Program-made: the position numbers and the translations under genes | The notes under the pieces: generated by a model | What the model was told of the DNA's origin: nothing | Database searches by the model: none | Seen by the model: the letters and a program-made list of their open reading frames with translations, nothing else | Part shown: in pieces, positions 1 to 64,000 of the stretch | Layout of the letters: every line of letters begins with the position of its first letter | Position numbering within the stretch: position 1 is the stretch's first letter | DNA from: Lepidodermella squamata | Lineage: Eukaryota > Animalia > Gastrotricha | Direction of reading: 5' to 3' | Length of the DNA stretch: 64,000 nt | Assembly: GCA_047495785.1 (NCBI GenBank) | Contig: JBLDXI010000043.1 | Coordinates: forward strand, 124,001-188,000

Positions 1-5
1 ATACG

Positions 6-452
6 ATGCATACCCTAGTTTTGGACATGATTAAAGCGAAGGATCTAGCGACTGTTGCGTCGCAACTGACGCAGATGAGCGCACCCGCTGGGCAGCCGCA
101 GAACACCCTGAAGCACGTGACGTACTTCGTAAGGGCGCGGATCTATGAATCGAACGCCCTGATCAAGGAGAAACGGACCTCTGAGCGGAAGGTGACTGAG
201 GAGGTCCTGAATGAGTCGCTGACCTTCAATCTAGAACGGCGGAATATTCGGAATATAACCGCGGAGTTTACGCTGTTTGTAAAGACTAGGAAGGAGGAGC
301 GGCAGTTGGGGTGGTTCAGCCTGGGCGCGACTTCGAGCGGCCAGACGGAGAAGGAGCATTGGGCTAACATGTTGAGGTCCCACGCGTCGCCGGTCGTGCA
401 GTGGCTTCACTTTAAACAACCCGCGTCTCCGAACTCACCAATGCTTGAATAA
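6..452 (+). CDS. C-terminal C2 (C2B) domain, synaptotagmin-14/16-like; probably the 3' part of a gene starting upstream of the window
   Basis: LVLDMIKAKDL ... KEKRT ... VLNESLTF ... LGWFSLGATSSGQTEKEHWANML ... VVQW matches the C2B end pattern of Ca-independent synaptotagmins; the acidic Ca-binding loops are not evident. Confidence 0.7.
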   Translation: MHTLVLDMIKAKDLATVASQLTQMSAPAGQPQNTLKHVTYFVRARIYESNALIKEKRTSERKVTEEVLNESLTFNLERRNIRNITAEFTLFVKTRKEERQLGWFSLGATSSGQTEKEHWANMLRSHASPVVQWLHFKQPASPNSPMLE

Positions 453-2048
453 TTCTTTTTTAGAAAAATCACTCACCCGTGACGGGAATTCGCATCCAGT
501 CAACCGTGACCGGAACCAGGGTCAGTCAACCGTGACGGGCTTCGGATACCTTTATAAATAGCGATTTTAAAATCCATATAGAGTAAAAATTGTCTGATAT
601 TGTTTCGTCCCTTGATGGCTGAAAATGTCCTAACTTTTCCGAAGATTTTCTGAAAATCAACTTGATATTTGATGTTGGCAACTTGATTATCGTCTTTTTT
701 CTCTCTCTATCCGATGATGTGATACAAGTTGTTTATTCTTACTAGTGGATTATTATTTACAATGTGACAGATTACATAATATAGCGTATCTCGATCCTTC
801 TTTTTTTATGATTAATGAACACATCGAATGTGAGTAGTCATCGGTCACAGCGTTTTTCTTCACTGAATTTTTGAAGACAATTATCTCCGGATCCTAATTT
901 TTGTTAAATTTGGAAATGACTCTTGAAATTCGAGGAATTATTGCGAATTTTGTAAATATTTATAAATTGTATCCGGGAATTTATTGAAAATTCGACAGAA
1001 TAAATTTTTGATTTTATATACATCTCGAGCGCATTTGATTTTATCCTATGATTGAGGCTGAAAAACTATGCCTACTGGAGAAGCGTTTCTGTATGTTTGG
1101 ACAATAGTGAAACACTTGTTAAGTACAGTTTCAGGGTCGATTTTTTAGCATGGATTTTCCTGTTCCCTTGATAAAAATTGGGGAGGATCACTTGTCCTTG
1201 CACTCTTCAGCTGCGTATCACCGAGTTTTCAGCAGCAGCGCCTTTTTCAACGGGGATTTCATCTGCTCTCAGAAAAAGGATTTTACCATGAGTAAAAGGC
1301 GATTTCAAAAATTCTTTTACAGTGCAAAGAAAGTCCGTAAAAAAGTGAAAGTAGAGATGCTGAATGGAATGGCCTTTTGAGAATTTTTGTAGCCATCATA
1401 GTTTCCAAATTACGATTTGCAGCCACTCAGTCAAGTAGCAAGCAATCGGTCCCTGGTTTCAAGAGAGTAGATGGCATAGTGGTGAGATTGGCTGGTTAAG
1501 GAGTGGGAGAACGGTGGTTTAAATATCACTTGCCACAACCTCCACAAATTTTATTTTGGCTGAATTTAATTTCCCTTGAATTGAGGCATTTCCGAACATG
1601 AGCCGGGGTTGTTTTCGGGGGTTATCTCAGGTCAAGATTAACCACGCCCACATGTAAACGCTTCTTATCTCCGGCTCCGAACAGCACAGAGCACTGAGCT
1701 ATTATTTGAAATCGCCCCCAAAGAGCTGTTAGCTGTTACCGACACAGTCAGTTTTGGCTTTGTCTCTATGTCGTCTAAAAGATAAAAGCTCATATAATCA
1801 TAACATAAATATGTCTCTTATGATTCCTCTTAAAATGCGTGGCTGTAGCCGCGTGGGGCGCCTTATCTAGAAACTACCCTCGCTTATCTTGCACAGCTTA
1901 TTGCATAGCATCCATCAAAATAACACTGAAAATGACCCACTCGATAAGATAATGCTTGGGAATACGACTGCTAGTTTCGAATGCCTGAGTTGAGTTTATA
2001 TCACATTTTGCAGCACACTGCTTATTCAAATCACACTTTCAGCTTAAA

Positions 2049-5000
2049 ATGGACTCGGTGTTCCACTCGATTCATCAGTTCAAGCGGATCAAACCATTGG
2101 GTTCTGGAACCTTCGGATCGGTTTACCACAGCCAATTACTGGGCGATTTTGCAGATTATGCCGTTAAAAGGGTGAATCTGAGTGCTATTCGACGGAATTA
2201 CGGGGCCGATCCGAGAAACTCGAAAAGGGCTGAGAAACTTGTCCGAATGAGCCGCGAAGAGGTAGGTTTGATCTGTTTGGCGCACTTGAAACAAGCACTT
2301 TTTTATTCTATCGGCGCAGCATATAAAGTTTCTCAATTTGTCGCACCCTAACGTTGTCACAGTACATGGCGCGTTCGAAGGTCAGCTGTCAAATGGCATT
2401 CGAATTTGTAACAATTGAAGCGTGATATATTTTGTTATTTTACAGAACTGTTGGATGATAAAGATGAAACAAACCCTTACGAAAAAGCGTGGGAAATCGG
2501 TGACGAGATGTACTACCTTGTGATGGAATTCTATCCTGAAGGGGATTTAGCCGCTTACGTGGAAAAAACGAAGAAGGCAAATGAAGTTATTACTGAAAAC
2601 CTGCTTCGAGACTGGACTCGCCAGCTTGTTTCGGCTGTCGCTGCAATGCATCATCGCGGCGCACTTCATCGCGATATCAAGCCAGAAAATATTTTCGTGT
2701 GCAACAATGGAAAAACTGTAAAATTGGGGGACTTCGGATTAGTTAAAATCTATGATGAGTATGCCCGTCACATATTGGCTTGTAGAAAAATATAACGACA
2801 GCACTATTCTTATCTAGGTCGTCCAAAAGCGCAACGCAAAAAATCGGAACGCCCATCTACGCTGCACCTGAAGTTTTGAAAGATGAGAAGCCCTCGCCTG
2901 CTAGTGATTGGTGGTCCCTTGGAGTCACTTTGCTCGAATTGGCTAACCTCCGCAGAACAGTAAGCACTTGAAATGGAAAATTGTCAAATAGTAATTGTGA
3001 TTTTACGTTTGAAGTCGACTTTAGACATAACCTTGTAAGCTTTAATACATGCTTGCGCTTAGAGTTACTCAGCAGTTATGTTACGTTCACAAACTGCTTC
3101 GGAGACGTGTCCGAAGTTTTAGCCTCCGAAGTTTCGTAATCGCTCTCCGAAGTTGCGTAATCGCTGACCGAAGTTGTAGATTTTCGTTCACAAACGCGCG
3201 CACTTCGGACTGCGCGGCCGAAGTTAGAACAATGGGCGGCGCGAGCGCACTGAACAAAGGACGCGCACAAACTTCAGTTCGGAGAGCCCCACAACTGCTC
3301 TCCGAAGCGTCTCCGAACCGAAGTTTGTGCGAGTCCTAAGTTATTACGTAGGCACGCGCGCGCGCGGCCACTTGACAGCGCGAGGTAGGGCGACGACATA
3401 AATTAACTGTTCCTGTGGCACCTTTAATTCGTATTATTGGCTATAAATGACTAAAATGACGTAAATCGCAAGTCAATTTCAAAATTTCCTATATGAAACG
3501 CGCACATTAAAATTATTCTTTAAAATTCAATATAGAAATTATCGGGCGGCATTAAAAATAGCTTCTAGTGCGCGTTCAAAAAAAATCAATTTAATTTTTT
3601 AATTATTCTGAAAAATGGCGAAATTTAGCTTTTTGTTATCGTCGTCACGTTTCGCATCTTATTATTTTGGAATTTTGAGAATTCAAGTGAAATTGAAAAA
3701 AATTCGTGTCTACCCTGCGACCCCCTTCTCTAGTTTGGGCGCGCTCACACTCAGTGCGCGCACTCGAAATTGTCGGCCCGCAAACAATAGAAACTTCGGA
3801 CGACTCATGTCGCGCGCGCGCGGAAATTGCCACTGATAACGTCACCGAAGTTTCGCTTGAGTCTTCCGAAGTTTCAAGTTCGGTCTCCGAAGACACCCTC
3901 TCGGAAGTTAGTTTGTGGACGCACCATTAGATTTGTTTTAGCCTCACGCCTAACCTTGCATGTACAGCAGTATTATTTTCTCTTTTTACTATAGGAGCTC
4001 CGCGCCGATTACGCTTGACCGACCCACTCTTTATTCAGCTGATTTCCTTAGCTTCATTCGATCCATGCTGATAACTGACAGAAGGCAGAGAGCAGCTGGA
4101 AGTGACTTGCTTGAGAGCTCTTTTCTGACCCAGGCTGAGAATGCATCCAATGCAGCTTCGAAGGTAAGCCATTGAATTGTCAATTGCATTTGTCTATGTC
4201 TGTATTGTCTTATAGTCTTTAATTGAATACGCGAAACTAAGGCAGAACTTACCAGAAATTGAGAAATTACTTGGGGATGAGCAGTTGAATTTAAATGTGG
4301 ACAATACGAACGACGAAGGCTTAACGTTACTGATGGTTGGTGCTCAAGCAGGATTCGTTGAATTAATGAAGCCTTTAGTGGAGAAATATAAAGCTGAAGT
4401 TGAATTAGCAGACGCCCAGGGCCGAACCTCGCTATTCATTGCTGCTCAGAACGGGCATTTCCAGGTTGTCCACGTTCTTGCCAAAGAATTAGGAGCCAAT
4501 GTTTGTGCCGCAAATAATGACGGAGCAACACCGTTATTCATAGCCGCCCAGAAGGGTCACGTGGAGACCACGAATCTTTTGGCTGGAGATTTAAAAGCCG
4601 ATTTGAATAAAGCGACGAATGATGGTGCCACGCCGTTATACGTCGCCGCTCACGAGGGTCACTTCGAGATTGTCAAGCTTCTAGCTGGCGTCTTCCGTGC
4701 CGATGTGAATGCATCGAAAAAAAATGGCGCGACCCCATTGTATAGCGCTGCTCAGAATGGTCACTTCGAAATCGTGAAGCTTCTAGCTGAAGACTTCAAA
4801 GCCGATGTGAATGCAGCAATGCGTGATTTTACTACGCCGTTATGGATCGCCGCACAGAATGGTCATTTAGAAATTGTGAAGCTTTTGGCTGGAGAGTTCA
4901 AAGCCGATGCAAACGCAAGGAGAGAAGATGACTCGACGCCGTTATTCATCGCGGCTCAGAATGGTCACTTCGAAATTGTAAAGCTTCTAGCCGGGGACTT

Positions 5001-6579
5001 GAAAGTCAATGTAAATGCAGCAAGACAAGACGGTTCAACGCCGTTGCACATTGCTTCTCAGAATGGTCACTCGGATATCGTGAAGCTTCTAGCGGTAGAG
5101 CTCAAAGCTGATGCGCATGCAACAACAAAAAATGGTGCGACGCCTTTGTATGGAGCTGCTTGCAATGGCAATATTGAAATCGTGAAGCTTCTGGCTGGAT
5201 ACTTCAACTCCGATGTGCATGCAGCGAAAAAAAATGGCGCGACACCATTGTATGGGGCTGCTCGAAATGGTCATTTGGAAATAGTGAAGCTTCTAGCTGG
5301 ATACTATAACGCCGATGTGAATGCACCGCTCAATGACCGTTCTACGCCGTTATTTATCGCTGCACAGGATGGTCACTTGGAGATCACGATTCTCCTGGCT
5401 GGTAACTTAAAAGCCGATGTTAATGCAGCGACGAAGGATGGTGCTACACCGTTATACATTGCTGCTCAGAATGGTCACTTGGAAATTGTGAAGCGTTTAG
5501 CCGGAGAGTTCCGAGCCAATGTGAGAGCTGCAAAAAGAAACGGAACGACGGCGCTTTGGATCGCTGCTCAGAATGGTCACTTGGAAATCGTGAAGCTTCT
5601 AGCTGGTGAGTTAAAAGCCGACATGAATGCAGCGAGGGAAGACGATTCAACGCCGTTATTCATCGCTGCTCAGAACGGGCATTTTGAGATAGTGAAGCTT
5701 CTTGTTAGTGAGTTCAAAGTCTATGTAAATACAGTGACCATTGAAGGTGCTACGCCGTTATACATCGCTGCACAGAATGGTTACCTGGAAATTGTGAAGC
5801 TTTTGGCTGGAGAATTCGGAGCCGATGTAAGAGCACCAAAAAAAAACGGTACCACGCCGCTATGGATCGCCGCACAGAATGGTCATTTAGAAATTGTGAA
5901 GTTTTTGGCTGAAAAATTCAAAACCGATGCAAACGTTAGGAGAGAAGATGACTCGACGCCGTTATTTATCGCTGCCCAGAATGGTCACTTGGAAATCGTG
6001 AAGCTTCTAGCTGAGGAATTCAATGTCGATGTACATGCAGCGGTCAATGATGGCAGTGTTAATGACGGTGCCACGCCGTTATACGTCGCCGCTCATGAGG
6101 GTCACTTCGAGATCGTAAAGCTTCTAGCTGGCGTCTTCCGTGCCGATGTGAATGCATCGAAAAAAAATGGCGCGACCCCATTGTATAGCGCTGCTCAGAA
6201 TGGTCACTTCGACATCGTGAAGCTTCTAGCTGAAGACTTCAAGGCGGATGTAGATGCATCGCTTTATGATGGCACAACGCCTTTATACATCGCTGCTGAG
6301 AGAGGACACTTCGAAATCGTGAAGCTGTTGGCTTCATCCCTCAACGGAGATGTTAACCTGGCGAGAGACACTGGAGCGACGCCGTTGATGATCGCTTCAT
6401 TTGCTGGACACCACGCAATTGTAGATTTGCTGCTGAATGCGCATGGGATAGATGTAAATACTCGACTGCTCAAGTCCGGATGGACAGCTTTAGCTGCAGC
6501 CATGAACTGCGAGAAAAACGTGTCGCCTGGGGACAGGAGGAAAACCATCGAGATTCTACGCAAGGCTGGAGCTGTGTAA
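2049..6579 (+). CDS. Multi-exon NEK-like Ser/Thr kinase + ~22 ankyrin repeats (paralog 1)
   Basis: GSGTFG, YAVK, REE, HRDIKPEN, DFG, YAAPE and DWWSLG across GT-AG exons, including a 20-nt microexon at 3015-3034. Terminal exon ~4216-6579 has 34-aa TPLxxAAxxGHxEIVKLL repeats. Confidence 0.88.
3060..3950. repeat. Intronic insertion rich in CCGAAG/CTTCGG and CGCGCG motifs, probable non-autonomous DNA transposon
   Basis: Many ccgaagtt/aacttcgg motifs in both orientations enlarge an intron that is only ~70-100 bp in the paralogs; termini not resolved. Confidence 0.45.
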
Positions 6580-6870
6580 CCTCGGGTGCTGCCACAACTT
6601 CACTCTATCCCGTGGAATAAGTAGGATTATAACCTACTTATGACAGATTAAATCGGGTACTAATATATGCGATATATGATTAGATTTTTCTCTTGTAATC
6701 CCAAGCCATTTCCAATCCTGTTGATTTTATTTGTTGAAAAATGACTTTTCAACGAATTCATTAATGAAATGATTTATTTGTTTCTCGTCCCAGCGACTTG
6801 ACGTCTGTAGCCTTTCGAACCAAAAAATGTAGCCACTCACCCCCACAGCCGAGAAAATCTTACTTCTGTT

Positions 6871-7048
6871 CAGGCGCGTAGCCAGACGTCGATCACTGGG
6901 GGGGGGGGGGGGGTGTACATTCAAAAAAGCTGAAAAACTTTGGTCATCATCGATGCTGATCGCGTGCAGCTGTTAATGAAAAATTTCTTTTTCCCCAATC
7001 GACCGGGGATGCATTAGCACCCAATGCACCCCCCTGGCTACGCTTCTG
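6871..7048. mobile_element. hAT-like MITE
   Basis: TIR caggcgcgtagccag / ctggctacgcttctg; 8-bp TSD cttctgtt at 6863-6870 and 7049-7056. Confidence 0.8.
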
Positions 7049-8068
7049 CTTCTGTTGTAGAATTCAAAATCTTCCAGAGACTCGACTATTTTTCGTCATT
7101 CAACTCGATCTAATGCCGTTGTTTCGGTAATTGTCCAGTCAACAGTTTTTCGGAGATTTCGGTTACATCACAACCATCTTTACGGGGTCTGCCACGGGAC
7201 CTGTCGGTTTTTTTCTTATTATATTTTCTGTTGTAAAACCTAATTTACTTGAACTTATTTCGACCGCATCTAGCCATCTAATTCAAGGTTTTCCCATCGG
7301 TCTCTTCCATTCCTTAGGCGCAACCCACCTATAAAGGTCGTAGACTGGTCCCAGTGGTATCGGTTCACCTTTATCGTCGACATTGGTCTCCATTCTTATT
7401 TCATAACCTAGGTAATACATTTTTGCTTTTAAATTAATCTACCGGCTTCGATAATGTCACCGCACATTCATTGTGGAACCACTAAAAAGAACTTTGGCGC
7501 GCACGCTAATTGGTCGATTGATCGTTGCTATGACTCTGAGATGAAACATTTCCGTCCTGCGATCCACTAATAAATTACTTTATATTTAGGCAAAAATGAC
7601 CTTGCCACACCCTCTGCACGGTTTCCATTGACCACGAGCGTAAACTCCATATATTAATCGTGGCAAATTACTGCGGCAAAAAACACTTGTTGCAAAAAAT
7701 GTTAGGGAATCAACGAATACAATTTTTCGATAATTATATATTTCGAACATTATTTAATTTGGTGAAAAATTAGTCTCATTCGTAAAAAATTCTGACGCTG
7801 TGACTGGCGGTTTCAGCTAAAGGGCGGATCGAGGTTTTTCATATGAGCGCTTCAAGATTGAGATTGAGCGCACGTTTGGTTTCTCGTCAATGGCAAAACT
7901 TCATAGCTGCAGCTGTACATTAGCTGTACATCAACAAGAGAGTCGAAACTACACGCTCAGAAATTGGACGCCACGAGACGCCCACACTTCATCGTCAATA
8001 ATCACATTTTCGCGCTGAGATTCTCCGTGGGTGGTGATTCCATGTCTGATATGTAGGTATTTGATATG

Positions 8069-8469
8069 TAGGGTAAGGTTACCTAAAGCTGCATAAATGT
8101 TTTCGACTTTTGTCATACACTTGCTATTCATCAGCTATGAGATTCCCCTGGCTCATCTTTTTGACCATCAAGATTCCGAACCGAAATTGGTAGGCTAATT
8201 CCTCACCGTTACCGAGCTATTGTTGCAGTTTAGGTTCAGAAGTGAAACTTTTATGCAATATAGGGCACATCTCGTGATAATATCTCTCGTCGGTGCCCTC
8301 GGCACGATGGCTCGGTAACGGTGATGAATTAGCTCATGGAAAACTTTGAGCCTACTCATTTCGGTTCGGAATCTTGATTGTCAGAAGATGAGCCAACGGA
8401 ACCTCATGGCTGAGGAATAGCAAGTGTATGACAAAAGTTCTACATGCATATTTAGGTAACCTTGCCCTA
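8069..8469. mobile_element. TA-flanked MITE with long imperfect inverted repeats
   Basis: tagggtaaggttacctaaa...tgtcatacacttgctattc...ttccgaaccgaaat...caccgttaccgag is mirrored by ctcggtaacggtg...atttcggttcggaa...gaatagcaagtgtatgaca...tttaggtaaccttgcccta. Confidence 0.8.
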
Positions 8470-8481
8470 ATTTATTTGATC

Positions 8482-11223
8482 ATGTCATCGCTTGAAGGTC
8501 CGTATTTAAATCGTCGGCTCCAGGCGGCCAATGCGCTGCAGCTTATGCAGGAGACGTCCGGAAAAATCGATTTGCAAATACCAGTTTTTGCACTGGTCGG
8601 CCTGCAAACTGCAGGCAAATCCCGGATGCTATCGTACTTGGCTCGGCGCAAGATCGGCGGCGCTGAACAGCATAACACTGGCACGCGATGTCCTGTTGTT
8701 TACGAGTTCCAGCATGGAACTGACAAGGCAGAATTCGGCACGTCCAGTCTAATGGAAGCAGTTGAGCCGAAGCAAATCCATGAAAAAGTAACCGAGCATA
8801 TGCGAAAGCTGGAAAAAACCGGCTTTTCCGAAGAACCGATCTATGTGAAAATTTCCCATCCAGAATCGCTAAATGCTGTCATTATTGATCTACCTGGTCT
8901 CAAGCCTCAGTATGTGGACGGAGCCGACGAGGCGAATGCAACTATCAGCCAAATGATTAGAAGATGCCTTACAAAAGCAAATACAATTCCTCTTGTACTC
9001 ACGGCGATTCCTCAAAACTTCGATATGGAAGTTCTTTTAGGTGATATGCAACTGCTGCTGCTGGCGTGTAGCGATAACCCCAGCGCACTAGCAAAGAAGT
9101 CCATTTTGCTGGCATCTAGACTTGATTCTTTGCCGAAATCGTTGAGGCGGAAACATATCCAAGAATTCATCTCATTGGCATGTGAAGCAGGGTTTTCTCC
9201 GAATAATGTCATGTTCTGCACGCTGGTTCCAGAACTGTTGAATCCAAACTGCACACGGCTGCTAGCTGAAAGTTCAGCATCTTATGAGCAGCTCACGAGA
9301 TATTTTCAGCATGATGCTCCAGAACAAGAACAAGAATGGTTGCCGATAAGGGTAGCGAGCTTTGAGATCAGACAGGATGAATTCAGCTTCAGCATGAAAG
9401 CCATTACAAACCGAATCGAGCAAACGATTGCTGACGCTTTTGATGCCTATTTTGCCTCATGCGTTGAGAAAATGCGGGAGCTAGGGCGAGATCTCGACCG
9501 GAAATACAACGAATTGTTCAGGGAGCACGAGGCTGAATCTTTCAATCGGCGAGTTCGTGATTATGTTTCTGCAGCCGTAGCAATGCTAGCAGGGATGGGT
9601 ACAAATGATCCTTATCAGGTCCTGAGAGCCCTTAAAGAGCTAAAAACAAAATACCCACAATCTGTGGACATCGGCGATGAAAGTTTCGCGGATGAACTGG
9701 TTGCCTCGGTAGCTAAACCATTTGACCAAGAGAGAGCAATGGTCAGCAAAGAGCGTTCAACGGCCAACTTGCAGTTCATGGACGACCCAGCGATTCTTGA
9801 AGAGCTGGAACACTTGCAAAGAGGCAAGGAGTTTCACGAAAATGTATGTGCTAAAATCGGCGGGGACGCAGCGATAATTCGTCTAATGGCTACGTTTGGA
9901 TATGCCACCATGTTGCGAAAGCTGCGGAATTTCACCGCAGATGAAGTCGTAGGCTTGGGAACCTCTCCTGACAACAACGCTGTCAGCGGATTTAACACAG
10001 CTTATGCGTTGTGTGAAATGGTTAATCATCTGAAGACAAGTACAACTGCTTTCAACGAGCTTATAAGTTGGTCAGTTTGGCTATACACATCGCAAACTCC
10101 AGCGGTGTGTGCTGAGCTCAGGAAACGCGTTTTCTTCATGGAAAGCTACCCGAGAATGGTTGACTATATCGATTGCTTGATTACCGAACGATACGCACAG
10201 GTCTTCAGTAAATTGGCTGCTAAAATTAATGTTGAGGCTGACGCTCACACCAATAGGAGATATTCTATTCTGCGAGTCGACGACCTGACCGCGCCGATAA
10301 ATTTACTCGTCTGCTGTAATCTTACACGTGTCTTGCCACATGAAGCTGCTAAAGAAGATGATAAACATATATCAATTAAGGAAGAGGTTCTACACAAAAT
10401 TGAACCCGCCATTGTTACCCCTGCTCATGAAGAAGACACTGCTCTGCACGATGCGTCTGCAATCATTCATAACGTCCTACCACCTCCGATAAGAGGGGCG
10501 CGATGGACGCCATGCGACGCGGCGAATCGTCACGTCCAGCACGCCCATCACACCTTTGACTTCTTTGCTGACGTGAGAAAGATTTCACCGATCGAATTAA
10601 TGATGAATGAAGATTCAAAGTTCGTCAATTTGACGCGCAACCAAGTCAGAAGATATATTGATAAATTGAATGCGACTGCGCATATGTTGGCTAGATATAA
10701 TAACGGCTCGGCCAATCGTGAGATTGTTAGCCTAATCCAATGCAATCTTGTCCGTCGCATTCCACATCTGCACCAGATATTTCTGATGCAAATTATGGGA
10801 CATGTGGACAAGCTGCTGAAAATTGAAGACTTCAAACCGCTTTTGCGATCCTTACAATGCTCAAACATCTCAATCGAACGAAAGAAACAGTTAGCTAAAC
10901 AGACAAGAATCTGGCTTGAGGTGGCCGAAAAGCTAAATGACTGCTTGAAGGAAACATGCGCCTCCCTACCAACAGTCAGACTGAATCGGCATCTAGTTCG
11001 TCTTACAAGGGAAATCGAAGAAGATGAGAAGTTTATAGCGATGGATTTTGGTCAGATAGCTAAAACCATCGAGAATTTCGATCCACTAGACGAAAAAAGC
11101 GCTGATTTCGAAACTGCAGAAGCAGAAATCTTTCGCTTAAAACGAGAAAACGCGGCTCTACGGCGCACGATCGAACAGCTCGGAAGTGCCCCCCAACAAG
11201 CCGGTACTCTGGAGAATGAATGA
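8482..11223 (+). CDS. Intronless dynamin-superfamily (Mx/DRP-like) GTPase, ~913 aa
   Basis: G1 VGLQTAGKS, G2 GTRCP, G3 IIDLPG and G4-like SRLD, then a long helical region and C-terminal coiled coil. ATG 8482 is preferred because ATG 8428 lies inside the MITE. Confidence 0.85.
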   Translation: MSSLEGPYLNRRLQAANALQLMQETSGKIDLQIPVFALVGLQTAGKSRMLSYLARRKIGGAEQHNTGTRCPVVYEFQHGTDKAEFGTSSLMEAVEPKQIHEKVTEHMRKLEKTGFSEEPIYVKISHPESLNAVIIDLPGLKPQYVDGADEANATISQMIRRCLTKANTIPLVLTAIPQNFDMEVLLGDMQLLLLACSDNPSALAKKSILLASRLDSLPKSLRRKHIQEFISLACEAGFSPNNVMFCTLVPELLNPNCTRLLAESSASYEQLTRYFQHDAPEQEQEWLPIRVASFEIRQDEFSFSMKAITNRIEQTIADAFDAYFASCVEKMRELGRDLDRKYNELFREHEAESFNRRVRDYVSAAVAMLAGMGTNDPYQVLRALKELKTKYPQSVDIGDESFADELVASVAKPFDQERAMVSKERSTANLQFMDDPAILEELEHLQRGKEFHENVCAKIGGDAAIIRLMATFGYATMLRKLRNFTADEVVGLGTSPDNNAVSGFNTAYALCEMVNHLKTSTTAFNELISWSVWLYTSQTPAVCAELRKRVFFMESYPRMVDYIDCLITERYAQVFSKLAAKINVEADAHTNRRYSILRVDDLTAPINLLVCCNLTRVLPHEAAKEDDKHISIKEEVLHKIEPAIVTPAHEEDTALHDASAIIHNVLPPPIRGARWTPCDAANRHVQHAHHTFDFFADVRKISPIELMMNEDSKFVNLTRNQVRRYIDKLNATAHMLARYNNGSANREIVSLIQCNLVRRIPHLHQIFLMQIMGHVDKLLKIEDFKPLLRSLQCSNISIERKKQLAKQTRIWLEVAEKLNDCLKETCASLPTVRLNRHLVRLTREIEEDEKFIAMDFGQIAKTIENFDPLDEKSADFETAEAEIFRLKRENAALRRTIEQLGSAPQQAGTLENE

Positions 11224-12822
11224 AAGACATCATATACTTACCTATCAAGCTTGTTTATATCCAAGTTCAGTTGGGCAACTGCTTTCAGCTGATTCACCAA
11301 GGATGATCGTACAATCCTAGTTATTGTTGACAGTTGTAATGTATGGTGACCGCGCAAATGTATACTTAGTCCATGCTGTCGTAAATTTCATCCCTCATCA
11401 TATTGCAAGTCAAAAAATCCTCCTGCATGCGTCTTGTTTATTTCGAATTGTCTGTTTAATAGTTTATTAAAAATAGCTTTAATAAATAGCTCCCTTTTAA
11501 TTTGGTTGCTTTTTTGGGTTGCTTCTCAATTAAAATATTACTTAGCAACGCGGCGTAGCAAAGGGGCTTTTTGCGGTTCGTTATCGCCAACTGTTGCATG
11601 AGCAAAACACCTCCCTCTCCTCTCACATCTCGTATTGCTTGAGGTGCGTTTGTCGAAATGCCCGAACTTCGTTTGTTTCCGATTGTGATCAAGTTTTTGC
11701 GCATTCGCGCAGCAAAATAATAGCTGCACACAACAATCACACAAGAAAAAGGCAGCTGATTAGCTCGGAACAAAAGTGGAGTCAACTATAGTGCAACTTC
11801 TTTTCCTCTTTATGCCCGTTGTTGGTTGTTAAACGTTTCATCAGCAGCCGCTCATCGCTAATCGCTTTTTCGACACTTGAGCATTGAGAAAATACTCATT
11901 CACCAATAATTCACTGATGGCATTGGTTCCTACGTGGATACGTGGAATAAACGTTTTTCAATATTTTAGTGCATGTTGTTGTACATGTTGTAGTGGGGGC
12001 TTTGAATAAAGGCCCGGATACAGTTGAATTAGTGGACGAGTGCAACTTCGGAGCGGTAACCTATTCAATCATAAAACAGTCGATACCAGTTCGATAGGGA
12101 ATTCGTTTTCTTTTTTCAGCTGGACGGCGGCACGGCTTGATCTCTTAATTCTTTACAGATATATGTTTTTTATCTCAGCACTTAAAATTGAGCGATAAAT
12201 CAGAACTTTAATTTTAGAATGGTCATGATCTTGTTGAAGGGTTGAGAGCAGATAAAGTTGGCATTCACCAGCCACCAGCCAAACTCGCTCGGGGTTTCAG
12301 ATCAGAGGGAAATTTCATTTCTCTATGACTAGCTATAGAATAATCCTTTATTCCCACATACGCATGGTTAAATTTTGCCATGGAGAAACATATGTTTCTC
12401 TATGGTTAGAAATATTTCTCTATGACAACCAATAATTTCTCTTTGGGTTGAAACTGCCACAAATTTGGGCAGCATTTTGCTCGGAATCGGCCTCAAAACC
12501 CCCAGAAAAAAGCGATCTGGAACCCCTCTCTGGAACCCCGAGTGAGTTTGGCGCAGCCAAACGAATCGAGGGCTTCCAGATCGGGGGGAAATTATATTTC
12601 TCCATGGTTTGCCATAGAGTATTCCCTTATTACGGTCTCTGTACTGCCCGAACTGAAATATTTCTGATGTAAAGCCGTGTAAACTGAAGTAAAACTTGAC
12701 CTGATGTAAACGCCTGTATTTCGAGGGAAAAAAAGACATCCGTTGCCATCAGTTTACATTGCTTTTTATTCTTTCCTCGTACTTCAGTCTACATTTGCAA
12801 AATTTCTCAGGAACCGGGCTCC

Positions 12823-13066
12823 GGATCGCTTCCATTGGATTACTTCGGCTGTTTTTCCTCGATGTAAATCGTTAAGGTGCGAAACCCGAGTAATTTCTCC
12901 CAGGGCCGACTTGAAACACCGACCTCGAGTTACATCGCTTGTTTTTGAGCTAAGTAATTCGAAGTCGGCATTACAAGTCGGACTTGGGAGATATTACTCG
13001 GGTTTCGCACCTTACAACGATTTACATCGAGGAAAAACAGCCGAAGTAATCCAATGGAAGCGATCC
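12823..13066. mobile_element. Hairpin/foldback MITE-like inverted repeat (~90-bp arms)
   Basis: ggatcgcttccattggattacttcggctgtttttcctcgatgtaaatcgtt... is mirrored by ...aacgatttacatcgaggaaaaacagccgaagtaatccaatggaagcgatcc. Confidence 0.75.
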
Positions 13067-13726
13067 TAAAGACAGCAATAACAGTCGTGCAATCACAAGA
13101 ATTGTTACTTTAGTCCACATCACAAAAGACGGGCGTACACTAGTAAAAATAAGTTGCTATTTATGACAGCGCTACTGCGCTATCTAGAAACTTTTGAGCA
13201 AACTGTAACTGTGTGATAAATAGTGAGCGCTATCTATAGGGCTGTCAGACCCTTATCTAGAACAAGGTGTGCTAGCTAGAATGTTGCTATATTATTGGAG
13301 GCTGGGGGATATTTAGTGACTTCCTTAAATAGTGTGTGTTAGCTATCATGTGATATTTAGATCAGCGTTAACTATCACGGCGCCTCGGTTCAATGCTTGG
13401 AAACTGCGTGCTAGCTTGCAGGTTGCTAGCTATCACTGTTCTATATAAATTTAACGAATACACTGCTGCCTGCTAGTTAGCTTTGCTATTTATCAGCCCG
13501 TTCTCGGGTGCTAGCTAATCTCTGCTGCTATTTACACTTCCTGCACTTAGAAAGAAAGCGACAATACATATAGCAGTTAGGTAATAGTTTATACTAGCTC
13601 ATTGGCTTCATAATTCCATAGTTAAGACCGGCTGATTCGCCCTCGGAGGATTATCAGAAAAAATGGCGTTTTTCGCCTGCTGATTAGCGAATTTTTCGGT
13701 TTATTAAGTTATGCTCAACATGTGAT

Positions 13727-14168
13727 CATGTGACGTAGATAGGACGCCGCACTCAGAGCACGCCAGAAGACAAGAAGACGTGTTCACTTTTTTCCTCATT
13801 AATATTCAGAATAATTTGCAGCTTAAAAAAAATAAAATGGTGGGGCTCATTTTGAAATTGTTTAATAATTAAAATTTAAAAATTTAAAATTAATTAGTTC
13901 AAGTTTCGAAGATCGCAAAAAGTAGTGATTTGGCGCGGTTTCCGAGACGAAACAAAGAGGAGATGCATCTTTAAAGATGAACTAAGCTGATGAAATGGCA
14001 CCATCTGCTCAAAATTACACAGAAATAGCAAGAGAAATATTTGGGTGGAAAATAATGAGATGATTCATCTTATTAAATTTGAAAAGATGAACTTTGCCCC
14101 TTATTAGTCTGACTTCAGTTTTTCGTGTCCGAAAACCTCTTAGTGCGGCGTCCTATCTACGTCACATG
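13727..14168. mobile_element. MITE with CATG termini and 8-bp TSD (P-element-like)
   Basis: TIR catgtgacgtagataggacgccgcact / agtgcggcgtcctatctacgtcacatg; TSD catgtgat at 13719-13726 and 14169-14176. Confidence 0.8.
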
Positions 14169-14302
14169 CATGTGATAAGATAACAACAACAACATGTGAT
14201 GAATATTACCCGCTCGTGCTTTGGTATGTAAATGCTTCATAAGTATATCAGCATTATGCGTTCTACTTGCTTGTGTTCTGGCTGCTTTTGCATCTGAGCA
14301 CA

Positions 14303-17300
14303 ATGATCAAAAGATTTGAATCGAATGCCGAATTTACCAAAATCAAGCTTCTAGGCAGTGGCGCTTTCGGATCGGTTTGGCACTGCAAAGCTAACGATGA
14401 TTTTGCCGATTACGCTGTTAAGGTGGTCAACCTGAGCTTAATTCGTAGAACGTATCGCGGTAATGACGATATGGCTCGGAAACTTATCAAACTAAGCCGC
14501 GAAGAGGTTTAGCCATAAAATCAATGCTCAACCCAATGACAATTTTGTTTTTGTCTATCAGCACGTCAAGCTGTACAATTTGAAGCACCCTAACATATTG
14601 GCAGTGCATGGTGCTTTTGAAGGTCAGTATACAATTGATAAGATTTTATGTTACTTTCCAAAAAATTTCAGAACATTTAACTGAAATTGATGATACGAAC
14701 CAACGTGAGAACCAGTGGCGAATTGATAATGAGATGTACTACCTCGTTACGGAGTTTTATCAGGACGGAAATTTGGAAAACTACATTGAAAGAAAAAAGG
14801 AAACCAATGAAACTATTGAAGAACAATTGCTACAGCACTGGGCTCGCCAATTAGTATCGGTCATACGCTATGTTCATGAACGTTGGGTGCTCCTTCGGAA
14901 TATCGAGCCAAAACACATCTTCTTATGCGGCGATGGTAAAACTTTGAAGTTGGGCAATTTTGCTTTGGCGAAAGTGTACGATGAGTAAAGCCTTCATGCT
15001 TTGCGCCAGCGATGACGGCTTAACCTTTTCTTTCTTTCAGGCAGTCAGACACTACAATAATAGGACTTGGAACGCCAGTCTATGCCGCACCTGAAATTTT
15101 CAACAATGAGCGGCACACGCCAGCAAGTGACTGGTGGTCTCTTGGAGTCACACTGTTTGAGTTGGCCTATCTTCGCCGACCTGTAAATATAGCTCTATAA
15201 TTTATTACGTCGTCATTAGATAAAGTCTTACAGTTCAATTCAATCTATGAAATCATTCTGTGAGTTGAATGCCTTTTACTGCTTGCCCGCAAATCATTAA
15301 TGGCGATTAATGCATCTCTCTTGTATTCAGTGGCACGAAGCAGCCACAATTTGATGACGAACGCCAATATTCTCCTGAGTTTCGTGAATTCGTTTTATCA
15401 ATGTTACGGAAAGACAAATCAAGACGAGCTACTGCAGACGATTTGCTTGCGAGTCCGTTTTTGAAGAATTCACGAATTTTGTTGATGACTCAGCTCGACA
15501 GGATAAAGCTGCTCGGCGCCGGAGCATTCGGGTCAGTTTATCTCTGCAAAAGTAAATACGGTAATGTGGAATGTGCCGTGAAAATGGTAAATTTGTCTGC
15601 CATTGGACGAAAACATGGAGAGAATCCTGATATTGCTAAAAGACTAAAAGAATTGAGCCGCACAGAGGTTGTTTGGCTGTTGATGCTTCTGAAACAAGTC
15701 ATATTTTCGTCTTTTATCAAAGCATGAGAAATATCTGGAGATTTCGCACCGTAACATTGTTACAGTTTACGGATCATTTGAAGGTAAGGCGAAACCTAAC
15801 GTCCAATAACTTGACATGTACCTATTTTACATGACAGGACGGTTGGAGGTCATAAATGACACGAACAAGTATGAAAGGGAATGGGTAATGGGAGACGAGA
15901 TGTATTACCTTGTAATGGAGTTCTATTCTGGTGGAGATTTGAATAGCTTCATTAAGAATGCTCAGGAGAAAATTATCCCAGAACAATTTCTCCGCGAATT
16001 GGCTCGCCAGCTTGTGGAAGCGCTAGCCGCAATGCATAAGCGTGGAGTAATTCATCGGGATATCAAGCCTAAAAACATTATGCTGTGTGGCGATGGTATA
16101 ACTGTAATGCTTGGAGACTTTGGATTCGCCAAAATCACGTGTGATAGGTAAGTGTTATTTTTCGTAGGAAGATCAACAATCTATTTTGTAGAATATGTAT
16201 TGCGCATGTTCATATCTGAGATTCGTAGTTCGTAGCACTAAACCTGCGGTTCTCAAACTTTTTGTCCCGTATGACACAGCAGTGTCCTATGAGAATGACT
16301 CAGGACGCCTTGGTGAAATTATTGCAATTTGGTTGGGAACTTCTACTATTTTTGAGCTACAAATTGATTATGCTTGTTCAAATTGGTTTTTGATGGCAAC
16401 CAAGCTCGAAAATGATAAAATTACAGGTGAAATTAAAACTAAACGCGAGCGACGCGAGGGCATTCATAGAAATCGTCACTGAAAAACGACGTATAGCATC
16501 TTAAAAATAAGGCAATGAGGCGGTGTTTTCCCGGAAATTCATTTCTTGATTATTATTGATCAGATAATTCTTAATTATAAAATTTCAATTAATCATGTCA
16601 TCAGGTACAACTTTAACGTGCTTTACCATGCTCACGGCCATATCACGCGGAACGCACGGTTTCCGTCTCCAGTCCGATCGGAGGTTTTCATAAAATACCG
16701 TGCTGCCCGAAAAGTTAGTCAGCCCCGTATAAAAGTCGGCCTCAAATATAAGACGGGGTCCAAGGGTCATTCGAATTAATAAAGGTCAGGCCTCAAAAAA
16801 TGGTCAGGTCGCCAACGCTTGTATCATCATTTTATGATATATTGACAAATTTCTAAATAGTTTAAAGGAATTCGAATTCTACTACGTCATCATTATCATC
16901 GCCTTCACCTCGGGTTGAAAATCCGAGCGTGTGCCGATCTATATTCATAGGAACTGCAAGCGTTGTATAGCGACATGTGATGAGTTGAGAAGGGTTCGAA
17001 ATAATAAAGATCAGGCCTCAAATAAAGGGCGGTCTCAAATATAAGACGGGGTTTTGACTAGTTTTGAAACAAATAAAGGACAGGCCCAACATTTCGGGCA
17101 GTAAGGTATTCCATAAATGGACAACTCGCGTGCGAGTCTGAATATGGTCCAAAAATGACTTGTTTCTTATGTTCCTTTGTTTTTGCCACTTCATTCACGT
17201 TGAAAACCCCGCTTTTCACATATCTCCCGTCGCCCTGAAACGGATGTTAACAAGCCCAAATCTGAAGAGTTATTCAACGACGCTGACGATATCACGTGGC

Positions 17301-19196
17301 ATGACGACATATCGTTAGCGACGCGCCAAAACAACCACTTTACTATTTATAGTTTTTTTAGGAACCTACGTTCGAAATTTGGAAAAAATCGGTGCTCAAA
17401 ACGCCCAACGTACTTCAACATTACGTTAGGCGACTAAAAAGTACGATCGAATGAGTCATCTAAGTGGTTGTTTTGGCGGGTCGTTCTATGGAAAAAACTA
17501 CGGCATGCCAAATTCTTTATCTGCATCCTATTCTTGAAGTTTGGCAACTGAGATTATTGTACTTATTTGTAAATTTCAGGTCATCCAGCAGCATAAACAT
17601 AGGACTCGGAACGCCGGGTTACTACGCGCCCGAACTTAGCTATGAGAAACCCTCGTCTGCCAGTGATATATGGGCTCTAGGCGTGACATTGCTCCAGCTA
17701 GCACTTACCAATCGCCGCTTAACAGTAAGTAAAGTATTATAAAAAGAGACTTTTCATGACCTTTCTTACACCTCTAGACGACTGGACAAATGTAAGAGTT
17801 ATAATGATTACTATGATGCTTTTGTAGCAACTTTCGAAGAGCGACAGGTTACCAGCTGTTCATTCTTTTTATTCAAGGATACCTGACTTGCAAGAATTAG
17901 CCCTTTCTGGCCATTTCTCACGTGAATTCGTCGAATTCCTCTGCTCAATGCTGGAAAAGGACAAACAATCGAGAGCTACCGCAGAAAAGTTGCTCGAATG
18001 CACATTTTTGAATCCGAATCCAAACCAGCCGCCTACCAAATCAGGAAGCGAATTCGCAAGTGATGAAGAGCGCAAATCTGCTTTGAAAGTGAGTTTGTTT
18101 ATCCAGTGTTCGAAGTAGGATCAAAGGGTAATTTCGGACCGGAAAGTTTGGATCAAAAGCTCTTTCTGTGAAAGTGTGAAAGAATTGATGGGAAAAAGTT
18201 TCACGTGCATTTCACGTTTGACACACTTTAACACATTTAACACATGCTGTTCGAAACTGGGGGTGGGGAGGCGGAATATGTAGAGCCTTTGTCGCTTGGT
18301 ATGCTTTTACTGTTCACGTTATTGCGATATAGGCTTTAATTCCTGATTTGTAACGCCATTGACTAACCTTCGTTTAATTCCTTTTGCAGCTGTTATTCCA
18401 ATACTCGCGGCAGAAAAACATGCTTCCAGAAATTGAGAAATTGCTGAGCGATCGACGATTGAATTTGGACGTAAACAGTAAGGACGATCACGGCTTCACG
18501 CCACTTTTGATTGCAGCTCAAGAAGGAATAGAGGAATACGTGAAGCCCTTGGTGGTGACTTACAATGCAAACATTGAATCGAAAGATGCCCAAGGCAGAA
18601 CATCGCTGTACTTCGCTGCAAAAAGTGTTCACATCAAAGTGCTACGAATACTTGCAAGCGATCTAAAGGCGAATGTTAACACGACAGCGAGTGATAATTC
18701 AACGCCGACATGGATTGCCTCTGAAAAAGGACAATTAGAAATTGTGAGGTTCTTGGTGACAGACTGTCACGCTGATGCTAATTTAGCATCAAATGATGGA
18801 ACGACTCCGTTATGTGTAGCTGCTCGGGAAGGCCATTTGAATATTGTTGAATTTTTGGCAAAGACAGCCAAGGCTGACGTAAACAAACCAATGAAAAACG
18901 GTTTCACACCGTTAATCCTCGCCTCGTACTATGGCCATCACGGAGTTGTGAAAGTTTTGTTGGAAGTGCCTGGTATCGCTGTCAATGCAAGCATTTCTTC
19001 GACCGGCGAGACTGCTCTATCTGCTGCATACGAATGCGACGCTGACGTCTCCGCAGAGGATAGATCGGAAACAATCAAGATTTTGATGCTCTCGGGAGCT
19101 GTGAAGGGCGAAACGCCAAGCTATTTGAAGGTTGAAAATCTTCCATATTCTGGAGCCTTCGATGATATAGACCGTTCAAATTTGGAGCCATTTTGA
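14303..19196 (+). CDS. Tandem pseudokinase + kinase + ankyrin-repeat protein (paralog 2)
   Basis: Domain 1 has GSGAFG, YAVK and YAAPE, but HRD is LRN and DFG is NFA. Exon ~15331-15668 reads without a stop from the end of domain 1 into domain 2 ([26 protein letters not shown]). Ankyrin exon ~18390-19196. Confidence 0.8.
16696..17108. mobile_element. Tc1/mariner-pogo-like MITE in an intron of paralog 2
   Basis: taccgtgctgcccgaaaagtt ... aacatttcgggcagtaaggta with TA ends; internal repeats ctcaaatataagacgggg and aataaaggtcaggcctcaa. Confidence 0.6.
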
Positions 19197-19481
19197 ATTA
19201 ATTGCTTTACAATGCATATTCATGTTCGATTAAAGACCTAAATTGGCTTCTTGTTTGTTGTTGAAACTCGGTTGTGTTATTGCTCGATGTAAGTTCTCAA
19301 AACACGAAACTCTGAATGGGGATTTTGGGGCACTTCCTACGATATGCCCCCAACATCGAGAGGTCAAGGCAAGAAAACACAAAAAAAGCACAGGGGCGCC
19401 TTTTGGTCGGATACATTCGGGGCTGATAATACCCGCAACCTGGAGCTGTTAAGGAAATTCTGATACTGCCCAGTTCGAAAG

Positions 19482-19985
19482 CAGTGACTTTGATTTGATT
19501 TGATTTGATTTGATTTGATTTCTCCAGTAAATCACGGGTCTTGTTAAATCAATCATTTCAAATCAAATCCACGAAAAATCCATGGTAAATCAATCAAATC
19601 AAATCATACGACCAGTCTAAATCAAATCAAATCAAATCTTCCGCATAGAAAACCTTGATTGTTACGGTAAATTTCGGAGAATTGTTTCACATTTTAAGGT
19701 TGACTTCGGCAGGGCAACCTTAAAAGTGGTAGAATGGCTCCAGTCTTAGCAATCCTTAACTCGAAAAGAGGTGTTTCGTGGCAAATGCAAGTTCTCATGA
19801 TAGGTAAAAGGGGGAATTCCAAGAGTTTTGAATACTCTAAATCAGCGTAAATCAGGGGGTCTAAATCATTTGCAAATCAAATCATTGTAAAAACGTTGTA
19901 AATCAATCATCGGTAAATCAAATCAACAAAAAATGGCCTAAATCAAATCAAATCACAATCAAATCAAATCAAATCAAAGTCTCTG
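19482..19985. mobile_element. hAT-like MITE built from (GATTT)n/(AAATC)n pentamer arrays
   Basis: Termini cagtgactttgatttg... / ...caaatcaaagtctctg; 8-bp TSD ttcgaaag at 19474-19481 and 19986-19993. Confidence 0.85.
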
Positions 19986-20325
19986 TTCGAAAGGCGACTT
20001 TCAAGAATGCTAAAACTGTTCGCAATTATCTAGATAGCAAGCAAAGCAGTGAGTAAGCCTCAGCAACCATCTTTCAATTGAACTCGACTAACCTTTCATC
20101 CATTGCACCATCCACTACCGCATTGTAGGCTCTTAAATTCACATACCTGTGAATGTGTATTCTACCCATTACTAATGCGTAAAATTGGGTTTTTACCGCT
20201 GTGTTTAATAAAGTTTAACCGCCTGGTGGTTATTCACCGAGGGAATAGTGCGTAAAATGCGGGAGTTTTTTCGGGAAAAATTACTGTCTAACAGTCGGGA
20301 AAGTAGATTTCTTTCTGTCTAACAG

Positions 20326-22603
20326 CACGTCAAGTTGCAAAATTTGAAGCACCCTAACATAGTCGCATGGTGCATTTGAAGGTTAGAGTACAGCTGACAA
20401 TATTTCCACTTAAATTCAACACTGTTCTAGGACCGTTACTTGAAATTAATGACAAGTACCAACATGGGAAAAAATGGCGCCTTGATGATGCGATGTACTA
20501 CCTCGGGATGGATTTTTATCCCGGCGGGGATTTGGAAGCTTACATGGAAAGAGTTAGCCAGGGGAATTTAGCTATCTCAGAAAATTCGCTTCGCTATTGA
20601 GCTCGACAACTGGTGTCTACCATAGCTTGCCTGCATAAATGTGGAGCACTTCATCGCGATATCAAGCCAAAGAATATTCTCCTGGGAGAAGATGGCAAAA
20701 CTGTTATTCTGGGCGACTTTGGTTTTGTTAAAATCTACTGCGAAGAGTATACATTTTCTGCTTCAGCGAGTTGAAATTGCCCCATTATTCTTCAGGTAAG
20801 GATTTATGTTTCTCAGAAAAAGAAAAAATTGGCTCTTGACTTATATGCAATATTGGGCAATCTATGTTTTTATTTGGCCCAAAAACATAACGGGGAACTT
20901 TTTGGTCGAATTAATTCTGGGCTGAAAATTTTCAATCGTTGCAAATCTAAATGAAATGAAAATAAGCACTAAATCAAATCAAACAAACAAAAGGATGGAC
21001 AGCCCTTTTTCGGATGCGGCTCAAATAATGTTGCCCTTCTGCTAAAGAAGCTCCGCGCCGCCTACATTTGACGATTGCCGCTGTTACTCCACTGAATTCC
21101 TCAACTTCATCCGCTCAATGCTAAAAGCGGACAGGCGATTGCGAGCTACTGCGAACGAATTGCATTTGAGTTCTTTTTGAGTCATGCAATTGCTGACGAT
21201 TTGTCCATGTCAACAGGAACTGCCAGCGATTGAATTTGGATGTAAACAGCAGAAACGAAGACGGCTTCACGCCACTTATGATAGCTACCCGAAACGGATT
21301 ACTCGGGCATATGAAGCTTTTGGTGGAGAAGTACAACGCTGATGTCGAAGTAGCGGACAATCTAGGCAGAACATGTCTGCACATCGCTACGAAGAATGGT
21401 CATGAAAACGTTGTGCAACTTCTCGCAAGAGATCTGGGCGCGAATGTCGATGCGGAGTCGAAAAATGGAGCAACGCCGCTATTCCTCGCCGCGAAAAATG
21501 GCCATTTTCAAATTGTTAAGCTTCTGGCTGGTGAATTTAAAGCCAATGTAAATGTAGCGACAACTGACGGAGTAACGCCTTTATACTTTATATATCGCTG
21601 CTGAAAATGGCCATCTGAGACCAAGAGATGTTAAGTACCGGATGCAGAGCTACTGATCTCCATAATACTTTTCTCGCGCCGTCGAACCATTTTTTGCAAT
21701 GCCAAAAATAGTAACATGTTCTATTTTTTAGCTTTAGCTTTACAGCAAATCACTATATATCGAAGATTTTGTTACTATTTTTAGCATTTGCAAAAAGTGG
21801 TTCTACGGCGCGAGAAAATTATTATGGAGGAGTCAGAAGTTCAGCATCCGGTACTTAACATCACTTGTCTGAGACTAGTCAAGCTTCTCGCGGGTGAGTA
21901 TAAGGCCGATGTGAATGTGAGCATCAACGACGGTTCAACGCCACTGTTTATCGCTGCTGCCTACGGCTACTTGAGAATAGTCAGGCTTCTCACGGAAGAA
22001 TTCAAAGCTGACGTGGAAAAACCTCATACCGTTGGTGCGACGCCGCTATGGATCGCGACACAGAATGGCCACTTGCGGGTTGTCAAGTTACTCGCTGGCG
22101 TTTACAAAGCTAACGTAAATGTTAGAATTAACGACGATTCAACACCACTGTTTATTGCTGCTGCCTACGATTACTTGGGGTTAGTGAAGTTGCTCGCGGG
22201 AGACTTCAAAGCCGATGTGAATGCAGTGAGGAATGACGGCGTCACGCCATTATTCGTTGCTGCTCACATGGGCCACTCGCGTATCGTAAAGATCCTGGCT
22301 GGGCGATTCGAGGCGCATGTTAATGCGGCGAGAAAAGATGGTGCCACGCCACTGTACGCTGCTGTTCAGCTGAGTCACTTGGATATAGTGAAGCTTCTCG
22401 TAGGGGGTTTTAAAGCTGACGTGAATGCAGCGATGAAGGACGGTGCTACACCATTATACGTCGCTGCTTTGAATGGGTACTTGGATATCGCAAAGCTTCT
22501 GGCAAGGGGCTCTAGAGCTGCCAAACGTTCAAGAGAGAATGATGGTACCACGCTTTCGAATGCCGATACCATGAAATACGCTCGAAAAACTCGAACATGT
22601 TGA
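20326..22603 (+). pseudogene. Kinase-ankyrin pseudogene (paralog 3)
   Basis: No first exon, in-frame TGA at 20598-20600 before [14 protein letters not shown] exon missing, frameshift near 21590 and a MITE inside the ankyrin exon. Confidence 0.8.
21622..21867. mobile_element. MITE with CAAG..CTTG termini and 8-bp TSD inside an ankyrin repeat
   Basis: TIR caagagatgttaagtaccggatgc / gcatccggtacttaacatcacttg; TSD tctgagac. Removal restores AAENGHLRLVKLLAGE. Confidence 0.88.
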
Positions 22604-23316
22604 CTGAGGCTGGGGGAGGTCATCCCATTTATATTTAAATCCCGTTGATTCACGTTAATTAAAAAACTCAAAATAGTTGAAAAGGGCTTGTACGATTTCT
22701 TATTGAGAATAAACGTGCCAATCGTGCATTCTTTTTACAACGCACGAACGAACGAAAATCTTGTTTATTGTCGTCATTCAACATGACTAACTCTTTATGT
22801 TCTGTGTGACCAGTTGTTCCAGTTGAGCCGCTTTTATCATGTAGAAACAATAGCTGAATAATAACCTTTAGGATCTCAAGAATCGTCCATATTCAAGTCA
22901 ATACACCTTTTAACTTTTGCTCCAGCACTACCCGGTGCCATTCTGTCCAGCACCCGTCCAGCGTCCAGCACACTTCAGCACAATTCTGGACTGGATTTTA
23001 CAGTGAAACACGCTCCAAAACCTTTTAAAATTAAGAAAACCGTGGGTTCTCATTTTGTCGTCTGGCCCGGCCGAGCTGGGGTAAAGATGGTCATTTTTTC
23101 CGAACCAAGCAGTACCTAATTTCCCCTTATTCAACGTTGAGCAGCGATGGCTTGCTAACGCGGTTAGGAATTAGCCCATGGGATTTTGCGAGCTTAATAA
23201 AATAGGCCAGGAAGTTTTAAAGCTAGCGTTAAAATGGAGTAACATTTTGAATAAATATACAAGCTATGGCTCCAGTCGTGGGGGTGAGCACTTGCATGCA
23301 TAGGTGCCAAGCTCGG

Positions 23317-24781
23317 GATATCGATGATTTTGCGCTAAAGCCGACCAACGAGAAAAAAATTCCAATACAGAGTACTGCGCACAATACGAAGTACTACGCG
23401 CGCATAATATTATAAGATATACTTATAGCCCGCATTCTGTGTGAAAAAAATGAATGTACTGGACAAATGACCAACAAATATAAGTGCGCTTTTGTGGATG
23501 TTACCATGAAATCTTCTGCTTACCTGGTAGAGAACTGTCGAAAGTATCAGGAAATCGATAGAAAAGCATGTGCAACCGTGGGTTATTCACCGCTAAGCGA
23601 CTTGAAAGTGATCTGAAAGCGCAAAAACCTTGGAAAAATGCACCCACTGGTGTCTTGAGTGGCGTTTCTGCGAAAACCAAAATGGGTTCACCCACAGTTT
23701 TTTCACATTCCCTAGCCGAGCACATGGAGGGCTTATTAGGGAAGTAAGAAATAGCCAGTTAATATGGAGGACATCCACGGCTTTTCAGTATTTTCCCTCC
23801 CGGCTTGAAAATCGTGGAAAAAGCGAAAATTGTATGTTTTTAGTCGCTCTTATCTCGAAAACACCCATGGTTGCACCATAGCTTTTTGTAGTCAAATAGG
23901 AGAAGGCACTAGGAGGTAGGTTTTAACAGGGAAAACAGCAAGAACCACCCCAACTTATCCTAGACTTTTTCGTCCTGATTAGCACTCACTACGTCACACC
24001 CAACACCTCGAAAATGCATGGCCTGGCGTCTTTTGGGGCATTGCTGCAAGAAAGAGCATGGGTTCAACCACAGTTTTTCACGTCCTTTAGTAGAGCACAA
24101 GAAGATCTTACTCAGGAAGTAAGAAATTGCCAGTAAATGCGGTGTTTATCCACGGGTTTAGAGTCTTTTCTCTCCACATCCGATTCAAGTCCGAATCGAA
24201 GAGAAAGTGAGGATTTTTCATCTTTCATGGCACTTATCTTGAAAAAACCCATGGTTGCACCATAAGTTTTTGTATTCAAACAATAGAGGAGATTGAGAAC
24301 AAGGTTTCAAAAGAGAAAACAGCACGAACCACGACAACTTATCCACGACTTTTTCGCCTTGATGGACAATCATGATGGGCAAATCATGGTAGCACCCGCA
24401 TATTTGCTATTTTATAAGAAGTATGCGCTCCATTCAACTTGTTACAGGTGAAATAAGGGCTCTGCCGCGTAAGGTAAGGTGAATAGCCCAGTTTTGAAGT
24501 TCGATTTTGAGCTTAAAATGTGATTGTCCATCAAGGCGAAAAAGTCGTGGATAAGTTGTCGTGGTTCGTGGTTCGTAAGCAGAAGATTTCATGGTAACAT
24601 CCACAAAAGCGCACTCATATTTGTTGGTCATTTGTCCAGTACATTCATTTTTTTCACACAGAATGCGGGCTATAAGTATATCTTATAATATTATGCGCGC
24701 GTAGTACTTCGTATTGTGCGCAGTACTCTGTATTGGAATTTTTTTCTCGTTGGTCGGCTTTAGCGCAAAATCATCGATATC
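23317..24781. mobile_element. Foldback/Mutator-like non-autonomous element with ~205-bp near-perfect TIRs
   Basis: 23317-23522 (gatatcgatgattttgcgctaaagccgacc...) is the reverse complement of ~24576-24781; internal diverged direct repeat (~23680-23980 vs ~24060-24360). No clean TSD. Confidence 0.75.
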
Positions 24782-24976
24782 AAGCCGACAAATACCCTTC
24801 GAAGGGAAGATGTTGTCAATACCCTAATTTTAGGCAACTTCGATATTTTTTTTATTTCGAAAATTCAAGTTTCAGAAGAAAAACTGAGTGAGAACATGTT
24901 AGGATTCCGTGCTTATTCAAGAAGAATCGTGCTTATTCAAGTCAATACGCCATTTGCCATTTCATGGGAAATACAG

Positions 24977-25170
24977 ATAATACGCCGGAATAGGTGAATC
25001 ATTTTAGGCCTTTGTGCCAAGCAGAAGATGAGATAAGATAACATTTGAGAACTTCCGTAAAAAAATGCTGTGATCACAGCATTTTTTTACGGAAGTTCTC
25101 AAATGTTATCTTATCTCATCTTCTGCTTGGCACAAAGGCCTAAAATGATTCACCTATTCCGGCGTATTAT
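24977..25170. repeat. Perfect 194-bp spacerless palindrome
   Basis: 97-bp arms, centre ...gctgtga|tcacagc... between 25073 and 25074. Confidence 0.92.
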
Positions 25171-25362
25171 ATACAACAATGTATGAACAATGGTGTGATG
25201 AGTCACAATCAAAAAACCATTGTGTGTGCCATCCATAAGACTGACCCCCAGAAAATTATCACAGCTTATCTCATTTATATATCACCGGCGCGTGCTTTAG
25301 TTTGCAAGTTCTTCATCAGTATTATTGCTTTTTATCCTGCCTGGCTTTTACATCTGGGTACA

Positions 25363-28247
25363 ATGGTCACAAGATTTGAATCGATTGATGAGTTCACCAA
25401 AATCAAGCGTCTGGGCAGCGGTGCTTTCGGATCGGTTTGGCAATGCAGGACTAACAACGACTTTGCCGACTACGCTGTTAAGGAGGTCAATCTAAGTGCG
25501 ATTCCTAGGATGTATCCCACGGACCAGGATATGGCTCGAAGACTTATCAATCTAAGCCGCGAAGAGGTTTCGTCATACATTCATTGCACAGCCCGGACGT
25601 AAATGTTTTCCATTTGTCTATCAGCACATCAAGTTGCAAAATTTGAGGCATCCTAACATTGTCGCAGTGCATGGTGCATTTGAAGGTTGGCAGTTGATGA
25701 GAATTCAGATTATTTTTTCAACAACAATTCCAGGACCTTTAAATGATATTGATGATACGAACCCACATAGGGACCAGTGGCTAATCGGTGATGCAATGTA
25801 CTACCTTGTGATGGATGTTTATCCCGGCGGGGATTTGGATGCTTATATCGAACGAGCTCAGCTGGAAAGTAGAGCTATTTCAGAAAATTTGCTTCGCGAT
25901 TGGTCTCAACAGCTAGTATCTGCCGTAGCTTGCCTGCATGCCTGTAGAGCCCTTCATCGCGATATCAAGCCAAAAAATATTCTACTGAGCGAAGATGGAA
26001 AAACTGTCAAGCTGGGTGATTTCGGATTCGTCAAAATCTATGGCGGGTATATACGTACTAAAGAGTTTAGCGGATGAAATTAGGATATGTCCGGTTCAAT
26101 TTCAGGTCTCCAAGCAGTACAACAATAGGACTGGGAACTAAGGAGTACGCTGCGCCTGAAATTTTTACCAATGTGCAGCACTCGCCGGCCAGTGATTGGT
26201 GGTCTCTTGGTGTCACTTTGCTAGAATTAGCTAATTGCCGCAGAACAGTATGCATATTTTTGTAATTAGTTAACTTGTAATTCTCATATCTTGCCATTTC
26301 AGACCACTCATGAAATTTTAGTGTAAGTTTGAAATCCCGCTTCACGAGCTAGCATGAGGATTATCCGCTTTTCTTAATTAGGCGTGGCGAGCATTTTAAA
26401 TTTTAACTGTTATTTATTTTTCCATAGGAGCTCTGAACCACCTAAATTTGACGAAAGCCGCAATTATTCGATGGAATTCCTCGACTTCATTCGATCAATG
26501 TTGGAAAAGGACATAAGATTGCGAGCTACTGCGAGCGACCTTATTTCCAGCTCTTTTTTAAATCGAAACCCAAATGTAATCGGATCGAACCATTCCCCGG
26601 CGATATCGACGGAATCTGCCGGCGATGAAATGAATCAGCAGGCCGATGTATTGACAGAAGACGGTGGGAATACACCCAGAGCCAACCCATTAGCTTCGGC
26701 TGTTCAAAATGAGTATGACTTCAATGAATTATTGATTTACTGATCAAGGATCTTTTAGCAGGTTGAGGTCTACTTTGAACGCGGATTCTAATCGCAGCGT
26801 TGATTTGCCAGTTCATACTTTTGAAGCAGAAGTTGACGATTCGCGAAGTGTAGGTTCAATGAGCACGGCGATGGATCAAAGATCAAGTCAGTGCGGAATA
26901 ATGTGAAATATGGCTTCTTCGATATTATTGTTATCTGGACATTGGAAGTTGGCTTATTCGTGAAGAAAAACGAAAACGAAGCACGTGTCACTAAAATTAG
27001 TTCCTATCTATCAGACTGTTTATTGTGATTAATATTCCAGGACATTCCAGGTTATCAGAAAATATCGCTACAAAAATAAATTGAATGCATAAATAATAAC
27101 GTATAATAGATATTTTCTGGAAAAATATCAAGGGATTTAACCCTTGCCAAAACTTTCATTCAGATTTTAGTGACATTTTCTATCTGAAACAATACTTACA
27201 GCCTTGATCAGCATCAATTTGGCCTTGTTTCTGGCCTCGTTATGTGCCTCGAATGGGAGAGAGGCTGTTCCCAATTGCACACTTCAGACTCGAGGTTTTA
27301 TTTCTATTTATGAAGTAATGAGTTGATGCAGTGAAAAAAACCACCATGTGTATTCCTATTGAAGGCAATATTCTGCAATGACCCATTCAGACCGGCTGAT
27401 CTGACTTTTTTGCTCCAGGTTATTCATTATGACACTCAAAAGAAACACGCAACCCCATTTGTCAGAATGGCAGAGAGAAAAGCATTGAATCAAATAATTC
27501 TCTGGCAATCAAAGCAACTTCTTATCAAATGCCAACGGCTGATCAAGAGCTCGTAATTTGCTTGATTTTCGAAATTATTGATTTTCACTTTTTCCCCAGG
27601 AATTTTTCGAAGCCTGCGCCCTAGGCGATGCGGATGTTGTTGGGCTTATGCTTTCTGGGCCTGCTGGTCAAAGCGATGCCTTGTCGCTGTTAGACGCAAG
27701 ATTCCACGAGGCACGGCATGGAAAAACAGAAATCTTAGACGAGGAATGGCAAAACAACGCTACGTGCCTCCATTTCGCATGTGTCCCAGTTACCGAGGTC
27801 ATTATCGAGCTGCTCCTCGCGACCAAACTACGTCTTGAATTGCAAAGGAGTGGCAATCAACGTGATAAAGCCATGGACAAACTGCGGCAGTTTGTAAATC
27901 GGCAGAATGGCGATGAATTAGCTGGGCTTTCCCCTCTTATGCTGGCGATAACCTGGGGCCATTTGCAATGCGCTAAGGCTCTTTGTGATTTCGCCTGTGA
28001 CGACGGAAAATCGACGCTAGCTGATATGAATTTGGTAGCAAGGGGGATGTATCGAGACAGAACAGCGCTACATTTTGCGGCGTACTGCGGCGAGGCAGCT
28101 ATGGTGGATCTTTTCCTTAATCGAGGCGCTGATCAAGTTAAGTTCGATGCGAATGGGCAGACGGCACTTCAAATCGCGGTTGAACACAAACGGCTGGAAG
28201 TTGTCAAGGTTTTCGAGAGATTTCCTAGTGGTGATAAAACAACTTGA
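25363..28247 (+). CDS. Multi-exon NEK-like kinase + linker exons + divergent ankyrin repeats (paralog 4)
   Basis: [21 protein letters not shown] and YAAPE with the same intron positions as the paralogs. Last exon has SPLMLAITWGH, TALHFAAYCG and TALQIAV. Linking the middle exons (26.7-27.6 kb) into one gene is tentative. Confidence 0.7.
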
Positions 28248-28577
28248 TTTTGGCTGAAATTCCCTTAGTATCACTGCATAAATAAATCTTTATTGTTCAA
28301 TATTAAATCTTGACTCGAGCTAAACATTAAACATAAAAACGGCGAATTCTGGTACGGGGTGGAAGCCTAGAAGGGAAAGAGCTTTCCGACTATCCCAGCT
28401 CTCAATCCATGCGGGCAATCAGGCAGCAAACTGACAAGAAAAACTTCAATTAGTCATACACATTGGCGGGTTTATTGGACTGCATACAAGTAATCAGATT
28501 TATAAATATGTGGTGGCAAAACATGAAACATAAAATTGTCCCAAAGTCCTGGAAATATTTGAGATTTTTGAAAATCC

Positions 28578-29392
28578 TCACAATTCGTCCTTTTTATCCT
28601 TTTTCGCAGCAGAAGCAGCTCGTTTCTTCTCGGCCTTGTAGAAGTGCGCTTGCTTCTTCGGGTCTAGCAAATCCACAATCTCCTCGCCGGATTTCCCGTT
28701 CCCAAGCGCCTCCAGCGAGTTCAAAATCGTGTTGATATAGATATTCTTGTGCAAATTGTCGTCATGCGTCTTGAACCACTCGGTGATTTCAGGCGTGAAA
28801 TAGTCCCAGAAATGCTGCATCCAACGATCGTCCGGCTTCACATTACCCGGCAGCTCTTTCAACACATTCTTCGCCCATCGATTGACGAGACCAATCGCAG
28901 CCGGGTAGAATTCGTCCTCCTCGCCAACCGCGAACGTCACCCCGGCCTTCATGTAATTCCGCCATGTTTGAACGATGGTTTTGAACAGTTTTGACGGCTG
29001 GCCGGGTCCGTCGACGAATTTCGACGCGCCCTTAGTCGGCAGCTGTTGTAGTTGGATATAGCGGTCGTGGAATCGAGCTTTCATTAAAGCCATCGATCGC
29101 CTAACATCAGCATTGGTATCCTCGCTGATACGACCAGCTTCCTCCTCAGAGTCGAGCAATTTCACGATTTTTTCAGTCATTTCTTGCCAGAAAACGTCGC
29201 GTAAGTTTCCGTCTATTTCCTCGTTTGCCATCGCTCGACGAGACCATTCATCGAGTAAATCGGCTAGTTTGCCCTTCAGCACTTGTTTGTTCTCGTTTTT
29301 GGCTCGCATTTGAGCCAACGGATGGTTGTTGACTCGAACTGCCATCAGATTGGTGATCAGATGGGTTTTGACAAGTCGGGCCCATTCCTTGA
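28578..29392 (-). pseudogene. 3' half of an ER-luminal (KDEL) protein gene interrupted by the 31.6-kb insertion
   Basis: Open frame ending KKDKKDEL-stop; joins in frame with 60977-61180 (...ESEEAT-L-KEWARL...). Confidence 0.85.
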
Positions 29393-32300
29393 TGGGGGCG
29401 CGACTCTGGGAGTTCCGAAGGAACGCCAGTTCCTTTACGCGTGTTTTACACATACGCCGTAGATTACCACGAACGAAGTGAGATTTCATCCCAACAGGGG
29501 GGCCCGAGAACGCGTTGGTTAACAGGACATACTCCGATCGACTTGCCCGATTTATGGTGGTATCCTGGACCCCTCAGGACCTCCCAGAAACTTTTTCAGC
29601 TCAATCGGACCTTCCGTTGATTTTCTAGAAATTAGGACGGTTTTTACCTATTTTACCGTATTTTTTAGTCACGTGACCTGGAATGGGTAGTATACGACAG
29701 GACAGTAGGAGGATATGATAGGTACACCAAAAAACAAACCACGCTGACCAAAGCTTCCGAGCCAGCTGACAGGCTGGCCCCTCGCCCCTGGGGGAGAGGG
29801 GCCCCACAATAGCCCGCGACAAAAGAGCAAACGACAAAAAGGCAATATAAATAAAAGTCAAGGTCGATTGAAAAAACCTGCGGCAAATTGTTTGTGCATT
29901 TTGCACATTAATCTATGGGTTTACCCGTAATCGACTACGGAGAATCCGAATATGAAATCCATTTTATTATAAAGCAATGATAACCCCATGATAATCCTTC
30001 CTAAAGTTTTCTGGCTCGCGCGGCTGCGTCGCACTCGCTGAAAGAGTTGCGTAACTTTCACCACCTAACGACGCCTCGCTGAGATATGAAACTTCGAACA
30101 AGCACAACAAGGTTTTTTCCAACATGTTCAAGCTGACAGCTAGAGTTTCGCAATACAGGTTAGTCCACAAATACAGAATACTACCTTTGAAAACCAACTT
30201 CTTTGCAATCACGGCGACATTTCATTTCTTGTGAACGATCAACAGAATCATACTTATTCGTCGTTATTCAGTCGGTATTCAGTTTTCTAACCATATTTTA
30301 TCTCATCGTTCTGGTCAAAATAACCAAATTCGCTCGGAAACCAAGTTTTTCCCACCCAAAATGGTCTTACAACAAGTCGAATATGTTCTTTACAAGGAAA
30401 TGTTTCACGTCATCAACAATTTTTTATGCTATTTACTTCAACCCTGCTTAATTTTTTACAAACATCAATCAAAACTTCCAAGTAAGATTCAACATGAAGT
30501 TCAACATTTCGCAAAATACGTTTCGAAGTACTTCGAAACTTCAACTTAAATTATATTATCCAACCTTCATGTGTTGTTCTTTGCGTTCTCGTCATCAGTG
30601 ACATCGATTCTACCAATTCATGTCATTCAATTGTTACCCTAATTTTTTTTACAACAAACTCTCGAAACTTCAAACTTTCAAAACATGGTCGTAGGTTCCA
30701 ACCCGATCTCTCCTTTTCTACTCTTCAATTTGTTCTTTAACCCTCACGCATTCGTTCTTTACGTTCTCGTCATCAGTGACATCGATTCTACTAATTCATG
30801 TCTTTCAATTGTTACCCTGATTGTTCTTTACAACAACCTCTCTAGACTTCGAAACTTCAACTTAAATTATATTATCCAACCTTCATGTTTTGTTCTTTGC
30901 GTTCTCGTCATCGGTGACATAGATTCTCCCAATTCATGTCTCGCAATTGTTACCCCGATTAATTATTACAACAACCTCTCGAAACTTCGAAACTTCAACT
31001 CAAACCTTCTTGTGTTCTTCTTTGCGTTCTACTTCTACCGTACCCTAATTTTGTTACCCTAATTGTTTTTACAACAAACAACAAACTGCAAGTTGGACAT
31101 TGCAAATTAAACACATTATACACATTAAAAAAGTCACATTATACCAAGGAATCCCTGCAAGCTTATACCAATCTGCAATAATTGGTTGAATTAAGATTCA
31201 TGTGATTCGCTGAAAGAGTTGCGTAACTTTCACCACCTAAAAACTTAAGACGCCTCGCTGAGATAAGAAACTTCCAACAAGAACTTCACAATAAGGTTTT
31301 TTCGAACATGTTCAACCTGACAGCGAGTGTGTTGCAATTCAGCTTATTCCACAAATTCACAATCCTCCATTGAAAACCAACTTGACTGAATCACCGCGAC
31401 GTTTGCTTTGTTGTAAACGATGAACAGAATCATACTTATTCGTCGTTATTCAGTCGGTTTTCTATGCGTATTTCATCTCAACGTTATGGTCAATGTGACC
31501 AATTTCGTCACCTAACGGTTTGTTTACTGCTCTCCAGGCCGACAGGAGATCATAAATTGACGATAGATACAAGAGAGCAAACGACAAAAGAGCAAGTCTT
31601 ATTACTGATAAGTTACTGTCCAAGGTCCAAGGTCGTGGGTACGAACCCAAGCTCCAAGCTCTCGTTTAACTGCTCTTCATGCTCTCGCTCTCTCAACCTC
31701 ATGTTGGCGATTTCTTCGTCACCGAGTTTAATTCAACTTATTCATGTCATTCAATTGTACTCTGATCAATTCTTTCAACAATGTTCCGAAACTGTGAAAC
31801 CTCGATAGGCAGCTCGAGGGTTCGAACCCAAGCTCTCGTTTAACCGCTCCCATGCTTTAGTTCTCAGCGTAGTCGTTATCATCGACATCGATTTAACTTG
31901 TGGATGTAATTCCATTGTACCCTGCTTAATTTGTTACTCAACTTTTTTTAAAATTTGAAATATCGAAGGAAGGTCATGGGTTCGTACCCAAGCTCATGTG
32001 AACCTTCAACATCACTCAAGCTCTGGTTTAGCTGCTCTCTAATGATATCTGTCATCCTTATACTTTTGGTCTCGGAATTATTTACTAGTGATGGTTAACT
32101 AGCGTGGTTAACAGGTAATCCGAAAACTGTTAAAAAGTACTCAAAATACGTGTAGACGACTCGGTATTAAGACGGTGTGTTCCTCTTTATTTTTATGAAA
32201 CGGTCGAAGGTTCGAATTCAACCTTTCGTTCAACTGCTTTGCGATGATTTCGTTCATTCCCAAGCTCTCATTCTCGGCATTAACGTCATTACCGACATCG

Positions 32301-35263
32301 ATTTAGTTTGCACTTGTCATTCAGTCGAACCCCGCTAAATTTTGCTCTCCAAGGAATTCTTTCATCCGTATGCTCTAGTTCTCGGCTTTTTGGTCAACAC
32401 CGACATCGAATTGCCTTTTGCCTTGTACATGGTAATCAATTGTACTCTGCTTACTTATTTATAAGAATTTGTAAGGAGCGGAGTGAAAACAAGAAGCTAT
32501 TTGCCAAGTATTGCCTTTATTAATAACGAGAATATTTAATAATACAAACTGAATCAATACAGAAACAAAGATGTTTATATATGTCCATGGAATAATCTGG
32601 AACATAGAAGGTTCCAGAACAGGAAAGTTCCAGAGCATGGAAGGTTCCAGAACATAGAATGTTCTAGATCCTCACAGAATTGTCTAAAAATTTGAAATCT
32701 CTGAGTTTGAACCCTCGCTCTCGTTAAACTGCTCTCCAACGAATTCTTTCATCTGTATGCTCTCCTTCACTGCGTTATCCTCACCGGGAACATGGATTCA
32801 ACTAATCCCAGTCATTCAATTGTACTTTGCTCAATGTTTTCAAAGAATTTTGTGAACAATTGAAATTTCAAAGTAACATCAAGGGTTCGAACCCAAGGTC
32901 ACGTTAAACTGCTCTCCTATGATTTCTGTCACCCTCGTGGTCTCGTTCTCGGCGTTTTCGTCATCCACGACATCGATTTGACTGTTATGGTCAAAGTAAC
33001 CAAATTCGTTCGCAAACCAAGCATCACCGTTGTAAATATTAGCTGAAAATATTTCAGTTCGAACGTGTAGACGACGAACATCCCATATCTTGCGTCACAC
33101 GCCGCGTTCACACGCGCATGATTGAGGTTGGAACATTTCTTCTGCCACTTTGAGGTCTTCGACTTTAAAATGATAACCCTACCAGCAATCCGTGCTAACG
33201 ATTCCGTCAGCCGGGAAAAGTTCATCTTTTTCGGACCTTCATCAGCAGGAACGATTACGTCTCATAAAAAACTAGTTGTTCCCTTCCACGGTCCCGTATA
33301 TTTCGCGTTGCAGAGATTGTGGATGTTCCCCAGCCAAAATTGAGCTTTAAAGTACAAGTTCCAAACTGCCGTATCGCGCGGGATAATCACTGCAAAGGTT
33401 TACCTGCCATTCTCGTTATCACTTCTAAATAAAGTAAAACAGTCTCGTATCAGTTTCGTTGATTTTCGATTTTCACTACATTTAAGGGAAATATATAGTT
33501 GGTGCTTGACGTACCGAAAAATGAGTGTGTAGTCTGATTCAATGTTAGGGTTCGTGTTGTTCGCTTTTAGAGCGGCGTCCTTTTCAAGCTTCACTTTCCG
33601 CCCCGTTCACTTTCAAAGGAAGGTCGAGGGTTCGAACCCAAGCTGTCGTTGAACTGCTCTCTAATGATTTCTGTCAACATGTTCTCGCTGTTGGCGATAT
33701 TTCGTCATCGACTTCAATTCAACTTCAATTCAATCCTTGTCATTCAATTGTAACCTCAACAATTTGTTTTTCTAGAAATGACCGAAACTTCGGATAGTCG
33801 TTGGTTCGAACCCAAACCCTCGTTCAACTGCTCAGCAACGATTTCTTTCATCCGTATGCTCTCAATCTTGGCGTTAACGTCGTTACCGAAATCGATTTAC
33901 CTTGTACATGTTATTCAATCGCACCCTGCTTGAATTATTATGACAATTTTTTGAAAATTTGAAAGTTAAAAGGTCGAGGTTTCGAACCCAAGCTTTTGTT
34001 GAACTGCTTTGTGATGATTTCGTTCACCTTCATGCAGCCAGAAGCTCTTGACGTCTAAATGCTGTCGTTTTCGGCGTCAACGTCATTACCGAGATCGATT
34101 TAGTTTGTACATATCATTCAATCGCTCCCTCCTTCAATTTTTATAACAATTTTCTGAAAATTTGGAATTTTAAAGGAACGGCAAGGGTTCGAACCCAAGC
34201 TGACGTTCAGCCGCTCTCCAAGGAATTCTTGCATCCGTATGCTCTCGTTCTCGGCGTTTTCGTCATCAGCAACATCGATTCAACTTATCCTTGTCATTCA
34301 ATTGTATCCTGATCAATTATTTTTAATTTGTTTACCAAAATTTGAAATTCAAAAAGAAGACCGATTGTTTGTTACAACAACCTCTCGAAACTTCGAAACT
34401 TCAGCTCAAACCTTCTTTTTTGTTCTTTTTGCGTTCTCGTCATCAGTGAGATCGATTCTACCAATTCATGTCATTCAATTGTTACCCCGATTAATTTTTA
34501 CAACAACCTCTCGAAACTTTGAAACTTCAGCTCAAACCTTCTTGTTTCGTTCTTTCCGTTCTCTTCATCAGTGAGATCGATTCTCCCAATTCATGTCATT
34601 CAATTGTTACCCCGATTAATTGTTACAACAACCTCTCAAAACTTCGAATCTTCAAAACATGGTCGTGGGTTCGAACCCGATCTCTCTTTTTTCTACTATT
34701 CAAACTGTTCTTTAACCTTAACGCATTCGTTCTTGGCGTTTTGGTCATCAGCTACATCGATTCTACTAATCCATGTCATTCAATTGTTAACCTGATTTTA
34801 CAACTTTGAAATTTTACATCTTCTCGAAATAACAATACATTAACAATAATAGGAATTTACAATCAGCTACATCGATTCTACTAATCCATGTCACTCAATT
34901 GTTAACCCGATTTTACAACATCTTCTCGAAACTTTGAAATTTTATGAAAGCGAATAAATGTTCAACTACTCTTTAACGTGCATTCTTCTCAAAATATTTT
35001 CCTAGCCATTCAATAATACGTTGGAAGGTTCCTGAGCGAACCCGAAATTACTGCTTATCTATCAAGACCTAATCCGAAGAACATTCTAATTTACAATTAA
35101 ATTTCAAATGTCATCAGCATTGGGGTGAGGGGGAAGCACCGTCCCCTCCAACGACGTGGAGGGGATCTCCAAGGGGTGGTTCGAGTCCTTACCCATTACC
35201 CAGGAGAGTAGAGAAAAGAAAGAAAAGGCTAGCGCAGCGTTAGCCTTGTGGAACTCTCCTGGA
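29393..35263 (+). mobile_element. Element A: 5.9-kb non-autonomous Helitron-like copy
   Basis: First ~570 bp match 35264-35845 and last ~190 bp match ~60793-60976. The interior is diverged satellite monomers plus a decayed accessory gene. Confidence 0.85.
33075..33605 (-). pseudogene. Decayed copy of the element's Cys-motif accessory gene
   Basis: GRKVKLEKDAALK...YTLIFR, intron, FAVIIPRD...YTGPWKG and ACDARYG align with 55680-56772 and 58247-59322; 5' truncated and frameshifted. Confidence 0.75.
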
Positions 35264-36557
35264 TGGGGGCGCGACTCTGGGAGTTCCGAAGGAACGCCAG
35301 TTCCTTTACAAATGTTTTACACATACGCCGTAGATTACCACGAACGAAGTGAGATTAACATCCTAAAAGGGGGTTCTGAAATCGAGTTGTCTACTTTCCA
35401 CAACTCCGGTGGACCTGGCCGATTTATGGTAGCATCCTGAACCCCTCAGGACCTCCCAGAAGTTTTTTCAGCTCAATCGGACCTTCCGTTGATTTTCTAG
35501 AAATTAGGACGGTTGTTTCCTATTTTACCGTATTTTTTGGTCACGTGACCGGGAATGGGTAGTATACGACAGGACAGTAGGAGGATATGATAGGTACACC
35601 AAAAAACCAACCACGCTATCCAGAGCGTCCAAGCCAGCCTACAGGCTGGCCCCTCGCCCTTGGGGGAGAGGGGCCGACAAGAGATCTACAATGGGAGATT
35701 GCGACAAAAGAGCAAACGACAAAGAGGCAAATTTATAAAAGTCAAGGTCGATTGAAAATAACCTGCGGCAAATAAATTGTGCATTATGCGTATAAAAATG
35801 CAGGTTTACCCGTAATCGACTACGGAGAATCCGAATATGACATTCATTTTGTTTTATAACAACGATAATTCCTTCATAATACGAAATTGCAACGGAAGGT
35901 CTAACCGAAGCTGTCATTTTACTCCTCTCCATCCTCAAGCTATCGGTCTCGGCGTTTTCGTCATCATTGACATCGATTCAACTTGTTAATGTCATTTGAA
36001 TTTACCTTTAAACATTTCTTAGACAAATTTCCAGGGTCAAAGGTCGCCGATTTTAACCTAAGGACTCGTTCAACTGCTCTGCAATGATTCCAAGCAAAGG
36101 TCATGGGTTCGAACCCAAACTCTGGTTTAGCTGCTTTTAATGATATATGCCAACGTTATGCTGTCGTTCTCGACGTTATCATCATTACCGACATCCATTT
36201 AGTTTGCACATGTCATTCAATCGAAGTTATCCGTGTGCTCTCGTTCTCAGCGTTATCCTTATCAGGAACATGCATTCAAATAATCCCAGTCATTCAATTG
36301 TACTTTGCTCAATGTACAGAATTTTGTGAAAAATTGAAATTTAAAAGTGTTCGAAAGTGAACCCAAGGTCACGTTAAACTGCTCTCCTATGATTTCTGTG
36401 ACCCTCATGGTCTCGTTCTATATATTTATTATTAATTTATTCGTTTATAATTAAATTTATTATTAATTTTTAAATTTCCAAAGGAAGGTCTTGGCTTTGA
36501 ACCCATTCGGCGAATTTTACTACGTAATCTATAACATAATGATTACGATAAGCCAAG

Positions 36558-36995
36558 TTACAAGGCGACGACAGGATATGACGGCATTCCCGAATGCATC
36601 GTCAAGATGGCCAAGCCCTCGATTGCTCGGCACCTCACAGTGCTCTTCAACTTGGCTATTCGAGATGGCGTATTTATTGACGATGCGAAAACGGCCATCG
36701 TTACGCCGCTGCATAAGTCCGGTTCTAAAGCTGAGCCTTGCAATTTCAGGCCAATTTCGGTCACCTCACCGCTGGCTCGTACATTTGAGCGCTGCCTGGC
36801 TACACAGCTGAAGGTCCATCTACGCACGATCAAATTCCTTACGTCAGCACAGCACGGGTTTCGACAATACCATTCGACTGACACTTGTGTGGCATCATTC
36901 ACGGAATGTTGGCGTCATTTGCTCGACAGTGGAAATGTAGTTGGAGCTATTTCGATAGATCTTTCGAAATCATTCGATACGCTGAATCTCGAGGG
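36558..36995 (+). mobile_element. Non-LTR retrotransposon (CR1/L2-like) reverse transcriptase fragment
   Basis: KATGYDGIP, TAIVTPLHK, NFRPISVTS, QHGFR and IDLSKSFD; truncated before the YADD motif. Confidence 0.85.
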
Positions 36996-39590
36996 TATGC
37001 ATAGTTTCTGCCATGTCATTTAATTCTACCCTGATTAAATTTTTTTAAGAATTTTTTAAAACTTTGAAACAACGGAGAATCCGAATATGACGTTCATTTA
37101 GAGACGAATCGGTTTTCACTCTGTATGTTCCCAATTTATTCCGAAATCTTGATTGTACCCTGCTTAATTTCTTAAAAGATTTGTTTGAAAATTTTCCAGG
37201 TCAAAGAAAGGTCGAGGGTTCGAACCCAAGCGTTTGTTTACTGCTCTCCAGGCCGACAGCAGATCATAAATTGACGATAGATACAAGAGAGCAAACGACA
37301 AAAGAGCAAGTCTTATTACTGATAATCTCCAAGGTCCAAAGTGCAAGGCTCAAGGTCCACGGTTCAAGGTCCAAGGTCGAAGCCAAGCTCTCGTTCAAGT
37401 GTTCTCCAAGGATTGTGCTGTCCTGCAATTATCTGTTTCATTTTCAATTCACTATTGTCAAGCTGCTCTCTATTGGGCGTCATAGCTTTGAAATAAATAA
37501 ATAAATAATTCTGTCATCCTAATGCATTCGTACTTGGTGTTAAAGAGCAGGGAATGCGAAAAATGTTCAAAGTCAATCAAAATACGTGTAGACAATTCAG
37601 TGTTAAGGCGGTTTGTTCCTCTTTGTTTTGTTAAAATCCTGGTTATTCAATTCCACCTTGATCAATTGTTCACAATAAGTTCTCAAAATACGTGTAGACG
37701 ACTCGGTATTAAGACGGTGTGTTCCTCTTTATTTTTATGAAACGGTCGAAGGTTCGAATTCAACCTTTCGTTCAACTGCTTTGCGATGATTTCGTTCACT
37801 CTCATGCTCTCGTTCTCGGCGTTGAAGTCATTACCGATATCGATTTAGTTTGCACATGTCATTCAGTCGAAGCCTGCTTAAATTTTTATAAACATTTTTC
37901 GAACTTTGAAATTTCAGAGGTTGGTTGAGGGTTCGAACCCAAGCTTTCGTTCTACTGCTTTGCGATGATTTCGATCACTCTTATGCTCTCGTTCTCGGCG
38001 TTAACGTCATTACCGATATCGATTTACTTTGCAATTGTTATTCAATTTTAAATTTTACCGTGCTTAGTTATTTATAAGAAATTTCTAAAAATGTGAAAGT
38101 TAAGTGTTCGAACCCTCTTGTTAAACTGCTCTCCAATTCTTTCATCAGTATGCTCTAGTTCTCGGCTTTTTGGTCAACACCGACATCGAATTGCCTTAAA
38201 CATGTTAATCAATTGTACCCTGCTTACTTATTTATAAGAATTTTCTAAAAATTTGAAATATCTGAGTTTGAACCCTCGCTCTCGTTAAACTGCTCTCCAA
38301 CGAATTCTTTCTTCTGTATGTTCTCCTTCACTGCGTTATCCTCACCGGGAACATGGATTCAACTAATCCCAGTCATTCAATTGTACTTTGCTCAATGTTT
38401 TCAAAGAATTTTGAAAGAAAGAATTTTGAAAGAATTTTTCCTTTGAAGCATTAAGCTTGAACAACGAGCTTGACACAAACGAGCTATATTCAAAGGATCT
38501 ATACTTTTCTTGAACAAAACTTCAAGCAATGTGAACCTTCAACATCACTTGGGTAAAATTTTACTCTGGTCAATTTTTGTCAAGGATTTTTTCTAACATT
38601 GAAATTGAACCACTGAGGCAAGCACTCGCGTAACTGCTCACCAATGATGTCTTTCAGACTCCTGCTCTCGTTCTCGGCGTTACCGTAATCAGAGACATCG
38701 ATATAACATATCGACAAAAAGCAAACGACAAAAGAGCAAATCGTATCACTGATAAATTCCAAGGTCCAGGGTTGAAAGTCCAACGTCCAAGGTCGTGGGT
38801 TTTAACCCAAGCGACTGGGAATGATTTCGTTCGTCCTCATGCTCTCGTTCTCGGCTTTAACCGACATCGATTTATTTTGCAATTACCGTGCTTAGTTATT
38901 TATAAGAACTTTCTAAAAATTTGAAATCTCTGAGTAAGGTTAAGGGTTCGAACCGTAGCTCTTGTTAAACTGCTCTCCAAGGAATTCTTGCATCCGTATG
39001 CTCCAGTTCTCGGCTTTTTGGCCAACACCGACATCGAATTGCCTTGCACATGTTAATCAATCGTACCCTGCTTAGTTATTTGTAAGAACTTTCTAAACAT
39101 TTGAAATCTCTGAGTTTGAACCCTCGCTCTCGTTAAACTGCTCTCCAACGAATTCTTTCATCCACATTTCCACATTTTACGTTCTTGTCGTTATTGCTAA
39201 ACCGACATTGAATTAACCTGTCCGAGTTATTCAATACTACCCAGCTTGAGTTTTTTTTTAGGAATTTTATGAAAATTTGAAATTTGCGCCGCACTTGCCA
39301 AAGAAGTTGCGTAGAGGGTCAATTCCGCGTTCGGCTTTTTCCGCATGTATACTTAAACTACTCAAACTTGGGTAGGTCCCGGGTCTTTTTCTGTCTCTTG
39401 CCTATGTGTTCACTGTCATAGAGGTGACATAGGATATTTTGATAATAAAACTATCAAACTGCAAATCAAGTTTCAGTGCAGATTAATAAGTTGTTAACCA
39501 CATTTTAAAGTGAGCAGTTCAAAAACGCGCTTTCTTATCTTCATATTCATATGCGCAGATGAATAAAAGATAAATTTAAAAGATAAAAAT

Positions 39591-39667
39591 GTGTCGTGAC
39601 TGGGACTCGAACCCTCCATTAACTGCATTTCACATCGATTCACCGAAACCACTCGGCCACACAACAC
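39591..39667 (-). pseudogene. tRNA-like sequence (pseudo-tRNA or SINE head)
   Basis: GTGTTGTG/CACGACAC acceptor-like stem, A box TGGCCGAGTGG and B box GGTTCGAGTCC; the anticodon arm pairs poorly. Confidence 0.55.
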
Positions 39668-40357
39668 ATCTGACATATCCATCGCAAATCAATTTATAAA
39701 TATTCAAAGAGAAAGAAAATAATCAAAAACAGTTTCCAGCGCCTTCCGGGAATCGAAGGCATCTCAATCACAATATAGTTTGCTTCGCTTAGGCATTGGT
39801 TCGATTACTGCTCTCATCACGTTTTTCCTTTCCATTTTTTTTTCTTAAAACAGATTAATTCCTGTCCAAATTTTTGCAGAATGAGCAATAAAAGTGGAAA
39901 CTTTTCCATTCACGTGGATTTTCATGAGTACAAAGTGCATGCCTGTCATATGGCTGACACGCGATTCAGCATCAGCTGTTTAACGGCGCAGCGGCGGCAA
40001 CATAATAAGGTTCGATCGGGTATACACTAATCATTTAAAACGATTTATTTCTCCTGAAAACAACCTCTAATTCCTTAAGCATTAGAATTACTTATGCTGC
40101 CAGCTCCAATCAATCCATCTTTCGCTTGAATCGATAACAGTGTGACAATGCTGCTGTCTCAGGTTTGCTAGTATATTATTGCTAGTTCATTTCACTATTC
40201 CCACTGTGATTACAGCTACTGGATGAAATGGCGATTTGCAGTCGGCGTTGGTTTACCACGGTCACTAATTTCAACCAGAAAGCCGTGAGTACATTTTTTT
40301 CCTCATTGATTTTATTTACTATAGTAAATTTTATTGATTTTTTCATTCATAAACACA

Positions 40358-43002
40358 TTTTTACGCTCCCTAATATTTTCTTTTATCGTCATGCTCTCGT
40401 TCTCGGTGTTCTCGCGATCAGCAACGTCGATTCACCGAATCTCTGTCATTTAATTTTACCCTCATTAAATTTTTTCAAGAATTTTTTCAAACTTTGAAAT
40501 TCCAAACGAAGGTCGTAGGTTGGTGCCCGACTTCTCGTTTTTACGCTCCCTAATATTTTATTTTATCGTCATGCTCTCGTTCTCGGTGTTCTCGCGATCA
40601 GCAACGTCGATTCACCGAATCTCTGTCATTTAATTTTACCCTCATTAAATTTTTTCAAGAATTTTTTCAAACTTTGAAATTCCAAACGAAGGTCGTAGGT
40701 TGGTGCCCGACTTCTCGTTTTTACGCTCCCTAATATTTTATTTTATCGTCATGCTCTCGTTCTCGGTGTTCTCGCGATCAGCAACGTCGATTCACCGAAT
40801 CTCTGTCATTTAATTTTACCCTCATTAAATTTTTTCAAGAATTTTTTCAAACTTTGAAATTCCAAACGAAGGTCGTAGGTTGGTGCCCGACTTCTCGTTT
40901 TTACGCTCCCTAATATTTTATTTTATCGTCATGCTCTCGTTCTCGGTGTTCTCGCGATCAGCAACGTCGATTCACCGAATCTCTGTCATTTAATTTTACC
41001 CTCATTAAATTTTTTCAAGAATTTTTTCAAACTTTGAAATTCCAAACGAAGGTCGTAGGTTGGTGCCCGACTTCTCGTTTTTACGCTCCCTAATATTTTA
41101 TTTTATCGTCATGCTCTCGTTCTCGGTGTTCTCGCGATCAGCAACGTCGATTCACCGAATCTCTGTCATTTAATTTTACCCTGATTAAATTTTTTCAAGA
41201 ATTTTTTCAAACTTTGAAATTCCAAACGAAGGTCGTAGGTTGGTGCCCGACTTCTCGTTTTTACGCTCCCTAATATTTTATTTTATCGTCATGCTCTCGT
41301 TCTCGGTGTTCTCGCGATCAGCAACGTCGATTCACCGAATCTCTGTCATTTAATTTTACCCTCATTAAATTTTTTCAAGAATTTTTTCAAACTTTGAAAT
41401 TCCAAACGAAGGTCGTAGGTTGGTGCCCGACTTCTCGTTCGTTTTTACGCTCCCTAATATTTTATTTTATCGTCATGCTCTCGTTCTCGGTGTTCTCGCG
41501 ATCAGCAACGTCGATTCACCGAATCTCTGTCATTTAATTTTACCCTCATTAAATTTTTTCAAGAATTTTTTCAAACTTTGAAATTCCAAACGAAGGTCGT
41601 AGGTTGGTGCCCGACTTCTCGTTTTTACGCTCCCTAATATTTTATTTTATCGTCATGCTCTCGTTCTCGGTGTTCTCGCGATCAGCAACGTCGATTCACC
41701 GAATCTCTGTCATTTAATTTTACCCTCATTAAATTTTTTCAAGAATTTTTTCAAACTTTGAAATTCCAAACGAAGGTCGTAGGTTGGTGCCCGACTTCTC
41801 GTTTTTACGCTCCCTAATATTTTATTTTATCGTCATGCTCTCGTTCTCGGTGTTCTCGCGATCAGCAACGTCGATTCACCGAATCTCTGTCATTTAATTT
41901 TACCCTCATTAAATTTTTTCAAGAATTTTTTCAAACTTTGAAATTCCAAACGAAGGTCGTAGGTTGGTGCCCGACTTCTCGTTTTTACGCTCCCTAATAT
42001 TTTATTTTATCGTCATGCTCTCGTTCTCGGTGTTCTCGCGATCAGCAACGTCGATTCACCGAATCTCTGTCATTTAATTTTACCCTCATTAAATTTTTTC
42101 AAGAATTTTTTCAAACTTTGAAATTCCAAACGAAGGTCGTAGGTTGGTGCCCGACTTCTCGTTTTTACGCTCCCTAATATTTTATTTTATCGTCATGCTC
42201 TCGTTCTCGGTGTTCTCGCGATCAGCAACGTCGATTCACCGAATCTCTGTCATTTAATTTTACCCTCATTAAATTTTTTCAAGAATTTTTTCAAACTTTG
42301 AAATTCCAAACGAAGGTCGTAGGTTGGTGCCCGACTTCTCGTTTTTACGCTCCCTAATATTTTATTTTATCGTCATGCTCTCGTTCTCGGTGTTCTCGCG
42401 ATCAGCAACGTCGATTCACCGAATCTCTGTCATTTAATTTTACCCTGATTAAATTTTTTCAAGAATGTTTTCAAACTTTGAAATTCCAAACGAAGGTCGT
42501 AGGTTGGTGCCCGACTTCTCGTTTTTACGCTCCCTAATATTTTATTTTATCGTCATGCTCTCGTTCTCGGTGTTCTCGCGATCAGCAACGTCGATTCACC
42601 GAATCTCTGTCATTTAATTTTACCCTGATTAAATTTTTTCAAGAATTTTTTCAAACTTTGAAATTCCAAACGAAGGTCGTAGGTTGGTGCCCGACTTCTC
42701 GTTTTTACGCTCCCTAATATTTTCTTTTATCGTCATGCTCTCGTTCTCGGTGTTCTCGCGATCAGCAACGTCGATTCACCGAATCTCTGTCATTTAATTT
42801 TACCCTGATTAAATTTTTTCAAGAATTTTTTCAAACTTTGAAATTCCAAACGAAGGTCGTAGGTTGGTGCCCGACTTCTCGTTTTTACGCTCCCTAATAT
42901 TTTATTTTATCGTCATGCTCTCGTTCTCGGTGTTCTCGCGATCAGCAACGTCGATTCACCGAATCTCTGTCATTTAATTTTACCCTGATTAAATTTTTTC
43001 AA
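40358..43002 (+). repeat. Homogeneous 180-bp tandem satellite, ~14.7 copies
   Basis: Near-identical units (ttacgctccctaatatttt...aaggtcgtaggttggtgcccgacttctcgttt) with one 4-bp insertion near 41437 and a few substitutions. Confidence 0.97.
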
Positions 43003-43249
43003 ATATCAAATTTGTTCAAAAAAGTTTTCAAACTATGAAATACCAAAAGATTTTCTACTATTCTGGTCAAGCCCAATGTATCATATTTTTATTTCTTCTT
43101 TCATGTTCCAGGTTGCGAATCGAATCAAATGGCCGATGTTGCACGCTTAATCGAATCGCTGAAATTGATTTCGGATTTTTGAAACTTGTTACCTTGAAAC
43201 TTGTTATTATTAATTTTCCTAGTTTTTATGATGAGAATTTGTAAGTGGA

Positions 43250-46200
43250 ATGGTGAGACCGCCTAATTGGAAGCCAAAATCGAAGGGACCACGTAAATGT
43301 TCCTTTTGCAAACGGAAAGGTGTTCAAATCTCAACCCACTGCGGCCTAGTCAATTGCCCTAAAGCTAAAAGGCAACACCATCCCAAGCCATGCATTAAGG
43401 TTCAAGCTCCACCTTCTCAGTCCAATTGTATGTTTTCCTAATCAATGAGATATATATGTTTCATCTGTTTTTACACAGCCACGTCGTATTCGCATGCTGG
43501 CGAAGCTTTATCGGTAGCTCCATCTTCACTCGCGGTTCAGAATTCGTCTGAGCAGTCGTTGATATCTCAAGGCTTGTTCTTGTTATTCATCCTCAAATTG
43601 TATAAATTTGCGATCAAATTTCCCCATAGGTAGCGGCGCTGTTCTGACTGCTTCGGAGCAATTGTTGGCTTCTCAAGGTCAGTAATTTTTATTTCCCAAC
43701 TATAACTTGACATGTAGCTTTGCTGTTCCAGCTGTTCCGGCTACCCGGGAAGATCCGCTGCCACCTTCGGGTTAGTTGTGAGATTGAGATTTCTTTCATG
43801 TCTTGAGCGAATACCACTAAGCTATTTTAAGAATTATAAGAATTGAAGAGGTGTTAACATATGATTGTTATGCCATTCAGTCTTGTCAAATAATATCTTT
43901 TCAGGCGCTTCTTTGAACGATCGGCAGGAATCTAACGTTGGTGCACCTGGGCCACGTCAGCCAGTGAACAGTCAGCCATCTTGCCCCGTGTGCGGTGCGA
44001 AAGGAAGGAAGCTTATCACCCACTGTGACAAGGAAGAATGCCGCATTAGTGGCAGGGCACATCACGCCAATCCTTGTTTCCAGTTGCATCGACCTGGGCT
44101 CGAGGCAGGTGCAAATAATGAGCATCAAAGTAAGTATTATTTATCCACCTGATAGGATTTTTATAATAACTTTCTTGCTGTAGCAACCTCTCCAGCTATT
44201 GCAGTAACCTCGGAAAATTCGCTGCCATCTTTGGGTTAGCTATTTTATGTACTCATTTGGCTGCCAGGTGATAACTAATGAAACTGTTGTTTAAAGGTAG
44301 TGGCGATTCTTCTAGCACAGATGCGCCCATTCTGTGTGATTGCTGCCGAAGGATATCAGTACCCGATTTCGACATCGACATCACTCTTGTCGAACAGCCC
44401 GTAACTGGACGGAAATATGGCGCTCTTAACTCGCGGCTTGCGTACGAAAACTGCTCCTTATGTCGTTGCTGTCGGCGGTATTTGCGACAAAATAACGCTG
44501 GCTATGCTTCCGGCTGGCCAGCTCTTCTGTACAGCGTGTTCTTCGAAGCAGCAAATCGGCATGTCGCACAGGCCATGTCGAGGTGCATCTCGCCGCCAAT
44601 GAAGCTCATGTGGAGTGAGGTTGACGGGGCAAACATCTTGCGTGAATCAGACCCTTGGTTTGTGGACAAAACGCGCGAGCTTGCCGATTTCACGGCGAAT
44701 ATCTACAAAGATCCTGGTAATACTAAAGACTGAAATGAAAATGAACATGAAAAATTTCAATAACCTTATTTAATTTCAGGTGGATTCAGCTACGCGTTGA
44801 ATACCTACCCGGTGCCAGATGTGATTTGCCCTCAAGGTTGCTTGGCGTTCATGGAGAAATGCCAGCTAATTCCGTACCACCATTTCATCCAACATGTTAC
44901 TGGCAGCAATTTCTTCGATTCTGATTTGCGCTGGTTCGAGTCAAGGCGACCCGACTGGCCGTGCAACCCAGTGCCTTTCCTCGCTTGGGACTTCGCGGCT
45001 GCAATGGTCATGGACGAGACAAAGGGTCTGTGCATTCTTGCCTGCATTGACCACAGCAAGCAGGACCTCTTTTCTATGTACCTGCATCTGCCTGCGAATC
45101 CCGCATTCGACCGGCTTCAAGATCCTCAACAGACAGAAATTTATGCACCCGTGCACGTGCAGCCGAATTTCGTGAGAGGAGGGCGCGTCGGTCAGTCGAA
45201 CGCATCGGTGCCGGTGACGAAGACTGTCGGCGATCCGTTGGGTGTTGGTAGTTTTACCCTGCGTGGTGCCCACTCCGCAAACCGCAAGCCTCTCAGCATT
45301 TATGCCAGTGCCTTCAAACCCCACCTTCTGGCCTTGCGATACCGGCCCGACATTCGCAACACAGCAATCAGCAGATTCGGCGAGGAACACGTTGCGCATG
45401 TTCTTGCTGAATTTGATGAGCACTGCCCAACGGCTGTCGTCAGGAAACAGGTCAGAGGTGGCAGTTTCATCGAGCTTGCCGACTCCTATTTTACTTGGGC
45501 TGTGCGCCGCATAATCGCTACAGGTTAGCAAATCTTCTTTCCAATGTTGGTTCCAATGTTTTACATTTATATTGACTTTTTGCGGTATCTAAATTGTTCA
45601 AATCTTAATGAACTTGCTATTTTGTTTCAGGTACCGATTCGTCCAAAACAGTGAAAGCTCCCTCGGAAAAGCTGATCTTCAATCCGGTTCACCCGAATGA
45701 TGATCATGGCTTGATCCCTTGGGCATTCAAGTCGAGTCGAGGCGATAACCCTGCTCAGCTCCTCACACTGGTTGCCAACATCGTATCGTTGTGCCGCCCT
45801 GTGTACCGTGCGGCGTTGTCCCATCTGGTGCTTGGCAGTCCCGATTTAGCACGCGTCGACATCGGTGACTTGCTCAGTCATACAGTTTCGCTGCCGCGCC
45901 CGAAAACCCCTCGTACCCTGAATCTGGCGCACCTGGCAAGGGACTTCTGGGCACTGACCAACCCTGAGTCAGATGGCGATGGCGGATCTGACGATGACGA
46001 GGAATCCCCCGATGTCGTTATGCGGACATTAACTTTGATTGGGAGAGTTACTGCGCCGATTAATCATGCTGAGTTGTCCTTTGGTGGATCTGACCTTTTG
46101 GCGATTAGGAAGGGTCACATTTTGGACGGCGAAGGAAGGAGTCTTCGAAGTCATGGTGAGTATTTTACCCATATGTTAAACAGCTTTCAGTATTTAGTTA

Positions 46201-49200
46201 TTCATCTTACTAGTGTAATATTAGAAGCAAAATTTACGTTTTGAAGTTTGAAAAATCATCTAGAATTAATGACATAGATAATTAATATATATGTAGTACA
46301 TTTTGTTTTACAGTGGGCAGAGTGCTGGTCATCCACCAAGGTCAATCTCAGCTGCTGACCGAATTCCAGTCATCTCGTGAGCTGCTGATGTGCCGTCCTG
46401 AAGGTGCCTTGCCGATCCAATGGCCCGCATTGCCTTTGTCGCTGAAAGCTGGTCATCACCTTCTCCTTGCCCGCGTCAAGTTTCGCCGGAAATGCTTCAT
46501 CGTTTTTCGATGGTCACCAAGCTTCAGTGGCTGGTGGACAGTGGAGCCTAGTGGGCGAGTAGTTCGTGGTGTCAGCGGTCAGCACATGCGCTTTGACGTG
46601 GAATTTGCGATATACGCTCTGCCTGGCAACCAGACCTTCTGCAATCAAGCCGTGCGTCAATCGCTGGGTGGCCAGAGCAAGGCGGCCTGCGAAATGCACT
46701 ATGACTCCGTCGAGTTCAACTTCACCTTGATGAAAGTGCCTGCCAAGCATAAGGTGAAGTGTTGCTTCCGATTGCCGGGAAGAGCAAATCAGTGCGGCAA
46801 ACCTGCTCAATTGCGTTGTCCTGCGGGCTTGCAGAATGGCAGCATGTCGTGCAGTGTCGGCATCTGCCCGCGGTGCTTCAAAAAGCTTTCAGCGAACGGC
46901 ATCACCAAGCTCTCGGCGCCCGACTTCCTGCCTGATTTGCCTGAAGATGCTGAACTGCAACTGTCAGCTAGTAGGGTATCGAACTTGGAAGCGGAAGCCG
47001 ATGAGGTCTTGCCCCAGCCTGAGCAGCTCGATTTGGCTGCTGATATTCAATTTCCTCGAGGTGAAGTCGAGCCGCTGTATGATCCCACCAAGGGAATTCT
47101 CGCCAAGTACCTATGGCAGCACCTGGGAATTCTGCAGCGAACCAGGCTGGCTTTCGACTCTGCCCAGAAGTCGTTTCTCCTGCAGCAGATGGTCGCCTTC
47201 GGTGATGCCCCTGCTACTTCCATCTTGTATCCGGAGGGTGCCCTGTTTCCGTCGCTTTTCTATTGCCAACGTGATGGCAGTGTTGTTGGTGCTCTGCCTC
47301 ACCACCACTACTCGTCGTCGACGTCCTACAATACAGGTGGGATCGGCTCACTGTCTGACCATGTCAAAGTGAGGCTTCGCAACTTCTTCTTGGCAACAAG
47401 CTGGTCGTTTGCGTCAATCTACTTCTCCTTTGACATGAAGTTATCGGCACAGCTGAACAGCAACAGCACAGCAATTTTCATGAAGCGCGGGACAGAAGGC
47501 CTGGCGGGTAAAGGCGCGGTTGGCTGGTCTCCTCCTGGCACTGTACTGGAATACGAGGAGTTCGACAAGGAGTCGAGGCTGAAGGAGCTTGGCGCCCTAA
47601 TCAAGCATGAAGAATGGAAGTGGTTCGGGACAATTACGTGCAATGATACAGGTTTGAAGAAATGTTTATAGTATTTTAGCAAATAAGTAGTATCCTGCAT
47701 ACTTCGATTAGGTAGCAATAAGGTGGTAAGCAATTTTTAAACCAAAGTTTTTGAAAGTTTTAAATTTTAGATCAGGGTCCTGGGTTCGAACCCAAGCTCT
47801 CATTTCTTGGCTCTCTAATTTTTTCTTTCATTCTCATGCTTGCGTTCTCGGCGAATTCTTCATCGGGGATTTTATTTGTAGCTGGAATAATTTTAAAACT
47901 AATTTAGGGGGAACTTTGAACTTTTAGATCAGGGTCCTGGATTCGAACTTAAGCTATCGTTTCTTGGCTCTTGGGTCCTGGGTTCGAATTCGAACACAAG
48001 CTTAATGCAAAATTTCTATTTTCAGGCACACCTGGTGTATGTGAAATCGTGAAGGCCCTCATGATCAACGCTCAAAGGCACCATGGCCCACGCCCCGTTC
48101 TGTCGAAGGCCGACTATCAGCGAACTTTTCGTCAGCGTCTGCTCCTTGTTTCAAGGCTTGACGAGACCGAGTACAAGCGGCTGTACTACGCCCATTTCAT
48201 CCTTATCAGCATGGCTTGGCAACGAGTGCAGGAGCATCTGATCGAGTTCCTGAAGCGCACGAATGTTGTTGGCACTGTCACCACTATTTTCGTCAGGAAC
48301 GAATTTCAGAGCGAATCACTCGTTGGCAACAAAAGTCATCTGCATATGGGCATTTCAGTACGCGAAAGCCGGGCAGAACTGCTGGAGAAAGTTTGCTGTG
48401 ATCCTCGTGAATTCTTCTCGGAGCGGTACGGCACGTCATTCGACGAGCTTCAGCGCTTGAGGTTGGTCGAGAGCCGAGATCACTTCGAGCTGCTCAAGGA
48501 GGTCCATTACCCCTTCCAACGTCACGAATGCGAGAAAGCGTTTTGGAAATGTCAAGTTCCACGCGGCGAAGGAGGGGAAATGGTTTGCCGAGTTCGCCAG
48601 CACGGCGTCTCCAGCAGCGGCTATTTCGAAGAATTCCGCAACCTGTACTCCGAGGATACCCTGAAAGAGCTGCAATCCCTAGACCTCGCCAGAGAAGTGC
48701 CCAATCCCACTGGCGACTTTGACTGGGAATTTCTGGCTGATCAGCTCAAGTCGGGCGTGTACCACTACGCGATCAAGCATCTCGAGAAGGGCGTGAAGTT
48801 CATTCCGCAAATCCCGATCATCGCGGCAATGATGGGCGGCTCCACGAACTTTCAGATTTGCGATTCTCATTTCAGCGTATCTTACCTGACGAGCTACGTT
48901 GCCAGCTCCGACGCTCGCCCTGAAGCTTACGCTGCAACGACAGATGTTCCGGGCCAAGTCGTTGCTTTGTTCCCTGCTGGTTTTGAGCGAGGTCAAAAGC
49001 TTGCTAGTGTTCGGTGAGTGATATCTTTGCACTTCAATTGACTTGAAAAACTTTGATGTTTTTAGGAAAGTGATGGAAGCGAAGCTGAAGCATTTCCGTC
49101 GAGAAAGCATGCAGAGCTTTATCTTCATCGCCTTGACAGAAGTTGCCTGGTTCGCGTTGGGGTTTCCCTACACCATCACGAATGTCGGTTTCGTACACAT

Positions 49201-52200
49201 CAACACACACCCACCAGCTTTGCGGCTAATGTTGTGGCGACCAAAAGAAGCAGTGAAAAAGCGACTACCGGGTATGCTCTTGAGAATAGTTATTGTAAAT
49301 ATTTTCAAATAATATTCCAAAAACAGGTACAGATGTCGTTGCTGTCGATCCAAACTACAATCGCCGGGGCCTGCCTCAGTGGCGCTTGTTCACGGAAGCA
49401 TGCATTCGTCTGATCATGAAAATGAGAGGCACGAATCTGCAAGCTGGCCCTGTCGAGAAGTTCGAGATTCGACCTCCCGAGGCTCGTATCTTTGCGTCAC
49501 CTGCTATCTACCACGCGGTGTTCGTCATTGACAGGAAAAACGGACGACCATACAACCCGATGGTTGATCCTTACATCCGTTTTTTTGACGGCTTCAAGCG
49601 GGAGGTCCGAATCAACGATTGCAGTTTGCGCATCGCGCTCGACTATCTGGCTCAGCAGGACCAATCCAATCCAGCTGTTCAAGCACTCACGGAAATTTTC
49701 GAACTCTTGGTCGAAGGCGATCCTGTCTACGTTGACCGGTAACGAACTTTACGTTTTTATAATTTTCGGAATATTTCAATTGTACGCTGAACTAGGTATT
49801 TGCACGTCACCAATAAGGCGGCGATAATTCCAGTCCTATCCACCATCTCTCCGCTCAACCGCTTCAACTTCTTGTATCACGTCGTCATGACATTTGGTCG
49901 AATCGAAGAAGAGGCTACTACCTTTCCGGCTGGGCATCTCCGGGCGGCATTTGTTCGATCGGGGCTCATTCGGGTCAATCCTGAAGGCGAGCCGACCAAC
50001 CTTCCTGCCGACGTGAGGTCTCTGAAGCGTCGCGTCATTCTCGAAATCTTCGCTTTCCTGCCAATCGGTGTCAAGAGATTCGATTTCTACGTCGCGACTC
50101 TGAAATCCATGTTCGAGCAGTTTTTCTTTGGCGATGGAGGCACCGACAATCTCTCGACACTGACTGACTGGGAAGCGATTGAACGCGAAGTTGACGAGGA
50201 TATTGTCCGAGCGGAAGGAGAAATGAAGCGGTCTGTGGTTGAGGTGACGCATTCGCAGCTTGTCGGGAAATTGCCGCTACCACCGCTGTCGGATTTCACT
50301 GACGCTACGTCGTGTCAACCTTTGGAATGGGTTCCGAGTCTTCAACGACAACCAGGTCAGTCGGACCAGTCTTTCCAGGAGCAGCAGGCGGCTCTGGCTT
50401 TCGGTACGAAGACACTCGAACGCTTCCGAAGCAGAGCTAGCTTCAAGCACATCGCACTGGTTGGTCCTCCTGGGGCTGGAAAGACAACGCTGGCGCAGAT
50501 CCTTGCCATGGTTGCCGTTTCTAAGGGACTACGAGTTGTCATTACTGCTTTGACCTCGGAGCGAGCACGAGTTCTTGGCGGTCGGCACATCCACCTGCTT
50601 TTTCCTTTGCCGGTTAAGCAAATACCGTACAAGAATGTAATGGCGTATGCTGACGGCTGCCTCAAGAATCTGTGTTTCAAGACTACGCCATCTGTTGTCC
50701 TATATCGGGCTGACGTCTTCATCATCGAAGAAATTGGGCTGGTCTCTGCTGAAACCCTGGAAATCTTGGACACAGTTATGAGGAGTCTTACAGGTAAGCA
50801 AACCAGCATTCAATTATTACTGGTATTTATAGTTTTCATTAGGAGTCGATGCGAAAATGGGTGGCAAATTGATCATTGCTACCGGGGACTTTGCTCAGCT
50901 CGAGACGATCAATGGTGAGAGTTGATTTATTGCAATACTCACATGTATATTGTTTTTGTTTTAATTATCCCAGGTCGATCCTTTTGGGAATCAACACAAT
51001 TGTACCTCAGCTACGACGTCGCATTGTTGAAACATTTCGTTCGGGCTGCCACTGACCCGCTACTCCAGCGGGTGCTGTTGATTTTGCGCCAAGCCATTCT
51101 TGACGAGATTGACCGGGACTTCATCCTCAAAGCTGTCACTAGCACGTGCACCTTTTACGACACTTGGGACAATGTTCCGTTCCTTGTCCAGCGGATCGTC
51201 CCAACAAGAGAAGCTGAACAAGAGGTTAGTTAGTTGCGGAAAACTTTAGTGGTCAATTTTAGTGCCTTTCATGCAATAATTCATCAGGTCATTCGGAAGT
51301 TCCTGCAAGACGCTAGTCTCAGTGGCAAGACTTTGAAAACAGCTCTGTGCATCGACGAAGTGAACACGCGTGGTGCCTGGGAACCTCTTCACCGTCCCGA
51401 ATGGAAAAAAGCTATCAACAAACAGTCACTCAAGCCCGAGAACTTAACCCTCTTTGTTGGTGCTGTGGTTGCTATGACCTACAATCACGTAGCGTCGAAC
51501 CCGCAACATTCCTTCTCCCAAGGGCAGCTAGCTCTGGTGACGCAGTTGCCGGAAGACATGGCCGCACCGGATGCCAAAATTTCTGTCCGCTTGCTTCCTC
51601 CAGGGCTGCGTGACATTGCACCAGATGAGGCTTGGCCAGAAATAAGTGTGGGCCGCCATCGGGACGATAACATTGTTGTTGGCGACAACAAAACGCACCT
51701 GCGTCGTGTTCAGTTTCCGCTGCGGCATTACATTGCCTCGACTATTCATCGTGAGTGCTAACCTTGTTTTTATATTCAAGTATATAAAGATGTTAATTGT
51801 TTTCAGGAATCATGGGTTCTACCTGCGAGAACGGCGTTGCGGCCAAGATTGCTTCCAACCAGAAGGTACGTATTGCGAATAATAACTGTGGATATTGATA
51901 TGTTCAATGTACTGTAATGAAGGGCTACGTGCTATGGGAACGGGCGCAGCTTGCTGTCATTCTCTCGCGGTGCCGTTCACTTGACCGTGTGTCATTTGTT
52001 GGCGAACGCGCAGACATCACTGTGGCCATCGAAAGGCTGTTGATGGCAGTTGATGAGCCATACGAGGCTATCGTCGCATCGCTGCAAACGCTGGACGTGC
52101 TGCCTAACTCAACAGTCGCCAGTAACTGGTCAGCCGGACGACAGCAGCAGGTCAGCGTCCCCGACGAACTGCCCGACATCACGTTCCGCGTTTTACGAAC

Positions 52201-53058
52201 AACTTCCGGGTTAGTCCACTTACTTATTTGGCGCTTTGTATAGTCAACTCACTGATTGCGTATGTCCCATTATATATAGAGTCTTGACAGTTCATATTTC
52301 TATAACCATTTTACTATATTTCAACTTAGAATAAGTCGAACGTTTTCAAGAAACATTTTTCTTATAGATCATTCACGATCGAGCAGCTTGGCGATGCTCA
52401 AACTTCCATCCCATTGTAAGTATGGCATTGTTCATCTGCTTTATATACTATTCAAAATTTCTTCATAGGCCTGCAACCGCTGACCAGGCAAGCTCCTCCG
52501 ATGCGCCTGTTGTCCCACGGTTAGTATAACCTATCAATTCCTTTTCATTGCTTCAAATTCTTCTCAACTCATCAGAATGCCGACATTGCTAGACTTTTAC
52601 CGCGTCGTTGGCCCTGATTTGTCGGAACGCGAGCCCAATGGCTTCGTGTACCAATTGGTCCAGGTGGCTCAGCCGTGGGTCAGCTACTGCGGCGAAACTG
52701 AGCAACCGCCTCTAAAGCGACTTTACGACCACAATCACAGTAAATACAAGAGAGACTAAAAAAATCGAACTGCTAACATTTGATTTCAGATGCAGGGGCC
52801 GCGATGACTCGCGGCAAGCAATGGCATTTGTACGCCGTCGCTCGTGGCTTGCCTGATGACGAAACCAGGTTGAACCTGGAGAAAAGGTGCCAGGACCTTA
52901 TTACAGCGCAACCTGAGCTTTTGCCGTGGCAAGTTAGGACCAAGTTTGAGTCCTACGTGGACGAAATCAACGCTCGCCTGCATGGGTCCACTGCTGTAAT
53001 TCGTTACGGCGAGTTAGACGAGGCTAAGGTTCACCGCCTGCGTACGATCTCCTTGTGA
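43250..53058 (+). CDS. Multi-exon (~23) Helitron-like Rep-helicase with N-terminal Zn fingers and a C-terminal GIY-YIG endonuclease, roughly 2,600 aa
   Basis: Rep motif 1 WFGTITCN (~47620), motif 2 RNEFQ...KSHLHMG (~48295-48350), motif 3 SYLTSYV (~48880). PIF1 motifs GPPGAGKT, FIIEEIG, GGKLIIATGDFAQL, FVRAATD, QFPL...STIHRIMGST, AQLAVILSR. GIY-YIG motifs GFVYQL..SYCGET..KRLYDHN..GAAMTRGKQW..LNLEK. Confidence 0.85.
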
Positions 53059-53409
53059 GTCAGCTGATGGATGTCATTCTTTTTACTCAATCCTTTCACT
53101 TTTCAGCACGTCGACAATTAGAGTAGCACCGGCGCCACCGTCAGCGCATGAAGAAGCAGGTGAACTAATCGACCAAGATCCGCCCCCAAAGCGGTAAATA
53201 GATTTAAGTTCACATTTGCTTGTAGCTTTTTACTATTATTTTCAGAATTCATCTCGCAAATAATTGTTCGCCGTCTTGATGTTTCTGCTGATCTTCCGAT
53301 AAATGAAATGTTCCAATTCAATGTTTTTCCTAGTAGTAGCCAATAAACGTATTGCACTTTTTCTAATAGTGTTTATTGAATCAGAGTTATCAGATCGACA
53401 TGACTTAAT

Positions 53410-53632
53410 ATGAATCAAATCGCCTCGAAACCGTAATTTTTCTGATCCTTGTGCTTCGTCCATTATATAATTTTTCTAAAAGATTACCTAAGCTGATTGC
53501 CATGCTACGCCAAGGCGACGCCGTTAAAGTGAGGCAATCGGTTGTTGACGATGCGAAATACATACCCGTCACACTGCATGAAGCCATCGACAGGAGCAAC
53601 GAGGATGCACCTGGGAATTTCAAGTGTGTCGC
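53410..53632 (+). pseudogene. 5'-only duplicate of the accessory gene
   Basis: Near-identical to 55683-55905 (LPKLIAMLRQG...NFKCVA), then breaks off. Confidence 0.75.
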
Positions 53633-53699
53633 TTTGGGTTGGTTATTTTATTCAATAATTGTGCTGCCTGGTGTTAACTAAAACTTCTGTTTTTTGCAG

Positions 53700-53920
53700 C
53701 TAGTGGTGGTTCTTCTGATGCACCTATTCTATGTGACAACTGCAGAAGACGATCGGTGCCCTTTTTCGACATCGACATTGCTGTCGTCGAAGAGCCGGTA
53801 TCTGGACGCAGCTATGGTGCTCTAGCAGTGCGACAAGTCTACGAAAACTGCTCTCTGTGCCGTTGTTGTCGTCACTATTTGCGGAACGGCGATGCTCGAT
53901 ACTCGCCGCAAAATCACGAC
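53700..53920 (+). pseudogene. Diverged duplicate of a Rep-helicase Cys-rich exon
   Basis: DAPILCDNCRR...FDIDIAVVEEPVSGRSYGAL...YENCSLCRCCR matches ~44297-44510. Confidence 0.75.
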
Positions 53921-54348
53921 AGGTCAGTAAATTTCATTCATATTGTACTACTATAGATTAGACTAGCCAGAATTAGCACTGCACTGATTTGCTATCCCCT
54001 TGACCTTACTTTGAAACTTCAATTTTTCACAAAACTCTTCAAAAACATTGAGCAAAGTACAATTGAATGTCTGGGAATAGTTGAATCCATGTTCCTGATG
54101 AGGATAACGCTGAGAACGAGAGCATACGGATGAAAGAATTCGTTGAAGAGCAGTTTGACGAGAGCTAGGAACGAACCCTTAACCTTGCTGAGAGATTTCA
54201 AATTTTTGGAAAATCTTGTAAAAAACTAACCAAAACTAAGATTACGGTAACGCCGAGAATTAGAGGATATTGAAGCTTCACTTTGCTGGAAGTTTGTTTA
54301 AAACAAACGATCCTTTAAGCTTTCAGCTCGTTTGCTGCGATGTCGTTA

Positions 54349-54605
54349 TCACGATTCCGGAATAAAATAGGGAACACACCGAGAGAAAAACGAGTCGTCT
54401 ACAAGCGCTTTTTGACAAGACAAGTTAATTACCAGAATAATAGATACAGTCGGCCAACCGTAACCATTACCAGTGATTGTGGTACCGCTGAAGGGCTCTG
54501 CAGACGAAATTACCGTGTATTTTGCATCGTCTTCCACCAGCTCTTCCACTTTGTCAACTCTGCCCTGTTTCAGCAAGGCTGCGAGTTTTGAAATCCTTGA
54601 AAATG
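54349..54605 (-). pseudogene. Decayed 5' fragment of an accessory-gene paralog
   Basis: RISKLAALLKQGRVDKVEELVEDDAKYTVIS resembles RLPKLIAMLRQGDPVKVRQAVVDDAKYIPVT. Confidence 0.6.
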
Positions 54606-55156
54606 CCGGTTTTCCAAAATATTGAATTGGCCATGAATTACTCTGGGCACGTGGGCGGCATTATTTAGCGATATGTAGTGTAGTTCGGGAGAATGAGATT
54701 GGAAAGTTTTCACGCTTGACAAAACGTCGTGTGGATTACATTCAAATCCGAAGAAGATAACCGGATTTTGTTTATCGAGTTTATCGAGTTTATCGGGTTT
54801 CTCTCTGAGCCAACAACAAAGGAAATGCGCAGGATCTCATTCGAATTGATTACGGGAGCAATTCTGGTAGATTGATGAGGCAACATGAATCATTTTCCTG
54901 CTTTACATATGTTCGTAGAAACATGAATGGTAGAGAATGCCAATCAGCGTCGCGCAGCTCTAAACTTCTAAGCTTCCAACTTCTAACTTTCAAGCTCCGT
55001 GACTTCAAGATAACTCAATATATGTAGCAGAACTTCGTCTGGAAGGTTTTCAGTGAAGCATCAGTAGAGCTCACGTGTTTGAATGCAGATGATTTCATAA
55101 GGCCGATCGAACTGCTTCAAATTCCCAATATAGTATTCTTTATTTCTTTATTTTAG

Positions 55157-55432
55157 GTACCGATTCGTCGAAAAAAGGGAAATCACCTTCAGAAGGCCTC
55201 ATCTTCAATCCGGTTCACCCGAACGATGATCATGGCTTCATCCCTTGGGCAAGTCGTGTCGCCCCGTGTACCGTGCGGCGTTGTCTCTTCTGGTACTTGG
55301 CAGCCCCGATTTGTCACGCGTCGACATCGGTGACTTGCTCAGTCATACAGTGTCGCTGCCCCGCACGAGATGCCACGTAGCCTGAATCTGCCACACCTAG
55401 CTAACGACTTCTGGGCACTGACAAACCCCGAG
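55157..55432 (+). pseudogene. Diverged duplicate of another Rep-helicase exon
   Basis: gtaccgattcgtc...ttcaatccggttcacccgaa...gacttctgggcactgac matches ~45631-45967 with an internal deletion. Confidence 0.75.
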
Positions 55433-55679
55433 TAAGGCGGTAAGTTGTAAAAATTGAACATTTGCTTGCAACTTTTTACCAATTTTTCAGAATTCATCTC
55501 GCCAACAATTGTTCGCCGTCGTAACATTCCGGGTGGTATTTTCTAACACTGAACTATCTTCTGCTAGAAATAAAGTTGAATTTTTGTCTTCAATTAACGT
55601 TTTTCTTGAAATAAGCAATAAACATTTTTTTTAAATAGTGTTCAATAAATTTAGTTTTGTCACTAAGAGTTCAGTTAAC

Positions 55680-56772
55680 ATGATGAATCAAATCGCCGCT
55701 AAACCGTAATTTTTCTACTCCGTGTCTTTTCTCGTTTATTGCGGTTTTTTCATAGGTTGCCTAAGCTGATTGCCATGCTACGCCAGGGCGACCCTGTGAA
55801 AGTACGTCAAGCGGTTGTTGACGATGCGAAATACATACCCGTCACACTGCATGAAGCCATCGACAGGAGCAACGAGGATGCACCTGGGAATTTCAAGTGT
55901 GTCGCTCAGCTGCTGCATGTGCGTTTCAAGCCGGGTCGCAAAGTCAACGTCAACTCCAAGGACTCGATCTTAAAACAACGCACTCCTCCCGAAATTATAA
56001 CGGAATTCACGTTCATTTTTCGGTAAGTCACATTAGAAATAACATTAGAAAAGTTGGTGTCTCAAAAATAACGCATCATGCTAGGCTGGATCGTGAATTT
56101 GAAGACGCCGCTTTCGCGGTTATAGTTCCGCGCAACGACATCACTTCATATGTCTTGCATTTTAAGCAAGAGTTGCGACTTGGTGCCATGGCTTGTCTTG
56201 CCAATCCCAATTATCTGGGTCGGTGGAAAGGAACACAGGTTTTCACGGTCGAGTTGATTCTTCCTGCGGCAGCCAGTCCGCTCAGGCATAATCTTCTGCC
56301 AAGAAGCGGTTCCCTTAGCCTCGAAAGTTGGCAAGGGTTTCGGTTGGAGGTGAAGCGCGTCACCGTCGTGCAAGTTCTGTTTCACGCCGAGGCTTGCTGC
56401 TTGCCAGCTTGCGACAGCCGTTACGGCCTGGACTGCTTTTGCAATACCATGAGTGTTGCCAAACCGCTGCTCGAACTATTTGCAGTGAGGTTGAAGGCGA
56501 AAGAACTCGGCCCTGTGGCGACTGAACCATACTCGTCCCACAAATTAGCCCTCCAGTTGCTTCCCGAAGCACTGGTCAAAGGCAGAGCTCCTCGCGATTT
56601 GGAGAGGATTGAGCAACACGTTCAGAACGCTATCGGGAACCATGTCGGCGGCTTCGTTGTCACCCTCTGGTCTAAGCCTGTTCACTGCGGTGATAGCCGT
56701 GTTGCTCAATACACCCGTCTTCACGTCGTCGACCTGGAAGTTCGTGGTGAACTGCTCATGATGGAATTATAG
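55680..56772 (+). CDS. Accessory protein of unknown function with a C-x4-CD(S/G)RYG-x2-C-x-C motif (3 exons)
   Basis: Exons ~55680-55705, ~55756-56022 and ~56085-56772 with GT-AG introns join in frame; full-length similarity to the paralog at 58247-59322. Confidence 0.75.
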
Positions 56773-58246
56773 TGTTCCTTGTTTTTATGTTAACTGCTTC
56801 ATTAATTTTCCGCTTCTGAATAATTGTTCTTTTGCTGACATTCGCGCTGTAATCTGTAATTGTGTCGACATTATTTGGATTAATTTCGATTTAAATTTAA
56901 CGGTTTTGCCTGTGCCTTTCCACTTACGTTTGCTCATCAGCTGGAGCTCATCATAGCGATGAAAACAAATCATTCAATTTCAGATTTATTGTGTACATGA
57001 TGCTATGCGAGTTTACTCATACTCACACTCACACTTTATTGCGCAATTCGCCTTTCGACATTTAGCACTTGGATCACATGTCATCACAGTTTGTAAGTGT
57101 CCTGTGTAAAGGTGTAATATATGCCTCCTGAAATTTAGAGACGACTTGGTGCTCTCCTGGTTTGTGTCTGATTTTCAAATAAAAACGATGTACCGCAACA
57201 ATTATGGTTAAACTCATTTTTATGGCGACGCCGTATTTGCGTCGTAAGACAAGATCCAATGAAAAGCGTTCTCCAGCAATAGGTCTTACAGGTTTCATTT
57301 TTGTATTCGGAAATGGTTTTGTAAATTAGGAAAGTTGGTTAAAATGAGCCAGTGAGCAAGTTCTAATATTCAGATTTTTCTTGGCGATTTTGCGCCAATA
57401 TCATTATCATTTATTATTCAACTCCAGAAACTTTACGAATACGCCGGCTAGACGTGTCTTCACTAGTGGCACCTTTGCAATGGAATAATGAAATAACTGG
57501 AAGATACTTCTCACTGTAATTCGGATGAAATTAATGATGAACAATAATGAACAACCGTGCGTTTTATCAATAACCTACGCCATCCCGAACATTTTTCAAG
57601 GTTGTCTCATCCCTTAGTTCCTGCAGATACCTTGATACTGTCTAACAATAGCTTTAAAAGTTGTAGACGACATGGTGTTCCCTCGGTGTTTTCCCCATTT
57701 TAGTCTGAAATCGTGACCTTTTTCGTGACCTTTACTGTAGCGTGGTTCTATCGAAAAATCAGTGCAGCAAAGGCTATCTTGCATGTTTCACAGCAAAATA
57801 TCTTTAGATAAGCTCGCTTCGCTCGCTACAATCACAGCGCAAGCTAATTTGAAGTTTGCGGTCGACTTTCTGAGTAGAACAGAAGTATCAACTTGAGTTG
57901 AAAACGTCATTCGTAACCAACTTGGAAAAACAAATTTTATTTTATCTGGCAGGTTAGCTGACCTATTTTCCTTCCTGCAAACCTTGATTTACCTGTTTTG
58001 CAAAGTCATGCAGAGCATTTCATCTTCATCGTCATGCTCTCCTTCCCGGCGTTATCGTAATCACTGACATCGATTTTACTTGTTAATTTAAGTTATTCAA
58101 TTGTCCCGTCAGTTTAAACCGTTAGTTCCAAATAAAATGTTTTTATTTTTCAATTAATTAATTAATCTACTAATGATAGCGTGGTACAACAACAAACACG
58201 TTGACATATGAAATCTGAACGAAGCCTTCATACTCGGCATGCATAC

Positions 58247-59322
58247 TCACGGGTCGGCCATTCTAGCCAGTGGTTCACCTAGAACTCGTAAGTGCGCAAG
58301 ATGAACCTTCGTGAACGTTGAAATGTCTCCTTTTTCTGCCGCCACTGGCTTTGACCAAAGTGTTGCCTCGAAACCTCCGTCATGATTTCTAAACGAATCA
58401 AGAATATGATCCTCCATTCCCAACAGATTGCCAACTATGCGTCGTTTCAATCGGTTCTCGCTGAACAACATCTTTGCGAGGCTTACCGAACAGAAAGGTT
58501 CCGTAGCAACTGGGCCCAGTTCATCCGCTTTCAGACGGAGTGCGAAAATGTCTACCAGAGGTTCCAGCGTCTTCTTTTTCATGCAGTAACATTTCATTCC
58601 GTACCGGCCATCGCACGCGGTCTCAGGGCATGTTTGCGGAAAATAACTTATATCAACGATTTCCAAACCTGCAAGCCGCACTCGATAAGTTGTCCATGAC
58701 TCCAGACTGAGGGTCCCGTTGGCAGGAAACATGTCAAAGTGAACAGGGAAGAGTGGTGTAGGTACTATCACATCACTTGAAAACGATCTATTCCCACTCC
58801 ACGGCCCGATCCATTTTAAGTTGGGCAGCAAAACAATACCGCCGAGAGTAAAAAACTTACTGTAGTACATTGTAGTTGCAGTGGCTTCATCCTTCGACAC
58901 AAGAATGACAAAGGTCGTTGACTCGGCTGTATCCGTGCTAATTAAATATAATACGGACATAAGAATAGTGACATGAAAATTAAAATGCAAAAAAGTGTAA
59001 AACAATGGATGAAAAAAGTTTACCGAAAAACGAGAGTGTACTCGGCACTCCTACTTTCTTCAACTTTCAATAGTTTCGACGACGGTGGAAAAGATTTCAG
59101 CACATCGCCGCGGTTTATTTTCACTTGTTTTCCTGGTTTGAAAGAGACATGGACGAGCTGGGCCAATACTTTAAAATCTCCCGGAATATTCGAATTCTCG
59201 CGTTCAATTGCTTCACTAACACCAACCACTGGGTAACGCCTGTCATCAAGCACCAGGTCGCGCACGTCTTCACCGCGGCGCAGAAGAACGCTCAGTTTGG
59301 ACAGCCTTGCCTTACCTGACAT
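58247..59322 (-). CDS. Second apparently intact accessory-family paralog, convergent with the first
   Basis: MSGKARLSKL...VLAQLVHVSFKPG...YTLVFR, intron, ...GPWSG...LSLESW...CPETACDGRYGMKCYC...ELGPVATEPF...TLWSKPV. Confidence 0.75.
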
Positions 59323-59709
59323 TACAATTGATTTTTACTGTCTACTTTATGAAAACTTAAATTAATAATTCATATTTTGAAACTGCGGAAGAAAATGGCA
59401 AAGCTACGGCGATGTGGTAGCTTGTTTGAGTAGGCTAAACGGACATGCTTAATATAAACCATGAAGGGATAAAATTCATTGAAAGCTATTGGTTACGCCG
59501 GTTCTCGCAATTGCGCAAGTTCAAGTGCGCAGAGCGATAGCACATCGCACGCCATTAACAGTATACCCGTCATTAATTATGAGGGATGACGGCTTTGAAG
59601 CGCAGCGTTATTGCTATAGTTTTTGGCTACTTTAAAACTGAAATTTAAGACTGCCTCTCCTGGCGCTCTTCCTTAACAAAATTGCTTTAAAATGGCTACT
59701 TTAAAATTG

Positions 59710-60792
59710 CTCAATCACGTATTGCCTTGTTCATTTTAATCAATTGTACCCTGCTTAGTTATTTAGAAGAATTTTCTAAAAAAAACCCTCGCTCTCGTTA
59801 AACTGCTCTCCAACGAATTCTTTCATCCGTATGCTCTTCACGGCGTTATCCTCACCGGCAACATGCATTCAATTAATCCCAGTCATTCAATTGTACTTTG
59901 CTCAATCTTTTTAAAGAATTTTGTAAACAATTGAAATTGCGAAGCAACATGAAGGGTTCGAACCCAATGTCACGCTCTCCTTAACTGCTCTCCAAAGTTT
60001 TCTTTCATCATCATACTCTCGTTATTGGCGTTATTTGGTCACCGACTTCAATTCAACTTATCCTTGTCATTCAATTGTAACCTCAACAATTATATTCAAG
60101 AAGTTTCCAAAACTTTGAAACTTCAATGCAAGGTCGTTGGTTTGAACCCAAACCCTGGTTTAACTGCTTTGCATTGCTTTCTTTCATCGTCATGCTCTCG
60201 TTCTCGGCGTTATTGTAATCACCGACATCGATTAAACTTATCGACAAAAAGGAAACGACAAAAGAGCAAATCTTATTGACTATGAATTTCAAGTTCCAAG
60301 GTCCAAGGTCGGGGGTTCGAACCCAAGCTATTTAAATTTAAGCGTATCAAGCTAAATTCGAAAAAATGAATATTTTTATGAAACTGGAAAATTCATAGGA
60401 AGGTCATGGGTTCGAATGATTTCTATCATCCTCATGCTTTCATACTCGGCGTTGTCATCATTACCGACATCGGTTCAACTTGTCGAAGCTATTCAATTGC
60501 ACCTTGATCCATTTGAAATTCCAAAGAAAGGTCGTAAGTTCTAATCCAAGCTCTCGTATTGATTGAACTCTCAATAAGGTAGTGAAGGATAGTCTTTGGT
60601 TCGAACCCAAACCCTCGTTTAACTGCTCAGCATCGATTACTTTCATCCGTATGCTCTCAATCTCGGCGTTAACGTCATTACCGACATCGATTTAGTTTGT
60701 ACATGTCATTCAATTTTGTCATGTCCCTGCTTAAATTTTTATAACAATTTGAAAATTTGGAATTTCAAAGGAAGGTCAAGGGTTCGAACCCA
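59710..60792 (+). repeat. Diverged satellite monomers next to the 3' end of element B
   Basis: Same gggttcgaaccc / atgctctcgttctcggcgtt / gtcattcaattgta motif order as 30.5-39.3 kb. Confidence 0.8.
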
Positions 60793-60976
60793 GGAAGAAC
60801 ATTCAAATTTACAATTCAATTTCATATTTCATCAACATTGGGGTGAGGGGGAAGCACCGTCCCCTCCAACGACGTGGAGGGGAACTCCAAGGGGTGGTTC
60901 GAGTCCTAACCTATTACCCAGGAGAGTAGAGAAAAAGAAAAGGCTAGCGCAGCGTAAGCCTTGGAACTCTCCTGGA

Positions 60977-61180
60977 GAGTTGCTTCTTCTGATTCGATCT
61001 TCTGATTGCTGATATCGTCGAAATAATCCTGCTCCTCGTCATCGTCATCGTCATCATCTGAACATAACATCAAACGAAATGAGGTGGAACGAGGAAAATT
61101 ACTATCAATTTACCGGCGTTTATCAAGGCGAGATGAGCGGTGAGAAGAATGCCTAGAATCAGAAAAAACCGAGAAGGCAT
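60977..61180 (-). pseudogene. 5' half of the interrupted ER-luminal protein gene
   Basis: Exon 1 61180-61114 encodes MPSRFFLILGILLTAHLALINA (signal peptide-like); 56-bp GT-AG intron 61113-61058; exon 2 encodes an Asp run then EEQDYFDDISNQKIESEEAT, cut at 60977. Confidence 0.85.
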
Positions 61181-62302
61181 TTTTATTTTAAAAAGTGTAA
61201 GCTGTAGCTAGAATTTTGTGCTAACCGCATAAATGATGAAGTTGTATAGTGTTGTAGGTGCGTAAAAACAAAATGGTCAAATTACGCGTAATTTAAAACT
61301 TCATGCGATGCTTGTCATTAGCTGATCATCGATCGATGAGCCACTGTGCGAAGTTTTGTTTACTTCTTGCGAGTCGCCAACTTGTCTCATATAGCAGCGC
61401 CTTTCCTCGCGATAAAGTTCTAAACTGTGACCTAGTCTGGGTGATAAACATCTCCCGAAAAGTTAAACGAAAATGTTCCTCCCCAAAAATCAGCTATAAA
61501 AATGTAATCGATAAAATATTGACAGAAATCAAGGCATTCGAGACAAATGGTAATTTCATGTCAACCCGCTAGGCACGAAACACGAGAATGCATTTGCCCG
61601 AACCGTCGATTTTAGGAAAATTGCTTTACAGACGTTTGGTTCCTAGAAACTTCGATAGTTCACGCAGATTTTAACAAGTCGAAAGATTTCATTGAATTTT
61701 CGAATTATCTCCTTTCTGAAGCTTAAACTTCTCTTCATCATCGTGCCCTGTACAATATAGGTCGTTGATTCTCAAAGTAATGCACTGCCTTTCGACTTTT
61801 TATAACACCAGGGTCGCAAATTCTTTCTGAAGAGTTTGTTTAGGGTCACACACAGACCTTCACAGCTTGACTGACCTTTACTTTCCACGATTGAAATTGG
61901 AATGAATCTCGACTCATCGAAATGGAAATGCCGAATTTCAAGGCAGGGTCCTAATAGAGGGCAGGGTTAGATCAGTTCTTATAATTTAAGACATGTCTTG
62001 CATCAATCTTGTCCGAGCGACTAACTCTTACGAAAACATAGACAACGGAGTGATCTATGTACGAAAATGTCATTCGTAGAAAGTATAAGACAATGCCGAA
62101 TAATCCGGTACTTGCGGTAATTGTTCATTTTTAATGCAAGTTATAGCTGAAATCGAAATATTGATCGAAATCGATTTCAGGTGCTAAAACCAGGAAGCAG
62201 ACACATATTCGCATGAATATCTTATGTGAGACAAAGTTCGACAACAAAACTATTCAGCTGATCAGTATAAAGTTTAAAAGATTTTACCTAGCGATTCCGG
62301 CA

Positions 62303-62579
62303 ATGGCATTCAGTACAAGCCCTGCGGAAAAACTAAACGATTACGATCATTCACTGCGAACAGCTGAAACTCCAAGCGTTCCTGAGAAGAATCCATTGCT
62401 GGAAGCAGAGCGTGGCAAGCCATTCACAGCTGAGCAGATAGCATACATGCGCGATAAATATTCAAGTTATCACGCAAATCGCAATGGCGTTATGCCTCCG
62501 GGTTATATGGATAAATTCGCGCAGTCAATCGGACTCAATCTAACCGAAGACGATTTGTCGAAAATGAAGCTACATTTCG
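62303..62579 (+). CDS. First coding exon of a calmodulin-like protein with a degenerate EF-hand
   Basis: FTAEQIAYMRDKYSSYHANRNGVM...FAQSIGLNLTEDDLSKM parallels calmodulin [24 protein letters not shown]...VMRSLGQNPTEAELQDM; splice donor gtagga at 62580. Confidence 0.6.
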
Positions 62580-64000
62580 GTAGGAGCGTTTGCCTATTTT
62601 GCATCGAGGGTTACCTATTTTGCATGCCTATTGTAACCAGGGCCACATTTCAGCGAATGAATAAAAATAAGACTTATAAGCAGCAGAGCATGAAGCGAAG
62701 TAGGACCACGGAACTGGTAGGGTTAACAAAAATCGTCCTAAGGGTCCCCAGGAAGGTGAGCTCACTGTACGGACCGATGGAACTGGTAGGGTACTTCGCG
62801 GTGCTTCGCTCTCTGCTGCAAAGGGCTAAGTGATAGAACAAGAAAAGCGAATTATTCCCATTTTGTTGCGTTTAGTCGATATTTCTTCCAAATATCGAAC
62901 CACCTTTCTCATGAACAGCAATTTCTAACATTTTGCGGACAATTTTGAGGAAGCGCAGCTCCTCACTCCTTCACGAGGCGAGAATAAAGCCTAATTCTTT
63001 ATCAAGTTTATGTTTGATTTACGAATAATGATGCTATTGATGATTCTATATCAGGTAAGGAGCCAAACTGCCACTTCGAGCAATTTCAAATCTCGCTTTC
63101 CGCAGTTTGGAGCGGCGACAAGGTGATCGGCTCAACTTCGAAGAAGCTAACTAAGTAAATATAATAACTACGAAAAATTGGCTTTTAAATTATTTTAACA
63201 CAGGCATTAGTTGTGGGTGATGGTGTGAGCTTGCATGTCAGGTGTGAGATGGAAGCTCAAATTACGCGCAATTTGTTATCGCAAGCCGCCCATCATGGCA
63301 ATGGAATCTTTGTTCAGACCCATTGCCAGATATTTACACATATTTTGATTTGATTTTCGTTTTCGTTTTCGATTTGGGAATCGTATATAATGAATATTGA
63401 ACATTGATGAATAAGCAAAATGAAATTTACGATGGAATGGTTGTTGATCAGCGGCGTAACTAGGTCTACCAAACTGGTGGGGCCAGCCTTGGGGCCAGCA
63501 CATCTTTTCTACGTAATTGCGGCCCCGAATTTTTCAGACCAAAGGGTCCCCCCTGTGGTACCCTGAGGGTATTTTTCCAGCTGGTGGGGCCGGTGCTCGG
63601 GAATTAATAGTGAAATATTATGTTGCGACACAATAGAGAGCGACGCTATAGCGAATATCCACGCGCGGAATGAAACACTTGCGGGTAAGATTCTTTTAAA
63701 CGGCAATTTACTCGCCTATTTTATTACAAGGCGAAAATGTTTCCGTGTCAAGCTGACGGCTGTGAATTTCAAAGCTGTTTTAATATTATTACTATCAAAT
63801 AATACAACCCCTCGACCTCGAACTGCTCTGCGACCAGTTTAAGAAGCCGTGAGTTCAATTAAAAAGGAAATTAAATTTAATAGCTGGAGGAACAACAGAA
63901 GATAATTGCAGAAGTACTAGTTACTGGGAAACAGATTGAATTTAGGCCATGAGGGAACAAGAAAAAACATCTTAGAAAACAGTAACTTTGGTTTTGTTAA

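What the first reader, a model, noticed from the sequence alone, without database searches (positions are those of the whole stretch)
28578..61180. Host ER-protein gene split across 31.6 kb and reconstructable in frame
Seen: signal-peptide exon (61180-61114), acidic exon start (61057-60977) and 29392-28578 give a 320-aa ORF running MPSRFF...ESEEAT-L-KEWARL...KKDKKDEL. Neither half has a stop or frameshift. Inference: the insertion is recent or heterozygous, implying recent activity of the element. The KDEL protein has no family I recognise.
Basis: partly seen in the sequence, partly recalled or inferred. Interest (0 to 1): 0.75.

Follow-up and report, generated by a model that had tools for sequence, protein, structure and literature searches.

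The report
Orphan ER gene split by transposon array
A single-copy gene for a secreted-pathway protein that ends in the ER-retention signal KDEL has been cut in its second exon by a 31.6-kb pair of rolling-circle (Helitron-like) transposons. The cut is clean and looks young, the protein has no detectable relatives, and this kind of exon hit has been seen several times in this genome, so it is a tidy but fairly ordinary case.

Summary
On the minus strand there is:
- a signal-peptide exon (61180-61114);
- a 56-nt GT..AG intron;
- an acidic exon piece (61057-60977);
- 31.6 kb away, a 270-codon open frame ending KKDKKDEL-stop (29392-28578).

The pieces total 963 nt, that is 320 codons plus a stop.

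Own-genome comparison puts the ends of the repeated DNA exactly at 29393 and 60976. Both host flanks are single copy. The coding sequence abuts the element on both sides, so this is an insertion into an exon and not a large intron.

The insert is two head-to-tail Helitron-like units:
- Unit A (29393-35263) is 99.98% identical to copies on two other contigs.
- Unit B (35264-60976) is about 97.6% identical to its nearest copies among the four array regions I compared.

The KDEL protein is single copy. It drew no hit in Pfam, the word search, a 1.84-billion-protein phmmer search, PDB sequences, the ESM Atlas or metagenome contigs.

The genome is very probably the gastrotrich Lepidodermella squamata, a little-sampled phylum. 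The assembly is a primary assembly of one individual with about 3% heterozygosity, so an intact second allele is plausible but untested.

The scan has already reported exon-splitting insertions of such elements on other DNA of this genome.

The parts
61114..61180 (-). Exon 1: start codon and signal peptide (22 codons plus the first base of a split Asp codon)
   Evidence: It has a charged n-region (MPSR), a 16-residue hydrophobic core and a small residue (Ala) just before the likely cleavage site. The donor is G|gtaaat.
61058..61113 (-). Intron 1, 56 nt, gtaaat...tgttatgttcag
   Evidence: Without splicing the frame stops 14 codons after the signal peptide.
60977..61057 (-). Exon 2, 5' piece: acidic stretch (seven Asp, then EEQDYFDD...ESEEAT); host DNA ends at 60977
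   Evidence: It is single copy in the genome: query positions 978-1201 match only themselves. It contains no GT, so there is no possible donor before the junction.
35264..60976 (+). Helitron-like unit B, 25.7 kb. It carries a 180-bp satellite (40358-43002) and fragmented helicase-type ORFs (about 44.3-53.1 kb).
   Evidence: Its 3' end ...GGAACTCTCCTGGA meets host DNA directly. AAA_30/PIF1 P-loop hits fall in ORF 49800-50918. It is about 97.6% identical to copies on contig C42.
29393..35263 (+). Helitron-like unit A, 5.9 kb, no long ORF; it starts TGGGGGCGCGACTCTGGGAGTTCC
   Evidence: It is 99.98% identical over 5888 nt to copies on contigs C33 and C20. The A|B junction at 35263/35264 has the same sequence as array junctions elsewhere in the genome.
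28578..29392 (-). Exon 2, 3' piece: last two bases of a Leu codon, 270 codons (KEWARL...KKDKKDEL) and the stop
   Evidence: It is single copy, has coding-type composition by codon position, no Cys, no N-x-S/T sites and no hydrophobic segment.
28471..28476 (-). AATAAA polyadenylation-type signal about 100 nt after the stop
   Evidence: read directly.
60916..60920 (-). Possible cryptic donor inside the element's end (TGG|gt), phase 0
   Evidence: Inference only.
29405..29408 (-). Possible cryptic acceptor inside the element's start (cag|A), phase 0
   Evidence: Inference only. Used together with the donor it would leave 72 nt (24 stop-free codons) of element sequence in the mRNA.

Best explanation
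A single-copy, two-exon gene of a gastrotrich (very probably Lepidodermella squamata) encodes a 320-residue soluble protein of the ER lumen. The protein has a signal peptide, a poly-Asp/Glu stretch, an all-helical body of about 270 residues with no cysteine and no N-glycosylation site, and a C-terminal KDEL.

The second exon was hit by a rolling-circle (Helitron-like, group-2 type) transposon family. This family inserts just after the word CTNGA, with no target-site duplication, and tends to stack head to tail. Two units now sit there, antisense to the gene: A (5.9 kb) and B (25.7 kb).

Shown:
- the exact element ends;
- single-copy flanks;
- the in-frame empty site;
- the near-identity of unit A to other copies;
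- the absence of any detectable relative of the protein.

Inferred:
- This allele is most likely a null that makes at best a 72-residue truncated product.
- The event is young, or the other haplotype keeps an intact copy.
- The protein is an ER-resident factor of unknown role, perhaps a chaperone or escort protein.
For: - **Sequence and arithmetic:**
- **Element boundaries:** repeat similarity starts at the left junction and stops at 60976, with no other genomic match to either flank.
- **Junction sequences:** junctions in arrays elsewhere read ...CTCTCCTGGA|TGGGGGCGCG.... The window has host-CCTTGA|TGGGGGCGCG on the left and CTCCTGGA|GAGTTGC-host on the right.
- **Two units:** two copies of the 5' terminus, at 29393 and 35264, and an internal 3' terminus at 35237-35263.
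- **Recency:** unit A is 99.98% identical to copies on C33 and C20.
- **Coding character:** codon-position GC, codon usage, and P(270 open codons) = 1.4e-7.
- **No room for an intron or another gene:** there is no GT in the 5' piece of exon 2, and no start codon or signal peptide in the 3' piece.
- **No relatives:**
- **Organism:** contig C33 is 2,937,808 bases. That is the N50 printed for the L. squamata assembly in PMC11660948.
Against: - No uninterrupted allele, paralog, ortholog or transcript was found, so nothing independent shows the two halves were ever one mRNA.
- The frame match alone has a 1 in 3 chance.
- If the T at 29393 were host DNA rather than the element's first base, the joined frame would be shifted by one.
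- Unit B is about 2.4% diverged from its nearest copies among the four regions compared, so the disruption may not be very recent.
- The assembly comes from multiple-displacement-amplified DNA, which can form chimeras. Junctions exact to the base at the element's ends argue against that here.
Confidence: 0.85

Rival explanations
1. The gene still works. The whole 31.6-kb array is removed from the pre-mRNA as a giant intron, using a donor 59 nt inside the element's 3' end and an acceptor 13 nt inside its 5' end. This would leave a 24-residue in-frame insert.
For: Both candidate sites are in phase 0, and the 72 retained bases have no stop. Both halves of the gene are intact.
Against: - The frame match and stop-free stretch have roughly a 1 in 10 chance together.
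- The only intron seen in this gene is 56 nt.
- The donor is mediocre.
- The element lies antisense and is full of repeats.
- No transcript evidence was available.
Confidence: 0.05
2. The two halves come from different genes or loci. They were brought together by recombination between element copies at two sites, by a deletion, or by a mis-join or chimera in the assembly.
For: - Unit A is identical to copies elsewhere over 5.9 kb, which invites mis-joins.
- The DNA was amplified by MDA (PMC11660948).
- No intact copy was found.
Against: - The two halves share strand and frame.
- The signal peptide and KDEL need each other.
- The 3' piece has no start of its own, and the 5' piece has no continuation of its own.
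- Both flanks are single copy.
- HiFi reads of about 13 kb span unit A, and unit B is distinct enough to assemble.
Confidence: 0.07
3. It is an ordinary large intron that has filled with repeats, not an insertion into coding sequence.
For: A plausible acceptor (cccag|A) lies just upstream of the 3' piece.
Against: That acceptor lies inside the element, 13 nt from its first base. It is present in every copy of the element. No non-element, non-coding host DNA lies between the coding pieces and the element ends. The 5' piece of exon 2 has no GT.
Confidence: 0.02
4. The 270-codon frame is a chance open frame or a dead relic, not a gene.
For: No homolog was found anywhere. The protein language model's recognition score is low. 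The AlphaFold model has low confidence.
Against: P(270 open codons) is about 1e-7. The codon-position composition and codon usage are those of coding DNA. The frame ends in KDEL, has an AATAAA signal downstream, and is matched by a signal-peptide exon upstream. Orphan genes are common in this genome according to other notes of the scan.
Confidence: 0.02

Closest known systems
Soluble ER-resident proteins retained by the KDEL receptor (e.g. BiP, PDI, RAP/LRPAP1, Mesd/boca)
   Same: N-terminal signal peptide, no membrane segment, and a C-terminal KDEL preceded by a Lys/Asp-rich tail. Its size, helical character, lack of cysteines and Lys-rich helices loosely recall RAP. That resemblance is from my own knowledge.
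   Different: No sequence similarity to any of them. Pfam, including the two RAP models, gives nothing. PDB sequences give nothing. The fold is unknown.
Helitron-like elements of group 2 (Helitron2/Helentron; HLE2 of the HELIANO paper, PMC11417382)
   Same: - Short imperfect inverted repeats near the two ends.
- No target-site duplication.
- Precise head-to-tail arrays.
- An internal satellite, as in DINE-1 Helentrons (PMC4067079).
- An ORF with a PIF1/AAA_30-type helicase P-loop.
   Different: The insertion here is after CTTGA and before G, not between T and T. Pfam does not see the Rep part. According to other notes of the scan, the transposase ends in a GIY-YIG nuclease rather than an AP endonuclease. 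I did not test that.
Transposon insertion alleles of host genes (classical TE-induced null alleles)
   Same: A mobile element sits inside a coding exon, both halves are otherwise intact, and the boundaries are clean.
   Different: The insert is unusually large (31.6 kb, two stacked units), and the interrupted gene is an orphan.

Membership tests
KDEL-retained soluble ER-lumen protein (functional class) | Cleavable N-terminal signal peptide | tested here: met
   By inspection only: MPSR, then a 16-residue hydrophobic core, then -NA. No signal-peptide predictor was available.
KDEL-retained soluble ER-lumen protein (functional class) | C-terminal KDEL/HDEL-type tetrapeptide directly before the stop | tested here: met
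   ...KKDKKDEL then stop at 28580-28578.
KDEL-retained soluble ER-lumen protein (functional class) | No transmembrane segment after the signal peptide | tested here: met
   There is no hydrophobic run in the 270-residue piece. The AF2 secondary structure is all amphipathic-type helices.
KDEL-retained soluble ER-lumen protein (functional class) | Signal peptide and KDEL on one polypeptide (one mRNA) | tested here: inconclusive
   This is inferred from the in-frame empty site. No intact allele or transcript was found.
RAP / LRPAP1 (Pfam PF06400, PF06401) | Match to the family's profile models | tested here: not met
   No hit even at E = 10. Neither model finds anything in the whole genome either, so a diverged equivalent cannot be excluded.
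Helitron-like element, group 2 (HLE2) | Short terminal inverted repeats | tested here: met
   The left end holds ...CTCTGGGAGTTCCGAAGG and the right end holds CCTTGGAACTCTCCTGGA, which are imperfect reverse complements.
Helitron-like element, group 2 (HLE2) | Insertion between T and T without target duplication | tested here: not met
   There is no duplication, but the site is CCTTGA|GAGTTG. The family's own habit is CTNGA followed by the element's T.
Helitron-like element, group 2 (HLE2) | Rep-helicase transposase | tested here: inconclusive
   Only the helicase P-loop is seen (AAA_30 at 3e-8, PIF1 at 6e-5). Pfam has no Rep hit in the neighbouring ORFs. The ORFs are fragmented.
Canonical Helitron (HLE1) | 5' TC, 3' hairpin plus CTRR, insertion between A and T | tested here: not met
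   The element starts TGGGGG and ends CTGGA.

The most novel reading that the evidence does not exclude
The stacked Helitron-like array behaves as a giant new intron. Phase-0 splice sites built into the antisense ends of the element would let the host remove 31.5 kb and keep a working ER protein with a 24-residue insert. That would make this transposon family a source of new introns in a compact invertebrate genome.
Probability: 0.05. Interest if true: 0.7.

Novelty: new member of a known kind. Interest (0 to 1): 0.3.

Why it matters
This locus gives a clean, datable example that this Helitron-like family is or was recently active and damages coding genes in a phylum whose transposons are almost unstudied.

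In the matches listed and examined, it holds the family's only 3' end that meets host DNA rather than another unit. Together with the host reading frame, that fixes the element's ends to the base. The element starts with T and ends with CTGGA. The cut is after CTNGA, not after CTNGAT.

The locus also flags a single-copy, relative-less ER-lumen protein that current annotation is likely to miss, because the gene is split.

None of this overturns known biology.

Tried and rejected
**Searches with the 3' exon piece that found nothing:**
- Pfam at E = 0.01 and E = 10. The only entries were sub-threshold TetR_C and Vps52 hits, which I read as noise.
- Word search of 5.8 billion proteins.
- phmmer against 1.84 billion cluster representatives.
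- ESM Atlas.
- PDB sequences.
- Metagenome contigs.
- Exact-product look-up of the 303-codon ORF.
- Own genome at E up to 5.

**The two short 5' pieces** gave nothing in Pfam and are too short for the other tools.

**Structure.** AlphaFold2 without an alignment gave mean pLDDT 46. That is too poor for a fold search, so none was run.

**Internal duplication** of a W-containing helix motif: BLAST E = 0.21, not supported.

**RAP idea:** the profiles do not match, and no RAP was detected in the genome. It remains an untested lead.

**Dating unit B** by a genome-wide search returned only a few low-identity rows. I relied instead on the four array regions compared.

**Not done:**
- The 'big intron' reading was rejected on the boundary evidence.
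- The joined 320-residue model was left out of all searches.
- The contig is not human.

Full report
**What is in the sequence**

On the minus strand, an ATG at 61180 opens a 22-codon signal peptide: MPSR, a 16-residue hydrophobic core, then -NA. It ends at a G|gtaaat donor.

A 56-nt intron ends in tgttatgttcag. After it the frame continues with seven Asp, then EEQDYFDD...ESEEAT, up to 60977. Without that splice the frame stops after 14 more codons.

At 29392, 31.6 kb further on, the last two bases of a Leu codon are followed by 270 open codons. They run KEWARL...KKDKKDEL and end at a stop at 28580-28578. An AATAAA lies about 100 nt downstream.

The three pieces measure 67 + 81 + 815 = 963 nt, that is 320 codons plus the stop.

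I translated and searched the pieces separately, by reference. The joined model was not built or searched. Nothing suggests the contig is human.

**It is an insertion into an exon, not an intron**

I searched the window's own genome with both junction regions.
- Left junction: many copies match from the junction inward. The 186 bases of the coding flank match only themselves.
- Right junction: similarity stops at 60976. The flank 60977-61200 matches only itself.

Elsewhere in the genome the same ends meet head to tail as ...CTCTCCTGGA|TGGGGGCGCG.... In the window the left junction is host CCTTGA|TGGGGGCGCG and the right junction is CTCCTGGA|GAGTTGC host.

The 5' terminus occurs twice in the window, at 29393 and 35264. 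An internal 3' terminus sits at 35237-35263. The insert is therefore two units: A (29393-35263) and B (35264-60976).

The final GA of the left host flank is the same as the element's last two bases, so the breakpoint could be drawn at several places within those two bases. Every such placement gives the same empty site, and it is in frame (...A T L K E W...).

No non-element host DNA lies between the coding pieces and the element ends. The 5' piece of exon 2 contains no GT. The plausible acceptor upstream of the 3' piece lies 13 nt inside the element and is present in all its copies. The 'large intron' reading is excluded.

**One base matters**

Earlier notes of the scan describe this family as inserting after CTNGAT and ending in that word. 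In every other 3' end of the family that I examined, out of those listed, the next thing is another unit starting with T. Those copies cannot say whether the T belongs to the end or to the start.

The window's right end is the only one of these that meets host DNA, and it reads CTGGA then G. Reading the T at 29393 as the element's first base needs no missing base and puts the host gene in frame. Reading it as host DNA shifts the frame, which then stops after about 45 codons by my hand reading.

I take this as evidence that the cut falls after CTNGA. The argument leans partly on the assumption that the two halves are one gene.

**Why the two halves are one gene**

- The 3' piece behaves like coding DNA. 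GC by codon position is 0.55/0.33/0.61, and codon usage scores best in the claimed frame. The probability of 270 open codons is about 1.4e-7.
- The 3' piece has no start codon with a signal peptide, yet it ends in KDEL. KDEL is only meaningful for a protein that has entered the ER.
- The 5' pieces supply exactly that entry signal and have no other continuation.
- Both halves lie on the same strand, in the same frame, and are single copy.

What is missing is independent proof. No intact allele, paralog, ortholog or transcript turned up. I put the one-gene reading at about 0.85. The main rival is a join of two loci by recombination between element copies or by assembly error, at about 0.07.

**The element and its age**

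The units carry short imperfect inverted repeats near their ends. They make no target duplication and stack head to tail. Unit B holds a 180-bp satellite (14.7 copies, 99% matches). It also holds a run of fragmented plus-strand ORFs, one with AAA_30/PIF1-type P-loop hits. Pfam sees no Rep domain.

This fits the group-2 Helitron-like elements described in PMC11417382, apart from the target site.

Identity to other copies:
- Unit A differs at 1 of 5888 positions from copies on contigs C33 and C20, and is about 98.7% identical to two copies on C42.
- Unit B is about 97.6% identical to C42 copies over 5.5 kb.

So at least one of the two insertions is very young.

As a rough inference, suppose about one in five neutral changes (nonsense mutations plus indels) would disable the frame. 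The intact 893 nt then bound the age of the disruption to below about 2% neutral divergence at the 95% level.

**Organism and what it implies**

A note of the scan suggested Lepidodermella squamata. I checked this. Contig C33 is 2,937,808 bases, the exact N50 value printed for the L. squamata assembly in Table 2 of PMC11660948.

That paper reports:
- a single animal;
- multiple-displacement amplification;
- HiFi reads of about 13 kb;
- a hifiasm primary assembly with only 72% k-mer completeness;
- heterozygosity of 2.99%.

An intact allele on the other haplotype is therefore quite possible. The raw reads and the transcriptome SRR1273732 would settle it.

Amplification chimeras are a formal worry. 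Junctions that coincide to the base with the element's ends and its usual target word are not what a chimera would give.

**The protein**

Nothing matched:
- Pfam;
- the word search;
- phmmer over 1.84 billion representatives;
- PDB sequences;
- the ESM Atlas;
- metagenome contigs.

AlphaFold2 without an alignment gave an all-helical model of low confidence (pLDDT 46), so no fold search was made.

The mature protein has no Cys and no N-x-S/T site. It has an acidic N-terminus and a Lys-rich tail. A repeated W-containing helix motif hints at an internal duplication, but it is not significant (E = 0.21).

These features loosely recall the ER escort protein RAP. However, the RAP profiles do not match the protein and find nothing in the genome. 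That stays a lead, not a claim. In so poorly sampled a phylum an orphan is not surprising.

**Consequence for the gene**

As assembled, the reading frame runs 23 codons into the element and stops. This allele would make at most a 72-residue product.

A speculative alternative is that the gene survives by splicing:
- The candidate donor is TGG|gtaata, at 60918/60917.
- The candidate acceptor is cccag|AGT, at 29406/29405.
- Both are in phase 0. Together they would leave 24 stop-free codons of element sequence.
- Chance alone gives this about one time in ten, and a 31.5-kb intron would be out of character next to a 56-nt one. I rate this at about 0.05.

**Verdict**

It is a clean, probably young insertion allele of an orphan ER-protein gene.

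The scan has already reported exon-splitting insertions of such elements on other pieces of this genome, so the kind is known. The added value is the base-exact ends and target of the family, plus a gene that annotation is likely to have missed.

Noticed in passing
window 29393 and 60970-60977: Of the family's 3' ends listed and examined, only the window's right end meets host DNA. It reads CTGGA then G. So the T of the reported 'CTNGAT' target word is the element's first base, and the cut is after CTNGA.
   Followed up: partly
window 28578-29489 (minus strand): An ATG inside the element's 5' end (29489) opens a 303-codon chimeric ORF. It runs 33 element-derived codons straight into the host KDEL frame. 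The product would lack a signal peptide. This is probably a chance open frame.
   Followed up: no
window 40358-43002: A 180-bp satellite inside unit B, 14.7 copies at 99% identity. More diverged versions of the same repeat are scattered through the insert and in arrays on contig C42.
   Followed up: partly
window 4285-6579, 18384-19196, 21788-22603, 27648-28247 (plus strand): A run of long, apparently intron-free ankyrin-repeat ORFs. The first has 764 codons with about 20 repeats. The last converges on the KDEL gene's 3' end.
   Followed up: no
window 8428-11223 (plus strand): An uninterrupted 931-codon ORF with a dynamin-family GTPase domain at its N-terminus (Dynamin_N, E = 3e-12). The rest of the ORF has no Pfam match.
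   Followed up: no
contigs C20 (3.09-3.18 Mb), C33 (10-50 kb), C42 (1.22-1.35 Mb), C99: Nearly all copies of this element family sit in a few large head-to-tail arrays. Blocks between arrays are identical, which suggests segmental duplication of arrays as well as transposition.
   Followed up: partly
This identifies the genome.
   Followed up: yes

Follow-up and report, generated by a model that had tools for sequence, protein, structure and literature searches.

A tandem pair of Helitron-superfamily transposons with a Rep-PIF1-GIY-YIG enzyme in a host exon of the gastrotrich Lepidodermella squamata

An exon encoding an ER protein of Lepidodermella squamata is interrupted by what we take, with a probability of about 85%, to be a tandem of two Helitron-superfamily elements: a 5.9-kb non-autonomous unit (A) followed by a 25.7-kb autonomous unit (B), inserted without target site duplication (TSD). 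Unit B is a member of a sparsely sampled clade whose enzymes combine Rep, PIF1 and an SLX1-type GIY-YIG nuclease. That the insert is a rolling-circle system is supported by its enzyme, in which an HUH, two-tyrosine Rep is followed C-terminally by a PIF1-like SF1B helicase, and by its structure: no TSD, a subterminal 3' hairpin, and non-autonomous copies with common ends. The window, that is, the whole stretch of DNA analysed, comprises 64,000 nucleotides of contig JBLDXI010000043.1; the positions of its features are collected in Table 1.

Deleting positions 29393-60976 leaves a continuous host ORF on the minus strand with no duplicated bases. Spliced translation with the upstream exon, across a 56-nt GT-AG intron, gives a 320-aa protein without stops, carrying a signal peptide at its start and KDEL at its C-terminus; a search for homologues of this protein found none. 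An earlier, sequence-only reading of this DNA had claimed that excision rebuilds the exon without a TSD and that the ends can be placed only to within 2 nt (GA), and it was right on both counts. A target duplication of 2 bp can be ruled out, since it would disrupt the host reading frame. A homologous, uninterrupted sequence bears this out in part: a contig from run X2 (other organism label, ~91% identical) passes through the left junction, following the host exon to 29393 and continuing in the right flank from 60998, but it lacks the 21 nt in between (60977-60997; an in-frame difference). This fixes the left edge to +/-1 nt; for the right edge the margin is 21 nt. In view of the 21-nt indel and ~9% divergence elsewhere, the X2 sequence may be a paralogue instead of the empty allele. 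Among the run X1 matches listed, none is a loose end at the junctions.

Table 1. Positions in the window of the two units, their genes and repeats, and the interrupted host gene
Feature	Position	Strand	Details
Host exon 2, downstream part	28578..29392	-	ends in KDEL and stop; from ORF continuity after deletion and the X2 contig
Insertion cut in host exon 2	29392/29393		
Host exon 2, upstream part	60977-61057	-	spliced translation
Host intron	61058-61113	-	spliced translation
Host exon 1	61114-61180	-	signal peptide; spliced translation
Unit A, non-autonomous	29393..35263	+	5,871 bp; shared ends and degenerate satellite units, no long ORF
Unit B, autonomous	35264..60976	+	25,713 bp
Head-to-tail junction	35250..35287	+	3' end ...GGAACTCTCCTGGA directly against 5' end TGGGGGCGCG...
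5' terminal region common to both	A 29393..29983; B 35264-35868	+	
3' terminal module common to both	B 60794..60976; A 35076-35263	+	
Compound 3' hairpin	60918..60975	+	10-bp stem, 60918-60927 with 60966-60975
180-bp satellite	40355..43002	+	14.7 copies, 99% identity
Degenerate satellite copies	~30400-39100; 53997-54169 (inverted); 59800-60700		
Rep-PIF1-GIY-YIG gene	44278..53058	+	17 exons, 16 GT-AG introns (mostly 49-63 nt), intact 2,452-aa ORF
Rep catalytic core	47624..48897	+	motif I FGTITCND 47624-47647; HUH HLHMG 48337-48351; two tyrosines YLTSY 48883-48897
PIF1-type helicase	50463..50738	+	Walker A GPPGAGKT 50463-50486; Walker B region 50721-50738
SLX1-like GIY-YIG nuclease	52576..53058	+	last two exons, 52576-52739 and 52790-53058
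Accessory gene, paralog 1	55739..56772	+	Cys-motif protein
Accessory gene, paralog 2	58247..59322	-	convergent with paralog 1

The insert consists of two head-to-tail units with identical ends. The 5' 24-mer matches the window exactly twice, at 29393 and 35264, and the 3' 14-mer does too, with its last base at 35263 and at 60976. Neither reached two matches in any shuffle. Two matches per terminus imply two abutting units. The likeness of A and B extends over ~600 bp at the 5' end (86% identity; the first 46 nt are identical and include a small hairpin, GTTCC-GAA-GGAAC) and over ~188 bp at the 3' end (92.5% identity). Unit A, with the ends of unit B and no long ORF, is the non-autonomous partner that had been postulated. 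The 3' module folds with z-scores of -3.3 (B) and -4.7 (A), 0 of 200 shuffles being equally stable. The stem of its compound hairpin encloses an inner hairpin, AAGGCT...AGCCTT (60940-60962), and nine bases on from the 3' hairpin stand CTGG (60972-60975) and the last base, A (60976). The element accordingly starts with TG, ends with CTGG+A and sits between A and G. A significant terminal inverted repeat was sought and is not supported: the best candidate, the 7-mer GAGTTCC (9 bp with one mismatch), was reached by 327 of 5,000 shuffles. In run X1 the family is present in multiple copies: the word depth sums to ~1,500-1,850 at the ends compared with ~100 in the host flank (a contig-based depth, which does not equal copy number), and further internally deleted variants are found there. 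Exact look-up of ten window ORFs in the collection returned no other copy, and a metagenome scan with the 5' 24-mer gave 0 matches.

All three parts of the Rep-PIF1-GIY-YIG enzyme ascribed to the element lie in one ORF of unit B. The gene model was guided by a family HMM, which spans aa 20-2261 (1,512 bits) and, in the GIY-YIG part, aa 2329-2401. Rep motif I is separated from the remaining Rep motifs by an intron (47652-48025). An alignment of 30 sequences shows conservation of motifs I, HUH and Y2: HLHMG and YLTSY fall on H, H and Y residues that are invariant among 30 relatives, and on a second Y that is nearly so. The family profile matches Helraiser (7LCC) with E 1.7e-6, and an AF2 model of the Rep (pLDDT 81) fits the Helraiser HUH domain with a Z of 10.1 over 190 residues, the next Z being 3.7 (VIA-align); the top shape match of the model in the ESM Atlas is a Helitron_like_N cluster, and Foldseek against the PDB gave no match. 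The helicase ORF matches Pfam PIF1/AAA_30 and has its GDFAQL motif in a 72-nt exon (50843-50914); here the family profile finds PIF1 structures and Helraiser at E ~1e-25. In the nuclease the GFVY, YCGET, R..HN and LE motifs are intact, and the profile match to SLX1 has an E of 1e-6.

Two further components of the sequence-only reading are also real: the internal satellite, as a 180-bp repeat within unit B, and the "accessory gene family", as two paralogs 39% identical over ~187 aa. For the paralogs no homologue, family or fold was found (Pfam; word-indexed homologue search; atlas features, best 0.69), and the AF2 model of the accessory protein has a pLDDT of 35. Derivation of the satellite from the terminal modules was rejected (the local alignment scored 17, the best shuffle 15; no real similarity), as was a tRNA-like nature of the 3' module or satellite, with their GGTTCGA-type motifs (ARAGORN and Rfam empty). 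"Giant" says too much: Helitrons of this size are not unusual.

The architecture recurs in ~120 database clusters. A phmmer search, run exhaustively, gave 123 matches; the ~29 that were domain-scanned are all of the Rep-PIF1-GIY-YIG type, none a canonical Helitron, and a search with the helicase region for reference Helitrons retrieved the same family only. In a domain scan of 23 relatives, PIF1 was found in 21, Helitron_like_N in 18 and GIY-YIG in 9. The relatives include Styela clava XP_039257388 and its paralogues, Cyprideis torosa CAD7227800, Hyalella azteca LOC125177549, and many metagenome contigs. With these unnamed proteins the unit B protein is collinear from end to end, and it shares their intron-rich genes and their Rep motifs, including an invariant H..C...C...CR insert; the Cyprideis relative has tandem repeats around and inside its gene, as unit B does. 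Identity in the Rep domain, on the other hand, is at most 35%, and the termini of these relatives are undescribed. Two Cyprideis copies (85% identical) provide a possible end-to-start joint (in L002 near 1294), without hairpins and within repeats. In the literature searched, the only mention of GIY-YIG-bearing Helitron-like enzymes is a one-line remark on one moss family; the database entries are unnamed.

Where does the element belong among rolling-circle transposons? Replitrons, as outlined in bioRxiv 10.1101/2022.12.15.520654, have a one-tyrosine Rep without fused helicase, whereas this Rep has two tyrosines and a fused PIF1. The resemblance to canonical Helitrons (HLE1; Helraiser, PDB 7LCC) is partial. 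Held in common are the HUH/Y2 Rep fused to PIF1, with its close Rep fold, the lack of a TSD, and non-autonomous partners with common ends; head-to-tail arrays occur in canonical Helitrons as well. HLE1 elements have 5'-TC and 3'-CTRR ends and an A/T target (a slash marks the point of insertion or cutting); here the 5' end is TG, an extra A follows CTGG, and the 3' flank is G, not T. The description of the termini as non-canonical consequently holds in one sense, neither the A/T nor the T/T rule fitting this copy, and fails in another: the element begins with T after an A in the 5' flank, and CTGG, a tetranucleotide that matches CTRR, follows a 3' hairpin at a distance of ~9 nt. The protein also differs from that of HLE1, in its C-terminal GIY-YIG nuclease, in a Cys/His-rich insert between the HUH and Y2 motifs, and in its marginal matches to Pfam Helitron_like_N, which lie around the Pfam cutoff.

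Is it, instead, a subgroup of HLE2 (Helitron2/Helentron) with mirrored ends ("HLE2-reverse"), a GIY-YIG domain in place of the AP endonuclease, and a non-T/T target that is single-case noise, so that no separate lineage need be proposed? This is a genuine possibility, with the odds somewhat against it. Internal tandem repeats are typical of Helentron-like elements, and the hairpins at both ends and short end-to-end complementarity of the element resemble those of HLE2, in mirrored order. The minus strand starts with T+CCAGGAGAGT, placing this repeat 1 nt from the end, and the repeat pairs with downstream bases into a 5' hairpin, as the ATIRs of Helitron2 do (PMC3627910). HLE2 elements, too, have an extra endonuclease domain after the helicase; known families of the group include some in which the gene orientation is reversed and 5' stem-loops occur, and the HLE2 family HelenSM92 of Sphagnum has a GIY-YIG (PMC11417382). 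Several findings pull the other way. DUF6570, upstream of Rep and the marker of HLE2 according to HELIANO, was not detected in the window ORFs even at E<=10, nor in the 23 relatives. The nuclease is an SLX1-like GIY-YIG, not an AP endonuclease (Exo_endo_phos) as in Helentrons. The inverted repeat, at 7-9 bp against the 12-16 of HLE2, is not significant; the hairpin precedes the right terminal repeat, which in HLE2 it follows; and at this single site no placement within the 2-nt ambiguity yields T/T on either strand. The marginal Pfam matches, the lack of DUF6570 and the 123 phmmer matches, of one architecture where scanned, make a distinct lineage plausible as judged from protein sequence.

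The manner of transposition suggested here, and likewise the target rule, is modelled on the biology of Helitrons. Movement would begin with a nick by Rep in the RepHel-sense strand, at the 5' boundary of the element (flank ...GA/TGGGGG), and the helicase would peel off this strand in 5'->3' direction. The cut that ends the process would be marked by the compound 3' hairpin together with ...CTGGA, and what is pasted into the nicked target would be either the single strand or a circle joined as CCTGGA/TGGGGG. The nick in the second strand or in the target is probably the work of the GIY-YIG domain; for Helentrons the AP endonuclease has been proposed in this role. The tandem would most likely have arisen when one unit landed exactly at the end of the other: the ends of A and B differ by 7-14%, which marks them as distinct subfamilies that were once joined end to start by precise insertion. 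Both units sit directly 3' of CCT(T/G)GA, so a sequence resembling the enzyme's own site of 3' cleavage may serve it as target; one host site and the internal A-B junction are the basis for this suggestion. Co-mobilisation at a later time, by read-through of A's terminator, would be possible.

Bypass of terminators is known Helitron behaviour, and a single transposition might have brought the pair in as a composite of 31.6 kb, the transposase reading through A's 3' terminator and stopping at B's; the likeness between target and 3' end would then be a coincidence. The seamless A-B junction and the availability of only one host site are compatible with this history, which we nonetheless regard as unlikely: the two units are distinct subfamilies, and the host flank, TCCTTGA, shares 6/7 bases with the element's end, TCCTGGA. 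The bacterial IS91/ISCR and IS200/IS605 elements insert beside a short specific sequence related to their own cleavage site, and single-strand rolling-circle or peel-and-paste movement offers a working analogy; these HUH transposons belong to prokaryotes and lack a fused helicase or nuclease. The present Rep is clearly a eukaryotic, Helitron-type one. It would be going considerably further, and onto improbable ground, to propose a third deep rolling-circle lineage beside HLE1 and HLE2 that chooses targets by mimicry of its 3' cleavage site, CCTKGA/. In such a lineage the site may be read by pairing with the 3' stem arm, by analogy with the guide sequences of IS200/IS605; the element would then be a eukaryotic HUH transposon that selects its sites, with its ends known and its enzyme intact. 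That the block was not integrated by a Rep-helicase at all, and is an assembly mis-join or was inserted from a circle by another recombinase, such as a tyrosine recombinase of the Crypton or DIRS kind, is very improbable: integration of a circle would likewise account for head-to-tail multimers without a TSD, two genes of the element have no assigned function, and no junction-spanning X1 contig is among the matches listed, but a recombinase or integrase domain was found in no window ORF (Pfam), the host ORF is restored exactly with the same ends at three boundaries, and the RepHel gene is intact with all its catalytic motifs.

The element, then, is a variant with near base-level ends in a barely described branch of Helitron-type transposons. 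What the locus supplies for the GIY-YIG clade is: 1) both ends within 2 nt; 2) an autonomous/non-autonomous pair, whose seamless end-to-start junction is the expected circle joint; and 3) a transposase gene that contains introns and appears to be intact. The locus further offers a clean case of a gene disrupted by a recent insertion, and a data point on the drift of Helitron end rules (TC/CTRR, A/T, T/T). Defined ends and an intact enzyme make the clade testable.

The interval 29393-60976, which the sequence-only reading had assigned to a giant Helitron-like element, is real, and is composed of two units that abut head-to-tail inside an exon of a host gene: a non-autonomous element (unit A) and an autonomous one (unit B). 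A 24-nt start motif occurs at only two sites within the window (29393 and 35264), and a 14-nt end motif at only two (ending at 35263 and 60976); for neither motif did any shuffle yield two matches. It follows from these positions that unit B begins directly after unit A, with zero bases between them. The units have in common their 5' ends (~600 bp at 86% identity, the first 46 nt being identical), their 3' ends (~188 bp, 92.5% identity) and scattered satellite units. All the genes of the insert reside in unit B; a long ORF was sought in unit A and none was found.

Coordinates of the two units and of the principal features of unit B
Feature	Position	Strand	Size	Remarks
Unit A	29393-35263		5,871 bp	Placed by start and end motif positions
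Unit B	35264-60976		25,713 bp	Placed by start and end motif positions
180-bp satellite	40355-43002		14.7 copies	In unit B; 99% identity
Rep-PIF1-GIY-YIG gene	44278-53058	+		ORFs joined via profile-guided splice sites
Cys-motif protein paralogue 1	55739-56772	+		Convergent with paralogue 2
Cys-motif protein paralogue 2	58247-59322	-		Convergent with paralogue 1

When 29393-60976 is removed, the two halves of a minus-strand exon meet in frame; conceptual splicing to a 67-nt first exon, across a 56-nt GT-AG intron, then yields a 320-aa host protein with a signal peptide at its start and KDEL at its end, for which a search detected no homologue. That the deletion restores an exon without duplicated bases, as had been claimed, is borne out by this in-frame ORF. 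The placement of the ends is ambiguous by at most 2 nt (GA), and a 2-bp duplication is excluded because its removal would break the reading frame.

Is there an uninterrupted relative of this exon? A 121-nt contig from X2 (a public sequencing run, probably RNA, that carries another organism label) is ~91% identical to the host exon, reaches 29393, and past that point continues with window sequence from 60998. X1, the run covering the locus best, has the host flank in two versions; the second differs at 29346-29358 by three substitutions in 13 nt (depth 62.8 of 103.3), identical to those in X2, and would represent a strongly diverged second allele (perhaps the empty one) or else a paralogue. The X2 contig and the second X1 version together imply that an uninterrupted relative does exist, whose homology is lost within ±1 nt of where the left edge was predicted. 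The search for an empty site thus supports the left edge but not the right, since the X2 contig (...CCTTGA-TCTTCTGATTGC) lacks the 21 nt directly to the right of the insert (60977-60997); what places the right edge is accordingly the tandem junction together with the reading frame, and not that contig. The 21-nt difference is in-frame and lies inside a repetitive acidic stretch, the segment repeating the neighbouring TCTTCTGATT. An in-frame indel of host origin is the probable cause; filler made at insertion is the less likely alternative.

The host surroundings are rich in ankyrin-repeat genes with 102-nt coding repeats (4285-6579, 18384-19196, 21788-22603 and 27648-28247) and also hold a dynamin-family GTPase ORF (8428-11223). 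A 207-nt inverted repeat with 100% complementary arms (23317-23523 and 24575-24781, 1,051 nt apart) adjoins a perfect 97+97-nt palindrome (24977-25170); together they resemble a further mobile or foldback element of young age.

In gene orientation, the layout runs from host ...CCTTGA through TGGGGGCGCGACTCTGGGAGTTCC ... GGAACTCTCCTGGA to host GAGTTG.... The last 58 nt constitute a compound hairpin, with a perfect 10-bp outer stem (60918-60927 with 60966-60975) and a smaller hairpin (60940-60962) inside it, and the 142-144-nt terminal modules of A and B fold more stably than 200/200 shuffles. A tRNA-like 3' module, which was also considered, found support in neither ARAGORN nor Rfam. The ends were claimed to be non-canonical and, at this one host site, they do lack both the TC...CTRR termini and A|T target of canonical Helitrons (HLE1) and the TIR and T|T target of Helentron/Helitron2 (HLE2). 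Their alienness was nevertheless overstated: as in HLE1, the base flanking the element on its 5' side is A, its first base is T, and CTGG (a CTRR match), followed by one extra A, comes 9 nt after a hairpin. Their distance from the known types is modest. On the opposite strand, the element opens with T followed by CCAGGAGAGT, a repeat 1 nt from the end that pairs with downstream bases; it resembles a mirror image of the "5'-ATIR plus hairpin" idea for Helitron2 (PMC3627910). As an inverted repeat, the match between the two ends is weak, at an exact 7-mer that 327 of 5,000 shuffles also reached.

The transposase gene was assembled by choosing splice sites with a profile built on 23 full-length relatives. 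The prediction has 17 exons and 16 GT-AG introns (twelve of 49-63 nt, two of 107 nt, one of 158 nt and one of 374 nt). Its 2,452-aa ORF is uninterrupted, and nearly the full length of it aligns with the profile (1,512 bits). Pfam by itself returned only a weak P-loop/PIF1 signal from the window ORFs, and no Helitron_like_N. When the Rep ORF was compared exhaustively by phmmer with 1.84 billion representatives, 123 relatives emerged (best 35% identity); their alignment displays Rep motif I (FGTITCND in the window), HUH (HLHMG) and two-tyrosine (YLTSY) motifs, with a Cys/His-rich insert between the latter two. The family profile matches the bat Helitron transposase Helraiser (PDB 7LCC; E 1.7e-6) over exactly the Rep motifs. 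An AlphaFold model of Rep (pLDDT 81) superposes 190 residues on the nuclease domain of Helraiser with Z 10.1, the next chain scoring Z 3.7; Foldseek with the model missed this likeness, and the top match of an ESM Atlas shape search is a Helitron_like_N cluster. By profile, PIF1 structures and Helraiser are equally good matches for the helicase part (E about 1e-25), and SLX1 is the match for the C-terminal domain (E about 1e-6), which in the window retains intact GIY, YIG, Arg-His/Asn and Glu motifs. On its motifs, the RepHel of unit B is predicted to be catalytically complete.

Two satellite-like units, marked by the palindrome GGGTTCGAACCC, sit in the 374-nt intron (47652-48025): an intron of the transposase gene has been invaded by the repeat of the element itself. 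A Cys-rich 95-aa ORF whose borders resemble splice sites (43865-44152; no Pfam match) lies immediately before the point where the transposase begins, and may be an additional, zinc-finger-like 5' exon. Degenerate copies of the 180-bp satellite are numerous in both A and B, and the satellite has no significant similarity to the terminal modules. The two Cys-motif paralogues are 39% identical; all attempts to name them (Pfam, atlas features, homologue search, AF2 model) drew a blank. The domains, repeats and shared ends bear out the proposal of a rolling-circle system with a Rep-PIF1-GIY-YIG enzyme, a satellite and a non-autonomous partner. In ranking it as a distinct lineage the sequence-only reading went too far, although such a rank is plausible.

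Among the 23 long relatives, Pfam places PIF1 in 21, Helitron_like_N in 18 (marginally: best 2.7e-8, near cutoff), GIY-YIG above threshold in nine and DUF6570 in none. No canonical Helitron look-alike is found among the six weakest long phmmer matches: four have PIF1 plus Helitron_like_N or GIY-YIG, one has Helitron_like_N alone, and one is without any Pfam domain. Relatives with a named source are known from Styela clava (a tunicate; several paralogues, 71-91% identity), Cyprideis torosa (an ostracod) and Hyalella azteca (an amphipod); the remainder are metagenome contigs, with the JGI label "predicted GIY-YIG superfamily endonuclease". For the HLE2 family HelenSM92 of Sphagnum, GIY-YIG is mentioned in one sentence (PMC11417382), beyond which the literature searched yielded no GIY-YIG in a Helitron-like element. 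Replitrons (10.1101/2022.12.15.520654) differ from the window element, since their Rep has one tyrosine and they lack a helicase.

In Cyprideis torosa, the closest named relative, tandem repeats with periods of 89-463 nt lie upstream of and within the Rep-helicase gene (contig L001, 3891-16124); private satellites may be a habit of the Rep-PIF1-GIY-YIG family. Two Cyprideis copies (85% identical) display one point where a repeat from the 3' side runs directly into the 5' region that they share: at ~1294 of a second contig, L002, a homologue of the region downstream of the L001 gene meets the shared 5' region (...TTCTAAC|GTCAACCC). By sequence this may be another head-to-tail joint; hairpins that would support it were looked for and none were found.

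In X1, summed contig depth, which does not equal copy number, is about 1,500-1,850 for the ends, about 350 for A-specific parts and about 100 for the host flank. These depths, together with the presence of several internally deleted variants, suggest that the family is multicopy and was active recently.

How might such an element move? In place at the locus are a seamless 3'-to-5' junction, defined ends, no TSD and a non-autonomous partner. We infer movement of the Helitron peel-and-paste type: Rep would cut the 5' boundary and PIF1 would unwind; the 3' hairpin and CTGGA would set the second cut; and the strand or circle would be pasted into its target, the predicted circle junction (CCTGGA|TGGGGG) being identical to the A|B joint. 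The GIY-YIG domain might provide a second-strand or target nick, by analogy with what has been proposed for the Helentron endonuclease. Units A and B each lie immediately 3' of CCT(T/G)GA, and TCCTTGA (the host flank) differs from TCCTGGA (the element's own end) by one base. This suggests, as a hypothesis from a single host site, that the enzyme may tolerate sequences similar to the site it cleaves in the element itself; this would account for both end-adjacent insertion and the tandem. For the clade, the locus provides the first ends placed at near base-level resolution, and an intact predicted enzyme that can be put to the test.

Follow-up and report, generated by a model that had tools for sequence, protein, structure and literature searches.

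A probable Helitron-like family in Lepidodermella squamata with proposed CTNGA-directed integration and stacking of elements into head-to-tail arrays

To our knowledge, how Helitron-like elements choose their targets and recognize their own ends is still poorly understood, and the known eukaryotic classes offer only a dinucleotide. The question is raised by a stretch of 64,000 nucleotides from Lepidodermella squamata (the window), in which one element ends and another begins without a spacer. Element A (29393..35263; 5,871 bp) is non-autonomous and filled with repeats of ~180 bp. Element B (35264..60976; 25,713 bp) is a protein-coding member, whose 5' end type (D6) is single-copy in the genome. 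Both elements and all of their features described below lie on the plus strand. The head-to-tail junction (35263..35264) can be read directly: the 3' end of A is ...CTCCTGGA, and the start of B directly adjoining it is TGGGGGCGCG. Positions 35250-35263 read ...ggaactctcctgga, and tgggggcgcgactc follows at once from 35264. The abutment without a spacer, reported by an earlier sequence-only reading of the locus, was thus confirmed at 35250-35264.

The same reading had held that A and B are not a fresh concatemer of one template, and comparison of their ends bears this out. The two elements share a 5' region of ~600 bp with 86% identity (29386-29983 versus 35257-35868), with the 5' terminal region of A (LTS, 29393..29983) being 86% identical to 35264-35868. 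They also share a 3' region of ~188 bp with 92.5% identity, comprising the 3' terminal region of A (RTS, 35076..35263), conserved at 31 places of the genome, and that of B (RTS, 60794..60976), which terminates in CTGGA. A and B are thus two different members of one family. Copies resembling A, of equal length and with 100% identical ends, lie beside other neighbours on contigs C42 (twice), C20, and C33. The 5' end of A at 29393 is the same as that of B, and it is preceded by host DNA cccattccttga (29381-29392) with a terminal CCTTGA. The 3' end of B at 60976 again reads ...ggaactctcctgga and is followed by unrelated host DNA (gagttgc).

The pair interrupts a host reading frame on the minus strand. 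When A and B were excised in silico, the first 94 nt of this frame (60977..61070, start codon at 61070) read in frame into 29392 and on through the rest (28578..29392), restoring a host frame of 302 codons. The flanks, CCTTGA and GAGTTGC, share no repeat, and target-site duplication is thus absent; the empty site would have read ...CTTGA/GAGTT. CTNGA itself was considered as a target duplication and rejected, since only the 5' copy varies and the 3' one reads CTGGA throughout. An empty site was not found, as both host flanks of the pair are single-copy and the host frame has no detectable homologues; exact integration is thus indicated by frame continuity.

A fixed motif stands directly in front of the 5' ends of the family. 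Before A it is CTTGA (29388..29392), located inside the minus-strand host frame and differing in its middle base from the CTGGA at the 3' end. CTNGA ends all nine readable host flanks, which belong to two diverged subfamilies (N = C, T, T, G, C, C, T, C, A). The five array-leading flanks of the main subfamily read CTCGA, CTTGA, CTTGA, CTGGA, and CTCGA, and the four solo flanks of the diverged subfamily CTCGA, CTTGA, CTCGA, and CTAGA, and none of these upstream host flanks lacked the motif. In two further flanks the alignment begins exactly at the C of the motif, and a flank-free search for the 5' end of the second subfamily revealed none without CTNGA. Solo sites of this subfamily lie at C4:1784567, C4:2061215, C14:556823, C42:288286, C42:1138306, and C42:5033104. 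The background frequency of CTNGA is ~0.4% of positions (319 sites in ~75 kb of host-like DNA, both strands), as against 9/9 independent readable flanks; the likeness of the host sequence before A to the element's 3' end, pointed out earlier, is thus not due to chance. One junction breaks the rule (C99:52965): the sequence directly before its 5' end is a 31-nt piece of another 5' end, with a terminal ...GAAGGAA. The sequence-only reading had proposed that the 5' end is joined after a CCTKGA-like motif. Joining behind a fixed motif holds at 9/9 flanks; as judged from the flanks, however, the motif is CTNGA and CCTKGA is over-specified, with flank position -6 being variable (c, c, a, g, a) and position -3 being any base.

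Copies with otherwise 100% identity differ in the middle base of the 5' flank, while the 3' CTGGA is constant, indicating that the motif is part of the element at the 3' end and part of the host DNA at the 5' end. Because the host flank and the element both end in GA, the nick may lie at CTN^GA, CTNG^A, or CTNGA^, and the sequence narrows it no further than these shared bases, a span of up to 2 nt. Likeness to the 3' end extends further in three of five flanks and is out of register in two. Against the 319 control CTNGA sites, the summed local score for the five pooled flanks gave a p of about 0.03, whereas in-register identity gave a p of about 0.58. Target similarity beyond five bases is thus suggestive only. 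Most insertions are found behind elements even though the genome offers about a million CTNGA sites, so either the real target is longer than 5 nt or arrays form before integration.

All 5' ends begin with TG(G/A)G..GCG or, with the nick moved by one position, with ATG, and at the other end the elements close with a nested hairpin and CTGGA. Of the ~33 3' ends read in the different subfamilies, a single one does not terminate in CTGGA (35259..35263 in A), namely a diverged end on contig C45 (L058, ...GTTCTGA). In A, the 3' end carries a nested hairpin (35200..35262) with an outer 10-bp stem (35200-35209/35253-35262) and an inner 10-bp stem (35225-35234/35238-35247), and the putative nick motif lies at the foot of the outer stem. 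Folded as DNA, 35200-35262 reaches -13.6 kcal/mol (z = -4.7), and none of 200 shuffles was equally stable. Moreover, in a diverged subfamily both sides of the outer stem have changed and pairing is preserved (CCAGAA/TTCTGG versus CCAGGA/TCCTGG). When terminal inverted repeats were looked for by eye, the last 200 nt held no more than a weak and partial complement to the first 10 bases.

Mapping of the family across the genome, based on hit coordinates and 3-kb loci, showed that the arrangement of A and B is the usual one. In the main subfamily, 27 of the 33 5' ends lie directly behind the ...CTGGA of another element, in 23 different neighbour pairings, and the arrays occupy at least seven contigs, among them C42 (1.22-1.36 Mb), C20 (3.09-3.19 Mb), C33, and C99. 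Over the 1.4 kb at either end, copies within one type show 100% identity, which argues for recent, element-by-element events and not for one concatemer. Two arrays differ by exactly one element at an internal junction: where the one on C33 has elements 2469 and 28725 in succession, the one on C20 has 2469, 5673, and 28725, and the flanking elements are 100% identical. On C42, four near-identical 15-kb copies with ends 99.9-100% identical follow one another, and this row could represent true concatemers or products of unequal crossing-over. A scan of metagenome and genome contigs with a 16-base junction, a short pattern, retrieved only chance bacterial matches, with at most 11 of 20 flanking bases agreeing. 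The earlier suggestion that elements insert behind one another is thus borne out, with 27 precise tandem junctions now counted in the main subfamily. Judging from the identity of its copies, the family is probably active at present, with the 100% identical copies still mobile.

The candidate transposase is encoded by B. Its Rep exon (47971..49017) translates into a protein with an HUH-like HLH motif and a YxxxY pair and has 123 relatives; the helicase exon, on the same strand ~0.8 kb downstream (49800..50918), contains a P-loop, is PIF1-like, and matches Pfam AAA_30 and PIF1. The join between the two exons is putative. A word-index protein search with the Rep exon found no relatives, and only an exhaustive search reached them. 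The long relatives show weak Helitron_like_N together with PIF1 and GIY-YIG, and the full-length ones carry Rep and helicase in one protein. Protein-language look-alikes of the Rep exon fall mostly into Helitron_like_N clusters. The exons of B themselves gave no match to Pfam Helitron_like_N (PF14214) even at E = 10, and a genome-wide scan with this profile hit 41 other places, none of them in arrays of the CTNGA family. The Rep exon had no sequence match among solved structures, and the helicase exon matched Helraiser (7lcc) and PIF1 structures weakly. Besides B, ten other array members carry the divergent Rep-helicase; the genome contains eleven near-identical open Rep exons, all within array elements, and more distant relatives with 36-41% identity on C64, C7, and C29. 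The predicted transposase would be Helitron-like in the broad sense, since it combines an HUH-like motif and two tyrosines with a helicase of the PIF1-like SF1B kind, by way of a transitive link through its relatives. The missing target duplication and the nested 3' hairpin also agree with this broad group.

Taken together, A and B probably belong to an active Helitron-like rolling-circle family whose integration is directed by CTNGA and whose members stack behind resident elements. The 5' end of an incoming element would be joined to DNA nicked just after CTNGA, or within its last two bases, in one orientation and without target duplication. The best version of the motif would be the CTGGA with which the element itself ends, at the foot of its terminal hairpin, so that incoming elements would land preferentially right behind a resident one. 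New copies would then line up exactly head to tail, giving mixed arrays, while the intact host CTNGA before an array would also stay usable. Initiation (CTNGA^TG...), termination (...CTGGA^), and target cleavage would all rely on a single nick-site consensus, as in the IS91 family. We infer the Rep, not a fused GIY-YIG nuclease or microhomology, as the reader of the motif, single-stranded circles as the intermediate, and the order of A and B.

The role given to the Rep might instead fall to a fused GIY-YIG nuclease that nicks the duplex target at CTNGA, leaving the HUH Rep merely to join strands. We regard this as unlikely, although relatives of the Rep do have a C-terminal GIY-YIG domain. SLX1-type GIY-YIG nucleases are selective for structure and not for sequence, which speaks against such a reader, and one enzyme using one motif at the donor end and the target is simpler. 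In Helentrons, it has been proposed that a target preference echoing the element termini is determined by the fused endonuclease (PMC4067079); here, however, the motif ends the elements at the hairpin foot, where the HUH Reps of Helitrons and IS91 cleave (PMC5876387, PMC13181058). It is improbable that CTNGA reflects microhomology without protein recognition, with the incoming ...CTGGA 3' end pairing or priming on the target during strand transfer or repair. The shared bases lie exactly at the joint, the free middle base would suit imperfect microhomology, and so would the extended likeness in three of five flanks. Nevertheless, that likeness is out of register in two flanks, and of the two p values given above only that of the pooled local score is marginal; the four fixed positions are invariant in 9/9 flanks, whereas microhomology usually varies in length and register, and insertion is strictly oriented.

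Two further explanations concern the arrays and the placement of the boundary. Rolling-circle concatemers or segmental duplications, shuffled by unequal crossing-over at conserved termini, would produce arrays without mutual targeting; this mechanism has been invoked for head-to-tail Helitron arrays in bats (cited in PMC2267711, PMC5876387). The termini are conserved enough for recombination, and the row of four copies on C42 would fit. As an account of the arrays in general we find it quite improbable, because the 23 pairings include no chimeric termini, each type being 100% identical, the arrays are spread over at least seven contigs, and one whole element is present or absent between identical neighbours (C20 versus C33). 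Furthermore, A and B have no other elements beside them in the unique host gene that they occupy, and CTNGA at solo insertions would be left unexplained. Alternatively, CTNGA could be the first five bases of the element, with the true 3' end at ...AACTCTC, a shift that would keep both the tandem junction string and the open host frame. This is very improbable: in otherwise 100% identical copies the middle base is G behind elements and T, C, A, or G behind host DNA. Since it tracks the upstream neighbour, the five bases travel with the upstream DNA. Moreover, a shifted boundary would require host CTGGA behind the last element of an array every time. CTNGA-directed integration with stacking is thus the reading that we prefer.

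The CTNGA family offers a five-base target that matches its own terminus, dozens of precise junctions, and 100% identical copies. It would tie eukaryotic elements mechanistically to IS91 and explain the self-assembly of mixed transposon arrays with their 180-bp satellites. The CTGGA/TGGGGG junction with its nested hairpin provides a concrete substrate for cleavage and integration assays. Annotation tools that assume A/T or T/T sites, or a Pfam Rep match, would miss the family. More tentatively, and with slightly less than even confidence, we suggest that it might represent a third structural kind of eukaryotic Rep-helicase transposon, neither A/T nor T/T, in which one CTNG(A) consensus serves initiation, termination, and integration, and each copy creates the preferred landing pad for its successor. 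If this is true, heterogeneous head-to-tail arrays and their satellite DNA would be a programmed outcome of the mechanism and not an accident.

Canonical Helitrons (HLE1) have a 5' TC and a 3' CTRR and insert between host A and T. Elements of this class, such as Helraiser, resemble the CTNGA family in their Rep-helicase, asymmetric ends, 3' hairpin a few bases before the end, and lack of target duplication. Precise head-to-tail junctions of unlike elements have also been reported for maize and bat Helitrons (PMC2267711, PMC5876387). In contrast, the 5' ends described here begin with TG (or ATG) and not TC, and CTNGA is required on the 5' side in place of A/T insertion. The 3' CTGGA would fit CTRR only if the nick falls after CTGG, leaving the final A to the host or the 5' end. 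The Rep of B also differs in having no Pfam Helitron_like_N match and in its GIY-YIG-bearing relatives.

Helentrons and Helitron2 (HLE2) insert at T/T where the DNA is rich in T, their terminal inverted repeats are short and asymmetric, and the Helentron endonuclease is of the APE type. In the CTNGA family, flanks end with A, elements begin with T, and the 3' flank of B starts with G, which is not T/T. By eye, there is no convincing terminal inverted repeat, and the relatives carry GIY-YIG rather than an APE-type domain. What the family has in common with HLE2 and its non-autonomous HINE/DINE-1 partners is an additional endonuclease fused to the Rep-helicase, along with tandem repeats of a satellite-like kind inside the elements (PMC7492417). 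GIY-YIG is on record for a single HLE2 family (PMC11417382), and a target preference echoing the termini is proposed for Helentrons and for the present family alike (PMC4067079).

The closest parallel in mechanism is found in bacteria, and the analogy drawn by the sequence-only reading is accurate in that the IS91 target likewise resembles the element's own terminator cleavage site (PMC13181058). Next to oriIS, IS91 elements use a target tetranucleotide (CTTG/GTTC) that closely resembles the site cleaved at terIS (CTCG/GTTC). They insert in one orientation, directly 3' of this short specific motif and with no duplication of the target, and neighbouring DNA is co-mobilised when the terminator is read through (PMC13181058). 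A target resembling the terminus, as in IS91, IS801, and IS1294, is thus matched here by the CTNGA flank and the CTGGA end, together with oriented insertion and no target duplication, and even the letters are alike (CT-N-G). However, IS91 elements are bacterial, with a transposase lacking both helicase and GIY-YIG, whereas here the host is a eukaryote, an animal, and a PIF1-like helicase exon is present. The elements described here also range from 1.3 to 29 kb, use a five-base motif, and have array stacking as the dominant outcome. The CTNGA family thus works like IS91 and is not a member of IS91/ISCR.

Direct reading of the sequence showed that positions 35250-35263 end in ...ggaactctcctgga and that tgggggcgcgactc starts at 35264 with zero spacer. 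The same 5' end starts at 29393, directly behind host ...cccattccttga. Self-comparison of the window (C43:124001-188000 in a 121-Mb eukaryotic, animal-like assembly) revealed two shared regions, 29386-29983 versus 35257-35868 (86% identity) and 35076-35263 versus 60794-60976 (92.5% identity), which together define the extents of two adjoining elements. Thus, element A spans 29393-35263 (5,871 bp) and is non-coding and packed with ~180-bp repeats; element B spans 35264-60976 (25,713 bp), carries protein-coding exons on the plus strand and ends in ...ctcctgga, followed by the unrelated DNA gagttgc. Everything that the sequence-only reading had stated as fact about this junction, including the missing spacer and the end-like host flank of A, was borne out. 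Within B, a 180-bp unit is repeated ~15 times in tandem (99-100% identity) over 40355-43000, and diverged older copies (60-80%) are dispersed in A, in B and around 60.0-60.7 kb. The unit includes a tRNA B-box-like GGTTCGAACC. These repeats look like satellite DNA that the transposon carries and spreads, resembling what has been described for oyster Helentrons.

The large exons of B point to the nature of the family. The Rep exon (47971-49017, plus strand) encodes an HLH motif and, ~180 residues further on, a YxxxY pair. The next large exon (49800-50918, plus strand) encodes a P-loop helicase with PIF1/AAA_30 matches; it also weakly matches the Helraiser transposase 7lcc and PIF1 structures. 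The Rep exon gave no match in Pfam, in a word-index protein search or among sequences of solved structures, and a genome-wide Helitron_like_N scan found 41 ordinary Helitron Reps, none within these arrays. An exhaustive protein search recovered 123 relatives. Among the five longest relatives scanned, all contained PIF1, three a borderline Helitron_like_N immediately before the aligned region, and three a C-terminal GIY-YIG domain; protein-language look-alikes, taken as a lead only, were mostly Helitron_like_N clusters. Judged by these exon motifs and the domain make-up of the relatives, the A/B elements are rolling-circle transposons with a divergent Rep-helicase(-GIY-YIG). The open Rep exon recurs, 97-99% identical, at 10 further genome sites, all within 15-18-kb array members on contigs C42, C20 and C99. 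Remoter relatives (36-41% identity; C64:721067, C7:3019215, C29:3523168, C64:418812 and C42:1902753), several with long open frames, probably belong to further families within this Rep-helicase lineage.

The sequence-only reading had proposed that 5' ends join behind a CCTKGA-like motif. We searched the genome with the first 157 bases of B, which yielded 28 5' ends, and with the last 164 bases of A, which yielded 31 3' ends. In the main subfamily, 27 of 33 5' ends directly follow the ...CTGGA of another element, as expected if elements insert behind one another; five lie behind host DNA and one is irregular. The five host flanks read aacCTCGA (C20), ttcCTTGA (A in the window), ggaCTTGA (C42), tcgCTGGA (C99, within a tRNA-like gene) and ggaCTCGA (C13). 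A diverged second subfamily opens with TGAGTGGCGCC at its 5' end. With a junction-spanning probe, every one of the five solo copies aligned from the C of CTGGA onward, none from any earlier base. The pattern CTNGA plus 5' end matched seven sites, namely four solo (CTCGA, CTTGA, CTCGA and CTAGA) and three tandem CTGGA, and the flank-free 5' pattern returned the same seven and one variant copy already among the five solo ones. As this flank-free genome search added no motif-less site, no second-subfamily copy lacks CTNGA in front of it. The motif was thus present in all nine readable host flanks (five main, four second subfamily), at a background of ~0.4% of host-like positions here, giving a chance of order 10^-21. 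A motif in front of the 5' ends therefore stood; its extra C and T/G restriction did not, since the flanks read C-T-N-G-A. The C99 array sits in a minus-strand tRNA-like gene (C99:48100-48161), with a second tRNA-like sequence ~120 nt further upstream; this flank and the element's own 3' end both contain GTCGAACTC, a few bases out of register.

CTGGA closes every 3' end read but one, diverged subfamilies included. The exception, a diverged-subfamily end on C45 (C45:383188; also C45:337625), reads ...GTTCTGA before AT-rich host-like DNA; it has one G fewer, which breaks the outer stem of the terminal hairpin. The array-terminal 3' flanks read were this one and that of B. In a single-stranded DNA fold, the final 69 nt form a nested hairpin (z = -4.7, 0 of 200 shuffles as good), with an outer stem pairing 35200-35209 with 35253-35262 and an inner stem pairing 35225-35234 with 35238-35247. 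The foot of the outer stem is CTGG, and the closing A stays unpaired. The diverged subfamily has CCAGAA/TTCTGG in place of CCAGGA/TCCTGG in this stem, with both sides changed and the pairing preserved. The 5' end folded no better than shuffles (z = -1.5).

Same-type copies are 100% identical across 1,400 bp at either end, yet the pentanucleotide before them differs at its central position, which is G where an element precedes and T, C, A or G where host DNA does; the pentanucleotide that closes the 3' end is invariant. From this comparison, CTGGA at the 3' end is the element's own and CTNGA at the 5' side is a property of the upstream DNA. The same difference ruled out CTNGA as a target duplication. 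Removal of A and B, joining 60977 to 29392, restored a 302-codon minus-strand frame (start 61070, stop 28578), which is consistent with, and partially supports, a precise insertion at ...CTTGA|GAGTT...; of this frame, the piece upstream of the insertion is 31 codons only. No homologues of this frame were detected, and both flanks are single-copy in the genome. The frame (28578-29392 and 60977-61070), split by the 31.6-kb A+B, has an acidic N-terminus and KKDEL at its end. Elsewhere in the window, and unrelated to the A/B family, a perfect 207-bp inverted repeat pair (23317-23523 and 24575-24781, 1,051 bp apart) adjoins a perfect 194-bp palindrome (24977-25170, two 97-nt arms, zero spacer). A 764-aa open frame at 4285-6579 consists nearly entirely of ankyrin repeats with a 102-bp DNA period, and a short related block lies 16 kb downstream (22109-22510).

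Arrays could arise by element-by-element insertion or as concatemers. The 27 tandem junctions represent 23 distinct upstream/downstream type pairings (98.5% clustering), and the 5,871-bp element, with identical ends, follows either host DNA or one of four other types and has five or six other types directly behind it. Furthermore, C33 carries [2469][28725] and C20 [2469][5673][28725], with flanking elements 100% identical and termini non-chimeric, an empty/filled pair at an internal array junction. By these sequence comparisons, the arrays are mostly not concatemers. Four successive near-identical 15-kb copies on C42 may, however, be genuine concatemers, and thus concatenation and element-by-element insertion may both operate. 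At C99:52934-52965, 31 nt of one 5' end, stopping within its first small hairpin at ...GAAGGAA, precede the complete 5' end of another type, so that the units run [X][31 nt][X][Y]. Read-through past the X terminator and re-insertion at the leading CTGGA would yield this order, and the locus is a candidate product of read-through and pseudo-termination. The 31 nt do not, however, stop at a CTNGA.

In the simplest reading of stacking by insertion, a single nick-site consensus would serve in three places: the 5' boundary (CTNGA^TG...), the 3' boundary (...CTGGA^) and the target, where the 5' end of the displaced strand would be joined to the 3'-OH left by the nick. The element's own terminus, combining hairpin and perfect motif, would be the best target site, and elements would therefore stack. 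The motif could be read by Rep, the GIY-YIG nuclease or microhomology. The genome holds about a million CTNGA sites, yet >80% of main-subfamily insertions lie behind elements; recognition must therefore reach past five bases, or inter-element joints may already exist when integration takes place. The resemblance between host flanks and the 35 nt preceding the terminus (p ~0.03) is suggestive only. Because flank and terminus have G-A in common, the nick position cannot be read from the sequence. If it fell after CTNG, the 3' end would be CTGG, fitting the Helitron CTRR rule and matching the IS91 CTNG tetranucleotides. Together, these data support the proposed joining behind end-like targets, with the motif corrected to CTNGA and with Rep and the GIY-YIG nuclease as candidate enzymes for reading it.

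We found neither a eukaryotic Rep-helicase element whose five-base target is the same as its terminus nor near-obligate mixed arrays described in the literature outside Repbase and subscription journals. Two 16-base pattern scans of contig collections gave chance matches only. Dissimilar Helitrons that abut precisely head to tail are known from maize, and tandem ones from bat (PMC2267711, PMC5876387); Helentrons have been proposed to prefer targets that echo their termini (PMC4067079). Insertion site defines the eukaryotic classes, A|T for HLE1 and T|T for HLE2 (PMC11417382, PMC13085455). By protein, the A/B family belongs with Helitron-like elements, and it has the terminal and target hallmarks of neither class. 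IS91-family elements target a tetranucleotide (CTTG/GTTC) closely akin to the site cut at their terminator (CTCG/GTTC), and they mobilise neighbours by read-through (PMC13181058). The A/B family would work in a like manner.

Follow-up and report, generated by a model that had tools for sequence, protein, structure and literature searches.

A Helitron-like transposase gene of Lepidodermella squamata with a probable SLX1-type GIY-YIG nuclease at its C terminus

Locus and gene layout

We analyzed a stretch of 64,000 nucleotides from the gastrotrich Lepidodermella squamata (contig JBLDXI010000043.1, positions 124,001 to 188,000 of the forward strand), called the window here; all coordinates are counted from its first letter. 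A single multi-exon gene very probably occupies the region between about 44.2 and 53.4 kb; it would encode, for a divergent Helitron-like (rolling-circle) transposon, a giant transposase that ends in an SLX1-type GIY-YIG nuclease. The predicted order is Cys-rich and unknown N-terminal domains, an HUH/two-tyrosine Rep, a PIF1-like helicase, a linker, the GIY-YIG domain, and a tail. The linker, predicted to be flexible, comprises 33 residues in two micro-exons, the GIY-YIG domain is split by one 50-nt intron, and the tail is short and basic. The features are as follows.

44278..44733, + strand: N1 ORF, Cys-rich N-terminal transposase exon; open frame, 8 relatives at i-E<1e-3, N-terminal and in the same order
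44797..45528, + strand: N2 ORF, conserved N-terminal exon; 25 relatives at i-E<1e-3, best 1e-32
45651..46244, + strand: N3 ORF, poorly conserved exon; open frame, sole match the second copy in the window (87% identity, 55180-55373)
46313..47671, + strand: ORF with the front of Rep, ending in Rep motif 1 (FGTITCN); 68 relatives at i-E<1e-3, end aligning with the TYFxTxTCN block of Rep profile A3
47971..49017, + strand: HUH Rep endonuclease exon with EFQ..GNKSHLH (HUH) and SYLTSY (two tyrosines); hhalign against A3, probability 100, E 7e-41
49386..49742, + strand: ORF holding an exon that separates Rep from helicase; relatives match it in the corresponding interval
49800..50914, + strand: PIF1-like helicase, N-terminal half with P-loop; Pfam AAA_30 3e-8, PIF1 6e-5; 561 relatives at E<=1e-3
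50974..51224, + strand: helicase exon; relatives matched in order, 3' joint 51224/51288 in transcript contigs
51288..51750, + strand: helicase exon ending ..ASTIH; joints 51224/51288 and 51750/51807 (GT..AG) in X1 and X3 contigs
51807..51865, + strand: helicase micro-exon of 20 codons; joints 51750/51807 and 51865/51923, frame kept by phase count
51923..52209, + strand: last helicase exon (..LAVILSRCRSL..); 44 relatives at i-E<1e-3, joined to the linkers and exon A by X3 record 19
52368..52415, + strand: linker micro-exon 1, SFTIEQLGDAQTSIP; joints 52209/52368 and 52415/52469
52469..52519, + strand: linker micro-exon 2, PATADQASSSDAPVVP; joints 52415/52469 and 52519/52576
52576..52739, + strand: GIY-YIG exon A (GFVY, SYCG, Arg, His-Asn); hhalign against nuclease profile A2, joint 52739/52790
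52790..53054, + strand: GIY-YIG exon B (GA..T, QW, GL, predicted catalytic Glu in LEK, helical extension); hhalign against A2, X3 record 20
53107..53193, + strand: tail exon (..DQDPPPK) with a basic end; joints 53054/53107 and 53193/53246, both GT..AG
53246..53279, + strand: last coding exon, stop TGA 53277-53279; joint 53193/53246, frame ending ..PPPKRIHLANNCSPS*
53630..55450, + strand: 5' fragment of a second element copy, directly downstream; tblastn, DNA similarity from near 53630

The limits given for N1 are those of the open frame, and a 66% identical copy of it lies at 53678-53905. The N2 ORF had no Pfam match. The final ~40 codons of the ORF at 49800..50914 may be intron, and the basic end of the tail exon at 53107..53193 may, judging from its composition, act as a nuclear signal. 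An AATAAA lies at 53342-53347, and transcript contigs extend to about 53347.

Upstream of the nuclease lies a divergent Rep-helicase of the Helitron type, as a sequence-only reading of this DNA had proposed. We compared it with A3, an alignment of the Rep regions of 29 relatives with the blocks TYFxTxTCN, EFQ..GN.PHxH, and YLxKY. The match of the window Rep ORF (47971-49014; E 7e-41) places SHLH on the HUH motif (invariant PHxH) and SYLTSY on the tyrosine pair YLxKY; both Tyr are kept, and Lys is replaced by Ser. PF14214 (Helitron_like_N) was found in 25 of the 29 A3 members (E<=0.01), some above the cutoff; the relatives' Pfam Rep scores were 20-33 bits and covered the second half of the model only. 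Searched singly against Pfam, the window ORFs gave no PF14214 match. The A3 profile reached Helraiser (7lcc) at 7.5e-4 over both catalytic blocks, and in the PDB the helicase ORF matched Helraiser at 7e-4 and PIF1 helicases at 8e-4. Both in the window and in the relatives, a PIF1-like SF1B helicase follows Rep on the C-terminal side, and in 37 full-length relatives the counterparts of the window exon peptides follow one another as they do here, beginning with the N-terminal exons and continuing through Rep to the helicase.

The relatives P0023 and P0033 have Helitron_like_N, PIF1, and GIY-YIG together, each above its Pfam cutoff. Relative P0029 also carries an OTU protease. Pfam detected no AP endonuclease (Exo_endo_phos) in the window or in the C-terminal or full sequences of 18 relatives, and DUF6570 was absent from the window and from eight full-length relatives. 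Scanning metagenome and viral contigs for back-translated patterns of the helicase ORF gave no confirmed relative.

Splicing of the helicase and nuclease exons

Contigs of three public runs (X1, X2, and X3) were placed on positions 48000-53600. X1 and X3 gave intron-less contigs, the RNA nature of these two runs being a guess of the index; the X2 contigs are of genomic type with introns retained, and one of 2801 nt reads through the introns from 49815 to 52619. The X1 and X3 contigs carry the joints 51224/51288, 51750/51807, 51865/51923, 52209/52368, 52415/52469, 52519/52576, 52739/52790, 53054/53107, and 53193/53246, all as predicted. Every intron from 51224 to 53246 is GT-AG and 50-158 nt long, and a phase count on the sequence leaves the frame open throughout. 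The intron at 52740-52789 (50 nt, GT-AG) cuts the nuclease domain between HN and GA, and the codon AAT is shared across it in frame. X3 record 19 (496 nt) connects the last helicase exon, by way of the linkers, with exon A, and X3 record 20 (432 nt) connects the end of exon A with exon B and the two tail exons. Among the contigs of the three runs, none bridges Rep to the nuclease and none covers the whole gene. Their divergence from the window is 0-11%, with Val replacing Met at 52577 as one example, so they may originate in sister copies or in another strain.

Because the intron-less contigs of X1 and X3 carry these joints, we infer that the helicase and GIY-YIG exons lie on one spliced RNA. 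The fusion of the nuclease to the helicase C terminus, claimed in the sequence-only reading, is thus borne out by frame-keeping GT-AG introns, by bridging intron-less contigs, and by relatives with a single ORF. One of the latter, P0029, has the whole architecture, including the fusion, in one uninterrupted 8.4-kb ORF on a metagenome contig, so the fusion is independent of any splice model. The splicing proposed from 51923 to 53058 is seen in the X1 and X3 joints, and separate transcription of the nuclease exons is not what the contigs show. The short low-complexity exons said to link helicase and nuclease are those at 52368-52415 and 52469-52519; both abound in Ser, Thr, Ala, and Pro, leave the reading frame intact, and occur in transcript contigs.

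The motifs first quoted for the nuclease are present: the frame of exon A over 52577-52738 is ..NGFVYQLVQVAQPWVSYCGETEQPPLKRLYDHNH (in full, MPTLLDFYRVVGPDLSEREPNGFVYQLVQVAQPWVSYCGETEQPPLKRLYDHNH), and that of exon B over 52792-53053 is AGAAMTRGKQWHLYAVARGLPDDETRLNLEKR.. The limits then given, 52577-53058, need revision at both ends. The exons are there, and the start is at 52576, after an AG acceptor, and not at the 52577 ATG. At the other end, the in-frame TGA of 53056-53058 is lost with the 53054/53107 splice, and the frame continues to its true stop, the TGA at 53277-53279.

The nuclease domain and its relatives

With the helicase ORF (49800-50915) as query, an exhaustive phmmer search returned 561 proteins at E<=1e-3, of which 330 reach E<=1e-10; many of the proteins are 1600-3600 residues long. 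When the first ten C termini were compared with Pfam, seven matched PF01541, five above the gathering score. A local jackhmmer search located a C-terminal domain of ~140 residues in 82 of 151 proteins, and the domain is present in 72 of the 73 relatives whose tail is long enough to reach it. Counted from the position that corresponds to helicase-query residue 330, the domain begins after 340-407 residues (median, 366), and in most cases no more than 20 residues follow it before the protein ends. The named carriers are the ostracod Cyprideis torosa (unnamed protein), the tunicate Styela clava, and the hagfish Myxine glutinosa (uncharacterized proteins); the others are metagenome or raw-assembly proteins, some labeled by IMG as "predicted GIY-YIG superfamily endonuclease." With 72 of 73 relatives carrying the domain, we conclude that the fusion is old and lineage-wide, with a fixed spacing from the helicase, and not local. 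The independent capture of a nuclease, suggested from the window alone, therefore holds in the sense of independence from the Helentron AP endonuclease and fails as an event at this locus.

We aligned the C-terminal domains of 48 relatives, leaving out the window, into the profile A2, in which PF01541 matches 46 members. Its columns are nearly invariant at GxVY with the Ser after it, at YIG and R..HN, and within LP (Pro), RPW (Pro), GF (Gly), and FExxW (Glu and Trp); conservation reaches 90% or more at each of the Tyr, Tyr, Arg, His, Asn, and Glu positions. Against the PDB, A2 reached the SLX1 structures 4xlg, 7wme (At-HIGLE), 7cq2, 6seh, and 7cq4 at 4.7e-15 to 2e-12, and bacterial UPF0213 at 7e-6 only. 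An AlphaFold2 model of the domain of relative P0003, built with A2, had a mean pLDDT of 85.5. Its 11 best Foldseek matches in the PDB were all SLX1 (probability, 1.00), and VIA-align superposed it on SLX1 with Z of 9.4-11.0 and rmsd of 2.5-3.6 Å over 107-118 residues; the next fold had Z of 5.9. A GIY-YIG domain of the I-TevI, UvrC, or Penelope type was rejected, since A2 reached neither I-TevI nor UvrC chains in the PDB and the UvrC fold had Z of 3.0. Judged by profile and by a predicted fold seen on relative P0003 rather than on the window's own domain, the domain is homologous to the SLX1 nuclease domain.

The two window exons match this profile in the same order as in the domain: exon A aligns with columns 25-57 (hhalign, 94.8%; E 5.6e-8) and exon B with columns 70-141 (64%; E 6.6e-5), and the intron falls in the gap between. 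In a local hmmsearch with 12 exon peptides, exon A scored 7e-7 and exon B 1e-4, and the weak phmmer matches of exon A sit exactly on the relatives' Pfam PF01541 matches. A protein-language-model search with exon A, a lead only, placed 15 of the 20 nearest named clusters in the PF01541 set (scores, 0.90-0.91). Single exons gave no GIY-YIG match in Pfam and NCBIfam, and phmmer searches of PDB sequences with the Rep ORF and with each exon in turn gave chance matches only. A word-indexed homolog search, within the length window and word limits of the method, returned no candidates for exon B and one unrelated bacterial ATPase for the helicase ORF. The assignment of the window exons thus comes through the profile built from relatives, because single exons alone have no database match; exons that are blank in Pfam are yet matched by A2. 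By this route, from A2 to the exons and to the SLX1 structures, together with the superposition of a relative's fold on SLX1, the earlier call of an SLX1-like GIY-YIG domain stands.

GFVY, SYCG, KRL, HN, and LEK of the window occupy conserved family columns, and Gly and Tyr of GFVY, Tyr and Gly of SYCG, Arg, His, Asn, Gly, and Glu are retained. The window deviates at four near-invariant noncatalytic positions: it has Gln in place of both the Ser that follows GxVY and the Pro of RPW, Leu in place of the Phe of GF, and Arg in place of the Trp of FExxW. Since all catalytic residues are kept, we take this copy to be active.

Other explanations of these exons can be weighed against the same evidence. 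That neither exon has a direct database match might speak for a chance resemblance, or for a separate small gene downstream of the helicase, but we give this almost no credence: it is contradicted by E values of 5.6e-8 and 6.6e-5 in domain order, by the fall of exon A exactly on the relatives' PF01541 match, and by the contigs that bridge helicase and domain. Helitrons are known gene capturers, and an SLX1-like domain could mean that this one element recently picked up SLX1 exons from its host. Such a local capture is highly improbable, being contradicted by the presence of the domain at the same place in 72 of 73 relatives, including the ostracod, the tunicate, the hagfish, and many metagenome contigs; moreover, the SLX1 RING finger is absent from all domains examined. 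It is also unlikely that the nuclease domain of this copy is a decaying or noncatalytic remnant, perhaps a DNA-binding module only. The four changed family positions and the blindness of Pfam to single exons would fit a remnant, as would one transcript contig in which exon A differs from the window at 14 of 127 letters, versus 0-2 in neighboring exons. However, the exons have an open frame, splicing still removes each of the four nearby introns, the Tyr, Tyr, Arg, His, Asn, and Glu residues are retained, and the two listed differences in exon A (52609 and 52612) are both synonymous.

Mobility, possible roles, and known systems

G+C is 0.50 over 44 to 52 kb versus about 0.40 in the flanks. In the second copy, tblastn found N1 at 53678-53905 (66%) and N3 at 55180-55441 (62-87% amino acid identity), and among the X2 genomic contigs are forms with internal deletions, present at roughly one-tenth of the word depth. 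A search for terminal hairpins and inverted repeats at 42.9-43.4 and 53.2-53.8 kb found weak AT-rich repeats only; those near 53.2-53.4 kb are 8-10 nt long, with one and a half copies compared. Element termini and the target site (AT or TT) were not found around the window copies. The two contigs with P0029 represent the same locus and so give no boundaries. A long, intact, intron-bearing gene with apparent transcripts and with no termini or target-site signature found at the locus could be a host gene domesticated from a Helitron-like transposase, its nuclease serving in cellular repair or defense. Domestication is improbable, however: a second, truncated copy lies directly downstream, internally deleted versions occur among the X2 genomic contigs, and the G+C is unlike that of the flanks.

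For the transposase of a mobile Helitron-like element, the reading we prefer, a mechanism can be sketched from Helraiser. There, the HUH Rep cleaves the element ends as single-stranded DNA and remains covalently attached to the 5' end, and strand unwinding falls to a 5'-3' helicase. In the usual view, Helitrons rely for their movement on one nuclease, of the HUH type, which requires single-stranded DNA. By analogy, the HUH Rep of the present element would cut and covalently hold single-stranded element ends, and the helicase would peel off the strand; the tethered GIY-YIG domain could nick duplex or branched DNA, a cut beyond a single-strand-specific Rep. Our preferred role for the domain, held tentatively, is that it would open the target or donor duplex for helicase and Rep; the same opening role is assumed for the Helentron AP endonuclease (PMC11417382). 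A less likely possibility is that it instead cuts flap or fork intermediates left by strand transfer. In SLX1, the RING/PHD finger binds SLX4 and controls activity; with finger and partner both missing here, control would have to come from the rest of the transposase.

To our knowledge, the Helentron AP endonuclease is the sole accessory nuclease usually discussed. A lineage-wide SLX1-type nuclease with conserved catalytic residues would point to a required second cut, and an HUH nuclease, a helicase, and a GIY-YIG nuclease in one polypeptide make a compact, testable system for donor or target duplex opening. It also suggests that the SLX1 nuclease module is able to function when both the RING finger and SLX4 are absent. 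More speculatively, these elements might represent a deep, unnamed third Helitron-like lineage of marine animals, defined by a constant SLX1-type nuclease replacing the Helentron AP endonuclease, in which a preference for branched DNA leads to insertion at the ends of relatives and so explains the head-to-tail copies; we regard this as doubtful. Helitron annotation may miss the lineage, because the window's own exons fall below Pfam thresholds.

Among mobile elements, Penelope-like retroelements and GIY-YIG homing endonucleases likewise use a GIY-YIG nuclease, but theirs belongs to another subfamily, and their mobility enzyme is a reverse transcriptase or is absent, in contrast to the HUH Rep and helicase here. 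With SLX1 (At-HIGLE) the domain shares the signature GxVY, YIG, R..HN, G.GA..T, RPW, GF, and FE..W and the fold, including the helical extension. SLX1 has a C-terminal RING/PHD finger, whereas here the domain forms the tail of a transposase: no such finger follows the nuclease, and the window tail is 40 residues with one Cys and two His. The domain is thus not an SLX1 ortholog and is SLX1-like in the nuclease module only.

Helraiser and the canonical Helitrons (HLE1) have the HUH motif, the tyrosine pair, and the PIF1-like SF1B helicase in the same order. The window element adds the C-terminal nuclease and about 1000 residues of N-terminal domains; its sequence similarity to them is weak (E about 1e-3), and the 5'-TC/CTRR-3' termini were not identified in the window. 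Helentrons (HLE2) are alike in having a giant Rep-helicase transposase with an extra endonuclease behind a PIF1-type helicase; theirs is an AP endonuclease (Exo_endo_phos), in contrast to the SLX1-type GIY-YIG here. HLE2 elements may carry an OTU protease, and DUF6570 is an HLE2 marker (PMC11417382). The OTU protease of P0029 is therefore a likeness to HLE2, and the lack of DUF6570 in the window and eight relatives is a difference.

Within the full-text literature, with subscription papers and Repbase outside reach, we found nothing linking Helitrons with SLX1 and one sentence only, from HELIANO, on GIY-YIG in Helitron-like elements. It describes HelenSM92, an HLE2 family of Sphagnum magellanicum, as having a GIY-YIG besides RepHel, as a captured domain (PMC11417382). 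Compared by description only, the lineage here differs in being animal and metagenomic and in having the domain as a constant part. The architecture of the window element, barely mentioned in print, is shared by many unnamed relatives.

Copies and possible derivatives of the transposase element

The Helitron-like Rep-helicase-GIY-YIG transposase gene is followed, ∼350 nt past its stop codon, by the beginning of a second copy of the element, a 5' fragment at 53630-55450. Within this fragment, the stretch resembling the Cys-rich N-terminal exon N1 (53678-53905) has 66% amino acid identity, and that resembling N3, another N-terminal exon (55180-55441), has 62 to 87%. The first gene and the downstream fragment are arranged head to tail. 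In run X2, a public run that behaves as genomic DNA, some contigs skip 48354-50119, 52934-53047, and 53062-53239 at a word depth about one-tenth of that of the full-length form, which suggests that internally deleted derivatives of the element are present in that genome.

Exon A, the first of the two GIY-YIG exons, differs from the window (compared over 52578-52704) at 14 of 127 letters within one transcript contig and at 10 of 89 in X1, whose intron-less contigs are RNA by guess, whereas the flanking exons in the same single contigs differ by 0 to 2 letters. Both of the listed exon A differences are synonymous. This excess may reflect exchange between element copies.

Other features of the window

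The window also contains the following open reading frames:

4285-6579, 18384-19196, 21788-22603, and 27648-28247: ankyrin repeats, composed of 102-nt (34-residue) units
8428-11223: dynamin-family GTPase domain, 931 aa

Perfect inverted repeats of 207 nt each, spaced by 1,051 nt, occupy 23317-24781 and adjoin a perfect palindrome (97 + 97 nt, zero spacer) at 24977-25170. A small element bounded by terminal inverted repeats is one possible explanation for these structures, and an artefact of assembly is another.

Sequences 5' of the transposase gene and satellite copies

Small putative exons lie at 43250-44130, 5' of the first conserved transposase ORF, with two apparent Cys/His knuckles read by eye (..CSFCKRKG..THC.. 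and ..CPVCGAKG..THC..); the transposase gene may in truth begin with these exons. Satellite-type sequence occurs as follows:

40355-43000: 180-nt satellite immediately 5' of the gene, ∼14 tandem copies, 99 to 100% identity
30.7-39 kb, 47732-47971, and 59.8-60.7 kb: satellite type
53997-54169: satellite type, inverted

The dispersed copies elsewhere in the window are degenerate, and two sit within a transposase intron. Satellite copies are candidate non-autonomous partners for the transposase element; all contain the block GGTTCGAACCC, which is similar to a tRNA B-box.
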